52,799 bases of DNA from Patescibacteria group bacterium (GTDB lineage: Bacteria; Patescibacteriota; Minisyncoccia; 2-02-FULL-40-12; IGHO2-01-FULL-4-A), in contig JBBTSB010000011.1 of the NCBI GenBank assembly GCA_038064915.1, positions 1 through 52,799 of the forward strand, given 5' to 3'. Positions within the stretch are counted from its first letter, which is position 1; every line of letters starts with the position of its first letter. This document shows, piece by piece, positions 1 through 52,799 of this stretch. Below the pieces are notes generated by a model, which saw nothing but the letters and a program-made list of their open reading frames with translations, searched no databases and was not told where the DNA came from. The position numbers were made by a program, and so were the translations under genes.

Positions 1-57
1 AGTCAGTGCTGATTTTTGATATAGTAGGTTCGAGCAATTTTAAGTATAGGGCACAGA

Positions 58-210
58 ATTGGAAGTCCAGAAAAATTGGGGTCTGAATCCGAAAAACCCC
101 CCGCCGATCCCCCCGCCGGATTGGGGAGGGAATGCAGGAATCCCGCCGTGAATCCGTAGGGTTCCCGAAAATCAAAATTGATGGTCTTGGCGGAAATGAG
201 ACGGTTCGTT
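58..210. repeat. Left arm of a 153-bp inverted repeat (inverted copy of the recombinase 3' region)
   Basis: 58-210 is the reverse complement of 1592-1744; one mismatch seen (67 vs 1735). Confidence 0.95.
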
Positions 211-230
211 GATGAGGCGAAAACAAAATC

Positions 231-1787
231 ATGGAAGCTACAAAATACTTTTTATACATCCGCAAATCTACCGATGAGGAAGGTCGACAAGTTCTTTCTC
301 TCGAAGCTCAACTCCATGAGCTCAAAGAGTTTGCAAAGAAAAATGATCTTGAGGTTATCGAAACGTTTGAGGAAAAGAAAACGGCCAAAGTTCCTGGTCG
401 TGAGGTATTTAATGCCATGCTCAATAAGATTGATGCCGACCTTCCTCATCGGATTGGCATTTTGAGTTGGAATACGGACAGATTGTCCAGAAACTCCGTG
501 GACGCTGGACGTATTATCTATCTACTCGACACAGGAAAACTGGTTGACTTGAAGTTCCCAAGTTTTGCTTTTGAAAACACGCCCAGCGGCAAGTTCTTCT
601 TGTCGATCTCATTAAGTAATGCCAAATACTATGTGGACAATCTGTCCGAAAATGTAAGTCGAGGGAACCGAGCCAAGCTTCGGCGAGGCGGTTGGCCAGG
701 AAGTAAACCTTTTGGTTATGCCTACGATCATCGCTTACGAAATATTGTCCCAGAACCAAGCGAGGCGAAGATCGTCAAGAAAATCTACGAGGAGTTTGCC
801 ACTGGCAAACATGGTCTTGAATCTATCTCTAACCGCCTCGCCGAGCTTACGGGGAAGAAACGAAAATCCTTCTATGGAATTGAGTATCTGCTCACCAACA
901 AAATATATATTGGCATAATGAATTGGAATGGGGAAGTCTATGAAGGAACCTACAAACCTATTATCTCCCAGCAATTGTTTGCGAAGGTACAAGAAACTCT
1001 GAATAGTCGGCGCAAGCCCCGCAAGAGCAAGAAACGACATGATTTTCCATTTGTAGGACTATTTAATTGCTCTTGCGGCTCGATGTTCACCGCACAGTTT
1101 GCAAAAGGCAATGGTGGTATCTATCGCTACTATCGGTGTACGAAAAAGAAAGGGGCTTGCGCCGAAAAATATATCCAGGAATGTGAATTGCAGAAACAAA
1201 TAGTGGAACGAGCGCAAACAATTGCTGTTCCCGAGGTGTGGACAACTGAAATGCTAGAGCACATAGATCAAGAAGAAAAGAAAGAATCTCAATCAGTTGA
1301 TGTCGTGACCCAAGACATCAACAAAAAAATATTCCTTGTGCAAGATAAGTTAGATAAATTATTGGAAGGTTATCTCGATAACTTGATAGATGAGGAAAGC
1401 TATAAGAAGAAAAAAGAGGATCTCGTCAATAAGAAAAACAATCTGAAACATGAGAAAGCGTCTCTCTCAACCACTCGGGCGAGTGGTTGGATCGAACCAA
1501 CTAGGGATTTCGTAAAAACCTTGATACAAGCCAAAAAGATCGCCTCATCGGAATCTCTACAAGAGATTCCCCAATTTTTAGAAAAAATTGGAACGAACCG
1601 TCTCATTTCCGCCAAGACCATCAATTTTGATTTTCGGGAACCCTACGGATTCACGGCGGGATTCCTGCATTCCCTCCCCAATCCGGCGGGGGGATCGGCG
1701 GGGGGTTTTTCGGATTCAGACCCCAATTTTTCTGAACTTCCAATCTGGTGCGCCCGGTTGGAATCGAACCAACGACCATCTCCTTAA
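231..1787 (+). CDS. Large serine recombinase (resolvase, recombinase, zinc ribbon and coiled-coil domains)
   Basis: N-terminal YIRKST catalytic Ser motif, DRLSRN, ENVSRG..KPFGY, CSCG...YYRC...C zinc ribbon, C-terminal coiled coil; abuts a tRNA. Confidence 0.93.
   Translation: MEATKYFLYIRKSTDEEGRQVLSLEAQLHELKEFAKKNDLEVIETFEEKKTAKVPGREVFNAMLNKIDADLPHRIGILSWNTDRLSRNSVDAGRIIYLLDTGKLVDLKFPSFAFENTPSGKFFLSISLSNAKYYVDNLSENVSRGNRAKLRRGGWPGSKPFGYAYDHRLRNIVPEPSEAKIVKKIYEEFATGKHGLESISNRLAELTGKKRKSFYGIEYLLTNKIYIGIMNWNGEVYEGTYKPIISQQLFAKVQETLNSRRKPRKSKKRHDFPFVGLFNCSCGSMFTAQFAKGNGGIYRYYRCTKKKGACAEKYIQECELQKQIVERAQTIAVPEVWTTEMLEHIDQEEKKESQSVDVVTQDINKKIFLVQDKLDKLLEGYLDNLIDEESYKKKKEDLVNKKNNLKHEKASLSTTRASGWIEPTRDFVKTLIQAKKIASSESLQEIPQFLEKIGTNRLISAKTINFDFREPYGFTAGFLHSLPNPAGGSAGGFSDSDPNFSELPIWCARLESNQRPSP
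1592..1744. repeat. Right arm of the 153-bp inverted repeat, inside the recombinase CDS and ending just before the tRNA CCA end
   Basis: Reverse complement of 58-210. Confidence 0.95.
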
Positions 1788-1821
1788 AAGGGAGCTGCTC
1801 TACCAGCTGAGCTACGGGCGC
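1746..1821 (-). tRNA. tRNA-Lys (anticodon TTT), CCA encoded
   Basis: Minus strand reads GCGCCCGTAGCTCAGCTGGTAGAGCAGCTCC-CTTTTAA-GGAGATGGTCGTTGGTTCGATTCCAACCGGGCGCACCA; 76-nt cloverleaf. Confidence 0.95.
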
Positions 1822-1831
1822 AGTTCCGATG

Positions 1832-2338
1832 CTACCGATACTTCGGATTCTCTTCTTTGAATTTTAACCTAAAATTTACCAACCTGGCAAGGGCAAATAA
1901 CATACTCGAAAGTCTATTGAGATATTGCAAGAGTTCGGGTGATGCCTTTGCTCGTACTGCCGCACGCTCGGCCCGGCGGGCAAGTGCGCGAGCATAGTCG
2001 AGTTTTGCACTTAATTCAGATGCTCCAGGAATGATAAATTTCTTGATCTGTGGCACGACCTTATCGATCGCCATGATCTCGCGCTGAAGGCGCTCGGTCA
2101 TGGATCGTGTAACGCGTAACGTGTATCGTCGCCCCATCGCTTTCATTCCAATTTCCGCTTGAGCAATAAAAAGATCTTCTTGAATCTGTTTGAGTTTTTT
2201 GTACCGACAAACCCCCAACCAAGAACTCAATTCATCCAGCGTGCCGAGAAGTTCAAATAGCGGATGGTCTTTGGCGATTTTTTTTTCGCCCATTTCACTC
2301 TTCCCCTTATCTCCCCGCCCGGTATAGTAAATCGTCAT
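1832..2338 (-). CDS. PduO-type cob(I)alamin adenosyltransferase
   Basis: YTGRGDKG, GTLDEL, IQEDLF, FIIPG, ARRAER and YLNRLSS motifs. Confidence 0.9.
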   Translation of the reverse strand: MTIYYTGRGDKGKSEMGEKKIAKDHPLFELLGTLDELSSWLGVCRYKKLKQIQEDLFIAQAEIGMKAMGRRYTLRVTRSMTERLQREIMAIDKVVPQIKKFIIPGASELSAKLDYARALARRAERAAVRAKASPELLQYLNRLSSMLFALARLVNFRLKFKEENPKYR

Positions 2339-2356
2339 GAGAAAAAACTAAAACCT

Positions 2357-4903
2357 TTAAAACGGTGCTATCTCGCGCCAACCGGGAATAATTGGCGTTC
2401 CTAAGATAACAGTTTTTTGGCGACTACAACTGAACCCTTCGTTGTCAGTAACTGTCAAGTTCGTTGGGTAGGTTTGTTCAAAGTAAAACGTATTTGTTGG
2501 GTTTTTTAATGACGAAGTTTTGTACTGGCAGGAGTCTTTTCCTTTTACTTTTTTGCAGGTCCATGTCCAGGCATTGGTCTTGCATCCGGCTCCCCCACAA
2601 ACGGTTGAATTGGTAAATTTCACTTCGTCGTCAACATTTGGTTTGCTCGGCGTCCAGGAAAAATTCACTTGGGGATAGGGGTGAGAAGGCGTCGTAAAAG
2701 AAATAGTCGAGGACCACGGCGAGGGCTTATCGGGAATTCCAAATGTATCCCACACCATGACACGGACGTAGTAGGTTGTTGCGTAGGAAAGGTTGGCAGC
2801 AAAGTAGGTTTTGTCGGCGCCAGATAATACGTCCGTATCGATCTCGGGGCTTGAAAAATTGTTATTATTGTCCACCTGCACACGCCGTGCCGACTGTGCA
2901 TCACCCGGATCGGGATCCGTAAATGTCCAAGTAATCGTCGCCCCCGGCCCGCTGGTGCAATAATTTGGCTGTGTGGCGGTAACACTTGATGCCGTAGGAG
3001 CTTTGTCGGCCACAACCGTAACCGGCTTGTGGCTTTCCTTTGCCTGCGCACCCCGCTCAACAATAACTTTTGGATAAAACGTACCCACCGTGCTGTAGGT
3101 GTGTGGCTGGGACAACGGATTCGTCGTAATATTGTCACACTTGTAGCCGTATATATTGCTACTGCAGGTAGTTGGTAACACACCGCACCCACCATCAGCG
3201 ATATCTTTATTCATATCCTGTACGCTCGTCGACATTGTATTGCAGTTCCACCACATACTGTAGTTGATCGTACCGGTTTCTCCTCCCCCAACCGTGGCTT
3301 GCAAAACCGTATCAAGCTTTTCAATGCCGCTCGTAGGATTTGCGGTAAGATTCACGGTGAGTGTCGGTCGTATCTGAAACCATTTATGGGTAAATCCATT
3401 CTCGGTGATGACAGCAGTCTGCGGATTCGGTCCCGTGCTTTCCCACCCAGCTGGATACGAAATGTTCACGGTATATGTTCCCACGGGCAGAAACACTCCA
3501 TAACTCGGGTCGGTATTGCATTTATTTAGCACGGTGGATCCAGTTATCGGTCCGGAATAATTGATAAAAATCCCCCCTTGAGTGGTAAAGTTCGTACATG
3601 GAAGATAACTTGAAGGATCACGAATATATGCCTCACCCACATCAAGAATTTGGTTTCCGTTTGAATCTTTCACAACACGACCCAAAAGACTCCCCACTGC
3701 CGTTGGAGGAAAGTAATGCCACCACAAATTTGCTTCGCGGTCGGCCATGACATTCACTAACGCCGAACTGCTCATCGTAGGCGGATTATTGTGACAATCT
3801 TCAGCATCATAACAAAGCGTATAGCCCACACTCCAACCTGCTGGTACGGTGACGGCAACAGTATGCGTACCTACCGGAGTACCTAGGTAGAAGTAGGGAT
3901 TGACCGTTTTAGGATTGGCACCATCCAGGGTGACAGTTTGTCCGGACGGTGGATTGGGGTTTGGATCGTTATAGGGCATTTTTACTTTGTAGCCCTGAAT
4001 GGTACCGGTGGACGTGGTAGGTGGAGGGCTTCCCACCTTCAGCCAACGGAGCTTGACTTGACCCGGTCCGCCTTCGTTGAAATACTCAAGCTTGATGGTA
4101 TGATTCCCACTTGAAAGAGTTTTCCGATAGGAGTAGTCCGGACAGCATTGCATCACCCACTTATTAATAACCAGCACGTTGTCGATATATAGCCGCACGC
4201 CGTCATCGACATCTTCAACATAGAAATCATAGTCACCGGCAGTAAAATTGAATGTCCCCTGCCAGCGAATGGAAAAGTCCCGGTAGTTCCAATAGAACCA
4301 ATCAAAGTTGGTGTTGATCGCCGTAAATGCATTGGGAGCCGGGTTACTCGCCGTTGGTCCTGATGAGGCGTTGGCAAGAGTGTGGGTCAACTTTTCGTTT
4401 ATTGGTACATCGTAGAAAGCACATCCAACCATCTTGTTGCTCCCCGGCCCGGGCGTCGTACACGACTGCGGCTCGGGAGGAGTTCCTTCGACGATGATTG
4501 GTTTATTTGAAGTTTCCTGGCCAAATAATCCATTTGGGAAAAATGCTTTTTGGTACATCCGCCACTGAAAGTTGTAGGTTCCAGGCGTCGGTGGAGCATT
4601 GATCGTAAACGCAATGGGAAATGATTGGCCGGGCAATACGTCAGATAACAAAACAACATCCGGTGGATCGCTCCAGTTGTTCCCGGTTAAATCCTTTAAA
4701 TAATAAGATCCCCCAGTTTTCCATGTCGTTGTCCCCGTATTTTTCATGGTGATGGAAATACGGACGTGTTGTTCGGGATACATAGTTGATGGAACATTTT
4801 GCCAGCTGACAAATTCGGCACTATCAGCTGCAGAGGCAGAAACAGCATGGAGTAAACCAGAACTGATGAGTATGAAAAACAAAACAATTCGAAGCAGTCG
4901 CAT
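2357..4903 (-). CDS. Large secreted/surface protein: signal peptide, NBR1-like Ig domain, PA14 domain, further Ig/Fn3/PKD-like modules
   Basis: Start placed at MRLLRIVLFF (signal peptide; TATACT lies 6 nt upstream). MKNTGTTTW...APPTPGTYNFQWRM, DFSIRWQG...DDGVRLYID...IKLEYF and LTVTD motifs. Confidence 0.8.
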   Translation of the reverse strand: MRLLRIVLFFILISSGLLHAVSASAADSAEFVSWQNVPSTMYPEQHVRISITMKNTGTTTWKTGGSYYLKDLTGNNWSDPPDVVLLSDVLPGQSFPIAFTINAPPTPGTYNFQWRMYQKAFFPNGLFGQETSNKPIIVEGTPPEPQSCTTPGPGSNKMVGCAFYDVPINEKLTHTLANASSGPTASNPAPNAFTAINTNFDWFYWNYRDFSIRWQGTFNFTAGDYDFYVEDVDDGVRLYIDNVLVINKWVMQCCPDYSYRKTLSSGNHTIKLEYFNEGGPGQVKLRWLKVGSPPPTTSTGTIQGYKVKMPYNDPNPNPPSGQTVTLDGANPKTVNPYFYLGTPVGTHTVAVTVPAGWSVGYTLCYDAEDCHNNPPTMSSSALVNVMADREANLWWHYFPPTAVGSLLGRVVKDSNGNQILDVGEAYIRDPSSYLPCTNFTTQGGIFINYSGPITGSTVLNKCNTDPSYGVFLPVGTYTVNISYPAGWESTGPNPQTAVITENGFTHKWFQIRPTLTVNLTANPTSGIEKLDTVLQATVGGGETGTINYSMWWNCNTMSTSVQDMNKDIADGGCGVLPTTCSSNIYGYKCDNITTNPLSQPHTYSTVGTFYPKVIVERGAQAKESHKPVTVVADKAPTASSVTATQPNYCTSGPGATITWTFTDPDPGDAQSARRVQVDNNNNFSSPEIDTDVLSGADKTYFAANLSYATTYYVRVMVWDTFGIPDKPSPWSSTISFTTPSHPYPQVNFSWTPSKPNVDDEVKFTNSTVCGGAGCKTNAWTWTCKKVKGKDSCQYKTSSLKNPTNTFYFEQTYPTNLTVTDNEGFSCSRQKTVILGTPIIPGWREIAPF

Positions 4904-4933
4904 AGTACAAGTATAGTCGATCGTTTGAAATTG

Positions 4934-4969
4934 AAAAGGTCCCGGCAGGCGCAAGCGCCCACCGGAACC
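4934..4969 (-). terminator. Intrinsic terminator after the lipoprotein gene
   Basis: Minus strand GGTTCCGGTGGGCGC-TT-GCGCCTGCCGGGACC followed by TTTT. Confidence 0.7.
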
Positions 4970-4993
4970 GCATTCGAAGGAGCTCTCCCCCTC

Positions 4994-5503
4994 CTATCCG
5001 GTGGGGGGGTCGGGGAAGTCGACAAGCCTGGTGGCCTTGTTGATTCCCTCCTGAACGGGCGTCCCGTTGGGAATACGGGACGCCCCCTCGTCCGACGGAA
5101 AGATCTCGATCGTGATCCGGCGTCCGATGATCGTACGCCCGAGGCGCTCGGTCGTCGGAACGCTCAGGGTCACCGTCCCGGTGTTCGGGACGAGGATGCC
5201 GGACCCAGCGGAACACTTTCCGAATCCCTCGGGCAGCCAGCCCCAGGGAATGTCCGGCTCGAGGCAGACAGTCCCGGTGTCGAACCAGGACACGCGGGGC
5301 ACGGAAAAGCCCCATTTGATGGTGAGATCGCGATTCTTCCCTTGAATAGCGACATCGGCCGCGACGATCCTGACGTTAGCGTCCGTGATCACCGCGGGTG
5401 TTGGCTCCGGGTCCGGACCCGGTAGCTTGGGGGCGGTCGACGAACCCCCACATCCAGCGAGAACCGCGGCGGTCGACAGCACCGCGGCGAGAAACTTATT
5501 CAC
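4994..5503 (-). CDS. Hypothetical lipoprotein (GC-rich)
   Basis: MNKFLAAVLSTAAVLAG-C lipobox; AGGAGG SD upstream of the GTG start. Confidence 0.75.
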   Translation of the reverse strand: MNKFLAAVLSTAAVLAGCGGSSTAPKLPGPDPEPTPAVITDANVRIVAADVAIQGKNRDLTIKWGFSVPRVSWFDTGTVCLEPDIPWGWLPEGFGKCSAGSGILVPNTGTVTLSVPTTERLGRTIIGRRITIEIFPSDEGASRIPNGTPVQEGINKATRLVDFPDPPTG

Positions 5504-5589
5504 TTTCCTTCCTCCTTGCTCACCAAACCGGGCGAGCGTCGGTGGAGGTCTCGGGGTTTGCGCATTGCCCCGGAACTCCTTCTGTTACT

Positions 5590-5618
5590 ACTTTACCCCA
5601 TTTTCAGGGCAAAGTCAA
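5590..5618 (-). promoter_or_regulatory. Sigma70-type promoter for the lipoprotein gene
   Basis: TTGACT-N17-TAAAGT on the minus strand. Confidence 0.6.
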
Positions 5619-5727
5619 CTACCCCATTATATCACATTTTATAGGACGTAATCCACAAGCTGTACTGGTGTGTACTAACCATGTTATGCACTATAGACTG
5701 TTTTGTGCTAGACTTTTTACTATTATC

Positions 5728-6411
5728 GTGGCCAATGGACGCTATCAAATAGAAAAGCTCACGGAGTTTGACAATCATGATTTTGTGAGTTTTATTCACA
5801 ACGGACGAACCGACCTAAACGGTTTTATTGCAATTCATCGTGGAAGCGCCACGCGACTTTCATTTGGGGCGACGCGTTTTTGGCATTATGCTACAGAGGA
5901 TGAAGCTCTATGCGACGCACTTCGTCTTTCGCGAATGATGTCATTTAAAGCAGCACTTGCAGGACTAAACTATGGTGGTGCTAAGGCGGTGATTTTACAA
6001 CATGGATCTCAAAGCCCCGCACAACGTAAACAACTTCTCCAAACCTATGCGGAAAAGGTGAATTATCTTGCTGGAAGATTTATCACTGGCACCGATGTGG
6101 GATTGGAGCAATCTGACGTAAAGATCATGTCTCGCGTAAGCCCGTATTTTGTGGGACTTAAAGTTGATCCCACTAAATATACTGCTATTGGGTTATATCA
6201 CTCAATCAAAACTTGCCTGGAAGAGGTGTACGGATCTTCACATACTAAAGATCGCAGTTTTGCTATTCAGGGGCTTGGAAAAATTGGTTTTGAACTACTG
6301 CGTTTATTGTACCAGGAGGGCGGACAAATTACCGTTTCTGAAATCAATGCGGAACGACTTTATCTATTTTCAAAATCTCTTCTTCTAATATCTTCGTTTT
6401 CTCCTTTGTAA
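5728..6411 (+). pseudogene. 3'-truncated Glu/Leu/Phe/Val dehydrogenase
   Basis: GFIAIH, GATR, GGAKAVI, TGTDVG and IQGLGKIG are present. Homology to the neighbouring full paralogue stops at EINAER (~6355), after which the frame reads into antisense pduO sequence. Confidence 0.8.
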
Positions 6412-6666
6412 TTTTTATTTTACCTGCCCGAACGACCATTCGGTCGGGCGGGCTTTTTTGCCCCATTGCTGCCAAACAATTTCCGCCTGGGCAATAAACA
6501 AATCTTCCTGAATGGGCTTAAGCCTTTTATCCTGACAAAATCCCAGCCAACTATTCAATTCGTCCAGTGCGCCAAGCGCCTCAAAAAGCGGATCGTCTTT
6601 GGCGATCTTCCTCGCCCCCATCGCACTCTTTCCTTTATCGCCTTTTCCTGTGAAGTAGATGGTCAC
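6350..6666 (-). pseudogene. Frameshifted, 3'-truncated second PduO-type adenosyltransferase
   Basis: VTIYFTGKGDKG...IQEDLFIAQAEI, then a 1-nt frameshift at ~6477; the shifted frame continues LAAMG...ILEEEILKIDKVVP, matching 1832-2338, then breaks off. Confidence 0.85.
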
Positions 6667-6785
6667 GTTTGAACAATAACCCCCTTTTATTCCCCTTTCA
6701 ATAAGGGGGAAAGATGGATGACCGATAACCTGGCTCAAAACAAGTTTTTACGGTATAATGAATCCTAGTTTTTCAATCGTAGAGT

Positions 6786-7835
6786 ATGGCTGATTTTGAT
6801 ATAGCAAAACTGCCGGAATTTGACCGCCACGAAATGGTGAGCTGTTTTCAAGACCAAAAAACAGGCCTCAAGGGCTACATTGCCATCCACAACACCAATA
6901 TCGGCCCAGCAACTGGTGGCACACGCATGTACGAATATGCTTCTGACGTAGATGCTTTGCGCGATGTCCTCCTGCTTTCCAAGGCTATGACGTACAAGTG
7001 TGCCTTGGCAGGCGTGAAGTTTGGCGGCGGCAAAGCTGTTATCATCTGTAACCCAAAAAACAAAACCAAGGAACTCTTGCGCACTTTTGGCAAGAAAGTT
7101 AATTATTTCGGCGGTATGTTCACGACTGGTACTGACGCCGGCATATCTGACCAAGATGCCACACTGATGGCTTCTTCAAGCAAGTATATTCTAGGTCAGG
7201 AAAACGGCATCAAAAAAGCGCATACATCGGATATGGCTGCTTTGGGCGTATACTATGGAATTAAAACCTGTTTTGAAGAACTCTACGGCTCTCCAGACCC
7301 TGCAGGAAAAACCATTGCTATTAAAGGTCTTGGCAAGCTCGGAGGCGAATTGGCACGGCTTTTGCTTCAGGACGACGCCAACATCATTGGAGCAGAAACA
7401 GACAAGGACGTCGTGATGGCGATAAAAAATAAGTTCCCAAAAATCACGTTTGTAAGCCACGAAGACATTCATAAGCAGGTCTGCGATTTGTATTCGCCGT
7501 GCGCGCTCGGCAATGATCTCACGCCAAAAGTCATTCGTGAACTACGGACTAAAGCCATCGCCGGAGGTGCCAATAACCAATTGGCGACTTCTGAAATAGG
7601 ATATAAACTCCATGAGATGGGCATATTGTATGCGCCGGATTATGTTGCCAACGCCGGCGGCCTTATCAACATTGTGGATGAGCTTGAAAAAAACGGCTAT
7701 CAGCGCAAACGAGTCCAGACCAGAATCAAAAAAATTAGTAAAACCCTGAGAACAATTTTTGCCCTTGCAAAACAGAAAAGTATTTCCACACATCTTATTG
7801 CTGACCAAATGGCCGAGAATATTTTCAAAAGATGA
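6786..7835 (+). CDS. Glu/Leu/Phe/Val dehydrogenase (leucine dehydrogenase-like)
   Basis: GPATGGTRM, MTYKCALAG, GGGKAVI, GLGKLG, PCALG, GGANNQL and APDYVANAGG motifs. Confidence 0.92.
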   Translation: MADFDIAKLPEFDRHEMVSCFQDQKTGLKGYIAIHNTNIGPATGGTRMYEYASDVDALRDVLLLSKAMTYKCALAGVKFGGGKAVIICNPKNKTKELLRTFGKKVNYFGGMFTTGTDAGISDQDATLMASSSKYILGQENGIKKAHTSDMAALGVYYGIKTCFEELYGSPDPAGKTIAIKGLGKLGGELARLLLQDDANIIGAETDKDVVMAIKNKFPKITFVSHEDIHKQVCDLYSPCALGNDLTPKVIRELRTKAIAGGANNQLATSEIGYKLHEMGILYAPDYVANAGGLINIVDELEKNGYQRKRVQTRIKKISKTLRTIFALAKQKSISTHLIADQMAENIFKR

Positions 7836-9250
7836 AGAGTGTCCTACATTTATTCCACGATGCGGCTAAGCGCGTACCGGCATACAAAGATTTTCTTCGG
7901 AAAAATGGCGTTCGGCCGGACAAAGTAACGACATGGGAAAATTTTCAGCACATACCACCGGTTAGCCGCGCCAATTATCTGCGCCAATATCCGCTTGAAC
8001 AGCTCTGCTGGGATGGCACATTCCAGGATATGTCGCTCGTATTCACCGCAACCTCCGGATCAACCGGCGAGCCGTTCTATTTTCCCCGCAACGATGCCAT
8101 TGACCGGCAGTCGGCAATGTACCACGAGTTATTTCTAAAGAACGTTGGCACGCCTAAGGCCAGTACGTTAGTTATCATAGCTTTTGGCATGGGGGTTTGG
8201 ATTGGCGGAATTATCACGTACCAGGCGTTTAAATATTTGTCACAAAAAGGATATTCTCTTACGATACTGACTCCGGGCGTCAATAAAAAAGAAATCTTCG
8301 CCGCTCTCAAACATATTGCTCCGAGTTTTGGCAATGTTATTATCTGCGCCTATCCCCCATTTCTAAAAGATATTATTGACGAGGGCAAACGCCAGGGCGT
8401 GGATTGGAAGAAATTCAACCTGCGTATTGTCTGCGCCGCCGAAGCATTTTCCGAAAAATTCCGCGATTATATTGTCCGCAAAGCTCATCTCAAGAATCCG
8501 CTAACTGACATTATGAATATCTATGGCAGTGCCGATATCGGCACGATGGCCGAAGAATCGCCGGTGAGTATTTTGATCCGCAGGATGGCGGTTGCCAACA
8601 AAAAACTCCACACGGCTCTGTTCCCGCTTTTAAATCGTCTGCCTACATTTGCGCAGTTCAATCCCGAATTTATCCAGTTCGAAGCGGTGAATAAAAATAT
8701 CTACCTGACCGGGGACAGCGCCCTGCCGCTTATCCGCTACGAAATCGGCGACCATGGCGGTGTTTTGTCGTATGATGAAGTGACAGTCATCCTTAAAAAA
8801 CATGGCATTGACCTCGCCCGAGAAGCAAGGAAAGCCGGCATCACTAAGACCATCCTCAAACATCCCTTTGTCTACATCTATGAGAGGGCTGACTTATCCA
8901 CTAAGCTCTATGGCGCTATCATTTATCCCGAACATGTGAAAGAGGGCATCAGCCACCCATCGCTTGAGGACTCCATCACCGGCAAATTCACGATGATGAC
9001 CAAGCACGATCCTCGGCAAAATGAATTTCTTGAAATCAACATTGAACTCAAGCCCGATGTTGTAATAACCGAAAGTCTAGAAAAAAAGATCGGCGAACGA
9101 ATTTCAACAGCGCTCCTGGAGCACAACGCGGAGCATCGCAACAATGCCGGCATGATGGGAGACCGCGTGAAACCCCAGCTGAAGTTTTGGAATTATGAGC
9201 ATCCGGAACACTTCAGGCCGGGAATAAAACAAAAATGGGTAAAAAAATAG
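7832..9250 (+). CDS. Phenylacetate-CoA ligase (PaaK)-family adenylating enzyme
   Basis: RVPAYKDF, ATSGSTGEP P-loop, YGSADIG, PLIRYEIGD; ATGA overlap with the upstream gene. Confidence 0.85.
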   Translation: MKSVLHLFHDAAKRVPAYKDFLRKNGVRPDKVTTWENFQHIPPVSRANYLRQYPLEQLCWDGTFQDMSLVFTATSGSTGEPFYFPRNDAIDRQSAMYHELFLKNVGTPKASTLVIIAFGMGVWIGGIITYQAFKYLSQKGYSLTILTPGVNKKEIFAALKHIAPSFGNVIICAYPPFLKDIIDEGKRQGVDWKKFNLRIVCAAEAFSEKFRDYIVRKAHLKNPLTDIMNIYGSADIGTMAEESPVSILIRRMAVANKKLHTALFPLLNRLPTFAQFNPEFIQFEAVNKNIYLTGDSALPLIRYEIGDHGGVLSYDEVTVILKKHGIDLAREARKAGITKTILKHPFVYIYERADLSTKLYGAIIYPEHVKEGISHPSLEDSITGKFTMMTKHDPRQNEFLEINIELKPDVVITESLEKKIGERISTALLEHNAEHRNNAGMMGDRVKPQLKFWNYEHPEHFRPGIKQKWVKK

Positions 9251-10317
9251 CAAAACCGATTTTCCTGGATGGTCCGGAAAAGCAAAACGAATTTACGATC
9301 GTTGTCGATGACTACAAAGAACAGCTCCGTGAGCTTTTCTTTGTTCAAAATCCAACACTAACATTTCAACCGGAAAAAGCCCCGAAAAAATTGCCTGATC
9401 CGGGAGGACGATGGGTTTACTACCCGTGGCTCAACACGATCGTCCATATTTTACCCGAACAAGAGTTTTTCCTTGTGCGTACGGCACGCAATCGCAATCT
9501 GATCACCGCCGAGGAACAGGAAAAGTTCTATAACAGCACTATCGGCATCGGCGGTTTGAGCATTGGCAACAGCGTGGCGCTCGCCATTGTGCTTCAGGGC
9601 GGAGGCCAACGTATCAAACTGGCTGATTTTGACCGACTTTCACTTACCAACACAAACCGAGTACGGGCCGGCGTGCAAAATCTTGGTTTACTCAAAATTG
9701 AAATCACCGCACGGCAGATCTATGAAATGAATCCCTATGCGGTGGTTGAATGTTTTCCTGATGGACTGACACCCGAGAATTTGGATAAATTTTTTTCCGG
9801 ACTGGACGTCATGATCGATGAGCTGGACAATATCGCGATCAAGTATCTTGTGCGGGAAAAAGCGAAGCAATACCGTATTCCCGTTGTCATGGCCGCCGAT
9901 AACGGCGACAATGCCGTCGTTGACATCGAGCGCTATGACCTGGATCCTAATCTTGCGTTTTTTCACGGCCGTTTAGGAAATATAACCCATGAAGAGCTGG
10001 CGAAATTGGACAAGTTCGGCATTGGCAAAACGATCACCAAACACATCGGACCGGAAAATGTCACTGAACGGATGCAGGACTCACTTTTGGACATAGGCAA
10101 AACCATCGTCTCATGGCCTCAATTGGGCGGAGCGGCTTTGATTAATGGCGCCGCCGTTGCCTATTGCGTCCGCAAAATCGTCTGCGGCCAAGAACTCGAA
10201 TCCAACCGCGCACTCATTTCTCCTGATGCCGTTTTGATCCCCGATTTTAATACACCTGCCAGCATTACTAAACGAAAAAAAATCTCTGCCAATTTCAAAA
10301 AAATCTTTGGATTGTAG
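9235..10317 (+). CDS. ThiF-family adenylyltransferase, Rv1355c-like (no fused nitroreductase)
   Basis: WVYYPW...RTARNRNLITAEEQ, IGIGGLSIG, LADFDRLSLTNTNR, IDELD, ERYD and SWPQLG motifs. Confidence 0.85.
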   Translation: MGKKIAKPIFLDGPEKQNEFTIVVDDYKEQLRELFFVQNPTLTFQPEKAPKKLPDPGGRWVYYPWLNTIVHILPEQEFFLVRTARNRNLITAEEQEKFYNSTIGIGGLSIGNSVALAIVLQGGGQRIKLADFDRLSLTNTNRVRAGVQNLGLLKIEITARQIYEMNPYAVVECFPDGLTPENLDKFFSGLDVMIDELDNIAIKYLVREKAKQYRIPVVMAADNGDNAVVDIERYDLDPNLAFFHGRLGNITHEELAKLDKFGIGKTITKHIGPENVTERMQDSLLDIGKTIVSWPQLGGAALINGAAVAYCVRKIVCGQELESNRALISPDAVLIPDFNTPASITKRKKISANFKKIFGL

Positions 10318-10380
10318 GGGACTAAAAAGAGACCTGACCCCTTTATCTCCTTAGTCAAATTCGAGAAAACAGATATTGCG

Positions 10381-10418
10381 AAACAGGGAGAAGAAATACT
10401 ACCATTCCTTCTCCCTGT
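10381..10418 (-). terminator. Hairpin, probable terminator between convergent genes
   Basis: ACAGGGAGAAG...CTTCTCCCTGT inverted repeat followed by TT on the minus strand. Confidence 0.55.
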
Positions 10419-10427
10419 AGGAACGTG

Positions 10428-10670
10428 TTACGGAACCAGGTTGTCGATCACGTCCTCGTAATCAACCGGATCTCCATACCTAGATTGATCGGAGCTCACC
10501 GTGAGTTTCCCCTCCGGAAGACTCGGTGAAACATTCAGACCGGCAACTTCCTGCGATGCATCCCGTGAAACGTGGATGTCTTGCGACGATACTCCGCACG
10601 TGATAATCGCCCCACAGAGCTTCCTCAAATCGATACCGTCAGCGATGACAATGATACGTTTGATCTGCAT
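10428..10670 (-). CDS. Small hypothetical protein (80 aa)
   Basis: GAGGTG SD before the ATG of MQIKRIIVIADG. Confidence 0.6.
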   Translation of the reverse strand: MQIKRIIVIADGIDLRKLCGAIITCGVSSQDIHVSRDASQEVAGLNVSPSLPEGKLTVSSDQSRYGDPVDYEDVIDNLVP

Positions 10671-10700
10671 ATTCACCTCGTGGGTTGTGTACACCTGAAC

Positions 10701-10797
10701 AAAAAAACTGGCCGCCATCATAGCGACCAGCTCGAGTTGTCTTTTGAAATTTGATTAACGCAAACGCCAAGACGAGCTGACCACCATGATCAACTCC
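10701..10797 (-). promoter_or_regulatory. Putative transcription attenuator (anti-antiterminator / antiterminator / terminator)
   Basis: Terminator CTGGTCGCTATGATGGCGGCCAG+T7 at 10701-10730. An alternative 18-bp helix pairs 10773-10790 with 10717-10734. A competing upstream hairpin GAGTTGATCA/TGGTCAGCTC is present. Confidence 0.7.
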
Positions 10798-10838
10798 GGC
10801 TGAGGCATATTAGATGCAGTGCGAAAACTTCCTAGCAT
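10755..10838 (-). CDS. Putative leaderless leader peptide MLGSFRTASNMPQPELIMVVSSSWRLR
   Basis: ATG lies 7 nt downstream of a -10 box; the ORF spans the attenuator helices. Confidence 0.45.
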   Translation of the reverse strand: MLGSFRTASNMPQPELIMVVSSSWRLR

Positions 10839-10845
10839 GACAGCA

Positions 10846-10874
10846 ATACTACATTGAGTGTCCTTGAAAGTCAA
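10846..10874 (-). promoter_or_regulatory. Sigma70-type promoter
   Basis: TTGACT-N17-TAGTAT on the minus strand. Confidence 0.65.
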
Positions 10875-10988
10875 TGCCCTACGTACCATTGCCACCAACC
10901 CAATTCCGATGTATAGCTTCTTATTCATAAAAAATTGATCTTGTCTACTGAGTATACCGTAGAATTTATCATGTTGTTTGTCAAATGA

Positions 10989-11213
10989 TCAATATATTTT
11001 TACAATCTCAATAATAAAGCTACGATCTCTTATCCTTTGCTTTATTGTATCCCCCTCCTTTGCTCCGAGAATAAATTGTATAAGTGGAGCATCAGCCGAG
11101 ACTTTTTTGTTTTCTATATCCACCTTGCCCGATAGCACAACCTCCCATGTCTGCGGAATACCGTTGACTATCATTTCGACGCGCGAACCAATAGTGATAC
11201 TTTGAGCTTTCAT
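10989..11213 (-). CDS. Stand-alone GreA/GreB C-terminal-like domain protein
   Basis: ITIGSRV...VSADAPLIQFILGAKEGD...IEIVKI matches the Gre C-terminal domain; no N-terminal coiled coil. Confidence 0.7.
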   Translation of the reverse strand: MKAQSITIGSRVEMIVNGIPQTWEVVLSGKVDIENKKVSADAPLIQFILGAKEGDTIKQRIRDRSFIIEIVKIY

Positions 11214-11219
11214 CCATCA

Positions 11220-11271
11220 ATGCTAGCCGTGAATAGTTTGTTGTCAATAACTGACAGTAAAATAGTGCTTG
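11220..11271 (-). promoter_or_regulatory. Promoter/operator copy 1
   Basis: TTGACA-N16-TAGCAT on the minus strand with a TGTCA-N5-TGACA palindrome over the -35; homologous to 13420-13472. Confidence 0.6.
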
Positions 11272-11339
11272 ATGCCAGATTTATATTGATGTTTGTTGAT
11301 GAGATGCGACAACAAAAGACATCTGGACTTCTTTAAACA

Positions 11340-12617
11340 TCAGGAAAACGATAAACAAAGGAGTATTGTTTTCATTTCTTCGGGAGTCATGCCGCCGTGA
11401 TGTCCGTAATATTTGATTTCGAACTTGTCCTTTTCATACCACCAAACTGATTCATTGTTGTAAGGCAAAATCGCGAGGTTCCCAATACGATCAAGAAACA
11501 CTTTCGACGGCTCGCCAAGACCGAAAAACTTCTGCTTGATCAAGTCATCAACATAGTAAACTTCCGCTTTGCAAGCCAAAGAGTTTCGAAGAAACGTATG
11601 CGCTCGCGAAAGATATTCTTCTCGCACGTGCAGAATCATGTTTCTGCAAGAACCTGCGGGGACTAGAAGTTCTCCTTTTTTGTTCGTCTTTAGCCATTCC
11701 GCAACCTGCGGAAAACGCTGATTGAGGTATATCGTAGTCTTTGGATTAATGGATGCATGCCCATGATCGGCAGTAATCATGCAAAGCGTATTCTTTAATT
11801 TCCCTTTTAGCTTGTTGAGAAAAAATCGCTCCATTGAATAAAAGAAAGCATCAACCTCAGCCGCAAATTGAGGCGAATCGGGACCGTATTGATGGGCAAT
11901 TTTGTCTATCGTATCAAAGTATGCAACGTAGTATGATTTTCTATGATTGGTGATCAATAAATCGCTGAGGTTGGTGAGGGCTTCCGGGATCGTAGCGTAC
12001 GGAATGTTGGTACCTCCTCGAGTCATAATTTTCGTGTATGGAGATTGTGCATACTCGACATAGCTGAAGATAAAAGAGTCAATATTTTTCTCGCGAAGCC
12101 CTGCATAAAGTGTCTGCTGCGGGAAAAGGTCTTTCGGATCAATACCCGTTGATTGCAAATTGCCACGTTCTTTTTTCCCCGCAAAAGAAAAAAGCAAGGG
12201 GGCTATGATGGCATCAACCTTTGGTTCGTAATAAAACCACTCATATACTCCGCCTTCGCCAACCGGCAATCCTGTATGAATTGTCGTCATTTCAGAGGCT
12301 GTCGTCGAGGGATATTGGGTTGTCAGCTGTGAAACAACCCCGTTTTTTACTATGTATCTTAAAAATGGATATTTTTCGCTATACCTCTCAAAAAATTGCC
12401 ATCCAAAACCGTCAATGACGAACAAAACTATTTTTTCATATCTAGATGGCAAGGAACCGAGTACTTCTTTAGGAAGCAGAGATTTTTTTTCATCAAAAAA
12501 GATATCCTGTATTGTTCGCGGGATATTGGAAAAACAGTAGGAATCGTAGAGGGGCCTGATAAACAATTTGGAAAACTTTGCACCCTCGATGGTTTCCAAT
12601 GAATGTCGATTGATCAT
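11340..12617 (-). CDS. Alkaline phosphatase superfamily protein (nucleotide pyrophosphatase/phosphodiesterase-like)
   Basis: LFVIDGFG, PSTT, DKIAHQYGP, ITADHGH and GHHGG metal-site motifs. Confidence 0.85.
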   Translation of the reverse strand: MINRHSLETIEGAKFSKLFIRPLYDSYCFSNIPRTIQDIFFDEKKSLLPKEVLGSLPSRYEKIVLFVIDGFGWQFFERYSEKYPFLRYIVKNGVVSQLTTQYPSTTASEMTTIHTGLPVGEGGVYEWFYYEPKVDAIIAPLLFSFAGKKERGNLQSTGIDPKDLFPQQTLYAGLREKNIDSFIFSYVEYAQSPYTKIMTRGGTNIPYATIPEALTNLSDLLITNHRKSYYVAYFDTIDKIAHQYGPDSPQFAAEVDAFFYSMERFFLNKLKGKLKNTLCMITADHGHASINPKTTIYLNQRFPQVAEWLKTNKKGELLVPAGSCRNMILHVREEYLSRAHTFLRNSLACKAEVYYVDDLIKQKFFGLGEPSKVFLDRIGNLAILPYNNESVWWYEKDKFEIKYYGHHGGMTPEEMKTILLCLSFS

Positions 12618-12662
12618 ATTTTATATTGTATATCAAATAACTAGCCCAACCAAGCGATTGGG

Positions 12663-13388
12663 CTATGAGGTACTGCATGCTACTGCCAGTGACTTTTGAA
12701 GGTCTGACGGGTAGCCGAGATGTATCCAGGACGCATCGTAATAATTGCCGGAGATCGGCCTCTTATCGTGAATCGCGTCCATGAAAACGTATCCTATGCT
12801 TTTGCCTGGATGAGGATATCGCTCGATGATATCGAAGATTCGCTCATCGCTTGACCAAATCGTCATATCTCTTAGACAATTTGACGGCAGGGCTTGCGGA
12901 GGTGGCCACTGAAGATTTACCGCGCGTGATTGATTGATGTAACCAATACCGTGCGTATCAACCGTATCTACATCTGGGGACAGTGTTATTGCGGCGTCTG
13001 CTTCGTCTTTAGCCAATACTCGCATCACACTGCCGTACACGTGCGGCATGGCAACAATATCGCCCGGCATTGCCACAAACGGCCCGTGCACAAATGGTCT
13101 TAGATCTCGGTATATTCCCCACCCCTCTGTTCCAAGAATATGAGGAACATATGTAACCGAAACGGTCCGTGGCTTATTGCGGTCAATGAAATCGACTACA
13201 TCGTTTGCCCTATAGGCAACACCAACAATGAGGTCAACCGATCCAAATTCACTCACGAGCGCTTTCATGATATGAAAAATGACCGGCTGTTCATCTATGG
13301 GAAGGAGACACTTTTGAGTTGACTGCGTTATGGAACCCATTCGACATCCCCTGCCACCCGCCAAAACCACTGCAGTGATGGTACGCAT
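12663..13388 (-). CDS. Sugar-phosphate nucleotidyltransferase family protein
   Basis: AVVLAGGRGCRM...QKCLLPI...PGD motifs. Confidence 0.8.
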   Translation of the reverse strand: MRTITAVVLAGGRGCRMGSITQSTQKCLLPIDEQPVIFHIMKALVSEFGSVDLIVGVAYRANDVVDFIDRNKPRTVSVTYVPHILGTEGWGIYRDLRPFVHGPFVAMPGDIVAMPHVYGSVMRVLAKDEADAAITLSPDVDTVDTHGIGYINQSRAVNLQWPPPQALPSNCLRDMTIWSSDERIFDIIERYPHPGKSIGYVFMDAIHDKRPISGNYYDASWIHLGYPSDLQKSLAVACSTS

Positions 13389-13419
13389 CTTACCTCCTGT
13401 AAAGGTACTAGTTTACCTT

Positions 13420-13472
13420 ATGCTAGCGGTGGATATTTTGTCGTCAATAATTGACAACAAATGAGTGGCTTA
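13420..13472. promoter_or_regulatory. Promoter/operator copy 2, between the divergent NTP transferase and TrmB genes
   Basis: TTGACG-N16-TAGCAT on the minus strand with a GTCAA-TAA-TTGAC palindrome. Confidence 0.6.
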
Positions 13473-13520
13473 CGATCTTGCTTTTATGTGGACTTGTTGG
13501 TAGCATGTAACAACAGACTC

Positions 13521-14303
13521 ATGGCGATCGATATCCTACTCAAAAGACTTCGGGATTTTGGCCTTTCCGAAAAAGAAGCGCGGATCTACATGGCGCTTCT
13601 TGAACTTGAGATTGCTACGGTCTATCAGGTTTCCCGACATTCCGGCGTCAATCGCAGTTCCGCCTACGTAGTTTTGGAAGCTCTAAAGAAGAAGAGTTTT
13701 GTGGGAATCTCCAACGATAAAACGGTCCGCCGATATGTTGCAGCTTCTCCAGATACTTTGCTCTATACTGCTCAAACCACGGTTGAAAAGCAGGAAAACA
13801 TTCGCACCGGCATTGAATCCATCATTCCTGAACTAAAAGCTCTCTACAAAGGCACCAAACGCAAACCGGTTATTAAAATGTTTGAGGGTCCGGCTGGAAT
13901 CAGAGAGATTTTTAGCGACCTTCTCAAAGACAAGACAACATCAGATCTAAAAACGTATGCTGATGCTAGTAAGATGTCTAAATATCTGCCTGGATTTGAA
14001 GAATTTGACTCTATGCGCGCAGCAAGAGGAATAAAAATGTTCGCAATAAATCCCGCAACAAATGAAATGAGGGATTACGCCAATAAACACAAACTCCATA
14101 AAGGAGATCAGGCAATCATCATTCCAAAAGAAAATTTCAATTTCCCAGTTCATATGGGAATCTACGGTAACCGAGTTGCTTTTATATCGATGAGAGGGGA
14201 TTTTGGAATTATCATTGAAAGCAAAGATATAGCAGATAGCATGCGAAATAGCTTTGATTTATCCTGGAAAGCTGTAAAAGAATTTGGCATGGTTATTAAA
14301 TAA
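13521..14303 (+). CDS. TrmB-family transcriptional regulator
   Basis: GLSEKEARIYMALLE...RSSAYVVLEAL wHTH; FEGPAGI; IYGNRVAFIS...IIIES...FDLSW C-terminal domain. Confidence 0.88.
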   Translation: MAIDILLKRLRDFGLSEKEARIYMALLELEIATVYQVSRHSGVNRSSAYVVLEALKKKSFVGISNDKTVRRYVAASPDTLLYTAQTTVEKQENIRTGIESIIPELKALYKGTKRKPVIKMFEGPAGIREIFSDLLKDKTTSDLKTYADASKMSKYLPGFEEFDSMRAARGIKMFAINPATNEMRDYANKHKLHKGDQAIIIPKENFNFPVHMGIYGNRVAFISMRGDFGIIIESKDIADSMRNSFDLSWKAVKEFGMVIK

Positions 14304-14356
14304 AACTAGCTTGATGACCTGGTTTACATGATGATATTTATGGTATAATAACAGCT

Positions 14357-15358
14357 ATGAAAGAGAATTATTCCGCTTGGAATATAAATATTAGTGAGTA
14401 TGGTAAGCTATCGAATGTAGCTCAAAAAACGGAATTTATTGCTAGGTATGGGGTTTTAGCGCCATCGAGTCATAATAGTCAACCTTGGAATATAAGAGTA
14501 AGCGGTGATAAAACTATACTTGTAAGTCCAGATTACTCTCGCGCGTTGCCAGTGGCTGATAGCAACAACAGACAATTCACAGAAAGTTTGGGATGCTGTG
14601 TCCAATATGTAATCCTGGCAGCCGAGGCACTAGGAATCAAAACACATCTAGTTTTTGATCCAAAAACCCTGGTATCTACAATCTCTCTAGATTTTAATCA
14701 ATCTCAGGATATAAATAAAACACTACTCGAGGCTTTAATTTCCCGACATACCAATAGATATGATTATATAGATAAGAAGCTACCAGACGATTTTCTAGAA
14801 TGGGCTAAATCTTTGAGCACTGAGAGTCTATCAGTAAAGTTGGTTTTGGGTAAACAACTTATAGCTGAGTTTGGCAGACTAGCCGTTTTATCGGAGATCG
14901 AGGCAATGGAAAGTAAATCTTTTAGAGAGGAACTTTCGCATTACATAAAGTCAAACTACACAAATTCTTATTTTGGGATGCCAGGATTTGGTATGGGACT
15001 CCCTGGCATAGTATCTCTTTTTGTGCCATTCTTAATCAGAAAAAAGAATCTTGCCAAATTGAATGAAAAGAATGATCTGAAAAAATTTGTGGGAAATACG
15101 TCTGCTTTTCTTATAATATCAAGCAACAACGACACTCCTGACGATTGGTTTAAAGTTGGTAGACTTTTCACAAAAATAGCAGTTGAAGCCACACGCCTAG
15201 GAATTGTTACTAACCCTGCCGCTGCCACAATACAAATTGGCAACAATTACAAAACAATTCAGAATTTATTAAGAATGTCCCAACGGCCACAATTTTTCTG
15301 TCGGATTGGTTTCGCAAATAAAAATATGCCTCATAGCCCAAGAAGGCCAATACATTAA
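14357..15358 (+). CDS. Acg-like nitroreductase-fold (FMN-binding) protein
   Basis: LAPSSHNSQPW, RHTNR, RIGF...SPRRP motifs; TATAAT lies 7 nt upstream of the ATG. Confidence 0.82.
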   Translation: MKENYSAWNINISEYGKLSNVAQKTEFIARYGVLAPSSHNSQPWNIRVSGDKTILVSPDYSRALPVADSNNRQFTESLGCCVQYVILAAEALGIKTHLVFDPKTLVSTISLDFNQSQDINKTLLEALISRHTNRYDYIDKKLPDDFLEWAKSLSTESLSVKLVLGKQLIAEFGRLAVLSEIEAMESKSFREELSHYIKSNYTNSYFGMPGFGMGLPGIVSLFVPFLIRKKNLAKLNEKNDLKKFVGNTSAFLIISSNNDTPDDWFKVGRLFTKIAVEATRLGIVTNPAAATIQIGNNYKTIQNLLRMSQRPQFFCRIGFANKNMPHSPRRPIH

Positions 15359-16966
15359 ATGTCTTTTTCTACTCTTAATATTGATTTTCTAACAGTTGGA
15401 ATTGCAATTGCTGCAAACATAATTTTAGGTTTCGTTATTTTCTTTGGGGATAGTAAAAGTCATACAAATCGTCTTTTCTTTATTCAAACGATTGTTCTTT
15501 CAGTTTGGAGCTCTGTTAATTATTTGTCATACAAGATTACAGATCCCGATTATGCCTTATTGTTAGTAAGATCGGTTTTATTTTTTGCAGTTCCGAACTC
15601 AATTACTTTCCTATTCCTTGTATATACTTTTCCGGATAAAACAATCTCAGCGAAACCCTCGCTGGTAAAATCAGTCATTGTTTTAACGGTTATTACGATG
15701 CTTCTAACTCTTACACCTTTTGTTTTTTCTGGTGTTAAGTTTGTATCTGGAGAAGCTCCTCAACCTATTGTAGCGCCCGGAATCATACTTTTTATGTTGG
15801 TTGCAGTTTTGAGCATTCCAATATCGCTGTTTATACTTATCAAAAAATTTCTTAAAGCTGATAAGGAGGGTCGTGCACCTCTAAAAATATTATTAATAGG
15901 GGTTATAATAATGTTTGCTTCCATAATTGTTTTTGACTTTATTCTTCCAACCGTATTTCAAAATACAAGATTCATTCCATTGAGTGCTGTATTTACTTTT
16001 CCTTTTGTTGCTTTCACAGCCTACGCTATTACTAAACACCACTTGCTAAATATAAAGGTCATCACCACCGAAATTCTTACTTTTGTTTTAGCGATTGTTT
16101 CTCTAGTTGAGGTCGTGGTTGCAAAAGATATCTTTACCATCATTTTTCGCTCTGGAGTTTTTGTTTTAATACTGATATTCGGTATTCTACTCATTAAATC
16201 CGTGATACGCGAGGTAAAGTTGCGCGAGGAACTTCAGGTGCTAAATGAAAAACTTAAAATTGCTGATCGCATGAAGTCGCAGTTTTTGTCGTTCGCTTCC
16301 CATCAGGTCAAATCCCCCATGTCCGTGGTCAAGGACTACGCCGAGCTCATAGAGGACGGAAGCTATGGGGCCGTACCGGATAAAGTGAAAGAAACGGCTG
16401 AAAAAATCAAAACAGTTGCCAACCGGCTCCTTGAACTGGTGAGCAACCTTCTCGATCTCCGAAAACTGGAAGAAGGAAAAATCGAGTATCAGTATGAACG
16501 CATCGATCTGAATGCACTCATAAAAAACATCGTGGACGAACTCACGAATGTCGCACAGCAAAAACATCTCGAACTGTCTGCCGAACTTCCTCCCGGTCCG
16601 CTCATGATCACTATTGATAAAGAAAAAATTCGCCAGGTGATACAGAACCTCATCGATAATGCCATTAAGTACACAGAACAAGGAACGATCCGAGTGACGT
16701 TACACGCTACACGAGACACGATACGGATCGGCGTAGCCGATACTGGGATGGGCATCCCGCAGGATCTGATCCCCAAGCTTTTCGAGCAGTTTGAGCGTGG
16801 AAGCGACACCGCAAAGAAAATCCAGGGCACGGGACTGGGCCTGTATATCGCGAAGCAGTTTATTGAGGTTCACAAGGGAAATATATGGGCGGAGTCTCCC
16901 GGCCCTGGCAAGGGCAGTACCTTCATGATAGAATTACCCTATGGCAACACGAATTCTCATAATTGA
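15359..16966 (+). CDS. Sensor histidine kinase with N-terminal multi-TM (HisKA_7TM-like) input domain
   Basis: About 9 hydrophobic segments, AYAITKHHL, H-box FASHQVKSP, N-box NLIDNAIKY, DTGMG and GTGLGL. Confidence 0.92.
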   Translation: MSFSTLNIDFLTVGIAIAANIILGFVIFFGDSKSHTNRLFFIQTIVLSVWSSVNYLSYKITDPDYALLLVRSVLFFAVPNSITFLFLVYTFPDKTISAKPSLVKSVIVLTVITMLLTLTPFVFSGVKFVSGEAPQPIVAPGIILFMLVAVLSIPISLFILIKKFLKADKEGRAPLKILLIGVIIMFASIIVFDFILPTVFQNTRFIPLSAVFTFPFVAFTAYAITKHHLLNIKVITTEILTFVLAIVSLVEVVVAKDIFTIIFRSGVFVLILIFGILLIKSVIREVKLREELQVLNEKLKIADRMKSQFLSFASHQVKSPMSVVKDYAELIEDGSYGAVPDKVKETAEKIKTVANRLLELVSNLLDLRKLEEGKIEYQYERIDLNALIKNIVDELTNVAQQKHLELSAELPPGPLMITIDKEKIRQVIQNLIDNAIKYTEQGTIRVTLHATRDTIRIGVADTGMGIPQDLIPKLFEQFERGSDTAKKIQGTGLGLYIAKQFIEVHKGNIWAESPGPGKGSTFMIELPYGNTNSHN

Positions 16967-17324
16967 CGATAACAAGGACTTCCTCGATATTTTTTCCCTC
17001 AAACTCACGTCGGCAGGTTTTGAGGTTACCACTGCGCAAAGCGGCAAGGAAGGAATAGAATTGGCAAAGAAAATCAGGCCGGATTTAGTGCTTTTGGATG
17101 TGGAAATGCCAGATATGAACGGAGTTGAAACACTGACAAAGCTAAAAGAGGATCAGAATACGGCAGCATTGAGGGTTGCGTTCCTCACCAATTACGGTGA
17201 ACCCCAAAAGGAAATCAGTTGGACCGATGAAAAATTTGCTCGTGAAGCCGGCGCTGTGGACTACATCAAAAAGAGTGAAGATCTCTCGGAGATTGTGGAT
17301 GAAGTAAAGAAGATTCTCAAATAA
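16941..17324 (+). CDS. Single-domain response regulator (receiver)
   Basis: ILIIDD, PDLVLLDVEMP, FLT and YIKK motifs. Confidence 0.92.
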   Translation: MATRILIIDDNKDFLDIFSLKLTSAGFEVTTAQSGKEGIELAKKIRPDLVLLDVEMPDMNGVETLTKLKEDQNTAALRVAFLTNYGEPQKEISWTDEKFAREAGAVDYIKKSEDLSEIVDEVKKILK

Positions 17325-17343
17325 CTGTGGTATACTAGTAGGG

Positions 17344-19020
17344 GTGCAGGTACAGAACAACCCAACTATTCTTTTGGTTGAGTCCAATTTGTTTATTGGA
17401 GGGATTTTGTCGCAAAAATTACGCAAGCAAAACTACCATGTTCTATCTACCAGCAATGGCAAGGAAGGTCTTCACATTATCGTCGATCAACGGCCTTCCG
17501 TTGTTTTTCTTGATCTTCCCATTGGTCAGATAAAAGTATTTCTCGGCGTTCTTCGATTGATCCACCGAGATCACCAGGCAATATTTCCCCCGATCATCGT
17601 CCTGTCTGAAGTGGAAACGGGAGAAGCGATTACCGAGATATCACAACTTGGTGTACGGGCATACCTGGTCAAGGCATACACCGACATCAACGAAATGATT
17701 GCCAAAATCAAAGAGGTGCTCGCCACCAGCAGTGTTGTAGACGGTTCACCGGAACGCCAGGCCCGCCCGATTCTCGAACCCGTCATCAGTGAACAGAAAC
17801 GCATTAAAGCTGAAATTGAAAAATCGCTCGTTTCCACTGATGAGGAACTTCCCATCGTGCCAATTGTAGACAACCTTGTTTCGTATGCATACTTAGCCCG
17901 GGCGTCGGATATTCACGTAAAGCCCGAAGGGGAACGCGTTGCCATTCGTCTCCGCATCGACGGCCTTCTGCAGGACACGTTTTCGTTCCCCAAAACGATT
18001 CAATCCGAAGTCATTACGCGCATCAAAGTGCTCGCGGGAATGCGCACGGATGAACACCAGTCCGCCCAAGATGGTCGGTTCAAAACAAATATCAAGTCAC
18101 TCCCCCGACAATTTGATATCCGCGTATCGGTCGTACCCACCTACTATGGGGAAAACGCAGTTCTTCGTCTGCTTGTTGAACAGGCGGAAATCAAATCACT
18201 CGAAGATTTGACGTTTTCAGACAATGACCGAAAAAAAATCATGCATGCCATTGAGCGACCAAACGGTATGATTTTGGCAACCGGACCTACGGGATCCGGA
18301 AAGACGACGACGTTGTATACCATCCTCCGCAAACTCAATACTCCTGACGTCTCCATTATCACGATCGAAGATCCTATAGAGTACTCTCTTCTGGGTATCA
18401 ACCAAATTCAGGTCAATGCTGATACCGGTCTCACCTTTGCCGATGGTCTGCGCTCCATTTTACGTCAAGATCCTGATATAATCATGGTAGGGGAAATCCG
18501 AGACAAAGAAACAGCTGCAATAGCGGTCAATGCCGCATTGACGGGACACTTGCTTCTGTCCACACTGCATACCAATGATGCGGCAACTACCCTGCCTCGC
18601 TTGCTGGATATGGGCGTTGAACCATTCCTGATCGCCTCGACCGTAAACATCGCGATCGGACAGAGGTTGGTACGTATGGTGTGCAAGGATTGCAAGGAAA
18701 AAAAGAAGATCACCGACCCAGAATTCAAACGCCTTGCTGAATTTATCCCGGCCAAGGTCCTGGGAAAGCATAGAGATTTTTTTCATGGCAAGGGATGTGC
18801 GCTATGCGGAGATACCGGATATGCCGGACGCATCAGTATTTATGAAATGCTCGAGGTTGATGATGATATTCGACAAGCTATTATGAAACGAGCAAATGGA
18901 AGCGAAATAAAAAAGATTGCCGTTGGAAAGGGCATGACCACACTGCTTGAGGATGGATTTAGGAAAGCTATCGAGGGATTAACGACCATTGAAGAAATCC
19001 TTCGTGTTGTCCAGGAATAA
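17344..19020 (+). CDS. pilB: Receiver domain fused to a PilB/GspE-family pilus assembly ATPase
   Basis: N-terminal REC-like domain (ILLVE...VFLD...YLVK); ASDIH, GPTGSGKTT, IEDPIEY, LRQDPD, GEIRD, TLHTND; CxxC...CxxC. Confidence 0.88.
   Translation: MQVQNNPTILLVESNLFIGGILSQKLRKQNYHVLSTSNGKEGLHIIVDQRPSVVFLDLPIGQIKVFLGVLRLIHRDHQAIFPPIIVLSEVETGEAITEISQLGVRAYLVKAYTDINEMIAKIKEVLATSSVVDGSPERQARPILEPVISEQKRIKAEIEKSLVSTDEELPIVPIVDNLVSYAYLARASDIHVKPEGERVAIRLRIDGLLQDTFSFPKTIQSEVITRIKVLAGMRTDEHQSAQDGRFKTNIKSLPRQFDIRVSVVPTYYGENAVLRLLVEQAEIKSLEDLTFSDNDRKKIMHAIERPNGMILATGPTGSGKTTTLYTILRKLNTPDVSIITIEDPIEYSLLGINQIQVNADTGLTFADGLRSILRQDPDIIMVGEIRDKETAAIAVNAALTGHLLLSTLHTNDAATTLPRLLDMGVEPFLIASTVNIAIGQRLVRMVCKDCKEKKKITDPEFKRLAEFIPAKVLGKHRDFFHGKGCALCGDTGYAGRISIYEMLEVDDDIRQAIMKRANGSEIKKIAVGKGMTTLLEDGFRKAIEGLTTIEEILRVVQE
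18394..18674 (+). repeat. 281-bp exact direct repeat shared with 19877-20157
   Basis: Base-by-base identity at offset 1483; a second 45-bp identical patch at 18277-18321 / 19760-19804. Confidence 0.92.
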
Positions 19021-19021
19021 T

Positions 19022-20503
19022 ATGAACAATACTCCACAAAACGACCCAGCTGACGCACTGCGCACCGTTGCGCAGGAACTGGATGAAATAGCAAAAAAGT
19101 TGTCCACCGAACTCGAGCCCGAACCTGTGGCTGAACCTACGCCTGAACCCGCACCTGAACCCAAGCCTGAACCGGTACCCGACCAGATTCCAGCGCCGCG
19201 AGCGCCTCAAGAACCGCCAACCGCTCACGTGCATGACACGGGCAATGCTAACGCTATCAATCCCCTTATCAGCAGAGCGGAGCGTATTCGTGTGGAAATT
19301 GATGCCGCGCGTAGACTTCCCCTCGAGCAGGTTCCTGTTATCGAGTTAGTTGACAACCTTATTGCATACGCATATTTTCTCAGCGCTTCCGATATCCATT
19401 TTGACCCCGACGAAACGAAGCTCATCGTGCGTATTCGTGTGGATGGAATCCAACATGATGTATTCGAGCTCCCGAAGAATCTACAACCGACGATCATCAG
19501 TCGCATCAAGGTACTCTCGAGTATGCGTACCGACGAACATCAATCAGCACAAGATGGCCGCTTTAAGACAAGCATCCCTGATATGCCCCAGCAATTCGAT
19601 ATCCGCGTATCAGTTGTACCCACCTATTACGGTGAAGATGCTGTGGCCCGCTTACTCGTGGAGCATACGCCCATTACCTCGCTGGATGATTTAAATTTTT
19701 CCGATTCTGACAAGGCAAAAGTCGAGCGCGCAATTCAAAAACCCAACGGTATGATCCTAGCAACCGGACCTACGGGATCCGGAAAGACGACGACGTTGTA
19801 TACCGTTTTACTTACCCTCAAAACTCCGGATGTTTCAATTATTACCATCGAGGATCCCGTTGAGTACTCAATCCATGGTATCAACCAAATTCAGGTCAAT
19901 GCTGATACCGGTCTCACCTTTGCCGATGGTCTGCGCTCCATTTTACGTCAAGATCCTGATATAATCATGGTAGGGGAAATCCGAGACAAAGAAACAGCTG
20001 CAATAGCGGTCAATGCCGCATTGACGGGACACTTGCTTCTGTCCACACTGCATACCAATGATGCGGCAACTACCCTGCCTCGCTTGCTGGATATGGGCGT
20101 TGAACCATTCCTGATCGCCTCGACCGTAAACATCGCGATCGGACAGAGGTTGGTACGCAAACTTTGCCAAACATGCAAAGTTCCCCGTTCGATCACGGAA
20201 GCCGAATTTGCAAGACTTTCGACGGTTCTGCCCGATCACCTTGTTGCCAAAGACTCACAGTTTTTTGCCAGCAAGGGTTGCGCAGAGTGCGGCAATACAG
20301 GGTTTGCAAGCCGTGTTGCCATTCATGAGGTACTTGAAATGAACGACGAAATTCGAGACGCAGTAATGAAACGCATCAATGCATCCGAAATCAGAAAACT
20401 TGCTATGAGCAAGGGTATGACCACGATGCTTGAAGATGGTTTTCAAAAAGTCCTGCTAGGTCTCACGACCATAGAGGAAGTATTGCGTGTGGTACAAGAA
20501 TAG
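19022..20503 (+). CDS. pilB: Second PilB/GspE-family ATPase with Pro/Glu-rich N-terminal linker
   Basis: Same Walker A/B, Asp and His boxes and tetra-Cys motif; EPEPVAEPTPEPAPEP linker. Confidence 0.88.
   Translation: MNNTPQNDPADALRTVAQELDEIAKKLSTELEPEPVAEPTPEPAPEPKPEPVPDQIPAPRAPQEPPTAHVHDTGNANAINPLISRAERIRVEIDAARRLPLEQVPVIELVDNLIAYAYFLSASDIHFDPDETKLIVRIRVDGIQHDVFELPKNLQPTIISRIKVLSSMRTDEHQSAQDGRFKTSIPDMPQQFDIRVSVVPTYYGEDAVARLLVEHTPITSLDDLNFSDSDKAKVERAIQKPNGMILATGPTGSGKTTTLYTVLLTLKTPDVSIITIEDPVEYSIHGINQIQVNADTGLTFADGLRSILRQDPDIIMVGEIRDKETAAIAVNAALTGHLLLSTLHTNDAATTLPRLLDMGVEPFLIASTVNIAIGQRLVRKLCQTCKVPRSITEAEFARLSTVLPDHLVAKDSQFFASKGCAECGNTGFASRVAIHEVLEMNDEIRDAVMKRINASEIRKLAMSKGMTTMLEDGFQKVLLGLTTIEEVLRVVQE
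19877..20157 (+). repeat. Second copy of the 281-bp exact repeat
   Basis: Identical to 18394-18674. Confidence 0.92.
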
Positions 20504-20504
20504 T

Positions 20505-21569
20505 ATGGCAAATCCCTTCTACTACATTTCAATGAAGGAAAAAATGTTTTTCGCCAGGCATCTGGCGATCATGTCGCGTTCGGGAATGCAGATTTTGGAT
20601 ATCCTTCGTACTCTGCAAAAACAAGCGAAGTCAAAAACATTCAAAAAAATCATTGCTGGTCTCATCGACGATGTTGGAAATGGACAGTTCCTTGCCGATG
20701 GTCTAGCAAAACATCAAAAATTATTCGGTGAGTTTTTTATCAATATCGTACGTGTCGGTGAAATCAGCGGATCGCTCGCGGAAAACCTTGAATACCTCGC
20801 AGACTCTCTGAAAAAGAAGCGTGAACTGGAGGCCAAGGTCAAAGGTGCGATGATGTATCCTGTCATTATTCTGTTCGCTACGTTCGGAATTACTGGAGCG
20901 CTTATGTTTTTTATATTTCCCAAGATTTTACCGATCTTCAGATCGCTGAAGATTGAACTTCCGCTGATAACCAAGATTTTTATTACCGTTTCTACGTTCT
21001 TGATTGATAACGGACCCCTGGTGTTCCTGGGAGTCGTGATCTCGTGTATCGCCATGTGGTTTCTCCTCCGCATTCCTTCCATCCGCTATATCTGGCATCG
21101 TTTTATGCTTATGCTTCCCGTTGCCGGTACGATGGTGCAGAATTTTAATGTCATCGCATTCGTGCGTGCCCTGTCGCTTCTTATGAAAAGCGGAGTAAAA
21201 ATCGTCCAATCACTCGAGATTACGGCAAACTCATCAAACAATCTTGTCTATCGAAAAGTCCTCAAGGAAGTTTCCGTCGCGGTGGGGCAGGGTGATCCCA
21301 TTTCCAAGCATCTTGCATTACATCCACGCCTGTTTCCCGTGGTATTTTCCCAAATGATTGCCGTGGGAGAAGATACTGGCCGACTTACCGATACGGGCCT
21401 TTACTTGGCTGATTACTTTGAAGGAGAGCTGGATAACTCAACAAAAACGCTCTCCAGTGTTCTTGAACCGTTACTGTTGGTTATTATGGGATTTGTCGTT
21501 TGCTTCATCGCGCTTGCCATTATCCTTCCTATCTATGAAGTTTCACAACATATCGGTCCTCAAAAATGA
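20505..21569 (+). CDS. pilC: Type IV pilus/T2SS inner-membrane platform protein (PilC/GspF)
   Basis: FARHLAIM..SG, GEISGSL, AMMYP, GEDTGRL and LEPLL motifs. Confidence 0.9.
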   Translation: MANPFYYISMKEKMFFARHLAIMSRSGMQILDILRTLQKQAKSKTFKKIIAGLIDDVGNGQFLADGLAKHQKLFGEFFINIVRVGEISGSLAENLEYLADSLKKKRELEAKVKGAMMYPVIILFATFGITGALMFFIFPKILPIFRSLKIELPLITKIFITVSTFLIDNGPLVFLGVVISCIAMWFLLRIPSIRYIWHRFMLMLPVAGTMVQNFNVIAFVRALSLLMKSGVKIVQSLEITANSSNNLVYRKVLKEVSVAVGQGDPISKHLALHPRLFPVVFSQMIAVGEDTGRLTDTGLYLADYFEGELDNSTKTLSSVLEPLLLVIMGFVVCFIALAIILPIYEVSQHIGPQK

Positions 21570-22008
21570 TCACACGAAGCAACGGCGAGGTTTTACCTTA
21601 ATTGAGGTATTGATCAGTCTTAGTATTCTTACGATACTGCTCGGATTAAGCGTTCCATTTGTTCTGAACTTTTACGAACGATACCAAATTGATTCGGAAC
21701 GTGCAAAATTTGTATCCCTCTTGCGACAGGCCCGTACCATGTCGCTTGGCGGTGAGGGTAGCGCTGATCATGGCATGTACATTTCTGGCACGCAGTTTAC
21801 GGTCTATGAGGGGGCAAATTATGCAACAAGGAATACGGCAAAAGATCAGACATCTGAGCGTGAAACCAATGTAGACATTACTGGACCTACCGAGGCAACG
21901 TTTGCCTATTTGACGGGAACCACCGCTTCTCAAAGCTTTATCCTCGATAACCGAGTCAAACAAAACACCATACATGTTAACACCGAAGGAACAATCGACT
22001 GGCAATAG
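21535..22008 (+). CDS. Type IV pilin-like protein (FimT/GspH-like)
   Basis: RRG-FTLIEVLI prepilin site followed by a hydrophobic helix. Confidence 0.85.
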   Translation: MKFHNISVLKNDHTKQRRGFTLIEVLISLSILTILLGLSVPFVLNFYERYQIDSERAKFVSLLRQARTMSLGGEGSADHGMYISGTQFTVYEGANYATRNTAKDQTSERETNVDITGPTEATFAYLTGTTASQSFILDNRVKQNTIHVNTEGTIDWQ

Positions 22009-23413
22009 CCCTGAGCAGAATCGAAGGGGCAGTAGCCTCGTTGAGATACTGATAGCATTGGCTATTTTTTCGCTGACCATCAGCGCGGCGATGATGATAT
22101 TTTTTGGCGGTCAAAATTTTGTTGCGGGATCTCTGGAATCGCGCGAAGGTATTCAAAAAGCTCATGACGGTATGGAAGCTCTGCGATTCATCCGTGACAA
22201 TTGGTGGGTTAGCTTGACGGACGGAATTCATGGACTGGAATTTAAACCCGATGAAACGTGGGGACTTACCGCATCTCCTGATGAAAGTGATGGGTTTACC
22301 CGCACGGTTTCTATCAGTACGGACAGCTTGAACATTAAACACGTGGATCTTACGGTGAGCTGGGATCACCCCCCGGAAGGTTCAAAAACCATTGAACTAT
22401 CACAAACCCTGGCGGCACCAAATCAAGGGCTTATTGGAAACTGGAGTCAACCTTGCGCAATTGGTTCGGCAAACGGTTCTTCAGGATCGAAAGGTACAGA
22501 TGTGGCGTATGGAAATGGAATGGCCTTCGTGAGCAGTTCTGCGGCGGCCGTAGGAAAGGAAGATCTCTTCATTTTCGATGTGTCCAATCCGGCAATTCCC
22601 ACTCAGATCGGATCTTTGAACGTAGAGCAGGGATGGAAAGCTCTTGCCTACGGTGGAAACTATGTTTATGGCATCGAGGAAAATAGCCCGGACTTTTTTG
22701 TCATTGATGTAAGCACACCCAGCAATCCGACAGAGGTAGGAAAACTTACGCTAAATGGCGGACTTGGGCGCTATGTCATGACTCGGGGAAACTACGTATA
22801 TGCAACGACGGCAACAAAGGCCGGCGGGCCCGAGTTTTTTATCATTGATATAAGTATCCCTTCAAGTCCCCGGGTAGTATCGAGTTTGGAGATTAATGCG
22901 GACGTAAATGAAGTCAGTACCTTACTCGATGTAGCCTACATCGCCACCTCGGATAACAACGAAGAATTGATTGCCATAGACGTTTCCGATCCTGCCGATC
23001 CCCAGGAACTGGGAAGCTACAATGCCCCTGGCAACACCGATGGAAGATCGGTGCATGCAAAAACGGCAAAACGTATCTACTTGGGTCGGAGCTATTCCAC
23101 CAGTGATCATGAATTCTTTATCCTGGACGCAACCGCGTTTCCTATCACTCGTCGTGGTTCGACTGATATTTCCGGCGGCGTGTTTAGCCTGATCACAGCC
23201 GGAACATTGAGCTTTTTGGGAACAGACAAAAGTAACGAAGAGTTTCAGAACTTCAATATTAAAAATCCCCTTTTGATCACACAGGTCTCATCGCTCGATC
23301 TTTCCAACCTTGGCACCGGTGCTGATTACTATGACAACATTGTGTACATGTCGGTAAACAATGTGGATATTTTAAAACTGATTTCAACTACCGCCTTTGG
23401 CTTCTGTGTATAA
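21974..23413 (+). CDS. Large pilin-like protein with LVIVD-repeat beta-propeller
   Basis: RRG-SSLVEILIA N-terminus; repeated FIFDVSNP, FVIDVSTP, FIIDISIP and IAIDVSDP. Confidence 0.8.
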   Translation: MLTPKEQSTGNSPEQNRRGSSLVEILIALAIFSLTISAAMMIFFGGQNFVAGSLESREGIQKAHDGMEALRFIRDNWWVSLTDGIHGLEFKPDETWGLTASPDESDGFTRTVSISTDSLNIKHVDLTVSWDHPPEGSKTIELSQTLAAPNQGLIGNWSQPCAIGSANGSSGSKGTDVAYGNGMAFVSSSAAAVGKEDLFIFDVSNPAIPTQIGSLNVEQGWKALAYGGNYVYGIEENSPDFFVIDVSTPSNPTEVGKLTLNGGLGRYVMTRGNYVYATTATKAGGPEFFIIDISIPSSPRVVSSLEINADVNEVSTLLDVAYIATSDNNEELIAIDVSDPADPQELGSYNAPGNTDGRSVHAKTAKRIYLGRSYSTSDHEFFILDATAFPITRRGSTDISGGVFSLITAGTLSFLGTDKSNEEFQNFNIKNPLLITQVSSLDLSNLGTGADYYDNIVYMSVNNVDILKLISTTAFGFCV

Positions 23414-23921
23414 CAACAACCGGGTTTCCTCCAATAACCAGGCAGGATTCACTCTCATCGAGATGCTCATCTATGCGATCATTTTTGTTATTTTCGTTGG
23501 TGGCATCGTCATGTCCTCATTCTCTCTTTTGAGTTCATCACAGCGAACAAACTCCCAAATCGAAGTCGCCGATAACGCTCGCTTTCTCACCCAGAAGATG
23601 CAGCGAATTATTCAGGGAGCAACGGTAATCAACAGCCCTACGGTAGGAAATAGCGCCGCAACACTGTCCGTCAATACGGCGGATACTTCCTCAAATCCTT
23701 TTGTGATTGACCTGTCCAACGGTGTGGTCCGCCTCAAGAGGGGTTCGGGAGCCCCTCTTGCCCTTACGAATAGTTTTGTTACTGTAACCAGCTTGAGTTT
23801 CAAAAATTATTCCTATTCTACGATCACCAAAAACACCATCCGGATTCAGGCGAACGTCATTAGCGTTGAGCCGAATCAACCAGCTTCCACGTCGATTGAC
23901 GTTTTTATATCGGCCCAATGA
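23397..23921 (+). CDS. Type IV pilin-like protein (PilW/GspJ-like)
   Basis: AG-FTLIEMLIY prepilin motif. Confidence 0.85.
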   Translation: MASVYNNNRVSSNNQAGFTLIEMLIYAIIFVIFVGGIVMSSFSLLSSSQRTNSQIEVADNARFLTQKMQRIIQGATVINSPTVGNSAATLSVNTADTSSNPFVIDLSNGVVRLKRGSGAPLALTNSFVTVTSLSFKNYSYSTITKNTIRIQANVISVEPNQPASTSIDVFISAQ

Positions 23922-24301
23922 CACATTTCAAACAACAAAAGGGATTCATTGTACTTACCACGGTTATCATTTTGAGTGTAGTGCTCCTGCTTTTGGCGCA
24001 ATCGTTGAGTTCGTCAGGATATTTCGAGCGCCAAGGAATGCTGCAATTTGAGTTCAAGGAGTTGTCGTATTTTGTGGCGCTTTCTTGCATGGATCGTGCG
24101 ATCGCAAACCTGTTTCAGGATTTTGAGTACGGCGGAGATGAAACATTCGTTGTCGATGCATATTCGTGTTATGTGTACCCTATGACATACTCGGGAGCTG
24201 ATACTATCGTCCAAACTTCAGCGACCGTGGAATCCAGCACGACAAAACTCAAATCAATCCTCGATGCCGATTTCAATATTACTTCTTTTCAAGAACAATA
24301 A
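23918..24301 (+). CDS. Minor pilin, PilX/GspK-like
   Basis: KG-FIVLTTVIIL prepilin motif lacking Glu5. Confidence 0.7.
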   Translation: MTHFKQQKGFIVLTTVIILSVVLLLLAQSLSSSGYFERQGMLQFEFKELSYFVALSCMDRAIANLFQDFEYGGDETFVVDAYSCYVYPMTYSGADTIVQTSATVESSTTKLKSILDADFNITSFQEQ

Positions 24302-24303
24302 TC

Positions 24304-26076
24304 ATGACCGATGCAACGACAAGCGACAGCGACATCCTCTATATCGGCAAGTCAAACTTTCGCGGATCAAGCCGGGTTTTTGGCATCAAAAATAAAGACC
24401 GGTTTCAGCACATGTATGTCATCGGCCAAACGGGCACCGGAAAAACGTCACTCTTGCGTAATCTTGCGATCCAAGATATTGAGGCCGGGCGTGGCGTCGC
24501 CGTAGTAGACCCACACGGCGAATTTGTCCAAAGCCTCTTGGCTGCGATTCCGGAACAGCGTCTCGACGATGTCATTTACTTCAATCCGATCGACACGGAT
24601 TACCCGGTTGGTTTCAATATCCTCGAGGTAAAAAATCCCGACCACAAGCATCTGGTATCTTCGGGGCTCATGTCCATTTTCACCAAAATCTGGGCAAATG
24701 TGTGGTCTGCCCGCATGGAGTACATTCTCAACAACACGGTACTTGCGCTCCTGGATACCCCGGGCACAACGCTGTTGGGCATTCCCCGCATGCTCGTGGA
24801 CAAAATTTACCGCCAATCCATCATCGACAAATGCAAGGATCCCGTCGTGCGCTCGTACTGGATCAATGAATACGAACAGTACCAGGAACGCTTCCGCACG
24901 GAAGCCATCGCCCCGATCCAAAACAAAGTCGGGCAGTTTCTTTCGACGTACCTTGTCCGCAACGTGGTCGGCCAGCCCAAAAGCACCCTGAACATCGAAC
25001 AGATCATGAATGAAGGAAAGATTTTACTTGTTAATGTCTCCAAGGGGTTGATCGGCGAAGACAACTCTGCACTCTTGGGGGCCATGCTCATCACCAAAAT
25101 CCAGCTTGCCGCCATGGAACGTGTGCGTATCGAAAAAGAATCGGAACGGCGGGATTTTTTGCTCTACGTAGATGAGTTTCAAAACTTTGCTACTGACTCG
25201 TTTGCTTCGGTACTTTCCGAAGCACGCAAATATCGCCTCGGTTTGATTATCTCCCACCAGTACATAGGACAACTTGTCACCATGGGAGCCGGCGGAATCA
25301 GCACCAAAGTCCGTGATGCGATTTTTGGCAACGTCGGCACCATGATCACATTTCGTGTCGGCGCGACTGATGCGGAATTTCTCGAAGTACAGTTCGCGCC
25401 TGATCTGGTGGCGCAGGATTTTGTGAATATTCCCAACTACAATGTCTACATGCGTCTCATGGTGGATGGATTTTCGACGCGCGCATTCTCCGCAACGACT
25501 CTTCCCCCTATCGAGCTCAAAACCACGCCGGAACAAATTAAGTACATTATCAACAATTCTCGAAAAAACTACAGCCGCCCGCGCGCGCAAGTTGAGCAGG
25601 AAATTTCCGAGTGGAGTGGCATGTCCGGACCACGCGTTCAGCCGATGCCATCCCCCATTGCCAATATGCCCGCTCCGATGTCATTTCAGTCCGGAACGCG
25701 AAGAGAAGAATACGCCGAAGGCGAAGAGGAAATCGTAAAAGTCGCGCCACCTCCGGTTGCCTATATCAAGCCCAAGTACGAAACCAACCTTCACGACATT
25801 GGTATCGATATCGGAGAAATGCAGATGCCAAAAGAAGTCATGCGCGAAGTGCCACCTGAAGTATCCTTGGGTGCCCTTGAGCGAAGCGGTCCGGATGGCC
25901 CGTCGGGTGCTCGCCGCAAACGGAAACGCAAACGCAAGCACGGCCCAGGTTTTGATCAAGGCGGCTTGCGCGAAGCTTTGGGAAGTGCAATGAACCCACA
26001 AGCGCCCGCCACCGCTGAAAGCTCCGGCGTGGCGAAAGAGGAAGAATACGACGAAGAGCCCGACCGCCACTCCTAG
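24304..26076 (+). CDS. TraD/VirD4/HerA-like P-loop ATPase
   Basis: HMYVIGQTGTGKT, VDPHGE, YVDEFQNF, SEARKY and AIFGNVGT; disordered C-terminal tail. Confidence 0.88.
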   Translation: MTDATTSDSDILYIGKSNFRGSSRVFGIKNKDRFQHMYVIGQTGTGKTSLLRNLAIQDIEAGRGVAVVDPHGEFVQSLLAAIPEQRLDDVIYFNPIDTDYPVGFNILEVKNPDHKHLVSSGLMSIFTKIWANVWSARMEYILNNTVLALLDTPGTTLLGIPRMLVDKIYRQSIIDKCKDPVVRSYWINEYEQYQERFRTEAIAPIQNKVGQFLSTYLVRNVVGQPKSTLNIEQIMNEGKILLVNVSKGLIGEDNSALLGAMLITKIQLAAMERVRIEKESERRDFLLYVDEFQNFATDSFASVLSEARKYRLGLIISHQYIGQLVTMGAGGISTKVRDAIFGNVGTMITFRVGATDAEFLEVQFAPDLVAQDFVNIPNYNVYMRLMVDGFSTRAFSATTLPPIELKTTPEQIKYIINNSRKNYSRPRAQVEQEISEWSGMSGPRVQPMPSPIANMPAPMSFQSGTRREEYAEGEEEIVKVAPPPVAYIKPKYETNLHDIGIDIGEMQMPKEVMREVPPEVSLGALERSGPDGPSGARRKRKRKRKHGPGFDQGGLREALGSAMNPQAPATAESSGVAKEEEYDEEPDRHS

Positions 26077-27686
26077 GCTATCTCTTTGTTGTAACAACTT
26101 TCACAATAGACGATCTCGGGGCGAGCAGGTGCGTATGAAGTTTCTATCTCTTTTTGGCACTTCATACAATTACGCTTCCACAGTTTCCGCGGATTTCTTC
26201 GAGCCAAACGTGTTTTCAATCGACAAGGGAAACAATAGATAGGTAAGGGCAATTTCATCTTTTTATAGAATTCTACCTCCGTAGGATGTAGTTTAAATGC
26301 CCCGACACCTACACAATCGCCATTTTCACACCCCAAGATATCTCCACCGGTTTTATATCCTTGTTTTGGTTTTTCGTACCATCGCCAGCCCTTCGCCAAA
26401 ACTTGATCCCTTGTCATGGGAAAGTAATCAAACGCGATACTATCATTGTACGGAAAAGCAGAGATCGCTACAGGAAAAAATTCACCCCATTCTTCTGTAC
26501 TCTTCATATGTGCCACAATCTTATCTTTCATCGTCTTCCATTCCTGTGGTGCATATTGTTTGTTAAATATACAATATTTTTTATTCATCATAGATACACA
26601 CCCAAGTAAATAGTCGGACGAAAACGTCAACTCTGAACAATACACATCTGATCCGGTCCACTTCTTGGAAGTACAAATATTATTTTGTCCCCAACCCGTG
26701 CCTTCAACCTCATAATCAAGCGTATTGTCATAGGCTTCAGTGAGATCCATTGAGTCCCTCGCCACCCAAGCATCTTGGCCATACTTCAAATTTTCATTTT
26801 CATAGCAATTATAAATAAAATGGGAATTCTTGTTGAACGCCATGTAGTCTCCCGTCGAATTCACAATGTGCCCACCGTGGTAGTATTTTGCTGGAAGTTG
26901 AAGCCTAAGCTTCTCCATCAAAGCATAGTTCTTTTGAGTACCTTCGACGGACCAGTCCACATTTTTTAGTCTTTTATTATATTCTTCTTTCGTAAGCTGT
27001 TCATTGAACCAGCAATAGGATTTGTTGCGGAGATTTACACATCCAAAACAGTTACTACATCCTCGCAGGTCATTTCCAAAAAAACAGTCATTGCAATCAA
27101 CAGCCGTATGGAGCCAGCCCGATTTGTAACATTTCAAACAATCGAGGCATTCATATAAAAGTTCACACTCCTTGACCGTCCAGCAATCAACACACTCTTT
27201 GCAAGTCTGATACCAATTACCATACAAACAGTATTCGTTGTTATTACTTGCCTCACACATATAGCAATTTTTGTTGTCTGATGCCTGATTAGTGTACTCG
27301 GAATTCACACTATTACTATTGGTTAAGGTGATACGAGGCACGGTAAATCGATGCACTTTATATTGCTCAAAAAACGGACGCGAGAAATCAAAATCTCTAC
27401 CGAAGTCTAGCGTATCCCATCCATCACCCCAATAGCAGCCGTGGCAATACACCGGCCCGGGATAGTCGGGATTGTAGATGCTGACCATGTTTTTACCGCA
27501 CAGCGTGCAATTCCTCTTAAAAAAATTCCACTCATTCCGATTCGCCAGTCTTCGCTGATACCTGCAATCCGGACACAATGTCGGTGTTGGTACATCAATT
27601 TTTTTGTAGAATTCTAAGTCGTCCGATGTAATCTCAAAATTCTGCGAGCAATTTTTACAGGATTTAGTCTCCATTTCCACCCGCAT
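26073..27686 (-). CDS. Cys-rich zinc-ribbon/solenoid protein, paralogue 1
   Basis: CKNC...PTLCPDCR, CxxC-x17-CxxC at both ends, NCFGCVNLRNK and GEFFP motifs. Confidence 0.88.
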   Translation of the reverse strand: MRVEMETKSCKNCSQNFEITSDDLEFYKKIDVPTPTLCPDCRYQRRLANRNEWNFFKRNCTLCGKNMVSIYNPDYPGPVYCHGCYWGDGWDTLDFGRDFDFSRPFFEQYKVHRFTVPRITLTNSNSVNSEYTNQASDNKNCYMCEASNNNEYCLYGNWYQTCKECVDCWTVKECELLYECLDCLKCYKSGWLHTAVDCNDCFFGNDLRGCSNCFGCVNLRNKSYCWFNEQLTKEEYNKRLKNVDWSVEGTQKNYALMEKLRLQLPAKYYHGGHIVNSTGDYMAFNKNSHFIYNCYENENLKYGQDAWVARDSMDLTEAYDNTLDYEVEGTGWGQNNICTSKKWTGSDVYCSELTFSSDYLLGCVSMMNKKYCIFNKQYAPQEWKTMKDKIVAHMKSTEEWGEFFPVAISAFPYNDSIAFDYFPMTRDQVLAKGWRWYEKPKQGYKTGGDILGCENGDCVGVGAFKLHPTEVEFYKKMKLPLPIYCFPCRLKTRLARRNPRKLWKRNCMKCQKEIETSYAPARPEIVYCESCYNKEIA

Positions 27687-27687
27687 T

Positions 27688-27715
27688 TTGACATAATTTA
27701 CGTGTCTTGTACACT
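27688..27715 (+). promoter_or_regulatory. Sigma70-type promoter
   Basis: TTGACA-N16-TACACT. Confidence 0.55.
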
Positions 27716-27731
27716 TGTAATGGGAGGACCC

Positions 27732-27887
27732 ATGTCAACGGAAAGGTCCCTGGAAGTAAGCCAGACGCGCTGGTTCTTCACGATCTGGTTGCCCGCCGCA
27801 GCCGGTTCCGTGGTCATCACCGGGCTTCTGGCGCTCTGCGCCTACAAGCTCGGATGGCTTCACAGGATCGGCCTCCTGAACAAGTAG
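27732..27887 (+). CDS. Small single-TM protein (51 aa)
   Basis: GGGAGG SD before the ATG; hydrophobic core with basic C-terminus. Confidence 0.65.
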   Translation: MSTERSLEVSQTRWFFTIWLPAAAGSVVITGLLALCAYKLGWLHRIGLLNK

Positions 27888-27923
27888 GCCGAGGGAAGTA
27901 AGACCAAAGTAAGGGAGGTTCCG

Positions 27924-28031
27924 ATGAAATCAACCCCACCGCGGATGCCATATGGATGGGCGATGCTTATCGTCGGTGCCATCCTCGTCGCCGTCGCGAT
28001 TGCTCTCGTGGCGACATTCAAGAAGTTCTAG
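27924..28031 (+). CDS. Small single-TM peptide MKSTPPRMPYGWAMLIVGAILVAVAIALVATFKKF (35 aa, absent from the ORF track)
   Basis: AAGGGAGGT SD; clean hydrophobic helix; terminator follows. Confidence 0.7.
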   Translation: MKSTPPRMPYGWAMLIVGAILVAVAIALVATFKKF

Positions 28032-28040
28032 CCCCCGCTC

Positions 28041-28083
28041 AAAACTGCGCCCTTCGCGCCGTCCGCGGGGGTGCAGTCTTTTT
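28041..28083. terminator. Intrinsic terminator, probably bidirectional
   Basis: AAAACTGCGCCCTTCGCG-CCGTC-CGCGGGGGTGCAGT-CTTTTT between convergent genes. Confidence 0.75.
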
Positions 28084-29791
28084 ATACCGCTTCAGGATAT
28101 AGGCATTGCAGACAGTAGACAATGGGACCGCGTTGGGAGGTGAGGAATTCTGTGGGACATGGATCGGAACCGTGGAAGTGGGTGGCGAAGTTTTTGTAAA
28201 CGCCATTTGAGGATGTTGCTCCATGGCAATCGCATTTGCGCGGTTCAATAAATGCACTTGCGCGCTGGGCAATGCGCTCATTGTGTCGGCAATCAGGACA
28301 TTGACGCGGAATAGGAAGTTTTTCTTGGCGCAAAAAAGCCAGCTCCATCGGAATCACTCTATACACTTTCTGGCATTCTATGCACTCGAGAATTTCCTTT
28401 AAAATACTATCTTTCACATCCTCGATCGCATCTGGGATTTGTGTGGCGGTCATGGTGGGTTTGTGCTCACTCGGCGGCGCATCGTACCACGAGTAGCCCT
28501 TCGCAAGGGCCTGTTCTTTGGCCAATGGAAAATATTCTTGCGCAAGAGATATATTGTATGGAATAGATGAGTGGTCAATGGGAAAAAATTCTCCGTACTC
28601 ACCGTCGGCCTTCATTTTTTCAATAATCTTCGATCTCAATTGTTCATATTCCTCTTTCGTATATTGCTTGTTGAGAATACAATACCGTTTCTTTCTCAAA
28701 CCAACACATGCAAAACAATCGGCAAGATTGCGAGAAAACATACAATATTCACTACTTCTCATTTCAGACCAGCTTTCCAGGCTGAATTTACAATCACTCA
28801 TGCCATATCCACAAATAGCATTTTCATAGCAACCAACGACGTTTTGGCCCCATATGGTGAGATCGTAAGAATCCTCTGTTTTTGCGACCTGTGCGTATTG
28901 GAGATACCTACAATCTTTTGCCCCACGCACTATGTAGCCATAGTGCACATTCTTTGAATTGCTTATAAATTCCCCCGTGACATCATCATTCAGCACACCA
29001 TTGAGATAGGCAATCGGAAATTTTTCTGCAAAGGCGAATGCTTCGGCCTTGGCTTTTTGCAATCCAGACCAGGTATTAAGTCTCATCGCTGCTATTTTTT
29101 GATGGTACTCTTCTTTGGAGTAGGGCCTATTATAGATGTGATAGCTTTTATTCACCAAATTGACGCAACCAAAACAATTTGTCAGACCCTTGCTCGCGAA
29201 ACAAAACATCACCGAAGTATTGTCGATGGAACGAGAAGAAAAGTGACTTTGATAAGAATTGTGCACCCACAATGACCCATAGGAACGTTCGCACTTCGTT
29301 ACATGTGAACAATCAAAACAGGTCTTGCAAAAACTATGCTCATTACCATATGCGCAATCCTCTGATTCTCCCGAATTCGACAGCAAATAACAATTCTTGC
29401 AAAAGCCAATATTGATATTAAAATCACAGTTCACGTTTCCTTCCGTTGAACGCGCCGGCCGAGGGACCGTTTTTGCAAATTCATGCATTTGCTCAAAGAA
29501 AGGCCTTGAAAAGTCATAGTCTCGCCCATAGCTCAACGCATCCCAATCATCGCCATTCCATTCATCTTCGTCGTACACTGAAGCGCCGGATTCAGGAGGG
29601 TATAAACTTAAAATCTTTTTTCCAGACATTGCGCTCGTGTTCCAGAATGGTTTTCGATCATTGCGATACGCAAGTCGGCGCTGGAATCTGCACTTCCAGC
29701 AAAAGGTTGGAGGTGGGACGTTTATCTTTTTATAAAACTCAAAATCTTCCGGATCAATTGTAAAATCTTCATTGCAATTTTTACAAATCAT
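28082..29791 (-). CDS. Cys-rich zinc-ribbon/solenoid protein, paralogue 2
   Basis: Start MICKNC overlaps the VIT1 stop (ATGA); family motifs as in paralogue 1. Confidence 0.88.
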   Translation of the reverse strand: MICKNCNEDFTIDPEDFEFYKKINVPPPTFCWKCRFQRRLAYRNDRKPFWNTSAMSGKKILSLYPPESGASVYDEDEWNGDDWDALSYGRDYDFSRPFFEQMHEFAKTVPRPARSTEGNVNCDFNINIGFCKNCYLLSNSGESEDCAYGNEHSFCKTCFDCSHVTKCERSYGSLWVHNSYQSHFSSRSIDNTSVMFCFASKGLTNCFGCVNLVNKSYHIYNRPYSKEEYHQKIAAMRLNTWSGLQKAKAEAFAFAEKFPIAYLNGVLNDDVTGEFISNSKNVHYGYIVRGAKDCRYLQYAQVAKTEDSYDLTIWGQNVVGCYENAICGYGMSDCKFSLESWSEMRSSEYCMFSRNLADCFACVGLRKKRYCILNKQYTKEEYEQLRSKIIEKMKADGEYGEFFPIDHSSIPYNISLAQEYFPLAKEQALAKGYSWYDAPPSEHKPTMTATQIPDAIEDVKDSILKEILECIECQKVYRVIPMELAFLRQEKLPIPRQCPDCRHNERIAQRASAFIEPRKCDCHGATSSNGVYKNFATHFHGSDPCPTEFLTSQRGPIVYCLQCLYPEAV

Positions 29792-30504
29792 ACAATGCTT
29801 TGCACAAATCCGCCTATGAGAAACGCGGCGCCAGCGGCGAGACCGCCTACGAGCAGCATTTCCAGGCCGGAGCGGAACCATTTTTGGTTGATCACCAGCG
29901 AGCGCGAAGCTCCAACGACAAACAGAGAAATCGCAGTGGCGATGATGGACACGGTAAATTGTGATGCGGTCGGTACTCCGAAAACATACGGAATGAGTGG
30001 AAGCATACCGGCAATGAGAAACGCAACAAAAGTCACCAAGCCGTGCATAGCCGGCTTGTCATTGGGGTCTTCAAAAATATTGAGTTCTTCGCGCATCATA
30101 AAATCCACCCAGCGTTTTTTGTCTGAAATGATATCATTTACAAATACCGTAGCATGCTCTCCGCGAATCCCCCATCGTTCCACAATGTCCTCGACTTCCT
30201 TCTTTTCTTCAACGGGAAACTTCTCTACCTCGTACACCTCGCGTTCCCGCTCACGTGCCTCAAAAGATTTTTTGGAACGGAGTGAGAGAAAATTGGAAAG
30301 TCCCATGGAAATACCATCGCCTACCAGATTTGCCAAGCCCAATATGATGATCACGTGAGTCGGAAGTCCGGCTCCCACTGCACCTGAAACAACCGCAAAC
30401 GTTGTGATAATTCCGTCATTTGCCCCATACACAAAATCGGCAAGGTATTCGCCCTCGCTCTTTGCATGAAACATTTCGCTATGCGCTTGTGGAAAGGTTT
30501 TCAT
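29788..30504 (-). CDS. VIT1/CCC1-family Fe/Mn transporter
   Basis: DFVYGANDGIITTFAVVSG, ANLVGDGISMG and MMREEL motifs. Confidence 0.93.
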   Translation of the reverse strand: MKTFPQAHSEMFHAKSEGEYLADFVYGANDGIITTFAVVSGAVGAGLPTHVIIILGLANLVGDGISMGLSNFLSLRSKKSFEAREREREVYEVEKFPVEEKKEVEDIVERWGIRGEHATVFVNDIISDKKRWVDFMMREELNIFEDPNDKPAMHGLVTFVAFLIAGMLPLIPYVFGVPTASQFTVSIIATAISLFVVGASRSLVINQKWFRSGLEMLLVGGLAAGAAFLIGGFVQSIV

Positions 30505-30794
30505 GGTGATCTCCTATACAGCATTGTAACGTAACTCGTGATTTCTCGGTAGTCAACATGTTGGAGCTTGCTGGCGTTGGTGTGTTGAAGCATGAGCGTA
30601 TTGGTAGCTTGCCAATTCTGCATAGATTTGAGAAAAACAACTATCGTTTCCGGAGAGTCCAGGTGATCACTTGCAAACCGCAGAATTGTTTCGTAGTTGT
30701 ATTCTCGCATAGCTTCAAGTGTCTCTCGATCTTTCTGTTCTGAAACAGATTTTCTCATAGTAAATCTGATCATCAGTGTAAATCGTGAACTCAA
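30501..30794 (-). CDS. Hypothetical protein
   Basis: ORF with 4-nt overlaps at both ends. Confidence 0.5.
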   Translation of the reverse strand: MSSRFTLMIRFTMRKSVSEQKDRETLEAMREYNYETILRFASDHLDSPETIVVFLKSMQNWQATNTLMLQHTNASKLQHVDYREITSYVTMLYRRSP

Positions 30795-31087
30795 TCTTGC
30801 ATTTCTGACAATATTTCATGTTCGGTTGTCTGTTGTTTCTGATCCTGTTTTCCTTTTAGTTCTTTCAGTATGTGCTCCGCGACGGTGCCGGATTTTCTGC
30901 GGGTTCCTCCGGGCAACAGCTCTATTCCAATTTTTGCGTTGAACGCAACCAGCAATGAAAGCACGAAAAAACACTTCAATGCCGCACGTCGCGTGCCGGA
31001 AGATCGTTCAAAGCGACGTTCCTCCTCCTGCAATACATCAGGAAAAGATTTTTTTCGCTCTGGTGATGGTGGTAAATCAAAATTCAT
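30791..31087 (-). CDS. Hypothetical protein with one hydrophobic segment
   Basis: Overlapping ORF within the operon. Confidence 0.5.
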   Translation of the reverse strand: MNFDLPPSPERKKSFPDVLQEEERRFERSSGTRRAALKCFFVLSLLVAFNAKIGIELLPGGTRRKSGTVAEHILKELKGKQDQKQQTTEHEILSEMQD

Positions 31088-31271
31088 GTTGTAGTTCTAT
31101 AATGCGTGCAAATGCTTCGGTATCTCCAGCAGCAATGGCTGTTTTTTTTTCGAGGTAGTTATCGAGGAGTATTTGCTTCTTCGTTTCGTCGTAGCCAACA
31201 AACGCGCGAAATTCTTCGGCAATTTCGAGTGGTAGTTCCGCAAGTAATTGTTCCCAAGCATCAATGGCCAT
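31077..31271 (-). CDS. Small acidic hypothetical protein
   Basis: Overlaps neighbours on both sides. Confidence 0.55.
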   Translation of the reverse strand: MAIDAWEQLLAELPLEIAEEFRAFVGYDETKKQILLDNYLEKKTAIAAGDTEAFARIIELQHEF

Positions 31272-31728
31272 TGTTCAATAAATCATAAAATTTTTCTTGG
31301 ACTTTTTGAAGTTTGGGATTGATCACCATTTGGCAGTACGGGGCACTGGAATTATTTTTGTAGTAGTTGTGATGCTCCTCTTCGGCGGGAGAAAATTTGC
31401 CAAGTGGTTTGAGTTCAGTGACTATGCCCGGGCCAAGTTCTCCGATGAATCGCTCCGCGTCCTTTTTTTGATAGTCCGTCGTGTAGGAAATGGCCGATCG
31501 ATATTGTGGACCGACATCGGCGCCCTGACGATCCCGACTGGTCGGATCATGAGTCGCAAAAAAGACCGTCAACAAGTCATGAAACTTGACCTTTTTCGGA
31601 TCAAATTCGATCCGTATCACCTCGATGCCGTCGACATATCCGGGCATCACAGATTTTACGCCCTTGAGTTGCTGAAATACCGCCTCGGTGCACCAAAAAC
31701 ATCCTCCGCCGAATACTACGATTTCCAT
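31261..31728 (-). CDS. msrA: Peptide methionine sulfoxide reductase A
   Basis: FGGGCFWC, HDPT..RQGADVGPQYRS, AEEEHHNYY and PYC motifs. Confidence 0.95.
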   Translation of the reverse strand: MEIVVFGGGCFWCTEAVFQQLKGVKSVMPGYVDGIEVIRIEFDPKKVKFHDLLTVFFATHDPTSRDRQGADVGPQYRSAISYTTDYQKKDAERFIGELGPGIVTELKPLGKFSPAEEEHHNYYKNNSSAPYCQMVINPKLQKVQEKFYDLLNNGH

Positions 31729-31746
31729 GAGAAAATAATACGCTTT

Positions 31747-32976
31747 TTAGCGAAAAAAGGAAAGAAGGACCGCCAAGCCTACGATAGCCATCGCGATCGT
31801 AATAATCCAGCCAAGCGTTTTGGTTGCCGGACCAGAAACGTAGTTTCCCATTATAGTCTTGTTGCCACTGATGCGCACTACCAAGAACAATATAATCGGT
31901 GCAATGAGACCATTGAGCACTGCCGAATACAATAGTGCTTTGATGGGATCGAGATTGATAAAGTTCATCAAGAGTCCCGCCAGCACGGAAAGCGCAAGCA
32001 CTTCATAAAACGTATGACGACGGAGACGAAATGTTTCGGAAAGCGCATACGAAGCCGCGCCCGCAAGGACGGGAACCGCCAAAAGTCCGGTACCAATAAT
32101 GCCCAACGCAAAGAGCAGAAATGTCCATTGACCGGCAAAGGGCTTGAGAGCCGCAGCCGCATCGGCCGCAGTTGTGATGTTCGTAATTCCGTGACTAGAA
32201 AGCACCACGGCACTTGTCATAATAATAAAAAACATAACAAAATTGGAAAGCAACATCCCCGACCATACATCGGTGCGCATAGCACGAATGGTACTCGGAT
32301 GCACATCGTCTTGACGCTCTTGAATAGTCACATCACCTTTTGCAATTTTTTCTTCAATTTCTTGTCCCGTCTGCCAAAAAAATAAATATGGAGAAATGGT
32401 CGTACCTAGCACGGCGCATATCATAAAAAGATACTCACGCGACCAGTGGAAGGAGGGAAGAATAGTTTTATGAAAAATGGAAGACCAATCCGCATCAATC
32501 ATAAATCCCGCGATAACATATGCAAATAACGAAAAGGTTAAGTATTTGAGATACCGGGCAAAATTTGTATAGCGGACAAAGAGCTGCAAGAACAAACTCA
32601 CAACAGCAAAGCCTATGACCAAGACAAAAAAGTTTATTCGAGGTGCCAGGAGCCGTACGCTGGCCGCCATTGCGCCCAAGTCAGCACCGATGTTGAAAAT
32701 ATTCGCAACAAAAAGCAATAGCGTGCATACATACAATACGCCCCGCGAGTAGTGGGTACGAATATTTGCCGCCAGTCCCCGCCCCGTCACCAGTCCGATG
32801 CGCGCACACATTTCCTGCACGATCGCCATGAAAGGAAACGTAACTACAGCCATCCACAGGAATCCAAAACCAAATCGCGCTCCCGCCTGCGAGTAGGTAG
32901 CAATTCCCGACGGATCATCATCCGCCGCACCGGTCACCAGTCCAGGACCGAGCTTGCGCCAGTATTCTTTAAACAT
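31747..32976 (-). CDS. Nramp-family divalent metal transporter
   Basis: LGPGLVTGAADDDPSGIATYSQAGA and GTTISPYLFFWQ; multi-TM. Confidence 0.9.
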   Translation of the reverse strand: MFKEYWRKLGPGLVTGAADDDPSGIATYSQAGARFGFGFLWMAVVTFPFMAIVQEMCARIGLVTGRGLAANIRTHYSRGVLYVCTLLLFVANIFNIGADLGAMAASVRLLAPRINFFVLVIGFAVVSLFLQLFVRYTNFARYLKYLTFSLFAYVIAGFMIDADWSSIFHKTILPSFHWSREYLFMICAVLGTTISPYLFFWQTGQEIEEKIAKGDVTIQERQDDVHPSTIRAMRTDVWSGMLLSNFVMFFIIMTSAVVLSSHGITNITTAADAAAALKPFAGQWTFLLFALGIIGTGLLAVPVLAGAASYALSETFRLRRHTFYEVLALSVLAGLLMNFINLDPIKALLYSAVLNGLIAPIILFLVVRISGNKTIMGNYVSGPATKTLGWIITIAMAIVGLAVLLSFFR

Positions 32977-32985
32977 ACTAAAATC

Positions 32986-33303
32986 TTACACCACGAGGTA
33001 GTGTCCGGTAAAGAAGAGGAACAGCGCAAGCGCGCCAAGGATTGCGATTACGATAAGCCACTTGATACTGTTTTTCACCTGCATATCGCCTGGCTCGCGT
33101 TTGAGCACATAGATCAAAAGTAGTAAAACAACATAGATACCGATCGTAAACCAGCTCTTGGTCGTCCAGTGATGACCGGTGACGGATTTGAGCCAAGCTT
33201 TGAGAGGCGCATTGAGCTCGGCCCAGATGGTGATGATCGTGGCAAACAAAATGGCTTTTGATGCCGCCCAACTTGATGAGTAAATTAATCTTAATCTGTT
33301 CAT
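32986..33303 (-). CDS. Small 3-TM membrane protein with GHHW motif
   Basis: Start MNRLRLIY has an ATGA overlap with the upstream gene. Confidence 0.7.
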   Translation of the reverse strand: MNRLRLIYSSSWAASKAILFATIITIWAELNAPLKAWLKSVTGHHWTTKSWFTIGIYVVLLLLIYVLKREPGDMQVKNSIKWLIVIAILGALALFLFFTGHYLVV

Positions 33304-33794
33304 GATTGCAAAATTCCCCACCGTGCCGCGGCGGAGATAATAAAACCTAGGGCGCCAATGAAAAGCCCGAGTGCGGCAATCGTACCGACAAGCCACAAGA
33401 TGGGGCGCTTCAGCTGAAGCCGAGCAATAGTTTCCTGATCCAAAAATGCAACAAAGAAAGCTGTTATCCCCATGGGCACAAGAAACAGAAAGATGTGTTC
33501 TTTGGCCTCCATGGCAATCGCATGCGCCCAAGGAGCCGTACCACTCAAAATCGTCGGCTTGACGAGGGTGCCATAGAATTTGACGTAGTAGTATCCACCG
33601 ATGATCCAGGTCATGACGAATCCCACACACCCGATCACCGCCGCCCAGACGCGGCGTTTGGTGTTTGCGACATCAGCCCAAAATTCCCCTAGTAGCCACA
33701 AAAAAGCATCAATGCCAATGATTGCAAACGTGAGATGGAGTCCAATGAGTACCGGTTTTGCAGTAAGAAAATCGAACATATACTCCACTTTCAT
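33300..33794 (-). CDS. 4-TM membrane protein
   Basis: Four hydrophobic helices; GGYYYV...APWAH..MEAKEHIF. Confidence 0.75.
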   Translation of the reverse strand: MKVEYMFDFLTAKPVLIGLHLTFAIIGIDAFLWLLGEFWADVANTKRRVWAAVIGCVGFVMTWIIGGYYYVKFYGTLVKPTILSGTAPWAHAIAMEAKEHIFLFLVPMGITAFFVAFLDQETIARLQLKRPILWLVGTIAALGLFIGALGFIISAAARWGILQS

Positions 33795-33834
33795 TATACG
33801 CCGAATTTATATAAAGTTATCCACCTTTCAAACG

Positions 33835-33877
33835 AAATAGGGGGCGGAGCGGCTCTCGCGAGTCCACTCCACCCCCT
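33835..33877 (-). terminator. Intrinsic terminator
   Basis: Minus strand AGGGGGTGGAGTGGACTC-GCGA-GAGCCGCTCCGCCCCCT-ATTT. Confidence 0.65.
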
Positions 33878-33883
33878 CGGAAC

Positions 33884-34159
33884 CTAGCAATCCGCTATTG
33901 CGGAGATCTCGAGGAGGCAGTTGTCGCCTCCGTCACAGCCCCCGTTGAACGGACACCTCCGGCAACCCGGAAGCCCGTTGCCACGGACAGTGACGACACG
34001 CAACCGCTTGCGAATCCTCGTCCGGCCCGTCCTCGGGTCCCTACCGACGACGTAGTCGCCGTCCTCGAGGGATGTCGTTCCCGGTTCCGGCCCGTTGATG
34101 GCCGGAATACCGATCTTCTCTTCCCACTCTGCTCGGATGGCGTTCCCGAGCTTTTGCAT
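33884..34159 (-). CDS. Small GC-rich hypothetical protein with a C-terminal Cys cluster
   Basis: AGGAGG SD; promoter TTGACT-N17-TATGAT at 34205-34233; CRRCPFNGGCDGGDNC. Confidence 0.65.
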   Translation of the reverse strand: MQKLGNAIRAEWEEKIGIPAINGPEPGTTSLEDGDYVVGRDPRTGRTRIRKRLRVVTVRGNGLPGCRRCPFNGGCDGGDNCLLEISAIADC

Positions 34160-34229
34160 GCTTCCTCCTATCTTCTGATGGACGGGTCATGAAGCTATGC
34201 CTAGATCATACTCTCATTGTTCCGTCAAG

Positions 34230-35816
34230 TCAAGCGACCTCTTGTTGATAGCATTCAATGCAATACACAATTTCCGGACGGTCTGGCGAGTAGGAAGTGG
34301 ATATCTCTTTTGAGCATTTTGCACAAGAGCGATCCCATAGTTTAAGCGGATTTCGTTTAGCCAATCTTTCAAAATGCCGACAGTTGGGACAAAGTTTAGG
34401 AATAGGAAGATTGAATTGCTTGTAAAATTCAAGTTCATCTGGAATCATTTTAAATGCCTTGGTGCATTGTTGATTGCAATTCCCTGCATGCTCGCAAGCA
34501 ACCACATCGCCACCGATCGTAGGATTTTTCTCTTCCATATCTCGCCAGCGATAGCCTTTTGCGAGTGCCTGCTCTTTGGTGAGAGGGAAAAATTCCTGCG
34601 CGATCGTTTCATTGTACGCATGAGGACTTAATGACATCGGAAAATATTCGCCATAATCTGCCCCCATATGCGCCTTGATCTTTTTCACCGTTTCTTCGTA
34701 GTCTTCTTTTGAGTATTGTTTGTTGAGAATGCAGTACTCACTTTTTCGTATACCGTCGCAGCCAAATAAATTTGTGCTGCTATGACAATTAAAGCAATAT
34801 TCTGCATTGATGAGCTGGCTCCAGCATTCATTTAAAAATTTGCCGTCAGCGCATTGCAGACCGACATTGATTCCCTCATACATGCGTTCCGATTTGTTTG
34901 ACCACGGACCAAAATCCATGAGGTCTTTTCCGTAGAACACGCGAAAACAATATCGTGCATCTTCGACTTCGAGAACATTATACGACTGGAATATATTTTT
35001 CGAGTTATCGATCCAATTGCCCGTGACGTTTGTGCTTTGACGAGTCACGAGGGCCGGGACCGGCAAGCTTCGTTTGAGCTCCTCAAACTTTTCTATCGTA
35101 AATTCTTTTATTTTTTCTTTATATTCTTCTTTCGTGTATTGCACATTGAGCACACAATAGCTTTTATTTCGCAAATTCACACAACCATAGCAGTCGGTAC
35201 AGTTGCGACAATTCAGCAAGTACGACGAGTTTGCGCATTCCTGGCATTCTTGGCTGTACAAGAGATTTGAGCACGAAAGTACGTCAATACATTCATAACA
35301 GCGCTCCGACTTTTGCGCAGTGAAGCAGTCCATGCAATTTTGTGAAAAATCATAGCCGATGCCGTAGCGACAATCTTCGGCCTTGGTGCTCTCGAACACC
35401 AAGTAGCAGTTCTTCATGTCCGTCACGCGATTGGTATATTCGGAGTTCGTACTAAATCCCTGTCTCACTACACCGCACCGCGGCACGGCATTTCTTAATT
35501 CGAGAAATTGATCGAAAAACGGCTTTGAAAAATCATAGTCTCGTCCGTAGCTCTTGGGATCCCAGGAATCAGACCACCAGCATTCATAGCAGTAGACAGG
35601 AAATGGAGCGTCGGCAGGGTACATAAAGATCTTATCCGCACCACATTTATCACACTTGCGCTTGTACAGTGCGCGATCATTGCGAAATGTCATACGCCGA
35701 ATCATCCGGCATTCCGGACACCATGTCGGCTCTGGCACTTCAAATCTGCCGTACATCTCACGATCTTCGGGAAAGATTTCAAACGATTGGTTGCAATTTT
35801 TACAGGATTTATTCAT
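34230..35816 (-). CDS. Cys-rich zinc-ribbon/solenoid protein, paralogue 3
   Basis: Family motifs as in paralogue 1. Confidence 0.9.
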   Translation of the reverse strand: MNKSCKNCNQSFEIFPEDREMYGRFEVPEPTWCPECRMIRRMTFRNDRALYKRKCDKCGADKIFMYPADAPFPVYCYECWWSDSWDPKSYGRDYDFSKPFFDQFLELRNAVPRCGVVRQGFSTNSEYTNRVTDMKNCYLVFESTKAEDCRYGIGYDFSQNCMDCFTAQKSERCYECIDVLSCSNLLYSQECQECANSSYLLNCRNCTDCYGCVNLRNKSYCVLNVQYTKEEYKEKIKEFTIEKFEELKRSLPVPALVTRQSTNVTGNWIDNSKNIFQSYNVLEVEDARYCFRVFYGKDLMDFGPWSNKSERMYEGINVGLQCADGKFLNECWSQLINAEYCFNCHSSTNLFGCDGIRKSEYCILNKQYSKEDYEETVKKIKAHMGADYGEYFPMSLSPHAYNETIAQEFFPLTKEQALAKGYRWRDMEEKNPTIGGDVVACEHAGNCNQQCTKAFKMIPDELEFYKQFNLPIPKLCPNCRHFERLAKRNPLKLWDRSCAKCSKEISTSYSPDRPEIVYCIECYQQEVA

Positions 35817-36333
35817 TTTCTACTCTGATAATCCCCTGCGTATTTTTGTTGACCAAATATCCTTTTCTGTTATCCATCACTATGGTAGTGGCAAATTTTT
35901 TTTCATCCACATATTTTTGTAAGAGAGATCGACTCAAATCACCCGAAAGAATAAGCTTGTCAGATTTTTCGACCACTGCCAATAGTTCTTTGGTGAGAAC
36001 AGTTTCAGCATTTTTGATAAACAGTACGTGCTTATTGTTGGGCGCAAATTCAGAGAAAGTCTTTTGGGCAAGCTCTGTATTGCCGCTTTCTATGCTGACA
36101 ATATCTTTGTCGTTTTTTCGATCACCAATTTGCTCTTCAAACAGCAACCGAGCCTGCGACTTGAGACTATAAAAAACCACCGGCAAACCCTGCAATGCAA
36201 GCGAGGAAATCAAACTCACTGAAAAAAACGATGTACCCGATCCCTCTGCTCCAGAAATCAGCATAGGCAAAAAAGATACATCAAAATGGACTTCTCGTTC
36301 CTTGTTGTTTTCGGTGAGATAAAATTTGGTCAC
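35809..36333 (-). CDS. Hypothetical protein (possible degenerate P-loop fold)
   Basis: LISGAEGSGTS resembles a Walker A lacking Lys; overlaps both neighbours. Confidence 0.55.
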   Translation of the reverse strand: MTKFYLTENNKEREVHFDVSFLPMLISGAEGSGTSFFSVSLISSLALQGLPVVFYSLKSQARLLFEEQIGDRKNDKDIVSIESGNTELAQKTFSEFAPNNKHVLFIKNAETVLTKELLAVVEKSDKLILSGDLSRSLLQKYVDEKKFATTIVMDNRKGYLVNKNTQGIIRVENE

Positions 36334-37166
36334 TATTTTGTGTTACGATCTTTTAATTTCTTAATGGTCGGACTTCCAAGCAACGATTGCATTTGAGAAA
36401 TAGCAATTTGATTTAGTTGCATCAGTCGTTGTGATTGAGAAATTCCCTGTTTAATGAGCTCGGCATTGATGCCCTCAAGATTCGCAAGCACAACAAGTTG
36501 TGTCACATCGGCATAGTCTCGAATATTGCCATCTTTACTTGGATTTGCATCTCTCCACGTTTTGGCGGTTTTACCGAACAAGGCCATATTGAGTACGTCA
36601 GCTTCGGTCGCATAGATGATATTTATTAATTGCTTTGAAAGTTGTAGCGGAATCAAGTGTTCTTTAATTGCATCCGTATGGATTTTGTAGTTGATCTTCG
36701 CAAGCGTACGCTTCATATCCCAACCCAATACCAAACGCTGATTTTCTTCCTCCTTCAGGCGCTGAAATTCCTTAATGAGGAATAGCTTGAATTCGGCGCT
36801 GATCCAACTTGCAAATTCAAACGCGATATCTTTGTGAGCAAAGGTTCCGCCACCGTACCTGCCTGATTTTGAAACCAATCCGATGGCATGGGTGGTTTCT
36901 ATCCATTTTTGAGGGGAGAGGACAAAGCTATTACTTCCAGCTTCATTTTTAAACCCGTCGAATTCGACCAGGTTAAAATGCGGGTTATTGATTTTCTCCC
37001 ATAAACCAAGAAATTCGATAGCACTGCGAGATCGCATCCAATTTTTTACCACTTCAGCAGGAAATTCCTTGTTTTTTAGCTTCGCGATATCCGTAAGTGA
37101 GATAAAATCCCCCTGATCCTTGGGCAAAATATAGATTTGGATGCCCTTGGTAACGATTTTCTTCAT
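36333..37166 (-). CDS. KilA-N domain DNA-binding protein
   Basis: DFISLTDIAK, LGLWEKINNP, SKSGRYGGGTFAHKDIAFEFASWISAEFKL. Confidence 0.9.
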   Translation of the reverse strand: MKKIVTKGIQIYILPKDQGDFISLTDIAKLKNKEFPAEVVKNWMRSRSAIEFLGLWEKINNPHFNLVEFDGFKNEAGSNSFVLSPQKWIETTHAIGLVSKSGRYGGGTFAHKDIAFEFASWISAEFKLFLIKEFQRLKEEENQRLVLGWDMKRTLAKINYKIHTDAIKEHLIPLQLSKQLINIIYATEADVLNMALFGKTAKTWRDANPSKDGNIRDYADVTQLVVLANLEGINAELIKQGISQSQRLMQLNQIAISQMQSLLGSPTIKKLKDRNTK

Positions 37167-38737
37167 AGTATTTCTGATTGATAGCAACTCTCACAATACA
37201 CAATTTCCGGTCGGTCTGGCGAATAACTTGTCTCTATGTCCTTACCACACTTTGCGCAGGTACGCGAATAAATGGCAATAGGATTGAGTTTGCGGATGCG
37301 GGCGCGATCGCGGCAAAGCGGACAACGATCAGGTTTTGAGAGGTGAAACCTCTCAAGGAATTGGATTTCTTTGCCAATGAGCTGATAGTTTCTTCCGCAG
37401 TCGCGACATGCGAGCAAATCTCCGCTTGCGGGCTTATACTCGCGCTTATCTTCATCGCGCCACGAGAAACCCTGTGCAAGCGCCTGCTCTTTGGTCAACG
37501 GCGTCAAATATTCACCGGCATGGGTTTCATTGTAGGCCCACGGGCTTAATTTGGCCGGAAAAAATTCCCCGTACTCACCCGCCTTTGTCATTTGTAATTT
37601 GATATTTGAAATTGTCGCGAAGTATTCTTCGGGACTATACTGCTTATTCAGAATACAGTATTCCCCTTTTCGCAGTCCAACACAGCCAAATAAATTTCCC
37701 CCGCCATGACACCCGTAGCAATACTCCAAATTATGTGCTTCGTAGTTCCAAAAAGAAAATTTTATGTTGTTTGAGTTGAGTCCCACCCAGCAACATTCAT
37801 AGATCCATTCAGCGTTAAACGAAAACGATGTGTAGTCATAGGCATTTTTGGTATTGAGCGCCTGCAAAAATTGTCCGTAGCGAATATCCTCTCCCGTATC
37901 CACCCAGTAGGAGTTTCTTACGTTTTTGGAATTCCAAATGTAATCTCCGCTGACATTTTGGTTTTTATGTCCATGGAACTGCCTGCGCGGCTGTGTGAGA
38001 AAAAATGCTTTAGCTTTCTTGATATCAAATTCTTTGATTCGCTTTTCGTATTCTTCTTTGGAAAACTGCTCATTGTAGATGCAATAGCTTTTTTTCCGTA
38101 AATTGATACAACCATAGCAATTTGAACAGCCAACAAGATCTCGTGAATACCACACATCATGGCAATCACTGCAATCCTGTGAAAAAAATACTTGATAGCA
38201 ATGCTCGAGATTGACGCTTTCATAGCAAAGCTCCGCGTAATTGCTCCACGAAACATCAAAGCAATTTTTCATGTGTGAACACGAATTGCAATATCCGCAT
38301 TCTTCAGCGCGATCAAATTTGAAACACAAATAGCAACTTTTGCAATCGCTCGCGCCGTTGCAGTACTCGCTATCAATCATCGTAGAGTATTGCGTTTGCA
38401 AGGCCGGCTTGGGAACTGCTTTAAATAATTCGCCCCATTGCTCAAAAAACGGCCGAGAAAAATCATAATCACGCCCATATGATTTTGGGTCCCACGAATC
38501 TGAATGCCATTCTTTTTGTGGCATGATGGCATGTCCCGAGTCGGGATGCCAAAATGTGATCATTCCATCGCGCTTATACAAAATCCGATACCCAAACCAC
38601 GCCATACGCCTCCGCATCCGACACTCCGGGCACCATGTCGGCGGTGGGACGTGGATGGTTTCATAAAACGAAAAATCGTCCGGGTCGATGGTGAATGAGG
38701 AGGAGCAATTTTTGCAGGTCTTTATTTCACTTTCCAT
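37163..38737 (-). CDS. Cys-rich zinc-ribbon/solenoid protein, paralogue 4
   Basis: MESEIKTCKNC start; family motifs. Confidence 0.9.
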   Translation of the reverse strand: MESEIKTCKNCSSSFTIDPDDFSFYETIHVPPPTWCPECRMRRRMAWFGYRILYKRDGMITFWHPDSGHAIMPQKEWHSDSWDPKSYGRDYDFSRPFFEQWGELFKAVPKPALQTQYSTMIDSEYCNGASDCKSCYLCFKFDRAEECGYCNSCSHMKNCFDVSWSNYAELCYESVNLEHCYQVFFSQDCSDCHDVWYSRDLVGCSNCYGCINLRKKSYCIYNEQFSKEEYEKRIKEFDIKKAKAFFLTQPRRQFHGHKNQNVSGDYIWNSKNVRNSYWVDTGEDIRYGQFLQALNTKNAYDYTSFSFNAEWIYECCWVGLNSNNIKFSFWNYEAHNLEYCYGCHGGGNLFGCVGLRKGEYCILNKQYSPEEYFATISNIKLQMTKAGEYGEFFPAKLSPWAYNETHAGEYLTPLTKEQALAQGFSWRDEDKREYKPASGDLLACRDCGRNYQLIGKEIQFLERFHLSKPDRCPLCRDRARIRKLNPIAIYSRTCAKCGKDIETSYSPDRPEIVYCESCYQSEIL

Positions 38738-39767
38738 TATTCCTTCCCTGTGCTTCATATAACAAACGAGACAGGAGGTCCACGAATTCCTCCACTCCGG
38801 CTTCTTTCATGCGTTGCTGCGCAGAATCGCCCAAACCTTGGCCGATTTCCCCGATGACCCTCTGGAGTGCGCCATATACCTTCATGCGCGCGTTTTCAAA
38901 ACTTCCAAGAAAATCCTCAACACTACCGTTTACTTGTTCACCATAGGAAAAAGCTTTTTTACCACCATCATCTTTATTTATATTCAGACTAAACTTTGCA
39001 TACTGTGACCCGCTGATCATGGTCAATCTGCCCCTTTCTTTCTTGGAAATATGCATAGCTTGATCCGCGATTTTGAATGCCTCCTCGAAGGATGGTTTTT
39101 TCAAATCATCCCTATGAATCAACACACAACCAACACTAATGGTCGGCGATGTTACGTCGCCGGCAATAGGAGCGCTGATTTCCCCAGCAATGCGAGCAAT
39201 GATATTGGTAACATCTTCTTGCGTGACATTGGAGAGAAGAATGATAAATTCATCTCCACTTTTTCGAATGCCGATATCATTGTTACGAAGATGAGTTTTG
39301 ACGATTTTCCCAACATTCTGCAGAAGTAAGTCTCCAACGTCGTGACCCTTGGTATCATTGACCTGCTTGAAATAGTCCAGATCAAAAGCAACCAGAGCTG
39401 AAGCTCTCCCCGATTCGTTTTCGGCAATGCTTTTTTCGTAAAACTCTTTAATGCGTCCGGGTTTGAACAATCCGGTCAATTCATCAGTGTGTCCGAGGAG
39501 TTTTTCATCGACGGCTTTGATGATTTCATCAGAAAAAAACCCTCCGTCAGAGAAAACCTTGACGGTGTCTCGAGCAAGTTTCCGCAAAACCGGTTCGGCA
39601 AGATTCGGATTCGTCTTCTTTAAGCCTCCGTACGCCGAGTCGGCGGCTCTCGCCAAAATTCTACGCGTTTCCGTACGGATCATGCCCGAAAGCATTTCGG
39701 CCACGGCTCCGTTTTGTTTTTCGGGGGTTTTGCGCTGAATTGAGTATTCTGATGTTTTTTCTGTCAT
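38727..39767 (-). CDS. GGDEF-domain protein (SGDEF variant)
   Basis: TDELTGL, DLDYFKQVNDTKGHDVGD, RKSGDEF, ISVG and ADQAM motifs. Confidence 0.88.
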   Translation of the reverse strand: MTEKTSEYSIQRKTPEKQNGAVAEMLSGMIRTETRRILARAADSAYGGLKKTNPNLAEPVLRKLARDTVKVFSDGGFFSDEIIKAVDEKLLGHTDELTGLFKPGRIKEFYEKSIAENESGRASALVAFDLDYFKQVNDTKGHDVGDLLLQNVGKIVKTHLRNNDIGIRKSGDEFIILLSNVTQEDVTNIIARIAGEISAPIAGDVTSPTISVGCVLIHRDDLKKPSFEEAFKIADQAMHISKKERGRLTMISGSQYAKFSLNINKDDGGKKAFSYGEQVNGSVEDFLGSFENARMKVYGALQRVIGEIGQGLGDSAQQRMKEAGVEEFVDLLSRLLYEAQGRNNGK

Positions 39768-39872
39768 ATTATTTAAACATCCGGTATATCCATACTTTAA
39801 CCCGAAACCTGATCGTTTGTAAAACGATACCGCCGAGCAATCGCAAACGTCGTAGTTTGAATAGAAAGTTAT

Positions 39873-41612
39873 TCATGCAATTTCTTGCTGATAGCAGCGT
39901 TCACAGTACACGATTTTGGGATCATCAGTTGGATAGACTGATTGAATTTGTTTTCCGCATTTCATACATTCTCGCTCAAAAAACTTGAGTATGACGGGAC
40001 CGAATTTTCGTCTATAATTTTCCAGGCGAACCGACGGATGAATTTGTGGCAACGGAATATTGAACCTGCGATAAAATTGCAGTTCTTGGTTCGTAAAACG
40101 AAATTTTTTGTTATTGACAGTATCTAAAACCACTTCTTGTAAAATACTATCCTTAACATCGCGGATGTCCGTCGGCAAATCTTCTGCATTGATGCTCGCA
40201 CTGATCGTATCTTGGCTGCTCTCGGGAATATCTTCAACGCGATAGCCATACTTTTTTGCCGTTTCAATATCATCATATCCACTGAAGGCGTTTGCCATGC
40301 AAATGTTGTAGGGTGCTTGGGTATACTCCGGTGGGAAAAACTCCCCATATTCTCCTCGCTTTAGCATGGCAGTTTTCAGCTCATCAATTTTTACCCAGTA
40401 TTCTTGTTCGGTATATTGTTTGTTGAATATGCAAAACGACTTATTTTTCAGTCCTTCGCAGGCGAAACAATTGATGCAGTTGGTACAATTTTCACAAAAC
40501 TCAAGTTCCCGTGACGATTGATTCCAAAAGCAAAACTTGAGGCTAAAGTTTTTATTTCCGCCAAATGATTCGTAGCAAAATTGCGTATCCATACCACCTT
40601 CAAGATCCATGGAATCCCGTACGGTCAAACCTCCTATAGAATACGCCACATTTTCACAGCCAATCATGTAGAAACAGCCGTAGCAATTTTTACAGTCTTT
40701 GATGAAGTCACCAAAGGAATTGATGCTGCGATCATTATGGTTTTCTTTGTAGATGGCCTTCGCCTTAAGTTTTTCTAGCTCGCCTTTCCATTTTGCAACT
40801 TCATCACGATTACCAAGATTGATTGATTTCATTTTGTCACGATAACCTTCTTTGCTCAATTGCTCATTCATAAAACAGTATTTCTTGTGACGCAGATTCA
40901 CACTGCAAAAACATGACTCGCAATCTCGACAATCATAGAGAAACGCACAATCAATGCATTCGACAGCAAAATCCGCATATCGGCATCGATACAGGTTCGT
41001 TCCTTCCAAACAATCATAGCTTTGCGAACAGTTGAATAAGGTAAACCCTTCCATGCATTCTCGCGTCTGGAAAAAACCCATTCCGTATGCAGAGTCCTCC
41101 ACCCCGACGGAATCCAGGATTAAGTAGCAATTTTTCAAATCACGCGATGAGTTGTTATAGTCACTGTTGACTATTTTTCCTCGAATGGTGAGGTTGGGGT
41201 GAGGTAGATTGAGTTGAAATTGATGGTATTGCTCAAAGAACGATTTGCCAGGATCACACGAAAAAGCAAACGCAAAGGGATCCCATTGCTCTCCATAAAA
41301 AGACTCATGCTCATAGATTTTGTAGGGACTGCCGGGAGGGAACATGGAAATGATTCGTTTGCCCGTTAGCGTTGAAGTAGCGTGGAAGAGATGGTATGCA
41401 TTCTGTTGAGCTATTCTCCGTCGAATGCGCTCATGTGGCGTAATCGTTGGCAAGGGCACCTGCATTTTTTTGTAAAATTCTATGTCCTCCGGCCTCACAT
41501 AAAACCTTTCACCCGAAAATCGGCATGTCCGCCACTGCCCGCCTTTTTCATCGAGCTCGAGCTTTGAGAAATATTCGGCAATAGCTTTGTCAAATTGTGG
41601 TGTTTTACTCAT
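39873..41612 (-). CDS. Cys-rich zinc-ribbon/solenoid protein, paralogue 5 (divergent N-terminus)
   Basis: WRTCRFSGERF, CFCSVNLRHK, YGEFFP and C-terminal CMKC-x17-CERC. Confidence 0.88.
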   Translation of the reverse strand: MSKTPQFDKAIAEYFSKLELDEKGGQWRTCRFSGERFYVRPEDIEFYKKMQVPLPTITPHERIRRRIAQQNAYHLFHATSTLTGKRIISMFPPGSPYKIYEHESFYGEQWDPFAFAFSCDPGKSFFEQYHQFQLNLPHPNLTIRGKIVNSDYNNSSRDLKNCYLILDSVGVEDSAYGMGFFQTRECMEGFTLFNCSQSYDCLEGTNLYRCRYADFAVECIDCAFLYDCRDCESCFCSVNLRHKKYCFMNEQLSKEGYRDKMKSINLGNRDEVAKWKGELEKLKAKAIYKENHNDRSINSFGDFIKDCKNCYGCFYMIGCENVAYSIGGLTVRDSMDLEGGMDTQFCYESFGGNKNFSLKFCFWNQSSRELEFCENCTNCINCFACEGLKNKSFCIFNKQYTEQEYWVKIDELKTAMLKRGEYGEFFPPEYTQAPYNICMANAFSGYDDIETAKKYGYRVEDIPESSQDTISASINAEDLPTDIRDVKDSILQEVVLDTVNNKKFRFTNQELQFYRRFNIPLPQIHPSVRLENYRRKFGPVILKFFERECMKCGKQIQSVYPTDDPKIVYCERCYQQEIA

Positions 41613-43282
41613 GCGATTTCATTAGCATAGCATTCCCCGCAGTATATTACTTCCGGTCGTTCGGGGGCATAGCTGGTTTGGATCGGAGCCTGGCACTTCA
41701 TGCATTGTCGATCATACAATCGGGGCGGGTTGATTTGGGCAAGGCGAGCCATGTGACGGCAGTCGGGACAGTAGCGTGGAATCGGAAAGCCCCACAGGCG
41801 TAGCAAATTTAACTCCATGTGAATAAGACGAAATGGCTTGCCGCATTTCCCACAGCCAAGCACTTCATCAAGAATTGAGTCTTGTATATCATGGATCGAG
41901 TCAGGGATTTGATCGGCATTCATAGTAATTTTGTGCGATGACGGAGTCGGATCTCGCCATTTCCAGCCTGCCTGCGCAGGCAGGCCTTTTGCGAGCACCT
42001 CTTCTTTTGTCATCGGAAAATACTGAATCGCCTGTGATTCATTGTATGCAAATGGACTTAAATCATACGGCAAAAAATCTCCGTATTCTGGCATGTTAGC
42101 TACAATGTGATCTCTTAATTTTTTATACTCGTCTGGTGTATATTGTTTATTAAGTATTCTATATTTTTTCTTTTTTAAATTAATGCAAGCAAACGTATTT
42201 TTGCAACCCGTGTTGTACATAGAGTACTCGACGTCACTTGTGTCTTTCCATGCTCCAGCGCAGTATCTGATATTACTTCCGCCCTCACCAACAGTCATAC
42301 TATCCACCACACGCTCGGCGCCGTTTCCCCATTCGGTGAGATCATAGCAATCTTTGACGGGTTTCATGGTAATAAACTGGCAGTAGCGCGAATCTTCTAC
42401 TTCGTTTACTTGAAAGCAATTTAAGGCGTTCTTGGCATTAAAGACATAGTCCCCCGTTGAGTTCAAGTTCTGGAGGCTACCCTCCATGTAGCGATAGGGA
42501 TGTTTGGCCCAAAATTCATGTGCCTTAGCCTGAGCTTGTCGAAGGCCGGACCATGTATGAAGTTCAAAACTTTTGAGCTTTTCCGCATATTCCTCTTTCG
42601 AGTACGGCTCGTTGAAAATATAGTAACTCTTGCCACGTAAGTTCACGCAACCAAAGCAATTATTGCACCCAATCATGTATCTCGAGAACAAAACATCTGT
42701 ACATTTTTCCATGGTGTTTGAAAATGCACACTTGTATGAGTTGATATTTATGCATTCATATAAAAGTTGTCCATCAGCACAAAGTTGCACGTCCATGGAA
42801 TCTTTTGTACGAATCACCACAGTGGAATACGCAACATTTTCATTGAAATCTGCATTGAAAATCAGATAGCAATTTTTGCAACTGCCCAAATGATTTGCAT
42901 AGTCGCTGTTGATGAGCGTCGCATAGTCGGTGACGAGACCCATGTGCGGCGTGATTTTCTGGAGCTCCTTCATCTGCTCAAAAATATGTTTGTTGGGATC
43001 GTAGTCCAAAAAAAACGCTCCATCATCCCAGTCATCCGACCACCAGCATTTCGGACAATAGACGATGAGATGCTTTTCGGGAGCATGGATTGTGACCATA
43101 TCTTTTCCGCACAGATCGCAATTGCGCTTGTACAACACTCTCTCATTCCGGAACATGAGCCGTTTTTGAAATCGGCAAGGTGGACAATACCTAGGCGTCG
43201 GCACATCCATGTGTCGGTAAAAATCTTGATCCTGCTGATCAATAATGAACAACTGCTTGCAATTTTTGCAGTTATTTTCCAA
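41609..43282 (-). CDS. Cys-rich zinc-ribbon/solenoid protein, paralogue 6
   Basis: Probable TTG start at LENNCKNC; family motifs. Confidence 0.85.
   Translation of the reverse strand: MENNCKNCKQLFIIDQQDQDFYRHMDVPTPRYCPPCRFQKRLMFRNERVLYKRNCDLCGKDMVTIHAPEKHLIVYCPKCWWSDDWDDGAFFLDYDPNKHIFEQMKELQKITPHMGLVTDYATLINSDYANHLGSCKNCYLIFNADFNENVAYSTVVIRTKDSMDVQLCADGQLLYECININSYKCAFSNTMEKCTDVLFSRYMIGCNNCFGCVNLRGKSYYIFNEPYSKEEYAEKLKSFELHTWSGLRQAQAKAHEFWAKHPYRYMEGSLQNLNSTGDYVFNAKNALNCFQVNEVEDSRYCQFITMKPVKDCYDLTEWGNGAERVVDSMTVGEGGSNIRYCAGAWKDTSDVEYSMYNTGCKNTFACINLKKKKYRILNKQYTPDEYKKLRDHIVANMPEYGDFLPYDLSPFAYNESQAIQYFPMTKEEVLAKGLPAQAGWKWRDPTPSSHKITMNADQIPDSIHDIQDSILDEVLGCGKCGKPFRLIHMELNLLRLWGFPIPRYCPDCRHMARLAQINPPRLYDRQCMKCQAPIQTSYAPERPEVIYCGECYANEIA
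41966..41985. repeat. Perfect 20-bp palindrome inserted in frame
   Basis: GCCTGCCTGCGCAGGCAGGC adds LPAQAG, which the paralogues lack. Confidence 0.85.
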
Positions 43283-44000
43283 ATGCCTTGAGGATTTCCA
43301 ACGGAATCGTAAACACGACCGTGTTTGACTGGTCAGAGCTGATGTCGTTGATAGATTGCAAGGTGCGGAGGTGCAACGCGCCGGGAGAGTTTGCGAGAAT
43401 TTGCGCTGCATGGGCGATGTTTTGGGCGGCGGCGACTTCCCCTTCGGAGTTGATGATGACCGCGCGGCGCTCACGTTCTGCCTCGGCTTGCTTGGCAATC
43501 GTGCGTTCCATGTTTTCGGGTAATACGATATCTTTGAGTTCTACGTTGTTCACTTTCACGCCCCACGGATCGGTGGCAACGTCGACAACGGAACGGATAC
43601 GCTCGGAGACATGTTCGCGCTGACTCAACAACTGGTCCAGCTCCACTTCACCGACGGCATTGCGCATGGTGGTCTGCGCGAGCTGGGAAACGGCATAAAA
43701 ATAATCTTCAACTTCCAAGATCGCAAGCGATGCATCAGCAATACGATAGTAGATAACCGCGTTCACGCCCACGGAAATGTTGTCCTTGGTAATGGCTTTT
43801 TGCTCCGGCACATCAACTGCTTTGACACGCATGTCCACTTTTTTCATGCCCTGAAAAATGGGCAAAACAATGCGCCATCCCGGACCCTTCACGCCACTAA
43901 AACGACCCATAGTAAACATCACCCCACGCTCATACTGGTTGACCTGACGCAAACTGATGAGAATCACGAACAATACAATACCAACTATAATGTATGGCAT
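43272..44000 (-). CDS. SPFH/band 7 (stomatin/slipin) family protein
   Basis: QYERGV, ITKDNISV, AQTTMR, DPWGVKV and QAEAERERRA motifs. Confidence 0.93.
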   Translation of the reverse strand: MPYIIVGIVLFVILISLRQVNQYERGVMFTMGRFSGVKGPGWRIVLPIFQGMKKVDMRVKAVDVPEQKAITKDNISVGVNAVIYYRIADASLAILEVEDYFYAVSQLAQTTMRNAVGEVELDQLLSQREHVSERIRSVVDVATDPWGVKVNNVELKDIVLPENMERTIAKQAEAERERRAVIINSEGEVAAAQNIAHAAQILANSPGALHLRTLQSINDISSDQSNTVVFTIPLEILKAFGK

Positions 44001-44027
44001 AACTATGTTGATTAATTAATTATTTTT

Positions 44028-45725
44028 TTAAAGAATTTGTCTTTGATAGCATAATTCGCAGTATACATGGGAAAACTCAGTTTTCAAGTATACGGTGTTG
44101 GTTTCCTGATGACAAGAACTGCATTGTCGCGTATAGATCTGCCGGTGATCACTGATAAAACGCAATCGCCGGCGATGACGCTCAAACGGCGCCTCGTGAG
44201 GTATGGGCAAACCGAATCGCCGATAGAATTCCAGTTCCATGGGTATGATCCGATAGGGTTTGCCGGAACTCTCACAGCGGAGGACTTCGCCGATAATCTC
44301 GTCGCTTACATCAGAAATATCGTCTGGGACAACCATAAGCGTAGGAGGTATCTGATCTCGCACAAGAGGCTCATGCCTCGATGGAAAATATTCTTGAGCA
44401 ACCGTCTCGTGATATCCAAACGGCGAAAGTTCAAACGGAAAAAATTCCCCATAGCGATAGACGTGCCCTTTGCGATCGGTAAATGGCATCTCATTCATGT
44501 GGGCGATAATTTTCGCCTGCGGGGCAACGACATTTTTCGTTACATAATGGCGCTGCTGGAGGATCAACTCATGGTATTCACTTGGCGAATACTGCTTGTT
44601 GAGGATACAGTATGACTTGTCGCGCAAATTTATGCACCCAAAGCAGTTGTGACAATTCGAAAGCAGATATGAGTATTGAATATCGCGAGAACCACGCAAC
44701 ATCCCCGCTGAAAACATAATATGAAAAAGCTTTTCGGCACCGCCCATGACCTCATAGAGCAATTCGCCGTTCCAAATAGATGTGACGTCCATGGCGTCAC
44801 GCATTTCCTTTAAAAACATGCCGTATGAAACATGTTCGCTTTTATCGACTGCCGTGCAATGCAGACAATCTTTCGACTCGCGAATCACCTGACCGCTGAC
44901 ATTCGAAGATTGTTCGGTAAACAGCGCCCGCTGGGGGGTGACGTGCCAGAGAGCGTGGGCCTGGAGTCGGAGCGAAGCAAGTGATTTGTGGGAACTGAAC
45001 GGATGATCGACGAGAAACTGCTCATATTCTTCTTTCGATACGGGTTTATTGAATATGTGGTACTGCTTGTGCCGAAGACCGCTGCATCCAATGATATTGG
45101 AGCAGTCACGACAATCGAAGGAAAAATACGTATCACGGCAATCGAAGCAGAGAATGGAAAACCACGTTTTGTAGCAGTTTTCGCAAAACGTAGATTCATA
45201 GCAAAATTCGGAGTTTTGCAACCAGTAGTTGTCAAAACAATCACGGCATTTCAAGAGGTACTGGTTGTAGGCACAATCTTCGTTCAGGTGGCCACCGACG
45301 TTCAGGTAGCAGTTTTTCGCATCAAGCTCGTAGTTTACCCAGGGGCTATTGACCGTATTCTGCTGGAATAGCGAAAGGTGAGGAATGGATTGCTGGAGGT
45401 GGAGCCACTGCTCAAAAAACGGTTTTTTGAAATCATACGGACGGCCATAGTCCATCGGATCCCACCGATCGGAAAAAAAACAATCCGGACAGTAGACCTG
45501 AAGGTCCCGCTCCGGAGAATACATCGAAATTACGCTTTTGCGACAGAGGTCGCACGAACGCTTGTAGAGTGTCCGCTCGTTGCGGAACGCCAGCCTCCTC
45601 TGGAGGCGGCAATTGGGACAAAACGTCGGATGTGGGACATTGATGCGACGATAAAAACGGGCGTCCTCATCGCTGATGTGAAACGGCCTCTGACAGTTTT
45701 GGCACATAATACCTGCGGATTTCAT
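44028..45725 (-). CDS. Cys-rich zinc-ribbon/solenoid protein, paralogue 7
   Basis: CQNC...CPNCR...RNERTLYKR; family motifs (start may instead be 45707). Confidence 0.88.
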   Translation of the reverse strand: MKSAGIMCQNCQRPFHISDEDARFYRRINVPHPTFCPNCRLQRRLAFRNERTLYKRSCDLCRKSVISMYSPERDLQVYCPDCFFSDRWDPMDYGRPYDFKKPFFEQWLHLQQSIPHLSLFQQNTVNSPWVNYELDAKNCYLNVGGHLNEDCAYNQYLLKCRDCFDNYWLQNSEFCYESTFCENCYKTWFSILCFDCRDTYFSFDCRDCSNIIGCSGLRHKQYHIFNKPVSKEEYEQFLVDHPFSSHKSLASLRLQAHALWHVTPQRALFTEQSSNVSGQVIRESKDCLHCTAVDKSEHVSYGMFLKEMRDAMDVTSIWNGELLYEVMGGAEKLFHIMFSAGMLRGSRDIQYSYLLSNCHNCFGCINLRDKSYCILNKQYSPSEYHELILQQRHYVTKNVVAPQAKIIAHMNEMPFTDRKGHVYRYGEFFPFELSPFGYHETVAQEYFPSRHEPLVRDQIPPTLMVVPDDISDVSDEIIGEVLRCESSGKPYRIIPMELEFYRRFGLPIPHEAPFERHRRRLRFISDHRQIYTRQCSSCHQETNTVYLKTEFSHVYCELCYQRQIL

Positions 45726-46071
45726 GATGAGAACGTTGAAGATCCTCGTCCAGGCGGTGCTGGTCGTATCCCAAGCAAATCATATCAGGTTGGTGAGTTT
45801 TTACCACTTCGTAGCTCCCCTGCACCTCATCACCGAGGACGACCGTCGCTTCGGGCACCCCATTTCGCCAAGGCTTCGCGGGGCGAAGAAAATTCCGCAC
45901 TGCGGCCATGCGCTCGTTTTCCGATATTTTTGGCGTTTTATTTTTAAGCTGTTGGACAACTAAGTCCCGTGCGACAACGACGATGAGCTCTCCCTGCTCC
46001 AGGGCTTTTTTCAAGAAATGCTTATGACCCTCATGCAGCCCATCGAATACCCCAAAGACCATCACTTTCAT
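45667..46071 (-). CDS. Cytidylyltransferase-like protein (RibL/FAD synthase-like)
   Basis: FGVFDGLHEGH HxGH motif, VVARD and LGYDQ. Confidence 0.85.
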   Translation of the reverse strand: MKVMVFGVFDGLHEGHKHFLKKALEQGELIVVVARDLVVQQLKNKTPKISENERMAAVRNFLRPAKPWRNGVPEATVVLGDEVQGSYEVVKTHQPDMICLGYDQHRLDEDLQRSHHEIRRYYVPKLSEAVSHQR

Positions 46072-46153
46072 CCCGTTAGAGTTCTACTGTAAACCATAGC
46101 AAAACTAGTCATAATAATTACTCTCACATTCGCCAAGAGAACTTTAACGGTAT

Positions 46154-46624
46154 TCATGCCAGAGAAAAGATAAAAAATCCTATCATGACAAGCGTCAAGA
46201 TCAGTTTTAGTAAGAGCGAGAGAAGAAAACCAACAAAGGTTCCCCCTCCAGCCATGAGAGCGTGTTTCTTGTTTCCATTCAGAAACTCTCCTGCCACAGC
46301 ACCCACAAACGGACCGGCAACGATACCGATAGGCCCCAAGAGAAAAGGACCGATGGCAAGACCCATGGCCGCGCCGGCCATGCCGTGTTTACTCGCGTGG
46401 TATTTTTTGGCACCAAGGAGGGGAAGCGCAAACTCCAGCAAAATGCTCAAGATCGTAAGTCCCAAAAAGACCAGAGTAGTCGTGAGAGAAATTTCTTTAA
46501 AATCCGTGCTATAGGCGTAGATAAAAAATCCCAGCCACGCCAGCGGCACGCCGGGAAGAAACGGCAACAAAACCCCCGCTAGTCCAATAATCATCAAAAG
46601 AATCACAATAATGAGAAGTGTCAT
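46154..46624 (-). CDS. DUF456-like membrane protein
   Basis: PFLPGVPL, LGAKKYHASK and GPFVGAVAGE; start MTLLII with TATACT 6 nt upstream. Confidence 0.85.
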   Translation of the reverse strand: MTLLIIVILLMIIGLAGVLLPFLPGVPLAWLGFFIYAYSTDFKEISLTTTLVFLGLTILSILLEFALPLLGAKKYHASKHGMAGAAMGLAIGPFLLGPIGIVAGPFVGAVAGEFLNGNKKHALMAGGGTFVGFLLSLLLKLILTLVMIGFFIFSLA

Positions 46625-46751
46625 GGAGCTAGTATACCACAAAGCGCCCGCGAGAGCACCGTGTGGGTCATCGAGTCGCGCGTTTTCTTTTTTTATGTTA
46701 TCAATAAAGCAGTTCCCACGAGGAATATCTCGAATCCGGAACGGAAAGGCG

Positions 46752-47003
46752 GTGGTAACCGTGTTGCTCCGTATCATCCGGCGCCCCCAGCGCCACAAGG
46801 TTTTCGTTTCCATACACGAAGTTCGCATGCCTGAACACGAAGAAAAGTCAGGTTGCGGATTTCTCCTCGCCCTTGGAAGGGAGGTGCCCAATGAGAAATG
46901 GCTCCATGGTCTCGCCGAGCTATTCGCCAGGCTTGACCCCGACTGGAACGGAAAAGGGCTCGTCGTTGAATTATGCATACCGAGTCTCGCTCTGGTCCGG
47001 TAG
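46752..47003 (+). CDS. Hypothetical protein (start uncertain)
   Basis: GC-rich open frame followed immediately by a terminator. Confidence 0.4.
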   Translation: MVTVLLRIIRRPQRHKVFVSIHEVRMPEHEEKSGCGFLLALGREVPNEKWLHGLAELFARLDPDWNGKGLVVELCIPSLALVR

Positions 47004-47011
47004 TCCCCCGA

Positions 47012-47048
47012 CCGGAAGCGGCCCGCCCACCGCTTCCGGCATTTTTGT
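47012..47048 (+). terminator. Intrinsic terminator
   Basis: CCGGAAGCGG-N8-CCGCTTCCGG followed by CATTTTTGT. Confidence 0.7.
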
Positions 47049-47142
47049 ATAAAATACTTTTCCCACCACAACGTGCTATTTCAGGTCACTTATTCTTTTT
47101 GCATAAAAGCGTCAAACTGATTATCGTATTGCCTTTATTTTG

Positions 47143-47541
47143 TCACCAATCTCCTTTATGGTATTCAGGTCCACGATAACGGCGAATCACCTCAATGAGT
47201 CGTTTGCGCTGGGTTTCGTCCTGAATTTTTGGGACTTGGCGCGATGCGGCATTAAGCATTTTCTCTTGATTATTGCCCACAGGATTATCAATCCGTTCAA
47301 TAAAAAAATCTACAACTTCCTGATCCGTCGCACGTTCCTGTTCTTCAGCTGGTTGTTGTTCTGGATCAATCCGTACTTCACCAAGTTTAACCGCTTCAAG
47401 CCATTTCTGCGTCGCCTCTTCAAGCCTTCCCTGACTGCGCAAAAGTTCCGCTTCATCCCAAAGCTGTTTTACACGTTCTTCCCGCGTAAGCTCTTTCCTT
47501 GACTTCCCAAATTCGGGACGCAATATATTATCTTTGGACAT
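47143..47541 (-). CDS. Hypothetical helical protein
   Basis: Charged open frame directly downstream of pyk. Confidence 0.6.
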   Translation of the reverse strand: MSKDNILRPEFGKSRKELTREERVKQLWDEAELLRSQGRLEEATQKWLEAVKLGEVRIDPEQQPAEEQERATDQEVVDFFIERIDNPVGNNQEKMLNAASRQVPKIQDETQRKRLIEVIRRYRGPEYHKGDW

Positions 47542-47568
47542 GGGTTATTTTTTTGATTTAATACCTCA

Positions 47569-48381
47569 TTATAGCGTGTGTCTCTCCAAGGAGCCGGGCA
47601 CATAGGATTCTGCCTCGACGAGGATTTTTTCCATGATGGCAACTGCTTCGACGGGATATTTGCCGCGTGCGGTTTCTTCAGACAACATCACCGCATCACT
47701 GCCCAGTAAAATCGCGAACGCAACATCGGTCACTTCCGCCCGTGTCGGCTCGGGATGATCCACCATGGAAAGCATCATCTGCGTGGCGGTTATCACCGGT
47801 TTCTTTGCGGCGCTGGTTTTCATGATGATTCTGCGCTCCACAAAAGGAACCTGTTCGATTGGAATATTTTGTCCCAAATCCCCACGCGCAATCATAATTG
47901 CATCACTGGATTCGATGATTTCATCAAGGTTGTCCAGGGCCTCCTGGCGTTCTATTTTTGCAATAATTTTTGGTGTATATGTTCCGGTGGGTAATTTCCT
48001 GCGAAGCTCATCAATATCGCGCGCATTGCCAACATACGACAAGGCAATATACTCAACCTGTTCGGCGAGACCAAATTCCAGATCGCGAAGATCTTTTTCG
48101 GTCAAAACTCCGGCTACAAGCTGTGCGTCTGCATCAAAGGCATGTCCACCCGTTTGTTGCACGCGCGGACCGGAAAGGTCTTGAATAATGGGAATGTGTC
48201 TTCCTATTTCTTGGGCCGCCGCGCGGGTGTTTGTTATGTATGAGCGATGCTCATCATACGTCCCCCAGGAAAAATTCAAACGCACTACATCGAGACCGCT
48301 CTTCAACATCTTTGACAATAACTCAACCGTGCCGCTTTTGGGACCTATCGTTGCTATGATTTGAGCTTTGCTGTTACTCAT
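47569..48381 (-). CDS. pyk: Pyruvate kinase, short form (270 aa)
   Basis: IIATIGP, RLNFSWG, DLSGP, IAKIER, MIARGDLG, ATQM, PTRAEVTD and MLSEETARGKYP. Confidence 0.92.
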   Translation of the reverse strand: MSNSKAQIIATIGPKSGTVELLSKMLKSGLDVVRLNFSWGTYDEHRSYITNTRAAAQEIGRHIPIIQDLSGPRVQQTGGHAFDADAQLVAGVLTEKDLRDLEFGLAEQVEYIALSYVGNARDIDELRRKLPTGTYTPKIIAKIERQEALDNLDEIIESSDAIMIARGDLGQNIPIEQVPFVERRIIMKTSAAKKPVITATQMMLSMVDHPEPTRAEVTDVAFAILLGSDAVMLSEETARGKYPVEAVAIMEKILVEAESYVPGSLERHTL

Positions 48382-49531
48382 GTGAAATTTGAATAAGTCG
48401 GTCTATTTTTGCGACACGTTCCGGCTGGCGTGGTACTCCACATTTCAGCCCCAGCGTACCAAACGCATACGCGATGTCCGCAATGGCCGAATCCAGAGTA
48501 TCTCCGCTCCGATGACTGACGATACAGTGAATATCATGAGTTCTAGCTAATTCCATTGTATTCAATGTTTCCGTCAGTGTACCGATCTGATTTGGCTTGA
48601 TAATCATAGCACGAATTGCGCCAGCCTTGATGGCTGTGTTGAGACGAGAAACGTTGGTTACGGTGAGGTCATCGCCGATGATTATGGAGTCGGTATTTTT
48701 TTGCAAAAGCGCAAAATCATCAAATGCTTCTTCCTGAAAAGGGTCTTCGACCGAGTAGAGATTATATTTCTTGATCAGCTCGCCATACAACTCGTGCATT
48801 TCCGACGGCGTGCGGTCACGGTCACCACAACGGTAGAGGTTTGTTTCTTTATCATAAAAAGACGACGCCGCAACATCGAGCCCAATTTTTACCGATGTAC
48901 CGAGTGATTTTATAATCCGCAATGGTTCCTCGGGGTCATCTGTTCGCACAATAATACCGCCTTCATCGCCCATTCCGCTCGCATACTGATCAAGTGCAAG
49001 CATAAACTCTTCGCCAATCTTTTTTGCTTCTGCGACATCATCTGTATCGGGAATAATATGGTACTCTTGAAATGCTGGACCACCTTTGGCATGTTTTCCG
49101 CCATTGATGACATTCATGAAAAGCATCGGCACGGTGCGCGAAGGTTTGATTGATCTCAAGGTTCTCAAATACTGATACAGCGGCACACCAGATACGACAG
49201 CCGCCGCTTTTGCCAATGCGATACTGACGCCAATCATAGCGTTTCCACCCAAATTTGATTTTTGTTGAGTACCGTCAAGTTCGAGCATTTTCTGATCAAG
49301 CTCTTTTTGTGCTGTAACGTCCATACCGATTAATGCCTTCGCGATTGTATCGTTTACCGAAGCGCATGCTTCTTGTACATCCAACACATGCGCCTCATGG
49401 GTTCCTGTGCTCGCGCCGGATGGTACTGCAAATGATCCAACAGAACCATCCTCGCATTCAACGATAGCTTTGATGGTCGGTTTACCGCGTGAGTCTTTTA
49501 TTTTTTCCGCTTCGATTTTTTTTATCTTCAT
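48374..49531 (-). CDS. eno: Enolase
   Basis: DSRGKPT, VPSGASTG, GDEGG, GDDLTVTN, KPNQIGTL and SHRSG motifs. Confidence 0.95.
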   Translation of the reverse strand: MKIKKIEAEKIKDSRGKPTIKAIVECEDGSVGSFAVPSGASTGTHEAHVLDVQEACASVNDTIAKALIGMDVTAQKELDQKMLELDGTQQKSNLGGNAMIGVSIALAKAAAVVSGVPLYQYLRTLRSIKPSRTVPMLFMNVINGGKHAKGGPAFQEYHIIPDTDDVAEAKKIGEEFMLALDQYASGMGDEGGIIVRTDDPEEPLRIIKSLGTSVKIGLDVAASSFYDKETNLYRCGDRDRTPSEMHELYGELIKKYNLYSVEDPFQEEAFDDFALLQKNTDSIIIGDDLTVTNVSRLNTAIKAGAIRAMIIKPNQIGTLTETLNTMELARTHDIHCIVSHRSGDTLDSAIADIAYAFGTLGLKCGVPRQPERVAKIDRLIQISHE

Positions 49532-50847
49532 TGATGATCAGTTAACAGTATGTACCAATCAGAAACGTTTGCCTGTGTTATGCCGGTATTTACATTACTC
49601 CCCAACTCTTCAAAAACCGTATAGGCATCAAACTTTTTCTTATATTCTTCTACATCAATTCCCGCTTTTTTGATATTCTCGTGGGTATGTTCGTCTATGA
49701 TAGATCCGGCTCTGTCCCCGTTATCAAGACCATCCGATGCGACAGCGGCAAAACATTGGCTTTTGCCCAACTTTGACAACGCTTCCAGTGCCAAAAAAGA
49801 ACACCGACCGCCTTTGCCATCTTTAGACGTCACCCTAAGACGTACCTCGCCGCCGCCAAACACTACGGTACCCGGCTTTGCAATGCCAAAGATTCGGCTC
49901 AATGTTTCAGTAGGCTCATCGTATATAGGCTGATTTAAAATTTGTGGGATAAATCCATACGCTCGTGCCACTTCACTCATAGCTTGGAGTGATTTTTCAT
50001 TTGATACAACAACAACATTTCTGATCTTTTCAAAAATGTGCGGATCCTTTGGAGTTTCCACCAGATCATAGCTCCCACTTGGATGATAGCGCTCTATTAT
50101 CTTGCGGGCATCTTCAATAGTAGAACTGTCATAGTACGTCGGCCCCGATGCAACTTCTTCAGGATGACCACCTACAATATCAGAAAAAATCAGACCCAGA
50201 GTAGTGGCAGGATAGAGAATCTTGGCCAACCCACCACCTTTTATTTTTGACAGGTGCTGGCGGACGATATTCATTTCTTTAATATCGGCACCCGCTTTTA
50301 CAAATTCTTTAAACAACGTCTCTCCATAGGAAAGTTCGGTCGTATCGGAACATAACAATGATGATCCTCCACCGGCCACAACCACAAATACCAAATCATT
50401 CTCATCGGCCTTTTCTGCCAATGCCAAAATCTCAGCAGTAGCTTCTATGTTTGCCTCCGACGGCATCGGGTGCGATCCCTGGTATGCTCTTACCGGATCG
50501 CAGGGAAAAATACTTTGATCAATGACGACACTGTCTGTAACCCACGATTGCAAGGTTTGCTGTAACTCAAAAACTGCACGACATGCGCCTTTTCCAAATC
50601 CGAGAATGTATACATTGGTATAACTATCAAGATCGATGGTAACCCCATCAATGGTCATCAGAGAATTCTGCAATTGAATCGCCGCATGTAAAATCTTTTG
50701 GGAATCGATGGCATCAAAACCGGCTTCAATGATTTCAAGCAATGCCGCTCGTTGAGGAGTCGTAGCTAGCTGGTGAAAATTTCTAATTCTGTGCTGTTCC
50801 AATGCCCATAGGATACCACGTTGCCAACTCCTTGTTAATAACCCCAA
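49528..50847 (-). CDS. Glycerate 2-kinase (DUF4147/MOFRL family); true start probably near 50802
   Basis: GFGKG, HPMP, GGGSSL, HLSKIKGGGLA, SDIVG, ASGPT, GGE, SDGLD and TGITQANVSD. Confidence 0.9.
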   Translation of the reverse strand: MGLLTRSWQRGILWALEQHRIRNFHQLATTPQRAALLEIIEAGFDAIDSQKILHAAIQLQNSLMTIDGVTIDLDSYTNVYILGFGKGACRAVFELQQTLQSWVTDSVVIDQSIFPCDPVRAYQGSHPMPSEANIEATAEILALAEKADENDLVFVVVAGGGSSLLCSDTTELSYGETLFKEFVKAGADIKEMNIVRQHLSKIKGGGLAKILYPATTLGLIFSDIVGGHPEEVASGPTYYDSSTIEDARKIIERYHPSGSYDLVETPKDPHIFEKIRNVVVVSNEKSLQAMSEVARAYGFIPQILNQPIYDEPTETLSRIFGIAKPGTVVFGGGEVRLRVTSKDGKGGRCSFLALEALSKLGKSQCFAAVASDGLDNGDRAGSIIDEHTHENIKKAGIDVEEYKKKFDAYTVFEELGSNVNTGITQANVSDWYILLTDHQ

Positions 50848-50930
50848 TTTGCCGTGGTCCCATATAAACCATCCCGGTTATCATCTGGACCAGAGAGGCG
50901 CCACAGAGGATTTCTTTTAGTTCTATGCTT

Positions 50931-52049
50931 TTATGGAATAGCTATATTTTGAACAGCTTCGGCAGCACGTTCAGCACCAACCACAGGAGTAAAGCTTTTC
51001 ATAATAATCTCACGCTTCATAGTTGAACTCAACAACTGCTCCGGTCCCCCTACGAGATCGCCTCGACGACTATACCAATCTCGGTATAATAAATGGAGAT
51101 CAACACCACTCATTTCAACTGCTACCAAAAAAATAGACTTGAATTTCACCCTACTTAGCGGATCTGCGGCCATGTTGGCGCGAACGATACGTAGCTGTTT
51201 TTCTTTCATCATCAAAACTTCGGGGTTAGTTGTAGAAACAAACTGAATACCGAAAAGTTCAGATGCTTTATTTCCGATCACAATATCAATTTTTTTTTCG
51301 ACGTCATATTCGGCTGGAGCGTGCACTGGGGTTATATCCATACCATCATCATCATTGGATATCTGCGTTAGCAAGCTAAGTGCCATTCTCTCTGCAAGCG
51401 ATCCTGAAGTCGATTGATCGGGTGACGTGCCAAGTTTTTCAAACAACTCATCATATGCATCGGCCTTTAAACTTGCTCCGCCAAGATTATGCCAATTTGT
51501 GGTTTCAATGAGAGAACAAATCCGCTCCCATTTTTGCGCAAACCTTCGCAACGTTTGTAAAAGAAAAATCTCGAGCTGAATATTGGAGGATGTACGATAG
51601 TCAAATGCATACTCAACTTCCCAAACAATACTAGCCTCCAATTGTCCTACCGTACAAGATATAAGTTCTCCGTGTGTTGATTCTACGACAAAACGATTAC
51701 TGCCTTTATCATAGAACGTATGTCGTGCAGTTTCCGGCCAAGTTATTTGCTCTGTTCTTGACAGTGCGTCGATTTTCTTACGCACTTCTTTATAGTCACG
51801 TTGAAGATCCTCCTCTAGCGCACGGGCTCTCTCAATAACGAGACTGCTAAGCGGTCCCTCCTGAATCTTGATCATTGCTAAACGATCCCTAACTGGATGA
51901 AGAAATTTTTTTAGCTCTTCAGTACTGGACATCAACGCCTCTCGATATTTTCGAGTTTCTAGAAGCTCTTGTTTTTTCGCATGCTTCTCGCTAACAACAG
52001 TATCCAATCTACGTTCTTTTTTCATATATCCCTGCATATAACGTATCAC
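50931..52049 (-). CDS. Hypothetical protein; C-terminal part resembles a PD-(D/E)xK-like fold
   Basis: Long ORF; E...DVEKKIDIV...GIQF pattern (weak). Confidence 0.55.
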   Translation of the reverse strand: MIRYMQGYMKKERRLDTVVSEKHAKKQELLETRKYREALMSSTEELKKFLHPVRDRLAMIKIQEGPLSSLVIERARALEEDLQRDYKEVRKKIDALSRTEQITWPETARHTFYDKGSNRFVVESTHGELISCTVGQLEASIVWEVEYAFDYRTSSNIQLEIFLLQTLRRFAQKWERICSLIETTNWHNLGGASLKADAYDELFEKLGTSPDQSTSGSLAERMALSLLTQISNDDDGMDITPVHAPAEYDVEKKIDIVIGNKASELFGIQFVSTTNPEVLMMKEKQLRIVRANMAADPLSRVKFKSIFLVAVEMSGVDLHLLYRDWYSRRGDLVGGPEQLLSSTMKREIIMKSFTPVVGAERAAEAVQNIAIP

Positions 52050-52083
52050 CTATCTACACAAAATTCTAGCACTTTACCAAATC

Positions 52084-52109
52084 AAAACGCGGGCCGGAGC
52101 CCGCGTTTT
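52084..52109. terminator. Bidirectional intrinsic terminator
   Basis: AAAACGCGGGC-CGGA-GCCCGCGTTTT. Confidence 0.85.
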
Positions 52110-52124
52110 AAAGACTAAAGGAGT

Positions 52125-52799
52125 TTACAGTACCGGCACAAAGAGATTCGAGTTGATAGTTTCTTGGTTGCACGCATATCCGGTCAGCGTCGTTGTGCTC
52201 ATTTTTGCGGCAAAATAGTCATAGTATGTACTGCCAGGATAATACGCGGTTGCAGGTTCATCGGCATATGAGTTATAGACAACGGTTCCCGGATAGAAGA
52301 TATCAATATACGTCATCACAAATGTGCCATTTGATGCCAATGACTCTCTTTGCTTGCGAACCTTGCCATCGCTGAAGAAGTAATGCTCTACCCAGTCCGG
52401 TCCTTTTTCTCCGGGGTTCATAAATGGCGATGCACAGTTGAGACTTAATCCGCTATCGAGGGCTTGCTGAAGCGTCCAGTCGTTTGGCTGAAGTACATTG
52501 ACCTGATCGAAGACATGGATCAGTACGGACTTATATGCGGTCTTTCCACCGGGACCCGTGCAATAAAGCATGTAGTACTTCTCTCCGGAAAGATTGCCGG
52601 TCGCAAACGTACCAGTGGTCGGCTGTACTCCAGTCAATCCATAGTAGCCGGTACATGATACCGCATCAACAGTACTCCATCGCAATGTGGTGCCAGAACC
52701 CCGGGTCAGTACTGTGTTGTCCGCAAAAAAATCGATAGTTGGTATAGGGCCGGTTGGTGTGGGTACTGGTGTCGGGGTAGGCGTGGAAGTTGGGGTTGC
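52125..52799 (-). CDS. Probable secreted protein, 5'-partial (Pro/Thr linker plus Ig-like module)
   Basis: Frame is open to the window edge: ATPTSTPTPTPVPTPTGPIPTIDFFAD...TTLRWST...YCTGPGG. Confidence 0.75.
   Translation of the reverse strand, partial: ATPTSTPTPTPVPTPTGPIPTIDFFADNTVLTRGSGTTLRWSTVDAVSCTGYYGLTGVQPTTGTFATGNLSGEKYYMLYCTGPGGKTAYKSVLIHVFDQVNVLQPNDWTLQQALDSGLSLNCASPFMNPGEKGPDWVEHYFFSDGKVRKQRESLASNGTFVMTYIDIFYPGTVVYNSYADEPATAYYPGSTYYDYFAAKMSTTTLTGYACNQETINSNLFVPVL

Follow-up and report, generated by a model that had tools for sequence, protein, structure and literature searches.

The large serine integrases of phages and islands (A118/LI, SPbeta SprA/YokA, phiC31, Bxb1) share with the recombinase analyzed here the architecture of resolvase, recombinase and zinc ribbon domains and are likewise encoded by a gene that adjoins the junction between element and chromosome. 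Known serine integrases act on short attP and attB sites (~40-50 bp) and mostly target protein-coding genes. The elements with serine transposases, namely the IS607 family, Tn4451 (TnpX) and Tn5397 (TndX), are similarly moved by a serine recombinase alone; TnpX and TndX mobilize DNA without a separate excisionase, and their elements, transposons of several kilobases, are not known to have long mirrored arms or to target tRNA ends. The Hin, Gin and Cin invertases, whose genes also come with inverted repeats, are small recombinases that act on ~26 bp sites together with an enhancer, and the switch is found side by side in its two orientations. Published accounts describe invertase switches of this type (PMC3798978), the IS607 family, which has no terminal inverted repeats and an enzyme with an N-terminal DNA-binding domain (PMC6188088), and the attC sites of integrons, folded single-stranded hairpins that serve as recombination sites and show little sequence conservation (PMC6393395, PMC2727003). 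Tycheposons and other tRNA-targeting islands, as portrayed in the tycheposon preprint, are likewise small cargo elements at tRNA genes in streamlined genomes, although they occur in cyanobacteria, mostly employ tyrosine integrases and often carry replication genes; mirrored arms or a self-complementary integrase gene are not described in that text, where 'inverted repeat' appears only in the reference list.

The locus described here comprises positions 1-1821 of a 52,799-nt stretch of DNA from a Patescibacteria group bacterium (the window). We assign a probability of roughly 55% to the reading of 1-1821 as a recombinase module from a small integrative element residing at a tRNA gene end, with two long inverted arms that are the outermost stem of a gene-wide fold rather than the parts of a flip-switch. 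Compared with the large serine integrases, the Patescibacteria family to which the locus belongs is found right at the 3' terminus of a variety of tRNAs, has a mirrored, 100-178-bp copy of the attachment arm upstream of the gene, and has a coding sequence threaded with conserved perfect helices. The long mirrored arms also set the module apart from the IS607 family. In contrast to the Hin/Gin/Cin systems, the recombinase is large, the arms span 153 bp, the segment to be inverted would be the recombinase gene itself, and the orientation is fixed in 43 loci. With integrons, the family shares repeat-framed single-gene modules stacked beside a recombinase gene; however, integrons rely on the tyrosine recombinase IntI and on adjacent, imperfect attC arms with extrahelical bases, whereas here a serine recombinase gene is enclosed by perfect arms ~1.4 kb apart, and activity on a single strand is only inferred. 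Judged by IntI and the adjacent imperfect arms, the site is not of the attC type.

The bracketing repeat announced by the original prediction was recovered in full: positions 58-210 are the reverse complement of 1592-1744 over 153 nt with one mismatch (blastn; 152/153 bases, 99.35%), the single difference being 66 vs 1736. A dedicated repeat search slightly extends the arms, to 51-210 and 1592-1751 (160 nt each, 98% complementary, with a spacer of 1381 nt). The repeat is not a product of chance because the genome-wide baseline is only 79 perfect inverted repeats of ≥13 nt within 2 kb across all 750,809 bases of the genome. The module can be followed from left to right (features on the plus strand unless noted). 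The outer flank of the 5' arm (1..57) carries the T-loop-like GGTTCGA pointed out before (27-33), which is the family-wide GTTCG motif that precedes the 5' arm, and terminates in GGGCACA, similar to the tRNA-Lys end GGGCGCACCA. Positions 1-55 are identical to 362-416 of another contig of the assembly, C4, after which the two contigs diverge. The segment 1..57 represents the final bases of a second, longer repeat arm, Aseg (C4:1-416), that probably brackets an off-contig cargo module; the cargo module of this copy lies outside the assembly, and the two-copy reading of its arm is taken from contig-end overlaps only. The contig starts where it does because this second, longer arm precedes the 5' arm. 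The 5' (upstream) arm itself (58..210; blastn and repeat search) is an inverted copy of the last ~150 bases of the recombinase gene and is separated from the start codon by a 20-nt leader (211..230), of which 211-220 pair with 1540-1549; this pairing prolongs the outer stem beyond a 42-nt bulge, and 10/10 of its pairs form in the MFE fold whether RNA or DNA parameters are used. The 3' arm (1592..1751) codes for the final stretch of conserved recombinase residues (TNRLISAKTINFDFREPYGF...) and an unconserved tail, and extends 6 bases into the 3' end of an intact tRNA-Lys(UUU) gene, which is convergent with the recombinase gene (1746..1821, minus strand; ARAGORN), is the sole tRNA of the window, and has its 3' end at the arm junction. 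A simple scan yielded a promoter-like TTGCCA-18-TAAAAT for the tRNA-Lys at 1890-1861 (minus strand) and one terminator-like hairpin at 1550-1570, and found no promoter for the recombinase gene in 1-230. An adenosyltransferase gene (1832-2338) flanks the module.

The recombinase, LSR1 (518 aa, 231..1787), produces profile matches to the Pfam domains Resolvase (PF00239, 4e-19, residues 7-155), Recombinase (PF07508, 1.8e-14, residues 176-259) and Zn_ribbon_recom (PF13408, 3.7e-06, residues 273-327). R11, K12 and S13 are nearly invariant, and C280, C282, C303 and C310 invariant, in a comparison of 12 family members; the profile of these 12 sequences matches the solved large serine recombinases (LSRs) SPbeta YokA/SprA (9dxd, 2.3e-19) and A118 integrase (4kis, 7.5e-15). 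In LSRs, synapsis is controlled by a coiled-coil motif inserted in the zinc-ribbon domain; in LSR1, K, E and L are abundant at residues ~330-450, and the match between the family profile and SPbeta YokA extends through residue 459. By its predicted domain content, namely a catalytic domain with the serine nucleophile followed by recombinase and zinc-ribbon domains, LSR1 belongs to the LSRs. The 1.7-kb module shows no gene for a directionality factor.

The final 42 bases of the LSR1 gene are the antisense of the tRNA-Lys gene, and the protein ends in ...FSELPIWCARLESNQRPSP; the left copy, translated from the minus strand in the recombinase frame, reads ...FSGLPILCPILKIARTYYIKNQH-stop, and the open reading frame is intact in either orientation. 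Both tails thus read as originally quoted, but their interpretation as a 'native' terminus and a tRNA-derived alternative is not supported by the C-termini of the homologs. Protein conservation in the family stops ~25 residues into the arm, after the block (I/L)G(S/T)N...L..R.L.F....PY.L.AE, and the residues beyond it are unconserved read-through into the adjoining tRNA, with a recurrent DSN or ESN derived from the antisense T-loop. The inner arm boundary, in turn, falls at the same protein position across the family, just after the GSN/GTN motif.

The layout recurs widely. The paralog in the same genome, LSR2 (46% identical), lies in the interior of contig C6 and has arms of 146 nt at 96% identity, which abut a tRNA-Pro gene. 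A bracketing repeat was detected in 17/29 loci from relatives and in 54/59 loci with enough flank among the best 80 of at least 582 relatives in one-genome-per-species data. In the 54 bracketed loci, the arms span 36-178 nt, with 17 pairs 100% identical, and the median arm identity is ~99% in lineages in which the recombinases are only ~40% identical; one of these loci comes from a closed genome (L051, CP174360.1; arms of 93 nt at 98.9%), and at some loci the arms are decayed (82-90% identity). Of 58 loci with enough sequence beyond the 3' arm, 43 have the 3' end of a convergent tRNA gene no more than 15 nt from that arm, with 12 amino-acid types represented, whereas a tRNA at the 5' arm was found in 0/56; several of the 15/58 loci without a called tRNA at the 3' arm have tRNA-like ends. 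The identity of the arms reaches 4-8 nt into the tRNA end, and on the 5' side the GTTCG motif occurs within 60 nt upstream of the arm in 56/71 loci, in 49 of these 56 at a distance of 21-24 nt. The two junctions accordingly share the arm and only 4-8 nt of the tRNA end; on the outer side, one continues into a tRNA 3' end and the other into a GTTCG...CA mimic. Such a structure, a target half joined to an element half across a short common core, fits an integrative element generated by attP x attB recombination.

This is apparently an undescribed family of mobile elements, very common in the ultra-small Patescibacteria, that reside at tRNA gene ends; a search of the full texts of articles, supplements excluded, found no published description of it. 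A collection of viral contigs contained only 1 relative, and a viral origin of the family was therefore rejected. For the flanking genes (the protein encoded at C4:416-1132 and the adenosyltransferase at 1832-2338), there was no orthologous match in the relatives G001, G002, G004 and G005; in a metagenome collection, the C4:416-1132 protein gave 362 pattern matches, 0 of which were confirmed as relatives.

The bracketing repeat is the outermost of many nested helices that recur in position within the coding sequence. Inside the LSR1 gene, 271-286 pairs with 437-452 (internal helix 1, 271..452; 16 perfect pairs, 16/16 in both MFE folds), 475-489 with 634-648 (helix 2, 475..648; 15 perfect pairs), 680-693 with 831-844 (helix 3, 680..844; 14 perfect pairs), 969-983 with 1213-1227 (helix 4, 969..1227; 15 pairs) and, enclosed by helix 4, 1007-1020 with 1152-1165 (helix 5, 1007..1165; 14 pairs). 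All 7 helices of the module are present in the MFE folds computed with RNA and with DNA parameters. Helix 3 belongs to a helix cluster common to 7/19 members of the clade. Helix 4 is the most widely shared one in the family: a perfect complement of ≥11 nt is found at this site in 17/19 clade members, in six different sequence versions (that is, with covariation), compared with complements of only 5-7 nt in 6/6 outgroup recombinases. Coordinated changes keep the helices complementary, even where they alter the protein.

Several counts demonstrate how unusual this self-complementarity is. The two LSR loci are the densest 2-kb intervals of the genome for perfect inverted repeats (6-8 per interval vs 0.1 per kb genome-wide). 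Perfect repeats of ≥12 nt number 2-10 per gene in 19/19 clade genes vs 0-1 in 6 distant armless LSRs, and 75/80 further genes contain at least two. Helices rarely cross (6/320 pairs vs 23% on random placement). Relative to synonymous shuffles, the MFE z-scores are -7.9 (sense) and -7.6 (antisense) for LSR1 and -7.8 for LSR2, vs +0.8 for the control gene aspS and 0.0 for an armless LSR. One subfamily additionally has perfect 20-34-nt 'staple' pairings that reach from the recombinase gene to beyond an oppositely oriented cargo gene, with some helices mutually exclusive or pseudoknotted; in the present genome, comparison of the outer arms (C4:1-416 and C6:67364-67720) with the recombinase modules gave no perfect match of ≥10 nt. 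A search of Rfam 15 that covered 5 flank loci and C4:1-6000 detected only tRNAs in the former at the gathering score and nothing at E values up to 1 in the latter, a segment that includes the structured outer arm.

Taken together with the recurrence of the family, this anatomy suggests the following scenario. A large serine recombinase would insert the element precisely where a tRNA gene ends on its 3' side. In the module, the recombinase gene lies between two copies of its attachment arm that mirror each other; the 3' copy is joined to the tRNA end, and the 5' copy meets the conserved tRNA-end-like site (GTTCG...CA), which would open a second, cargo-carrying module. The unit would move by the action of the recombinase at the tRNA end; mobility is inferred because homologous units adjoin 12 different tRNA types. 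Neither an excised circle nor an empty site or a second orientation was observed in the available 31-mer contigs, which are too short to span the arms. A single strand of the module could close via the 153-bp stem, with the nested 12-20 bp helices subdividing the coding sequence inside, and the fold may act in single-stranded DNA, for example, DNA that is taken up or displaced as one strand; the stem would then restore a double-stranded attachment site, and the stems would be held free of mismatches by intrastrand repair. More tentatively, the whole recombinase module might be a self-folding ssDNA object, formed when the element is displaced or taken up by competence, in which the arms zip into a 100-180-bp duplex with a rebuilt attachment site at its base, the 1.4-kb loop of the gene is both compacted and protected by the helices, all stems stay perfectly Watson-Crick through intrastrand repair, and the recombinase acts on, or is delivered with, the folded strand. 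We know of no serine recombinase that acts on single-stranded or folded substrates.

The helices could also function in the mRNA, an explanation of the same element that we regard as possible but rather doubtful. Under this explanation, the transcribed arms would form a 150-bp panhandle that buries the ribosome-binding region and silences read-through transcripts or limits each to a short burst of recombinase, and the internal helices would stabilize or further throttle the message. The placement of the 5' arm is compatible with such a role: in several relatives, it reaches -5 to -20, or even extends over the start codon (-12 in LSR2; -42 to +25 in locus L013), some relatives have a separate helix over -33..-12, and helices near the start are numerous (5-19/103-117 in LSR2; 10-22/333-345 in L017, L018 and L028). 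The MFE structure with RNA parameters, too, contains all the helices. The composition of the helices, however, points the other way. At 1076 helix ends, G-T accounts for 15.1% (expected 14.7%) and A-C for 17.5% (expected 17.8%); counted by strand, ends of the G-U type number 162 and 188 of 1076, matching base composition, so that G-U is not in excess on either strand; and the interior mismatches (G-T 6, A-C 6, other 7) show no G-U bias either. A fixed-column count of G-T and A-C on the codon alignment was too noisy because the helices slip register. The helices are isolated, perfect blocks of 12-20 nt, strictly Watson-Crick, and the arms, 99-100% identical over 100-178 nt, match far more closely than pairing in RNA would require. 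Some pairings cross an oppositely oriented gene, and the z-scores are equal for sense and antisense, an equality that by itself does not separate DNA from RNA. Given the lack of a G-U signature, the isolated perfect blocks and the pairings across an oppositely oriented gene, a single-strand fold in DNA appears more likely than one in RNA, although the G-U argument is an indirect one.

The original prediction favored a self-inverting switch, in which inversion of the gene body gives the protein another C-terminal tail and alters the promoter context upstream; either the recombinase or homologous recombination could invert the inter-arm segment. Inverted arms of such length and near-identity are indeed a substrate for inversion, the open reading frame would survive it, and many assemblies break at these loci. 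The breaks, nevertheless, are explained by arms longer than k = 55, the tails to be swapped are the unconserved read-through described above, and the orientation relative to the tRNA is identical in all 43 loci with an abutting tRNA; no flipped copy was found among these 43 loci or, as a tRNA at the 5' arm, among the 56 loci inspected on that side. With the orientation thus fixed, a switch is not supported. The arm difference at 66 vs 1736 has no second allele in Logan contigs, although such contigs drop rare variants. LSR1 itself is of the large serine integrase type, a 518-aa protein as opposed to the ~190-aa, Hin/Gin-type invertase with a C-terminal helix-turn-helix, and both orientations do not seem to occur across loci. 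We accordingly consider inversion improbable.

A functionless duplication, that is, the remnant of an old integration in or beside the recombinase gene with the arms kept alike by occasional gene conversion, is very improbable. Gene conversion between repeats of 100-150 bp is plausible on general grounds, and some loci do have decayed arms. Yet, the layout is retained in 54/59 loci across lineages with proteins ~40% identical, the inner arm boundary is constant in the protein, and the 12-20 bp helices, too short for recombination to homogenize, are conserved in place, nested and covarying. The earlier suggestion of a relic of att-within-integrase integration is half right: an att site within the integrase gene comes close to the picture from the comparison of loci, but the arms, with a median identity of ~99% across recombinases that are ~40% identical, are not a relic.

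Misassembly of the contig edge, for instance into a fold-back chimera, might have been suggested by the position of the repeat within 210 bases of the contig start and by the sharing of bases 1-55 with another contig, but its probability is negligible: 1381 nt separate the two arms, their flanks are unique, and they are distinguished by one base; the same architecture is found inside C6 and in independent assemblies, including the closed genome; overlaps of 55 bases are what graph joins with k = 55 ordinarily give at a longer repeat; and the 210/211 junction, for which the original prediction had asked for spanning reads, is covered by Logan contigs of two studies, one with three runs (181-496 or 183-350, no difference) and the other with a single run (194-272), these pieces reaching only 17-30 bases into the arm, as 31-mer contigs do at a repeat edge.

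The reading of 1-1821 as the recombinase module of a tRNA-end element with a gene-wide fold has implications beyond this locus. LSRs are the main tools for the insertion of large DNA into genomes, and the family amounts to a very large natural set of LSRs (at least 582 relatives) that are compact, choose a target both simple and universal (the 3' ends of many tRNAs) and appear to need no helper gene in the module. For genome reconstruction, these units matter because they break short-read assemblies of CPR genomes at tRNA genes. The family also provides one of the few examples of an entire coding sequence under constraint from nucleic-acid self-complementarity, which dictates amino-acid changes at paired sites, and this constraint offers a testable handle on an ssDNA or RNA stage in the life of a serine-recombinase element. 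To our knowledge, the means of horizontal transfer in Patescibacteria are poorly characterized, and gene exchange in these bacteria may proceed largely through the family. If the ssDNA reading is true, the elements would represent a serine-recombinase counterpart of integron attC biology and a transfer route suited to DNA-scavenging CPR bacteria.

The large serine recombinase gene LSR1 (231..1787, plus strand) encodes a 518-aa protein with Resolvase, Recombinase and Zn_ribbon_recom domains and lies between two mirrored arms. An inverted-repeat search placed these arms at 51-210 and 1592-1751 (160 nt, 98% complementary, spacing 1381 nt), and blastn aligned 58-210 with 1744-1592 (153 nt, 99.35% identity), confirming the 153-bp repeat (58-210 and 1592-1744) of the original prediction. 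The gene for tRNA-Lys(UUU) at 1746-1821 (minus strand) overlaps the 3' end of LSR1, so the recombinase ORF terminates within the tRNA antisense. We interpret this unit as the recombinase module of a putative integrative element that targets tRNA ends and carries mirrored attachment arms; this reading, with an accompanying cargo module, was checked by a junction table, the contig graph, and locus counts. Neither an empty site nor an excised form of the element was observed in the contigs and relatives compared. Two other features of the window are a ~1-kb direct repeat (18011-19024 and 19494-20507, 75.6% identity), presumably tandem paralogous genes, and an 865-aa ORF (2357-4954, minus strand) whose product has a signal-like N-terminus followed by beta-rich repeats and is probably a surface protein.

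Recombinase matches at E ≤ 1e-20 were found in 36 of 61 genomes (relatives and the genome itself), frequently with more than one match in a genome and frequently at the end of a contig. The bracketing repeat is present in 17 of the 29 fetched recombinase loci, with arms of 28-144 nt, mostly 97-100% identical and in several cases shortened by contig ends; the 12 loci that lack it are truncated or encode the most distant proteins. Scanning a single genome from each species gave at least 603 pattern matches, at least 582 of them encoding recombinase relatives, which, among the matches listed, span many Patescibacteria lineages. Among the best 80 of these at least 582 relatives, 59 retain no less than 150 nt of upstream and 100 nt of downstream sequence, and 54 of the 59 show the bracketing repeat (53 of at least 40 nt), with arms of 36-178 nt and 82.7-100% identity, 17 of them at 100%. 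The layout also occurs in a closed genome (CP174360.1; arms 93 nt at 98.9%).

The original prediction favored a self-inverting switch, in which inversion between the arms would exchange a tRNA-derived C-terminus for an alternative one. Arms were delimited at 67 loci, 58 with at least 80 nt past the 3' arm and 56 with room on the 5' side. A convergent tRNA, with its 3' end at most 15 nt from the end of the 3' arm, was called by ARAGORN in 43 of the 58 (Gln 9, Ala 6, Pro 6, Asn 4, Leu 3, Glu 3, Arg 3, Ser 3, Lys 2, Trp 2, Val 1, Phe 1); in the remaining 15, ARAGORN called no tRNA at the 3' arm, though tRNA-like 3' ends are visible in several of them. A tRNA at the 5' arm was seen in none of the 56. 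The orientation of the recombinase gene relative to the tRNA is therefore fixed across these loci, and the switch is not supported. Both C-terminal tails quoted in that prediction are correct on translation; alignment of 19 clade proteins, however, shows conservation through (I/L)G(S/T)N and some 25 further arm-encoded residues, lost thereafter. The ends are read-through into the local tRNA, with DSN or ESN recurring from the antisense T-loop, so that the alternative C-terminus is not a conserved feature. The reading of the unit as a relic was also rejected.

Arm identity extends 4-8 nt into the tRNA end. Of the 65 loci with the tRNA T-loop motif GTTC(G/A), 53 have it at a distance of 16-18 nt from the arm. 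The 5' arm is preceded not by a tRNA but by a conserved site, GTTCG, at most 60 nt away in 56 of 71 loci (chance expectation about 0.05 per locus) and 21-24 nt away in 49 of these 56. The GGTTCGA at 27-33, described earlier as T-loop-like, is a real site, and its identity is that of this family-wide site.

Misassembly at the contig edge was a further concern. The genome (750,809 bases, 12 contigs, 95% complete; the window is the entire contig C11) has 55-base overlaps at all contig ends, a pattern typical of a k = 55 graph assembler. Window positions 1-55 equal C4:362-416, beyond which C4 enters an ORF whereas C11 enters the LSR1 arm; the terminal 55 bases of C4 equal C6:67364-67418, immediately outside the upstream arm of a paralog, LSR2, and those of C6 are the reverse complement of C6:67615-67669. 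LSR2 (C6:65690-67210, minus strand; 46% identical to LSR1) has the same layout within a contig interior (146-nt arms at 96%, spacing 1393 nt, 3' arm overlapping a tRNA-Pro end), which, with overlaps that fit k = 55 graph joins, rules out a contig-edge artifact. In three runs from a single study, Logan contigs match the window with zero differences over 181-496 or 183-350, and those from one run of another study cover 194-272.

A second module next to each recombinase module, itself framed by longer inverted repeats, would account for these overlaps. The arms of the second module of the LSR2 element (at least 306 nt, C6) enclose 1860 nt with three ORFs; those of the LSR1 element correspond to C4:1-416, the interior being absent from the assembly. 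The implied order, derived from the assembly graph rather than from reads, is C6, element 2, reverse C4, element 1, C11. The second complete element spans C6:65684-69584 (2685-6585 of fetched locus L004), in the order tRNA-Pro, LSR2 with its mirrored 146-nt arms, and framed module. Its 152-aa ORF is SnoaL-like (PF12680, 1.1e-08), and the 115-aa and 240-aa ORFs matched no family above the cut-off. The outer arms, C4:1-416 (in L001) and C6:67364-67669, are GC-rich homologs that fold strongly on themselves (C4:1-416 as DNA, -98.7 kcal/mol, z -9.8 versus 100 shuffles), share blocks including GGGATCAATCCATAAT, and matched nothing in Rfam at E up to 1. A full-text literature search, judged from titles and abstracts, found no published description of such an element; the closest published class found there is the tycheposons.

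Other contig ends show related arrangements. tRNA-Leu(GAG) at the end of C12 (37503-37577) and tRNA-Tyr at the start of C8 (1-75) both enter one arm-like sequence (about 47 nt) that resembles the outer part of the LSR1 arm at 80-87%, and both contigs end at the same base, possibly marking a third module that lies between two convergent tRNAs and whose interior is unassembled. The start of C2 (15-221) carries the 3' part of a recombinase gene (38% identity with LSR1 residues 418-487) followed by a convergent tRNA-Ser(CGA) and three further tRNAs in a run, probably a fourth module cut by assembly. The inverted pair C3:1-960 and C9:91707-92685 (about 1 kb, 73% identity, contig ends with shared terminal 55 bases) is a further assembly break at an inverted repeat, unrelated in sequence to the recombinase.

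The large repeat is the outermost of many inverted repeats at the LSR1 locus, including 271-286/437-452, 475-489/634-648, 680-693/831-844, 969-983/1213-1227, 1007-1020/1152-1165 and, additionally, 211-220/1540-1549. The whole genome contains 79 perfect inverted repeats (13 nt or longer, within 2 kb), a density of about 0.1 per kb; the four 2-kb windows richest in them, holding 6-8 apiece, all fall at the two recombinase loci. Perfect repeats of at least 12 nt number 2-10 per gene in all 19 clade genes and 0, 0, 0, 0, 1, and 0 in six more distant, armless recombinases; 75 of 80 further genes (the best 80 of at least 582) have two or more (median 5.5). Helix positions recur: at nt ~734-749/984-999, the perfect complement is 11 nt or longer in 17 of the 19 clade genes (9 and 8 nt in the other two) and 5-7 nt in the six outgroup genes. 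Six sequence versions occur at this place, with both peptides altered jointly (QQLFA with AQTIAV; SKKLFD with LQKVSL; FEAV with TRLQ; MLAK with ISQA). Within genes, 6 of 320 helix pairs cross, versus 23% with identical spans placed randomly. The minimum free energy of LSR1 is -480.5, versus -407.3 ± 9.2 for synonymous-codon shuffles (z -7.9; antisense z -7.6; n = 20), and LSR2 gives z -7.8 (n = 14); the controls, aspS of the same genome and an armless recombinase, give z +0.8 and 0.0. All seven helices are present in the minimum-free-energy folds of window 1-1830 under both RNA and DNA parameters.

Across 549 helices in 99 genes (12-20 nt, median 13), the first non-pair at 1076 helix ends is G-T in 162 (15.1%, expected 14.7%) and A-C in 188 (17.5%, expected 17.8%), pairing continues past a single mismatch at only 25 ends, and interior mismatches in the 19-gene set are G-T 6, A-C 6 and other 7. 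Neither strand thus shows a wobble signature, and each stem is a perfect block standing in isolation. Where arms of 100-178 nt are 99-100% identical, their perfection goes far beyond the needs of RNA pairing. In the subfamily of loci L015, L019, L021, and L027, perfect pairings of 20-34 nt connect the recombinase gene with sequence past an oppositely oriented cargo gene, and three successive segments upstream are complementary to three distant parts of the module. At L019 191-1500, and in the other three loci, 70 nt upstream of the recombinase are made up of three adjoining segments perfectly complementary to the ribosome-binding region, nt 138-157, and nt 1347-1374 of the gene. Beyond the cargo gene lies a complement (28-34 nt) of gene nt 87-120, and the helices abut end to end, resembling a three-way junction, in pseudoknotted order. 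We know of no serine recombinase that uses a single-stranded DNA stage. The lack of a wobble signature, the isolated perfect stems, the near-perfect arms, and the cargo-spanning pairings together favor a putative stage of this kind for these elements, in which the stems would undergo repair or templated correction.

Follow-up and report, generated by a model that had tools for sequence, protein, structure and literature searches.

Gene content and organization of the locus

The window, i.e. the whole 52,799-nt stretch of DNA analysed here, comes from contig JBBTSB010000011.1 (GCA_038064915.1) of a groundwater Patescibacteria group bacterium. Pfam and NCBIfam profile searches recovered every gene named in the first-pass annotation, each where it had been placed; the features are as follows.

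5719..6411 (ORF as listed 5398-6411), plus strand: truncated ELFV amino-acid dehydrogenase remnant (Pfam ELFV_dehydrog_N only)
6786..7835, plus: intact ELFV-family dehydrogenase (Pfam ELFV_dehydrog_N and ELFV_dehydrog)
7832..9250, plus: PaaK-family (ANL) adenylate-forming ligase, 472 aa (NCBIfam PaaK, E 7e-14, N-terminal half only)
9235..10317, plus: ThiF-like ATP-dependent cyclase (NF005901, E 1.6e-101, positions 36-340 of 722)
11340..12617, minus: NPP-type phosphodiesterase (Pfam Phosphodiest, E 8.9e-28)
12663..13388, minus: sugar-phosphate nucleotidyltransferase (Pfam NTP_transf_3 / NTP_transferase)
13461..14303, plus: TrmB-family transcription regulator (Pfam TrmB, E 1.6e-16)
14357..15358, plus: Acg-type FMN oxidase of the nitroreductase superfamily (NF047509, 192 bits, under its cut-off of 199)
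15359..16966, plus: HisKA_7TM sensor histidine kinase (Pfam HisKA_7TM, HisKA and HATPase_c)
16941..17324, plus: stand-alone CheY-like receiver (Pfam Response_reg, E 3.5e-24)
17344..19020, plus: receiver-PilB fusion, pilus extension ATPase (Pfam Response_reg and T2SSE)
18989..20503, plus: second PilB-type ATPase, lacking a receiver, start uncertain (Pfam T2SSE, E 1.9e-121)
20487..21569, plus: PilC platform protein (Pfam T2SSF, two repeats)
21535..22008, plus: pilin with prepilin motif RRG/FTLIEV (slash marks the cleavage position), likely start 21535 (Pfam N_methyl, translation)
21974..23413, plus: large pilin with LVIVD / beta-propeller repeats (Pfam N_methyl and LVIVD)
23397..23921, plus: pilin (Pfam N_methyl)
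23918..24301, plus: small protein whose hydrophobic N-terminus resembles that of a pilin (KG/FIVL, lacking Glu5; translation, no Pfam match)
24304..26076, plus: TraD/VirD4/HerA-like P-loop ATPase (Pfam TrwB_AAD_bind and DUF87; partial NCBIfam TraD and CedD)

The earlier description of a single plus-strand system holds for the gene content but not for its continuity, as two minus-strand genes that had been missed split ThiF from TrmB. These intervening genes, both singletons in a clustering over 85 loci, lie outside the conserved cassette, and their position makes the enzyme operon separate from the TrmB-oxidase-kinase operon in this genome. Reading frames overlap by 4 nt (dehydrogenase/ligase), 16 nt (ligase/ThiF) and 26 nt (kinase/receiver), which supports translational coupling, and the kinase begins on the base immediately after the last base of the oxidase (15358). 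TrmB homologues occur within or next to the cassette in 8 of the 85 loci, and the regulator is thus a recurrent, optional member. The dehydrogenase remnant shares 75% identity with residues 6-234 of the 359-residue cassette dehydrogenase of a same-genus relative (G002; tblastn), of which it is the orthologue, and is without the C-terminal ~125 residues, i.e. the C-terminal third.

Conservation of the cassette across Patescibacteria

Across 39 Patescibacteria loci in which the ligase gene is flanked by 6 kb or more on either side, ThiF is found in 39/39, the Acg-type oxidase in 38/39 and the HisKA_7TM kinase in 37/39. The order of the genes takes more than 20 forms, mostly with the kinase last. 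Among 400 sampled genomes of the phylum, ligase and kinase genes lie at most 10 kb apart in 39 of the 42 ligase carriers, and ThiF and kinase genes in 43 of 54 carriers, counts that overstate independence because the compared genomes are related. Among 40 close relatives ThiF is present in four, and a full-length kinase orthologue in exactly those four. Such an arrangement is far beyond chance. Synteny in other genomes, on which the earlier proposal of a linked system had been staked, held in this neighbourhood survey and strongly favours the view that ligase, ThiF, Acg-type oxidase and 7TM kinase function together as a unit.

The first enzyme of the cassette is interchangeable. Over the 85 loci it is an ELFV dehydrogenase in 39, a HisC-like transaminase in nine, IlvE in five and an aromatic ammonia-lyase in two, with one lyase-ThiF fusion (P0008), and the replacements also remove an amino group.

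Assignment of the enzymes

The intact dehydrogenase matches leucine dehydrogenase (3vpx, E 1.7e-80) and tryptophan dehydrogenase (5b37, E 2.7e-67) in the PDB, and scores 280 bits against ScyB-type tryptophan dehydrogenase, under the cut-off of 600. It is an enzyme of the Leu/Trp/Phe-dehydrogenase type, for hydrophobic amino acids, and we propose that it makes a 2-oxo acid.

The ligase gives no match in Pfam and weak matches to PaaK and F390 synthetase, and its SGS[TS]G[EK]P loop and C-terminal Lys466 are invariant across 40 homologues. The predicted model (pLDDT 90.2) adopts a PaaK fold, and its Foldseek neighbours include the CoA ligases PaaK1/2 (E 1e-22) and, with lower scores, NatL2, AjiA1 and ClxA (E 1e-15 to 1e-17). 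The latter three, from benzoxazole biosynthesis, are reported to activate an aryl acid by adenylation and to make an ester or amide bond from it with no need of CoA (PMC7204872, PMC12519233, PMC9400959). The window ligase is a structural neighbour of these enzymes but shares just 14-16% sequence identity with them. We propose that it may carry out a CoA-independent step that forms an N-acyl amino acid, the acyl donor probably being a deaminated amino acid. The suggestion that the acyl moiety of a metabolite comes from dehydrogenase and ligase gains support from the swapped amino-group-removing enzymes and the CoA-independent PaaK-fold neighbours, while the identity of the product is one that we infer.

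An OxzA-like N-acyltransferase, not visible to the first-pass annotation in the window, is absent genome-wide: FeeM and TIGR03694 searches of the host genome came back empty. Ligase-negative Patescibacteria genomes carry a FeeM/exosortase-type acyltransferase with a short ThiF and a 7TM kinase, some members of the phylum have a FeeM/LuxI-like acyltransferase beside the same kinase family without the short ThiF, and in one ligase-negative genome a gene of the autoinducer-synthase family (PF00765, 43.2 bits; cut-off 24) immediately precedes that of the kinase. By its gene content the cassette thus appears to have had the acyltransferase replaced by the ligase rather than simply lost.

ThiF aligns end to end with ThiF-oxidase fusions (50-54% identity in Patescibacteria, ~40% in mycobacteria) with all adenylation-motif residues kept, and has TcdA as top PDB match. 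By this alignment we assign it as a stand-alone N-terminal half of the Rv1355c/TrzS oxazolone synthase family, whose member TrzS (Rv1355c) is reported to cyclise and desaturate N-acyl-Trp (PMC12856293). The oxidase also matches the C-terminal half of Rv1355c (E 6.6e-15), has MsAcg (2ymv) as its sole PDB match and keeps the APSxxNxQPW and RxTxR motifs, consistent with a proposed role as desaturase.

The kinase, its receivers and the pilus genes

The kinase has ~8-9 hydrophobic segments by hydropathy with conserved intramembrane residues, and no extracytoplasmic domain. It is the single PF00512 match of the genome (G000), i.e. its only HisKA kinase, and just two receivers score over the cut-off, the stand-alone CheY-like protein and receiver-PilB; Pfam finds no DNA-binding domain in either. 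Kinase and receivers are thus the sole two-component system of this organism. A full-text literature search for the HisKA_7TM sensor domain gave only census and review papers.

In receiver-PilB the phospho-acceptor Asp57 and Lys110 are invariant across eight orthologues and the stand-alone receiver, and its ATPase part is 69% identical to the second PilB. The large pilin is a candidate tip or adhesin subunit on the basis of its repeats. The ORF at 23918-24301 is conserved in G002 and in a further relative (G014), and its pilin-like N-terminus adds to the pilins listed before. The TraD-like ATPase closes the pilus operon, and its position after the pilins is kept in both relatives. In this genome, where pilus genes adjoin it, the kinase most likely controls the pilus motor, in line with the earlier idea, but this arrangement is limited to the present family (five genomes; 2 of 80 wider loci).

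DISCUSSION

Our preferred explanation, which we hold at a probability of roughly 0.5, is a CoA-independent route to an N-acyl-amino-acid-derived oxazolone that is sensed by the kinase and gates an accessory type IV pilus. The ELFV dehydrogenase would convert a hydrophobic amino acid to its 2-oxo acid, which the ligase would adenylate and couple to another amino acid through the amino group of the latter, standing in for the missing OxzA/TyzA-type acyltransferase. In an ATP-dependent step ThiF would then close the N-acyl amino acid into an oxazolone ring, which the oxidase would desaturate. The small, labile product would exit the cell and be sensed within the membrane by the 7TM kinase, which would phosphorylate the only two receivers of the genome and so switch the pilus on or off.

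Several observations count against this explanation. We found no precedent in the literature for a 2-oxo acid as acyl donor, the window holds no exporter (just 15/85 loci have an ABC exporter close to the cassette), and no RNA run was found to contain the locus. The oxidase lies 4 kb from ThiF, in a different operon and across two unrelated opposite-strand genes, and characterised Acg-like oxidases are described as using O2 (PMC12856293), whereas this is a groundwater organism. No ThiF match at E<=1e-10 was obtained in 5 of 42 ligase-positive genomes, and ThiF is on another contig or absent in 9 of 42. The kinase family extends beyond the cassette (132/400 genomes against 42/400 for the ligase), and besides the narrow distribution of the adjoining pilus genes, the receiver and receiver-PilB module occurs without kinase or enzymes in three genomes (G001, G014, G029).

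Alternatively, the kinase may sense an outside cue, e.g. an acid or amino acid of aromatic or branched-chain type that stems from a host, and the enzymes import, convert or inactivate the same compound as a sense-and-process unit. We regard this as unlikely. In its favour, the substrates of dehydrogenase, transaminases and lyase are free amino acids, which these auxotrophs have to import, PaaK-type ligases are classically catabolic, and the linkage data suit processing equally with synthesis. However, the characterised members of the clade of the ThiF/oxidase pair are described as biosynthetic (PMC12856293, PMC10404671), the FeeM/LuxI-family synthases that accompany the kinase in ligase-negative relatives are builders rather than degraders, and receivers without DNA-binding output make the usual induction of a catabolic operon impossible.

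Somewhat less probable is an oxazolone-type or N-acyl-amino-acid metabolite that does not signal but serves as membrane constituent, antimicrobial or stress protectant, with the kinase controlling or accompanying its production rather than acting as receptor. Mycobacterial oxazolones are described as mostly cell-associated with a role not established (PMC12856293; PMC10404671), and N-acyl derivatives of tyrosine can have antimicrobial activity (PMC12856293). Against this, the receivers lack outputs for transcriptional control of the enzymes, and one of them is PilB itself. Furthermore, members of this kinase family are encoded repeatedly next to small-molecule enzymes of differing chemistry (FeeM/LuxI-like, UbiA-type, methyltransferases), the pattern expected of synthase-receptor pairs.

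We consider it improbable that the target of ThiF and ligase is a protein or peptide, such as a pilin or the kinase, activated E1-like at its C-terminus or modified in a RiPP-like manner. ThiF-like enzymes are described as acting mostly on proteins, peptides or tRNA (PMC12596934), and variant cassettes elsewhere encode a conserved 106-125-aa protein of no known family just upstream of the short ThiF, but the window ThiF matches the small-molecule oxazolone synthase clade end to end, no conserved small ORF family emerged among ORFs of at least 70 aa in the 85 loci, and the overlapping and abutting genes of the window leave no space for a conserved precursor gene. Merely inherited gene order, with enzymes, kinase and pilus functionally unconnected, is the least credible reading and already disfavoured. 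In its favour, many flanking genes are housekeeping ones (DnaK/DnaJ/GrpE, ribosomal proteins, aminoacyl-tRNA synthetases), which place the cassette in conserved core regions; against it stand the retention of the kinase through the many internal gene orders, the exact presence/absence match in close relatives and the adjacency of two ThiF subfamilies and two acyl-forming enzymes to one kinase family.

For the oxazolone-signal explanation, the closest known system is mycobacterial TrzAS (Rv1356c/Rv1355c, N-acyl tryptazolone), to whose ThiF half the window ThiF gives a full-length match (~37-40% identity); the window oxidase belongs to the Acg-like FDO type, named there as the closest solved homologue (PMC12856293). 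Unlike in TrzAS, cyclase and oxidase are separate genes in separate operons, a PaaK-fold ligase and a dehydrogenase stand in place of a TrzA/OxzA-type acyltransferase, and the cassette is tied to a sensor kinase, a link that has not been reported for trzAS, near which c-di-GMP genes are noted (PMC12856293). OxzAB of Pseudoalteromonas rubra and TyzACB of M. tuberculosis share the order proposed for the window, from N-acyl amino acid through ATP-dependent ThiF cyclisation to flavin desaturation, and TyzB/TyzC is described as a precedent for a split cyclase and oxidase, but in these systems an acyltransferase of the FeeM/AHL-synthase fold is reported to draw on acyl-CoA or acyl-ACP (PMC10404671; bioRxiv 10.1101/2020.06.11.147165), whereas the acyl-forming enzyme of the window is a predicted adenylating ligase. 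The type II cassettes of other Patescibacteria (FeeM-like, short ThiF and kinase) are nearer to OxzAB than is the window cassette.

On the sensing side, CqsA/CqsS, LuxM/LuxN and AgrBD/AgrC are quorum-sensing pairs of a synthase and a polytopic membrane histidine kinase, and PhcB/PhcS has been described as another. The window resembles them in placing a putative signal enzyme gene beside a kinase with a membrane-helix-bundle sensor and no periplasmic domain, and differs in its sensor domain (Pfam HisKA_7TM) and in its output, a CheY-like receiver and receiver-PilB instead of transcription. Regulated PilB ATPases are known with c-di-GMP-binding MshEN domains and under the CheY-like control of PilG/PilH; the window likewise has an N-terminal regulatory module before the T2SSE ATPase and an adjoining CheY-like gene, but here PilB carries a phospho-receiver as this module, in direct fusion, in a single-kinase genome. 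As judged from its genes, the window carries a single copy of a Patescibacteria-wide cassette of PaaK-fold ligase, TrzS/Rv1355c-type ThiF and Acg-type oxidase tied to a HisKA_7TM kinase, usually also with an enzyme that removes an alpha-amino group from an amino acid; its product may serve in quorum or host-contact signalling.

Gene organization of the window

Genes were called from six-frame ORFs with Pfam and NCBIfam profile searches. Every gene listed in the first-pass annotation was found in the window, but a minus-strand gene pair and the truncation of a dehydrogenase had been overlooked there. The genes of the region are as follows.

6786-7835, ELFV dehydrogenase, first of a tightly coupled trio
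7832-9250, 472-aa protein (the ligase), overlapping the dehydrogenase gene by 4 nt
9235-10317, ThiF, overlapping the gene of the 472-aa protein by 16 nt
11340-13388, minus strand, NPP-type phosphodiesterase and sugar-phosphate nucleotidyltransferase, between ThiF and TrmB
13461-14303, TrmB, after a gap downstream of the enzyme trio
14357-15358, Acg-family FMN oxidoreductase (the oxidase), ending one base before the kinase
15359-16966, HisKA_7TM histidine kinase, abutting the oxidase gene
16941-17324, stand-alone receiver, overlapping the kinase gene by 26 nt
after the receiver, pilus genes: receiver-PilB fusion, second PilB, PilC and three N_methyl pilins (one with LVIVD repeats)
ending at 26076, a small pilin-like protein and then a TraD/VirD4-like ATPase, which close the pilus gene run

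The minus-strand pair at 11340-13388 splits the enzyme trio from the TrmB-oxidase-kinase operon, and ORF clustering indicates that it is absent from the other 84 loci compared. A promoter and terminator scan of 5300-15500 gave 22 promoter-like and 12 terminator-like motifs against 19.6 and 11.1 expected, and counts so near expectation do not serve to place operon boundaries. Scanned for Rfam families and tRNAs, the whole window returned tRNA-Lys (1746-1821) as the sole match, the GC-rich stretch at 4800-5500 being empty. The genome to which the window belongs comprises 0.75 Mb in 12 contigs and is 95.3% complete; the window's DNA recurs in groundwater metagenomes among public sequencing runs, with no RNA run among the public runs matched to it.

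Conservation of the cassette

The first-pass annotation had proposed a survey of gene neighbourhoods and named absence of synteny as a refuting outcome; in close relatives, in 80 loci and in 400 genomes the enzymes and the kinase are syntenic across Patescibacteria. ThiF occurs in 4 of 40 close relatives, and the same four alone possess a kinase orthologue that spans the 7TM part, seven others matching in the catalytic half only. The cassette genes are clustered in all four, in differing orders: dehydrogenase-oxidase-ligase-ThiF-hydrolase-kinase in G002, followed across a contig break by receiver, receiver-PilB, PilC, pilins and TraD; dehydrogenase-ligase-ThiF-oxidase-kinase in G012; and ThiF-ligase-aromatic ammonia-lyase-oxidase-kinase-receiver-receiver-PilB-PilC in G011 and G009.

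A scan of a species-representative genome collection with the ligase gave 566 relatives, and the best 80 of these 566 loci were examined, all with Patescibacteria-type MAG labels except three labelled Gammaproteobacteria. For 39 of the 80, at least 6 kb is available on both sides of the ligase (well-flanked loci).

Table. Genes found near the ligase in the best 80 of 566 loci, and in the well-flanked subset
ThiF: 78/80; 39/39 well-flanked
Oxidase: 70/80; 38/39 well-flanked
7TM kinase: 63/80; 37/39 well-flanked
Dehydrogenase: 35/80; 20/39 well-flanked
Receivers: 26/80; 12/39 well-flanked
Pilus genes: 2/80; 1/39 well-flanked

More than 20 gene orders are represented among these best 80 loci, the kinase usually coming last, and the two exceptions among the well-flanked loci (L031 and L033) look degenerate. 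A single biosynthetic cassette is followed by two or three 7TM kinase genes in tandem in three loci (L025, L044 and L067). Of 400 genomes sampled evenly across the phylum, 42 carry the ligase, 54 ThiF and 132 the 7TM sensor domain. Kinase matches were taken from 125 of the 132 kinase-positive genomes, and related genomes are not independent trials. On this basis, at least 39 of the 42 ligase carriers have a 7TM kinase within 10 kb of the ligase; for ThiF the figure is at least 43 of the 54 carriers, with one more at a distance of 13 kb. Together with the well-flanked loci, the former count displays the genetic linkage that marks synthase-plus-membrane-kinase pairs. As gene orders are shuffled and the flanks consist of housekeeping genes, the linkage appears to be retained and not merely frozen, and ligase, ThiF, oxidase and kinase very probably constitute a conserved functional unit.

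The three core enzymes

The 472-aa protein has no Pfam match, and its NCBIfam matches to PaaK/F390-synthetase models are weak and confined to the first half. The score on TIGR02155 (51 bits, cut-off 646) is far too low for an equivalog of phenylacetate-CoA ligase. The loop SGS[TS]G[EK]P and the C-terminal Lys466 are invariant across 40 homologues, and we take both to be signatures of ANL enzymes. A structure model built from the 40-homologue alignment (pLDDT 90.2) has as Foldseek neighbours PaaK1/2 (E ∼1e-22) and BT_0428, and next AjiA1, NatL2 and ClxA; the two-domain ANL fold, the phosphate-binding loop and the catalytic C-terminal lysine are all present in model and alignment. The last three are PaaK-family ligases from the biosynthesis of benzoxazoles, and for NatL2 and ClxA the formation of an ester or amide bond from an adenylate is described (PMC7204872, PMC12519233, PMC9400959).

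ThiF matches the N-terminal half of NF005901, the NCBIfam model of the Rv1355c family (E 1.6e-101, positions 36-340 of 722), and stays below the full-length cut-off because only half of the model is present. Among longer proteins, it matches ThiF-nitroreductase fusions of Patescibacteria with 50-54% identity, and Rv1355c-family proteins of mycobacteria or Nocardia with 36-41%. In an alignment with nine fusion proteins the adenylation site is intact (invariant G-loop, DxD, NxNR, Lys and DxxD(N/S)), and all invariant aspartates of these motifs are retained in the window's protein, which thereby shows the cyclase feature of the OxzB/TyzB/TrzS clade. TrzS (Rv1355c) is reported to drive cyclization of N-acyl-tryptophan with ATP, followed by O2-dependent desaturation to an oxazolone, and was mutated at D217, R540 and Q651 in M. 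smegmatis numbering (PMC12856293). The nearest solved structure in a PDB comparison is TcdA, described as an oxazolone-forming dehydratase (PMC12596934).

On the Acg family model the oxidase reaches 192 bits against a cut-off of 199, and the C-terminal half of Rv1355c in NCBIfam is a further match. Its sole PDB match is M. smegmatis Acg, which is named as the closest solved homologue of the TrzS oxidase domain (PMC12856293). The motifs APSxxNxQPW and RxTxR, common to the fused forms, and a C-terminal arginine are present, and the alignment places the protein in a shorter Acg-like subtype. Oxidase and ThiF lie 4 kb apart in separate operons in the window; in most other loci they are adjacent, and in some Patescibacteria fused. 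A remnant oxidase 3′ of ThiF was ruled out, as tblastn of the oxidase against the genome returned only the gene itself.

An interchangeable first enzyme

The intact dehydrogenase is nearest to leucine, tryptophan and phenylalanine dehydrogenases. At ∼5719-6411, tblastn reveals a truncated dehydrogenase without its C-terminal third, matching the first two thirds of a same-genus orthologue at 75% identity, whereas the intact enzyme has 44% identity to the dehydrogenase of that relative. The remnant is therefore the true orthologue, and the sequence comparison suggests a gene replacement at the 5′ end of the cassette.

When 1409 ORFs from 85 loci were clustered and the cassette neighbours scored, an ELFV dehydrogenase was found in 39 loci, a HisC-like transaminase in 9 (most directly abutting), an IlvE-type transaminase in 5 and an aromatic ammonia-lyase family enzyme in 2; other neighbours are an ABC exporter (near 15), TrmB (8) and an alpha/beta hydrolase (4). 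Removal of an alpha-amino group is common to all four kinds of first enzyme, from which we infer that the carboxylate substrate of the ligase is a deaminated amino acid. The lyase-family enzymes could alternatively be aminomutases, and as dehydrogenases and transaminases are reversible, the reaction may run in either direction. In a quick IQ-TREE tree of the ligases, with neighbour labels taken from single-linkage clusters, the two ligases linked to a lyase group apart in a clade with full support and have 29-35% identity to the window's ligase; among the dehydrogenase labels of this tree, three 393-406-aa proteins are distant ELFV members (23% identity) and that of L084 lies far from the cassette. 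A homologous protein of 924 aa (P0008) consists of a ThiF of the window's clade (42% identical to the window's) fused to an aromatic amino-acid lyase domain, an arrangement that ties the lyase to the pathway.

The missing acyltransferase

The first-pass annotation had seen no OxzA-like N-acyltransferase, and this extends to the whole genome: neither PF21926 (FeeM-type) nor TIGR03694 (exosortase-type) has a match in the window or elsewhere in the 95.3%-complete assembly. The FeeM-type fold is given as that of OxzA and TyzA (PMC10404671). Compared with OxzAB, TyzACB and TrzAS, the cassette would work like an oxazolone synthase pathway, with which it shares ThiF, but without the acyltransferase and with a way of its own to the acyl-amino acid. 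A precursor peptide was considered and set aside, ORFs of at least 70 aa having been covered.

In the 400-genome sample, 17 ThiF-positive genomes have no ligase, and in 12 of these a short, distant ThiF lies just upstream of a 7TM kinase. Eight ligase-negative ThiF-kinase loci were fetched for inspection. Three contain a FeeM-like gene between the short ThiF and the kinase, one clear (PF21926 E 3.9e-17; TIGR03694 122.8 bits, cut-off 111.95) and two weaker homologues, and one contains an Rv1355c-like ThiF with an Acg-type oxidase and a kinase. The acyltransferase-ThiF design and the ligase-ThiF-oxidase design thus both come with the kinase family, which is the best available argument for the ligase doing the job of the acyltransferase.

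The loci with short ThiF, FeeM/exosortase-type N-acyltransferase and 7TM kinase (type II cassettes) are L098 6330-10514, L103 5697-9859 and L100 6150-9987, the last also with a receiver; no oxidase was seen in these three. A third variant precedes a long 7TM kinase in L097 5127-9745, L101 4093-9036 and L102 5008-10031, made up of a weakly GNAT-like protein (∼265 aa), a protein without family assignment (106-125 aa) and a short ThiF, and is partial in L104 5733-9433 (ThiF, methyltransferase and kinase only). A SAM methyltransferase lies between ThiF and kinase in L101, L102 and L104. For the E1-like enzyme, the protein of 106-125 aa could serve as carrier or as substrate.

The kinase and its output

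The sensor of the kinase has ∼8-9 hydrophobic segments with short loops by hydropathy, and T36, W50, N54, R71, P92, P120, G181 and P215, all polar or helix-breaking and intramembrane, are conserved in 57 kinase homologues. The window holds a complete two-component system, comprising a HisKA and HATPase_c kinase and receivers with a phospho-acceptor aspartate, as well as the hallmarks of a type IV pilus, namely a PilB-type ATPase, a PilC platform and pilins with the class III signal (N_methyl). A separate core pilus locus is located on contig C9 of the same genome. Two more paralogues of the TraD/VirD4-like ATPase (∼41% identity) are encoded on other contigs of the genome, at C2 12408-13679 and C3 69496-70740.

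In the whole genome there is one HisKA match, and only two receiver domains score over the Pfam cut-off, namely that of the stand-alone protein and that fused to PilB; Pfam finds a DNA-binding domain in neither. In receiver-PilB, the phospho-acceptor Asp57 and also Lys110 show no variation across eight orthologues. With a sole kinase and only two receivers, none of them DNA-binding, the downstream accessory pilus is left as the output by elimination, and in this organism the kinase probably acts on the pilus ATPase. Pilus modules with receiver and receiver-PilB occur without kinase or enzymes in three relatives (G001, G014 and G029), and elsewhere in the phylum CheY-like receivers at most accompany the cassette; the coupling of cassette and pilus is local.

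Kinases beside other small-molecule enzymes

Ten kinase loci without ligase or ThiF were picked by best E-value and not at random, and the counts stand without control neighbourhoods. In L105 (4101-6433) an autoinducer-synthase-family gene (PF00765 43.2 bits, cut-off 24; also FeeM-like) lies directly upstream of the 7TM kinase, and a UbiA-family prenyltransferase occupies this position in three unrelated genomes (L107, L110 and L111). Further neighbours in these ten best-E-value loci are SAM methyltransferases (two loci) and, in one locus each, a GNAT-like protein with a methyltransferase, a Rossmann ThiF/shikimate-dehydrogenase-like protein, a PLP decarboxylase near the kinase and a divergent LPG-synthase-C-type protein. 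Biosynthetic genes beside such kinases as a wider pattern are a lead, not a result.

Other features of the window

A large serine recombinase (231-1821; resolvase, recombinase and zinc ribbon) overlaps with its 3′ end a minus-strand tRNA-Lys(TTT) gene, and this site may mark the border of an integrated element. Two genes lie on the minus strand at 2357-5503, one for a surface protein of PA14/Ig-like type (865 aa), the other for a protein of 169 aa bearing a lipoprotein-like signal (…LAGC…). The smaller of the two falls in a stretch rich in GC (0.52), in which several overlapping spurious ORFs are open. Five minus-strand paralogues of 528-629 aa (26073-27686, 34230-35816, 37163-38758, 41609-43498 and 44028-45725) have only weak Pfam matches below cut-off, among them a treble-clef zinc finger that is C-terminal in the four downstream genes and at both ends in the first. 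A Nramp-family metal transporter is encoded at 31747-32976 (minus strand).

Discussion

The cassette looks like a synthase-receptor pair. To the full chain, from amino acids through an oxazolone-type signal and the kinase to the pilus, we assign a probability of about 0.5. A broader proposal is more tentative: the HisKA_7TM kinases of Patescibacteria might be phylum-wide receptors for self-made small molecules, each beside its own synthase, and in the window acting directly on the pilus motor via the receiver-PilB fusion without a transcription factor. The synthases would be ligase/ThiF/oxidase, an acyltransferase of FeeM- or LuxI-like type (alone or together with ThiF), and perhaps routes built on a prenyltransferase or methyltransferase.

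The cassette is not described in the literature searched, which lay outside subscription journals, and the supplementary neighbourhood networks of PMC12856293 and PMC10404671 may list Patescibacteria nodes; with the same coverage, neither a link between oxazolone synthases and histidine kinases nor quorum sensing in Patescibacteria was found, and the OxzAB preprint has no occurrence of 'kinase' or 'Patescibacteria'. The physiological role of bacterial oxazolones is called a major unresolved question (PMC12856293), and a signalling role is put forward as a guess only (bioRxiv 10.1101/2020.06.11.147165). The pairing of oxazolone-type synthases with one membrane kinase family provides a concrete receptor candidate and makes that role testable in vitro.

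The cassette further suggests a way to N-acyl amino acids that depends on neither CoA nor fatty acids, and such a route would fit organisms whose lipid and cofactor metabolism is minimal. Patescibacteria are described as episymbionts, mostly uncultured, that rely on type IV pili to find their hosts (PMC11623550), and in this 0.75-Mb genome the only two-component system would feed straight into a pilus ATPase. If the broader proposal is true, the window's type of system would provide the first receptor for an oxazolone-class metabolite, and would be the first means of signalling between cells (or between symbiont and host) to be described in these ultrasmall bacteria.

What the first reader, a model, noticed from the sequence alone, without database searches (positions are those of the whole stretch)
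26073..45725. Array of seven paralogous Cys-rich proteins of unknown function
Seen: seven co-oriented ~530-580 aa genes in 19.6 kb, each with dozens of Cys, strongly diverged at DNA level and mostly joined to unrelated neighbours by overlapping stop/start codons. They have no signal peptides. Such an expansion is striking in a reduced genome. Inference: a diversified family of cytoplasmic metal- or Fe-S-binding solenoids acting as metal stores, redox buffers, or variable recognition proteins (host or phage ligands). Similar proteins are, to my recollection, common unannotated products in CPR genomes, so the family may not be new, but its function appears open.
Basis: partly seen in the sequence, partly recalled or inferred. 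Interest (0 to 1): 0.8.

Follow-up and report, generated by a model that had tools for sequence, protein, structure and literature searches.

The report
Zinc-capped Cys-rich solenoid gene family
The window holds seven old, diverged copies of an uncharacterised protein found only in ultra-small CPR bacteria, a double beta-solenoid capped at both ends by zinc fingers, which tracks an orphan secretion-type ATPase and does not look like a metal store.

Summary
Seven co-oriented paralogs (34-43% identical, 31-39 Cys each) lie at 26073-45725. The 751-kb genome has 15 copies, 3.4% of its DNA.

The family is large (2,361 clusters at 50% identity, E<=1e-30), confined to Patescibacteria/CPR, patchy (20 of 401 sampled species) and usually in arrays. 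Every source name seen is a generic 'hypothetical' or zinc-binding label. No Pfam or NCBIfam model covers the core.

Architecture: zinc module, solenoid, solenoid, zinc module, with both duplications supported by profile comparison. The four terminal Cys4 sites are kept or lost as whole units. The roughly 20 core Cys vary independently and swap with Ser/Val/Leu, so they look like a packing ladder, not an Fe-S or metal-store site.

The new lead is a specific clade of soluble VirD4/HerA-like ATPases. It co-occurs with the family (13 of 20 carrier genomes against 1 of 381 others) and usually lies directly beside the arrays.

The 15 paralogs are 15 separate old lineages, and array content turns over between congeneric genomes.

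Best reading (about 0.4): cytoplasmic zinc-stabilised solenoids that are clients, cargo or adaptors, of that ATPase. Function remains untested.

The parts
44028..45725 (-). Family copy F1 (565 aa, 31 Cys); third zinc site degenerate
41609..43498 (-). Family copy F2. The longest ORF is 629 aa; the likely true start is TTG 43282 (557 aa). All four Cys4 sites are intact.
39873..41612 (-). Family copy F3 (579 aa). Zinc sites 1, 2 and 3 are lost; only the C-terminal CxxC-x17-CxxC site is kept.
37163..38758 (-). Family copy F4 (531 aa; alternative start ATG 38737); second zinc site lost
34230..35816 (-). Family copy F5 (528 aa, 39 Cys). This is the most canonical copy and was the target of the structure model.
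28082..29881 (-). Family copy F6. The longest ORF is 599 aa; the likely true start is ATG 29791 (569 aa). The second zinc site is lost and most core Cys are replaced by Ser/Val/Leu/Asn.
26073..27686 (-). Family copy F7 (537 aa, 37 Cys); its stop overlaps the stop of the convergent ATPase gene
24304..26076 (+). A1: soluble VirD4/TrwB/HerA-like P-loop ATPase (590 aa). It is the last gene of the type IV pilus operon and converges on the array.
   Evidence: Pfam TrwB_AAD_bind 4.6e-13, DUF87 5.2e-9. Found in 41 of 41 relatives. Operon context.
35809..36333 (-). 174-aa P-loop ORF joined to F5 by an 8-bp overlap. It weakly resembles the N-terminal part of the same ATPase type.
   Evidence: PADLOC mad8 E 0.0062, the model that A1 hits at 4.5e-14; Pfam CbiA 0.0039. 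Weak evidence.
36333..37187 (-). KilA-N domain protein interleaved in the array
   Evidence: Pfam KilA-N 1e-18; PADLOC candidate PDC-S22 8.6e-133; PHROG transcriptional regulator 1.4e-57
38727..39767 (-). GGDEF diguanylate-cyclase-type protein interleaved in the array
   Evidence: Pfam GGDEF 6.4e-30
43272..44000 (-). SPFH/Band 7 protein interleaved in the array
   Evidence: Pfam Band_7 7.9e-39
29788..32976 (-). VIT1 iron/manganese transporter (29788-30504), MsrA (31261-31728) and Nramp (31747-32976) interleaved in the array
   Evidence: Pfam VIT1 5.2e-64, PMSR 8.6e-41, Nramp 3.8e-79. VIT1 and Nramp also sit in the congeneric arrays.

Best explanation
Each gene encodes a soluble cytoplasmic protein built as zinc module, beta-solenoid, beta-solenoid, short acidic linker domain, zinc module.

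Each zinc module is a CxxC-x24-CxxC treble clef, then an Arg-rich helix, then a CxxC-x17-CxxC ribbon. That gives four structural Zn(Cys)4 sites per full protein. The remaining roughly 20 Cys line the inside of the two narrow solenoids as a Cys/Ser/Val packing ladder and do not bind metal.

The family does not work alone. It is the client of a dedicated clade of soluble FtsK/HerA/VirD4-like hexameric ATPases (here called A3, with the housekeeping paralog A1 at the other end of the array). The conserved, positively charged zinc ends are proposed as the common docking or handling element. The more variable, acidic solenoid bodies of the many old subfamilies would supply different specificities, either as cargo the ATPase hands to a membrane partner or as interchangeable adaptors.

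Shown here: paralogy, architecture, the internal duplications, the unit-wise behaviour of the four Cys4 sites, the independence of the core Cys, and the ATPase co-occurrence and adjacency.

Inferred: zinc occupancy, physical contact with the ATPase, and the cargo or adaptor role.
For: Architecture.
- AlphaFold2 model: pLDDT 81.4, pTM 0.86.
- N-terminal module alone: pLDDT 94.2.
- N module against C module: hhalign probability 99.7%, E 2e-26. Solenoid half 1 against half 2: 99.9%, E 2.4e-36. Control (N module against half 1): 2%.
- Only solenoid proteins appear as fold neighbours: 3ult_B Z 4.7, LpxD Z 4.1, GlmU Z 3.8.

Zinc sites.
- zf_Tbcl_2 matches in 34 of 59 members, best E 5.5e-9.
- Site 2 is complete in 284 of 480 and wholly absent in 65, against 0.18 complete expected if positions were independent. 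Ligand correlations are 0.98-1.0 among three ligands. Site 3 correlations are 0.71-0.93.

Core Cys are not ligands: Ser/Val/Leu replacements and independence between positions.

ATPase link.
- In 79 loci from other genomes, the most frequent neighbour cluster is the ATPase: 36 ORFs in 24 loci, 25 of them within 200 bp of a family gene.
- A3 orthologs (>=82% identity) occur in exactly the 4 family-bearing genomes among 41 relatives. The other 37 reach only 40-48%.
- In an even phylum sample, A3-like genes (E<=1e-150) occur in 13 of 20 family-bearing genomes and 1 of 381 others. These span at least 11 GTDB families, and several lie 98-272 bp upstream of a family gene.
- In the congener G001 one array runs from A3 to A1.
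- One long ATPase tested carries the same ribbon type (PF23477 3.1e-12; hhalign to the family 79.7%).

Ends against body: the ends have net charge +3.3 and +3.8 and entropy 1.8. The solenoid halves have -3.5 each and entropy 2.2-2.4.
Against: - No physical interaction has been shown.
- The co-occurrence test is not corrected for phylogeny, and the 1e-150 cut-off was my own choice. I set it before running.
- 7 of 20 family-bearing genomes lack an A3-like gene at that cut-off.
- In the Peregrinibacteria and Abawacabacteria loci examined (L043, L048, L052, L059, L068, L079) no ATPase lies within 10 kb.
- A1 is present in all 41 relatives whether or not they carry the family, so adjacency to A1 could reflect an insertion hot spot.
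- Arrays also hold toxin-antitoxin-like and defence-candidate genes, as flexible islands do.
- No VirB4 was found in this genome with PF03135, so no known channel is available for a cargo model.
- Zinc-stabilised solenoids are poor candidates for unfolding-dependent export.
- The solenoid part of the model is only moderately confident (pLDDT 62-75).
Confidence: 0.4

Rival explanations
1. The family acts on its own as nucleic-acid-binding or sensing proteins, for example regulators or anti-phage sensors, living in a flexible genomic island. Under this reading the neighbouring ATPase marks only an insertion hot spot.
For: - Both zinc modules carry invariant or near-invariant Arg in the helix after the treble clef (R37, R41, R480, R496) and are net positive.
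- Arrays are interleaved with a PADLOC candidate defence gene (PDC-S22, 8.6e-133) and with toxin-antitoxin-like small ORFs in L009, L014 and L068. The latter are read from N-terminal sequence only.
- Distribution is patchy: 4 of 41 relatives and 20 of 401 phylum genomes.
- Array content turns over between congeners.
- A TrmB-type regulator sits divergently upstream of the first copy in 5 Peregrinibacteria or Abawacabacteria loci.
Against: - No PADLOC family matches the protein itself.
- Only one partial copy was found in 2.9 million viral contigs.
- The 15 paralogs are old lineages rather than recent diversifications.
- Ortholog pairs show no localised hypervariability.
- The whole protein is net negative, -4.5 on average.
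- This reading does not explain why a separate, highly conserved ATPase clade (64-80% identity across lineages) tracks the family.
Confidence: 0.22
2. One reading: the Cys-rich solenoids bind many metal ions or Fe-S clusters and serve as metal stores or redox buffers.
For: - 31-39 Cys per protein.
- Many core Cys lie in CxxC spacing.
- VIT1, Nramp and MsrA genes sit inside the array here. VIT1 and Nramp also sit in the arrays of the two congeners, at 68-82% identity.
- The solenoid region has the lowest model confidence (pLDDT 62-67 at residues 150-220). That could mean a missing cofactor.
Against: - Core Cys are replaced by Ser/Val/Ile/Leu/Ala rather than His/Asp.
- Core Cys are kept or lost independently, and number 9-37 per protein.
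- The best motif is complete in only 3 of the 15 copies in this genome. Its counterpart in the duplicated second half has Ser and Leu at two of the four places.
- No ferredoxin or other Fe-S Pfam model matches any of 59 members at E<=0.1.
- Metal-transporter neighbours did not recur among the 16 commonest neighbour clusters of the 79 loci.
Confidence: 0.08
3. The acidic solenoid is a DNA mimic or plug that regulates a DNA-translocating motor (A1/A3) at the end of the type IV pilus and competence operon. On this view it controls DNA uptake rather than being transported.
For: - The solenoid halves are net acidic, -3.5 each.
- A1 is the last gene of a pilus operon.
- FtsK/HerA/VirD4-type ATPases are DNA motors (established knowledge).
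- Pentapeptide-repeat beta-helices act as DNA mimics (recalled, not tested here).
Against: - The negative charge is modest.
- No pentapeptide or other DNA-mimic family matched.
- 15-26 copies per genome are hard to justify for a regulator of one motor.
- No evidence here shows that A1 or A3 moves DNA.
Confidence: 0.07

Closest known systems
CxxC-x17-CxxC / 'probable treble clef' zinc-finger domains (Pfam PF23477 zf_Tbcl_2, PF13451 zf_Tbcl; NCBIfam TIGR04272)
   Same: Sites 2 and 4 have exactly the CxxC-x17-CxxC spacing. 34 of 59 members hit PF23477, best E 5.5e-9. Sites 1 and 3 weakly hit PF13451. Small M. mazei proteins of this domain type bind zinc by ICP-MS (PMC12704099, passages read).
   Different: Those domains are 37-48 residues and occur alone or in tandem. 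Here they make up only about 170 of about 550 residues and flank a 320-residue core with no model. The window's copies score below the curated cut-offs (best 26.8 against 27).
Narrow beta-solenoids: left-handed beta-helix acyltransferases (LpxA, LpxD, GlmU) and ice-binding or antifreeze solenoids (Lolium IBP 3ult, Tenebrio AFP 1ezg)
   Same: These are the only fold neighbours of the core: 3ult_B Z 4.7 (rmsd 2.5, 99 aligned residues), LpxD Z 4.1, GlmU Z 3.8, 1ezg Z 2.4. Foldseek's weak top rows are of the same kind. Cys fall at every third or sixth position. The Tenebrio protein also has an internal Cys ladder (recalled).
   Different: All scores fall in the range the tool calls a common arrangement. 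No hexapeptide Pfam hit and no acyltransferase motif were found. The proteins are cytoplasmic and zinc-capped, and each has two solenoids closed by a helix.
Orphan VirD4-like coupling-protein homologues of Patescibacteria
   Same: A1 and A3 hit TrwB_AAD_bind, DUF87 and TraG-D_C. The literature reports 5,713 such homologues in 2,918 Patescibacteria genomes, only 148 of them near virB4, and suggests they may have been exapted (PMC12102498, passages read). No VirB4 was found here with PF03135.
   Different: In the passages I read, that paper names no partner for these ATPases. The tie between one ATPase clade and this protein family is new as far as my searches reach. A3 has no membrane anchor, and A4 has no sequence relative in the PDB at E<=0.01.
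Large paralog families encoded beside FtsK-like secretion ATPases, such as PE/PPE with ESX EccC or LXG/Esx with EssC (recalled analogy, not tested)
   Same: Many diverged paralogs with a conserved handling element and a variable body, encoded in arrays next to an FtsK/HerA-superfamily ATPase.
   Different: There is no sequence or fold relation. No secretion channel, signal or export has been shown here. The proteins are zinc-folded solenoids.

Membership tests
zf_Tbcl_2 / CxxC-x17-CxxC (PF23477, TIGR04272) | Two CxxC pairs 17 residues apart | tested here: met
   C55/C58-x17-C76/C79 and C498/C501-x17-C519/C522 in F5 numbering. Site 4 is complete in 463 of 480 members.
zf_Tbcl_2 / CxxC-x17-CxxC (PF23477, TIGR04272) | Score at or above the curated cut-off (27 bits for Pfam, 36 bits for NCBIfam) | tested here: inconclusive
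   The window's copies score 19.2-26.8 bits against 27 and 13.7-22.6 against 36. Among 59 relatives, 34 match at E<=0.1, best 5.5e-9.
zf_Tbcl (PF13451) | Profile match over the N-terminal CxxC-x24-CxxC module | tested here: inconclusive
   21.8 and 19.3 bits against a cut-off of 24 in 2 of 7 copies; 7 of 59 relatives match.
Zinc-binding protein (any Cys4 site) | Bound zinc | not testable with these tools
   Inferred from the unit-wise keeping and loss of four Cys quartets and from ICP-MS on a related domain (PMC12704099).
Ferredoxin-type or other Fe-S proteins | A conserved cluster-binding Cys motif kept as a set, with a profile match | tested here: not met
   No Fe-S Pfam model at E<=0.1 in any of 59 members. 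The CxxCxxCxxC motif at 203-212 is complete in 313 of 480, as expected by independence (0.62), and in 3 of the 15 own copies.
Metallothionein-like metal store | Cys conserved as metal-ligand clusters through the Cys-rich region | tested here: not met
   Core Cys columns are 28-95% Cys and are replaced by Ser/Val/Ile/Leu/Ala. Pairwise correlations are at most 0.58. Core Cys number 9-37 per protein.
Left-handed beta-helix (hexapeptide-repeat) transferases | Hexapeptide profile match and fold match | tested here: inconclusive
   No hexapeptide Pfam hit at E<=1 in 7 copies or at E<=0.1 in 59 members. Fold neighbours reach only Z 3.4-4.1.
Type IV coupling protein (VirD4/TrwB), for the neighbouring ATPase A1/A3 | TrwB_AAD_bind / T4SS-DNA_transf profile above the cut-off | tested here: met
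   A1: PF10412 49.3 bits against 20.5, PF02534 23.3 against 20.1. A short A in L036: 28.4 against 20.5.
Type IV coupling protein (VirD4/TrwB), for the neighbouring ATPase A1/A3 | N-terminal membrane anchor and a cognate VirB4-type channel | tested here: not met
   A3 has no 19-residue window above 1.6. A1's P-loop lies about 45 residues from its start, read directly from the translation; A1's hydrophobicity was not computed. No PF03135 match in this 95%-complete genome, so 'not found with this query'.
Known anti-phage defence families (PADLOC 2.0) | Profile match of the Cys-rich protein | tested here: not met
   0 families for 3 of the 7 copies at E<=0.01. The other 4 copies were not scanned.

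The most novel reading that the evidence does not exclude
The Cys-rich solenoids and the A3-clade ATPase together form a CPR-specific transport or targeting system not recognised before. In it, one orphan VirD4/HerA-like motor, working with the small membrane proteins encoded beside it, handles a repertoire of 10-25 old, zinc-capped solenoid cargoes. These could be delivered to the host cell of these epibionts. That would be a PE/PPE-like effector family for ultra-small bacteria, and it would assign a role to the many 'exapted' coupling-protein homologues of Patescibacteria.
Probability: 0.15. Interest if true: 0.85.

Novelty: new variant of a known kind. Interest (0 to 1): 0.6.

Why it matters
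A 751-kb genome that spends 3.4% of its DNA on 15 old paralogs of one unknown protein is investing in something important to its lifestyle. Its congeners show 25-26 profile matches each, some of them fragments.

The family has thousands of members but no Pfam or NCBIfam model for its core, no close solved structural neighbour and no proposed function.

This work replaces the metal-store idea with a concrete architecture: four zinc sites and a Cys/Ser-laddered double solenoid. It also gives a testable partner, a distinct clade of the orphan coupling-protein ATPases whose role in Patescibacteria is an acknowledged open question (PMC12102498).

If the link holds, it opens a route to how some CPR bacteria deal with DNA, hosts or phages.

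Tried and rejected
- A sequence profile of the seven copies against the PDB gave only LIM-type zinc-finger noise, E 0.011-0.22.
- Foldseek against the PDB found nothing at E<=0.001 for the whole model or the N module.
- VIA-align wide search of the N module: best Z 3.9. The rows were generic treble-clef or zinc-ribbon matches (CsfB 2.7, TraR 2.3), which allow no functional reading.
- Complex prediction, A3 residues 1-470 with F5: no verdict, score 0.00. This is neither for nor against binding.
- The look-up of sequencing runs listed no RNA holder, only groundwater-metagenome DNA runs, so there is no expression data.
- Search for fusions: only 2 longer proteins (1,727 and 1,114 aa), which I take to be concatenated copies from their length and full query coverage. 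No informative domain fusion was found. Short forms are mostly fragments on short contigs.
- Viral contigs: 1 partial match at a contig end. PHROGs: only a weak match to phrog_15341 of unknown function, 3.4e-5.
- ESM Atlas, whole protein and core with named clusters only: only unnamed CPR clusters.
- Rfam and ARAGORN found nothing inside the array.
- Literature: six full-text searches found no paper describing this family. Subscription journals and supplements were not searchable, so lists of CPR-enriched families there may include it.
- Recent in-situ duplication is rejected. All 15 own copies are singleton lineages, each nearest to a protein of another genome.
- The DnaK/DnaJ neighbourhood (17 and 12 loci) was considered as a chaperone link. 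I left it as probable clade-specific synteny, because it always comes together with the ATPase genes.


Full report
**1. The observation**

Seven minus-strand ORFs of 528-629 aa lie between 26073 and 45725. They align over their whole length at 34-43% identity to the first sequence. Each matches the joint profile at E 1e-238 to 1e-260.

They carry 31-39 Cys each.

Two of the longest ORFs overrun the upstream gene. The likely starts are TTG 43282 and ATG 29791, which gives 557 and 569 aa.

Overlapping junctions are real: a 4-bp overlap between F2 and F3, 8 bp between the P-loop ORF and F5, an ATGA overlap of VIT1 and F6, and a 4-bp convergent overlap of F7 and the ATPase.

The proteins are soluble. 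Of 480 family members, 427 start their first CxxC within 20 residues, and only 5 have a strongly hydrophobic 19-mer.

The whole 750,809-bp genome (95.3% complete) holds 15 copies on five contigs, 25,209 bp or 3.36%.

**2. Size and range of the family**

- A word-indexed search saturated at 7,988 of 8,000 scored clusters. Every source name shown was 'hypothetical' apart from one generic JGI zinc-ribbon label (P0107).
- An exhaustive profile search of 1.84 billion representatives found 5,636 clusters at E<=0.001 and 2,361 at E<=1e-30.
- Records are from Paceibacteria-type lineages (Nomura-, Staskawicz-, Lipton-, Giovannonibacteria), Peregrinibacteria and Abawacabacteria.
- The distribution is patchy: 4 of 41 close relatives, with 15, 25, 26 and 9 profile matches, some of them fragments. 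In an even sample of the phylum it is 20 of 401 genomes, or 19 of 320 genera.
- In 79 loci from other genomes I called 224 family ORFs. 55 loci hold two or more within about 10 kb, up to nine, almost always co-oriented.
- No Pfam or NCBIfam model covers the core. Only the ends weakly hit zf_Tbcl and zf_Tbcl_2.
- No PADLOC family matches. One partial copy was seen in viral contigs.

**3. Architecture**

AlphaFold2 with a 59-sequence alignment gave pLDDT 81.4 and pTM 0.86, with the solenoid region at 62-75. The first 115 residues alone gave pLDDT 94.2.

Profile-profile comparison shows two internal duplications:
- N module against C module: 99.7%, E 2e-26.
- Residues 116-255 against 256-400: 99.9%, E 2.4e-36.
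- Control, N module against half 1: 2%.

So the plan is Z-S-S-linker-Z.

Fold searches found nothing at Foldseek E<=0.001. VIA-align gave only weak solenoid neighbours for the core: Lolium ice-binding protein Z 4.7, LpxD 4.1, GlmU 3.8, Tenebrio antifreeze 2.4. For the N module it gave only generic small zinc domains, Z<=3.9.

These scores show a solenoid-like arrangement. They do not show a relationship.

**4. What the cysteines do**

I aligned 480 members to the family profile.

Four quartets behave as units:
- C5/8/33/36: complete in 447 of 480.
- C55/58/76/79: complete in 284 and wholly absent in 65. Only 0.18 complete would be expected if positions were independent, and correlations reach 1.0.
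- C441/451/476/479: complete in 373, with correlations of 0.71-0.93.
- C498/501/519/522: complete in 463.

Lost sites are replaced by Ser, Thr, Asp or Glu. In the window, F6 and F4 lack site 2, F1 lacks site 3, and F3 keeps only site 4.

Sites 2 and 4 have the CxxC-x17-CxxC spacing. This is a domain type for which zinc binding was measured by ICP-MS in M. mazei small proteins (PMC12704099, passages read).

The core Cys columns behave differently:
- They are 28-95% Cys and exchange with Ser, Val, Ile, Leu, Ala and Thr.
- Pairwise correlations are at most 0.58.
- They number 9-37 per protein.
- The most conserved motif (203-212) is complete exactly as often as independence predicts, and in only 3 of the 15 own copies.
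- In the duplicated second half, two of its four positions are Ser and Leu.

I read the core Cys as an internal packing ladder. This speaks against Fe-S clusters, metal storage or redox buffering by the solenoid.

**5. Evolution**

In a maximum-likelihood tree of the 480 sequences, all 15 own copies are singleton lineages. Each is nearest to a protein from another genome. The repertoire is therefore old or acquired, not a recent burst.

Between congeneric genomes the array keeps its place but its content turns over. Only some copies have recognisable orthologs: F2 82%, F4 60-61%, F7 63%, F1 58%, F6 52%. Neighbours are 78-82% identical.

Eight ortholog pairs show divergence spread over all domains. 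Family-wide, however, the ends are more conserved than the solenoids and are positively charged, while the solenoids are acidic.

**6. Context and the ATPase**

*In the window.* The array converges on gene 24304-26076 (A1), a soluble TrwB/VirD4/HerA-like ATPase. A1 is the last gene of a type IV pilus operon.

*Neighbour clustering.* When I clustered the neighbours of the 79 loci, this ATPase family was the top partner: 36 ORFs in 24 loci, 25 of them within 200 bp of a family gene. They are often directly upstream and co-oriented, and they appear in at least two different settings (sigma-like gene/D/ATPase/array, and DnaK/ATPase/array/ATPase/DnaJ).

*Two paralogs.* A1 is universal, found in 41 of 41 relatives. 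A second paralog, A3 (495 aa, own contig C3), has orthologs at >=82% identity only in the four family-bearing relatives; the other 37 reach 40-48%. A3 lies next to their arrays. It is 64-80% identical to 19 of the 20 short ATPases beside the family in distant lineages; the twentieth is 42%.

*Phylum sample.* A3-like genes (E<=1e-150) occur in 14 of 401 genomes, and 13 of those carry the family. Seven carriers lack such a gene at this cut-off, and one genome has it without the family. Fisher's test gives 1.2e-18, uncorrected for phylogeny.

*Shared ribbon.* One long ATPase tested carries a CxxC-x17-CxxC ribbon like the family's.

*Literature.* 5,713 VirD4-like homologues are reported in 2,918 Patescibacteria genomes, mostly far from virB4, not essential in one cultured strain, and possibly exapted (PMC12102498, passages read). 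I found no VirB4 here with PF03135. A3 has no PDB sequence relative.

*Limits.* In the six Peregrinibacteria and Abawacabacteria loci inspected, no ATPase lies within 10 kb. In five of them a TrmB-type regulator sits divergently upstream instead.

**7. Reading**

Shown: a CPR-restricted family of soluble, zinc-capped double solenoids, expanded in arrays, whose presence tracks a distinct clade of orphan coupling-protein-like ATPases.

Inferred (about 0.4): the proteins are clients of that motor. The conserved basic zinc ends would be the common handle and the diverged solenoids the specific part. I cannot tell cargo from adaptor. The many-per-motor ratio favours cargo. The lack of a known channel, and the stability of zinc solenoids, favour an intracellular role.

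Rivals:
- Autonomous nucleic-acid binders or sensors in a flexible island (0.22).
- Metal or redox function (0.08).
- DNA-mimic regulator (0.07).

The rest of the probability is unassigned.

**8. Novelty**

The building blocks are known. The combination, the family-wide Cys pattern and the ATPase link were not found in six literature searches. Supplements and subscription journals could not be checked.

Noticed in passing
window 13461-24301: A TrmB-type regulator (13461-14303) and a nitroreductase-like ORF precede a complete type IV pilus operon. The operon holds a 7TM histidine kinase, a PilB-like ATPase fused to a receiver domain, a second PilB/T-like ATPase, PilC, three prepilin-type genes (one with LVIVD repeats) and a 127-aa ORF with no family. 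It ends in the VirD4-like ATPase A1.
   Followed up: partly
window 36333-37187: The KilA-N protein inside the array matches the PADLOC candidate defence gene PDC-S22 at E 8.6e-133. It has an 81% identical ortholog in the congeneric array of G002.
   Followed up: partly
window 35809-36333: A 174-aa P-loop ORF is fused by start/stop overlap to F5. It weakly resembles the N-terminal part of the same ATPase type (mad8 model, E 0.006) and may be a truncated A-type gene.
   Followed up: no
window 30505-31260 and 33795-34229: Two gaps of 756 and 435 bp inside the array have no ORF of 100 aa or more on the array strand and no Rfam match. Their content is unexplained.
   Followed up: no
L043, L052, L059, L068, L079 (about 9000-10000 in each): In Peregrinibacteria and Abawacabacteria loci, a TrmB-family HTH regulator of about 250 aa is divergently transcribed directly upstream of the first family gene. 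It is a candidate array regulator.
   Followed up: partly
L009 7465-8134 and 13833-14228; L014 11820-13215; L068 19482-20071: Small ORFs that look like toxin-antitoxin pairs (RHH+PIN, AbiE-like, RelE-like), judged from their first residues only, are interleaved between family copies. This suggests the arrays are flexible islands.
   Followed up: no
L002, L016, L027, L036, L046, L061, L062, L065, L066, L074: In Nomurabacteria-type genomes the arrays and two ATPase paralogs sit between dnaK and dnaJ (PaaX-like, DnaK, x, long ATPase, family copies, short ATPase, DnaJ, family copy). This is probably clade synteny, but a chaperone link is not excluded.
   Followed up: partly
G000 contig C3 65443-70914 (L080 3444-8918) and non-carrier relatives: An unknown membrane protein of about 430 aa ('D', no Pfam family, one predicted membrane segment) was found in 40 of 41 relatives. 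In relatives that lack the Cys-rich family it lies directly beside the A1-type ATPase. D plus the ATPase look like a conserved two-gene module of unknown function.
   Followed up: partly
L027: This contig is labelled Burkholderiales but carries the typical CPR context (ATPase, DnaJ, four family copies). The bin label is probably wrong.
   Followed up: no
window 14001-16000: GC drops to 0.354 here, against 0.43-0.52 elsewhere in the window, over the nitroreductase-like ORF and the start of the histidine kinase gene.
   Followed up: no
G000 contig C2 11250-13706 (L081 2251-4707): A third ATPase paralog (818 aa) has an N-terminal membrane anchor and is present in most relatives. The ATPase A1 matches the C-terminal half (positions 384-805) of the 824-position profile phrog_5156 (unknown function) at 1e-59, so relatives of this ATPase type also occur in phages.
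   Followed up: no
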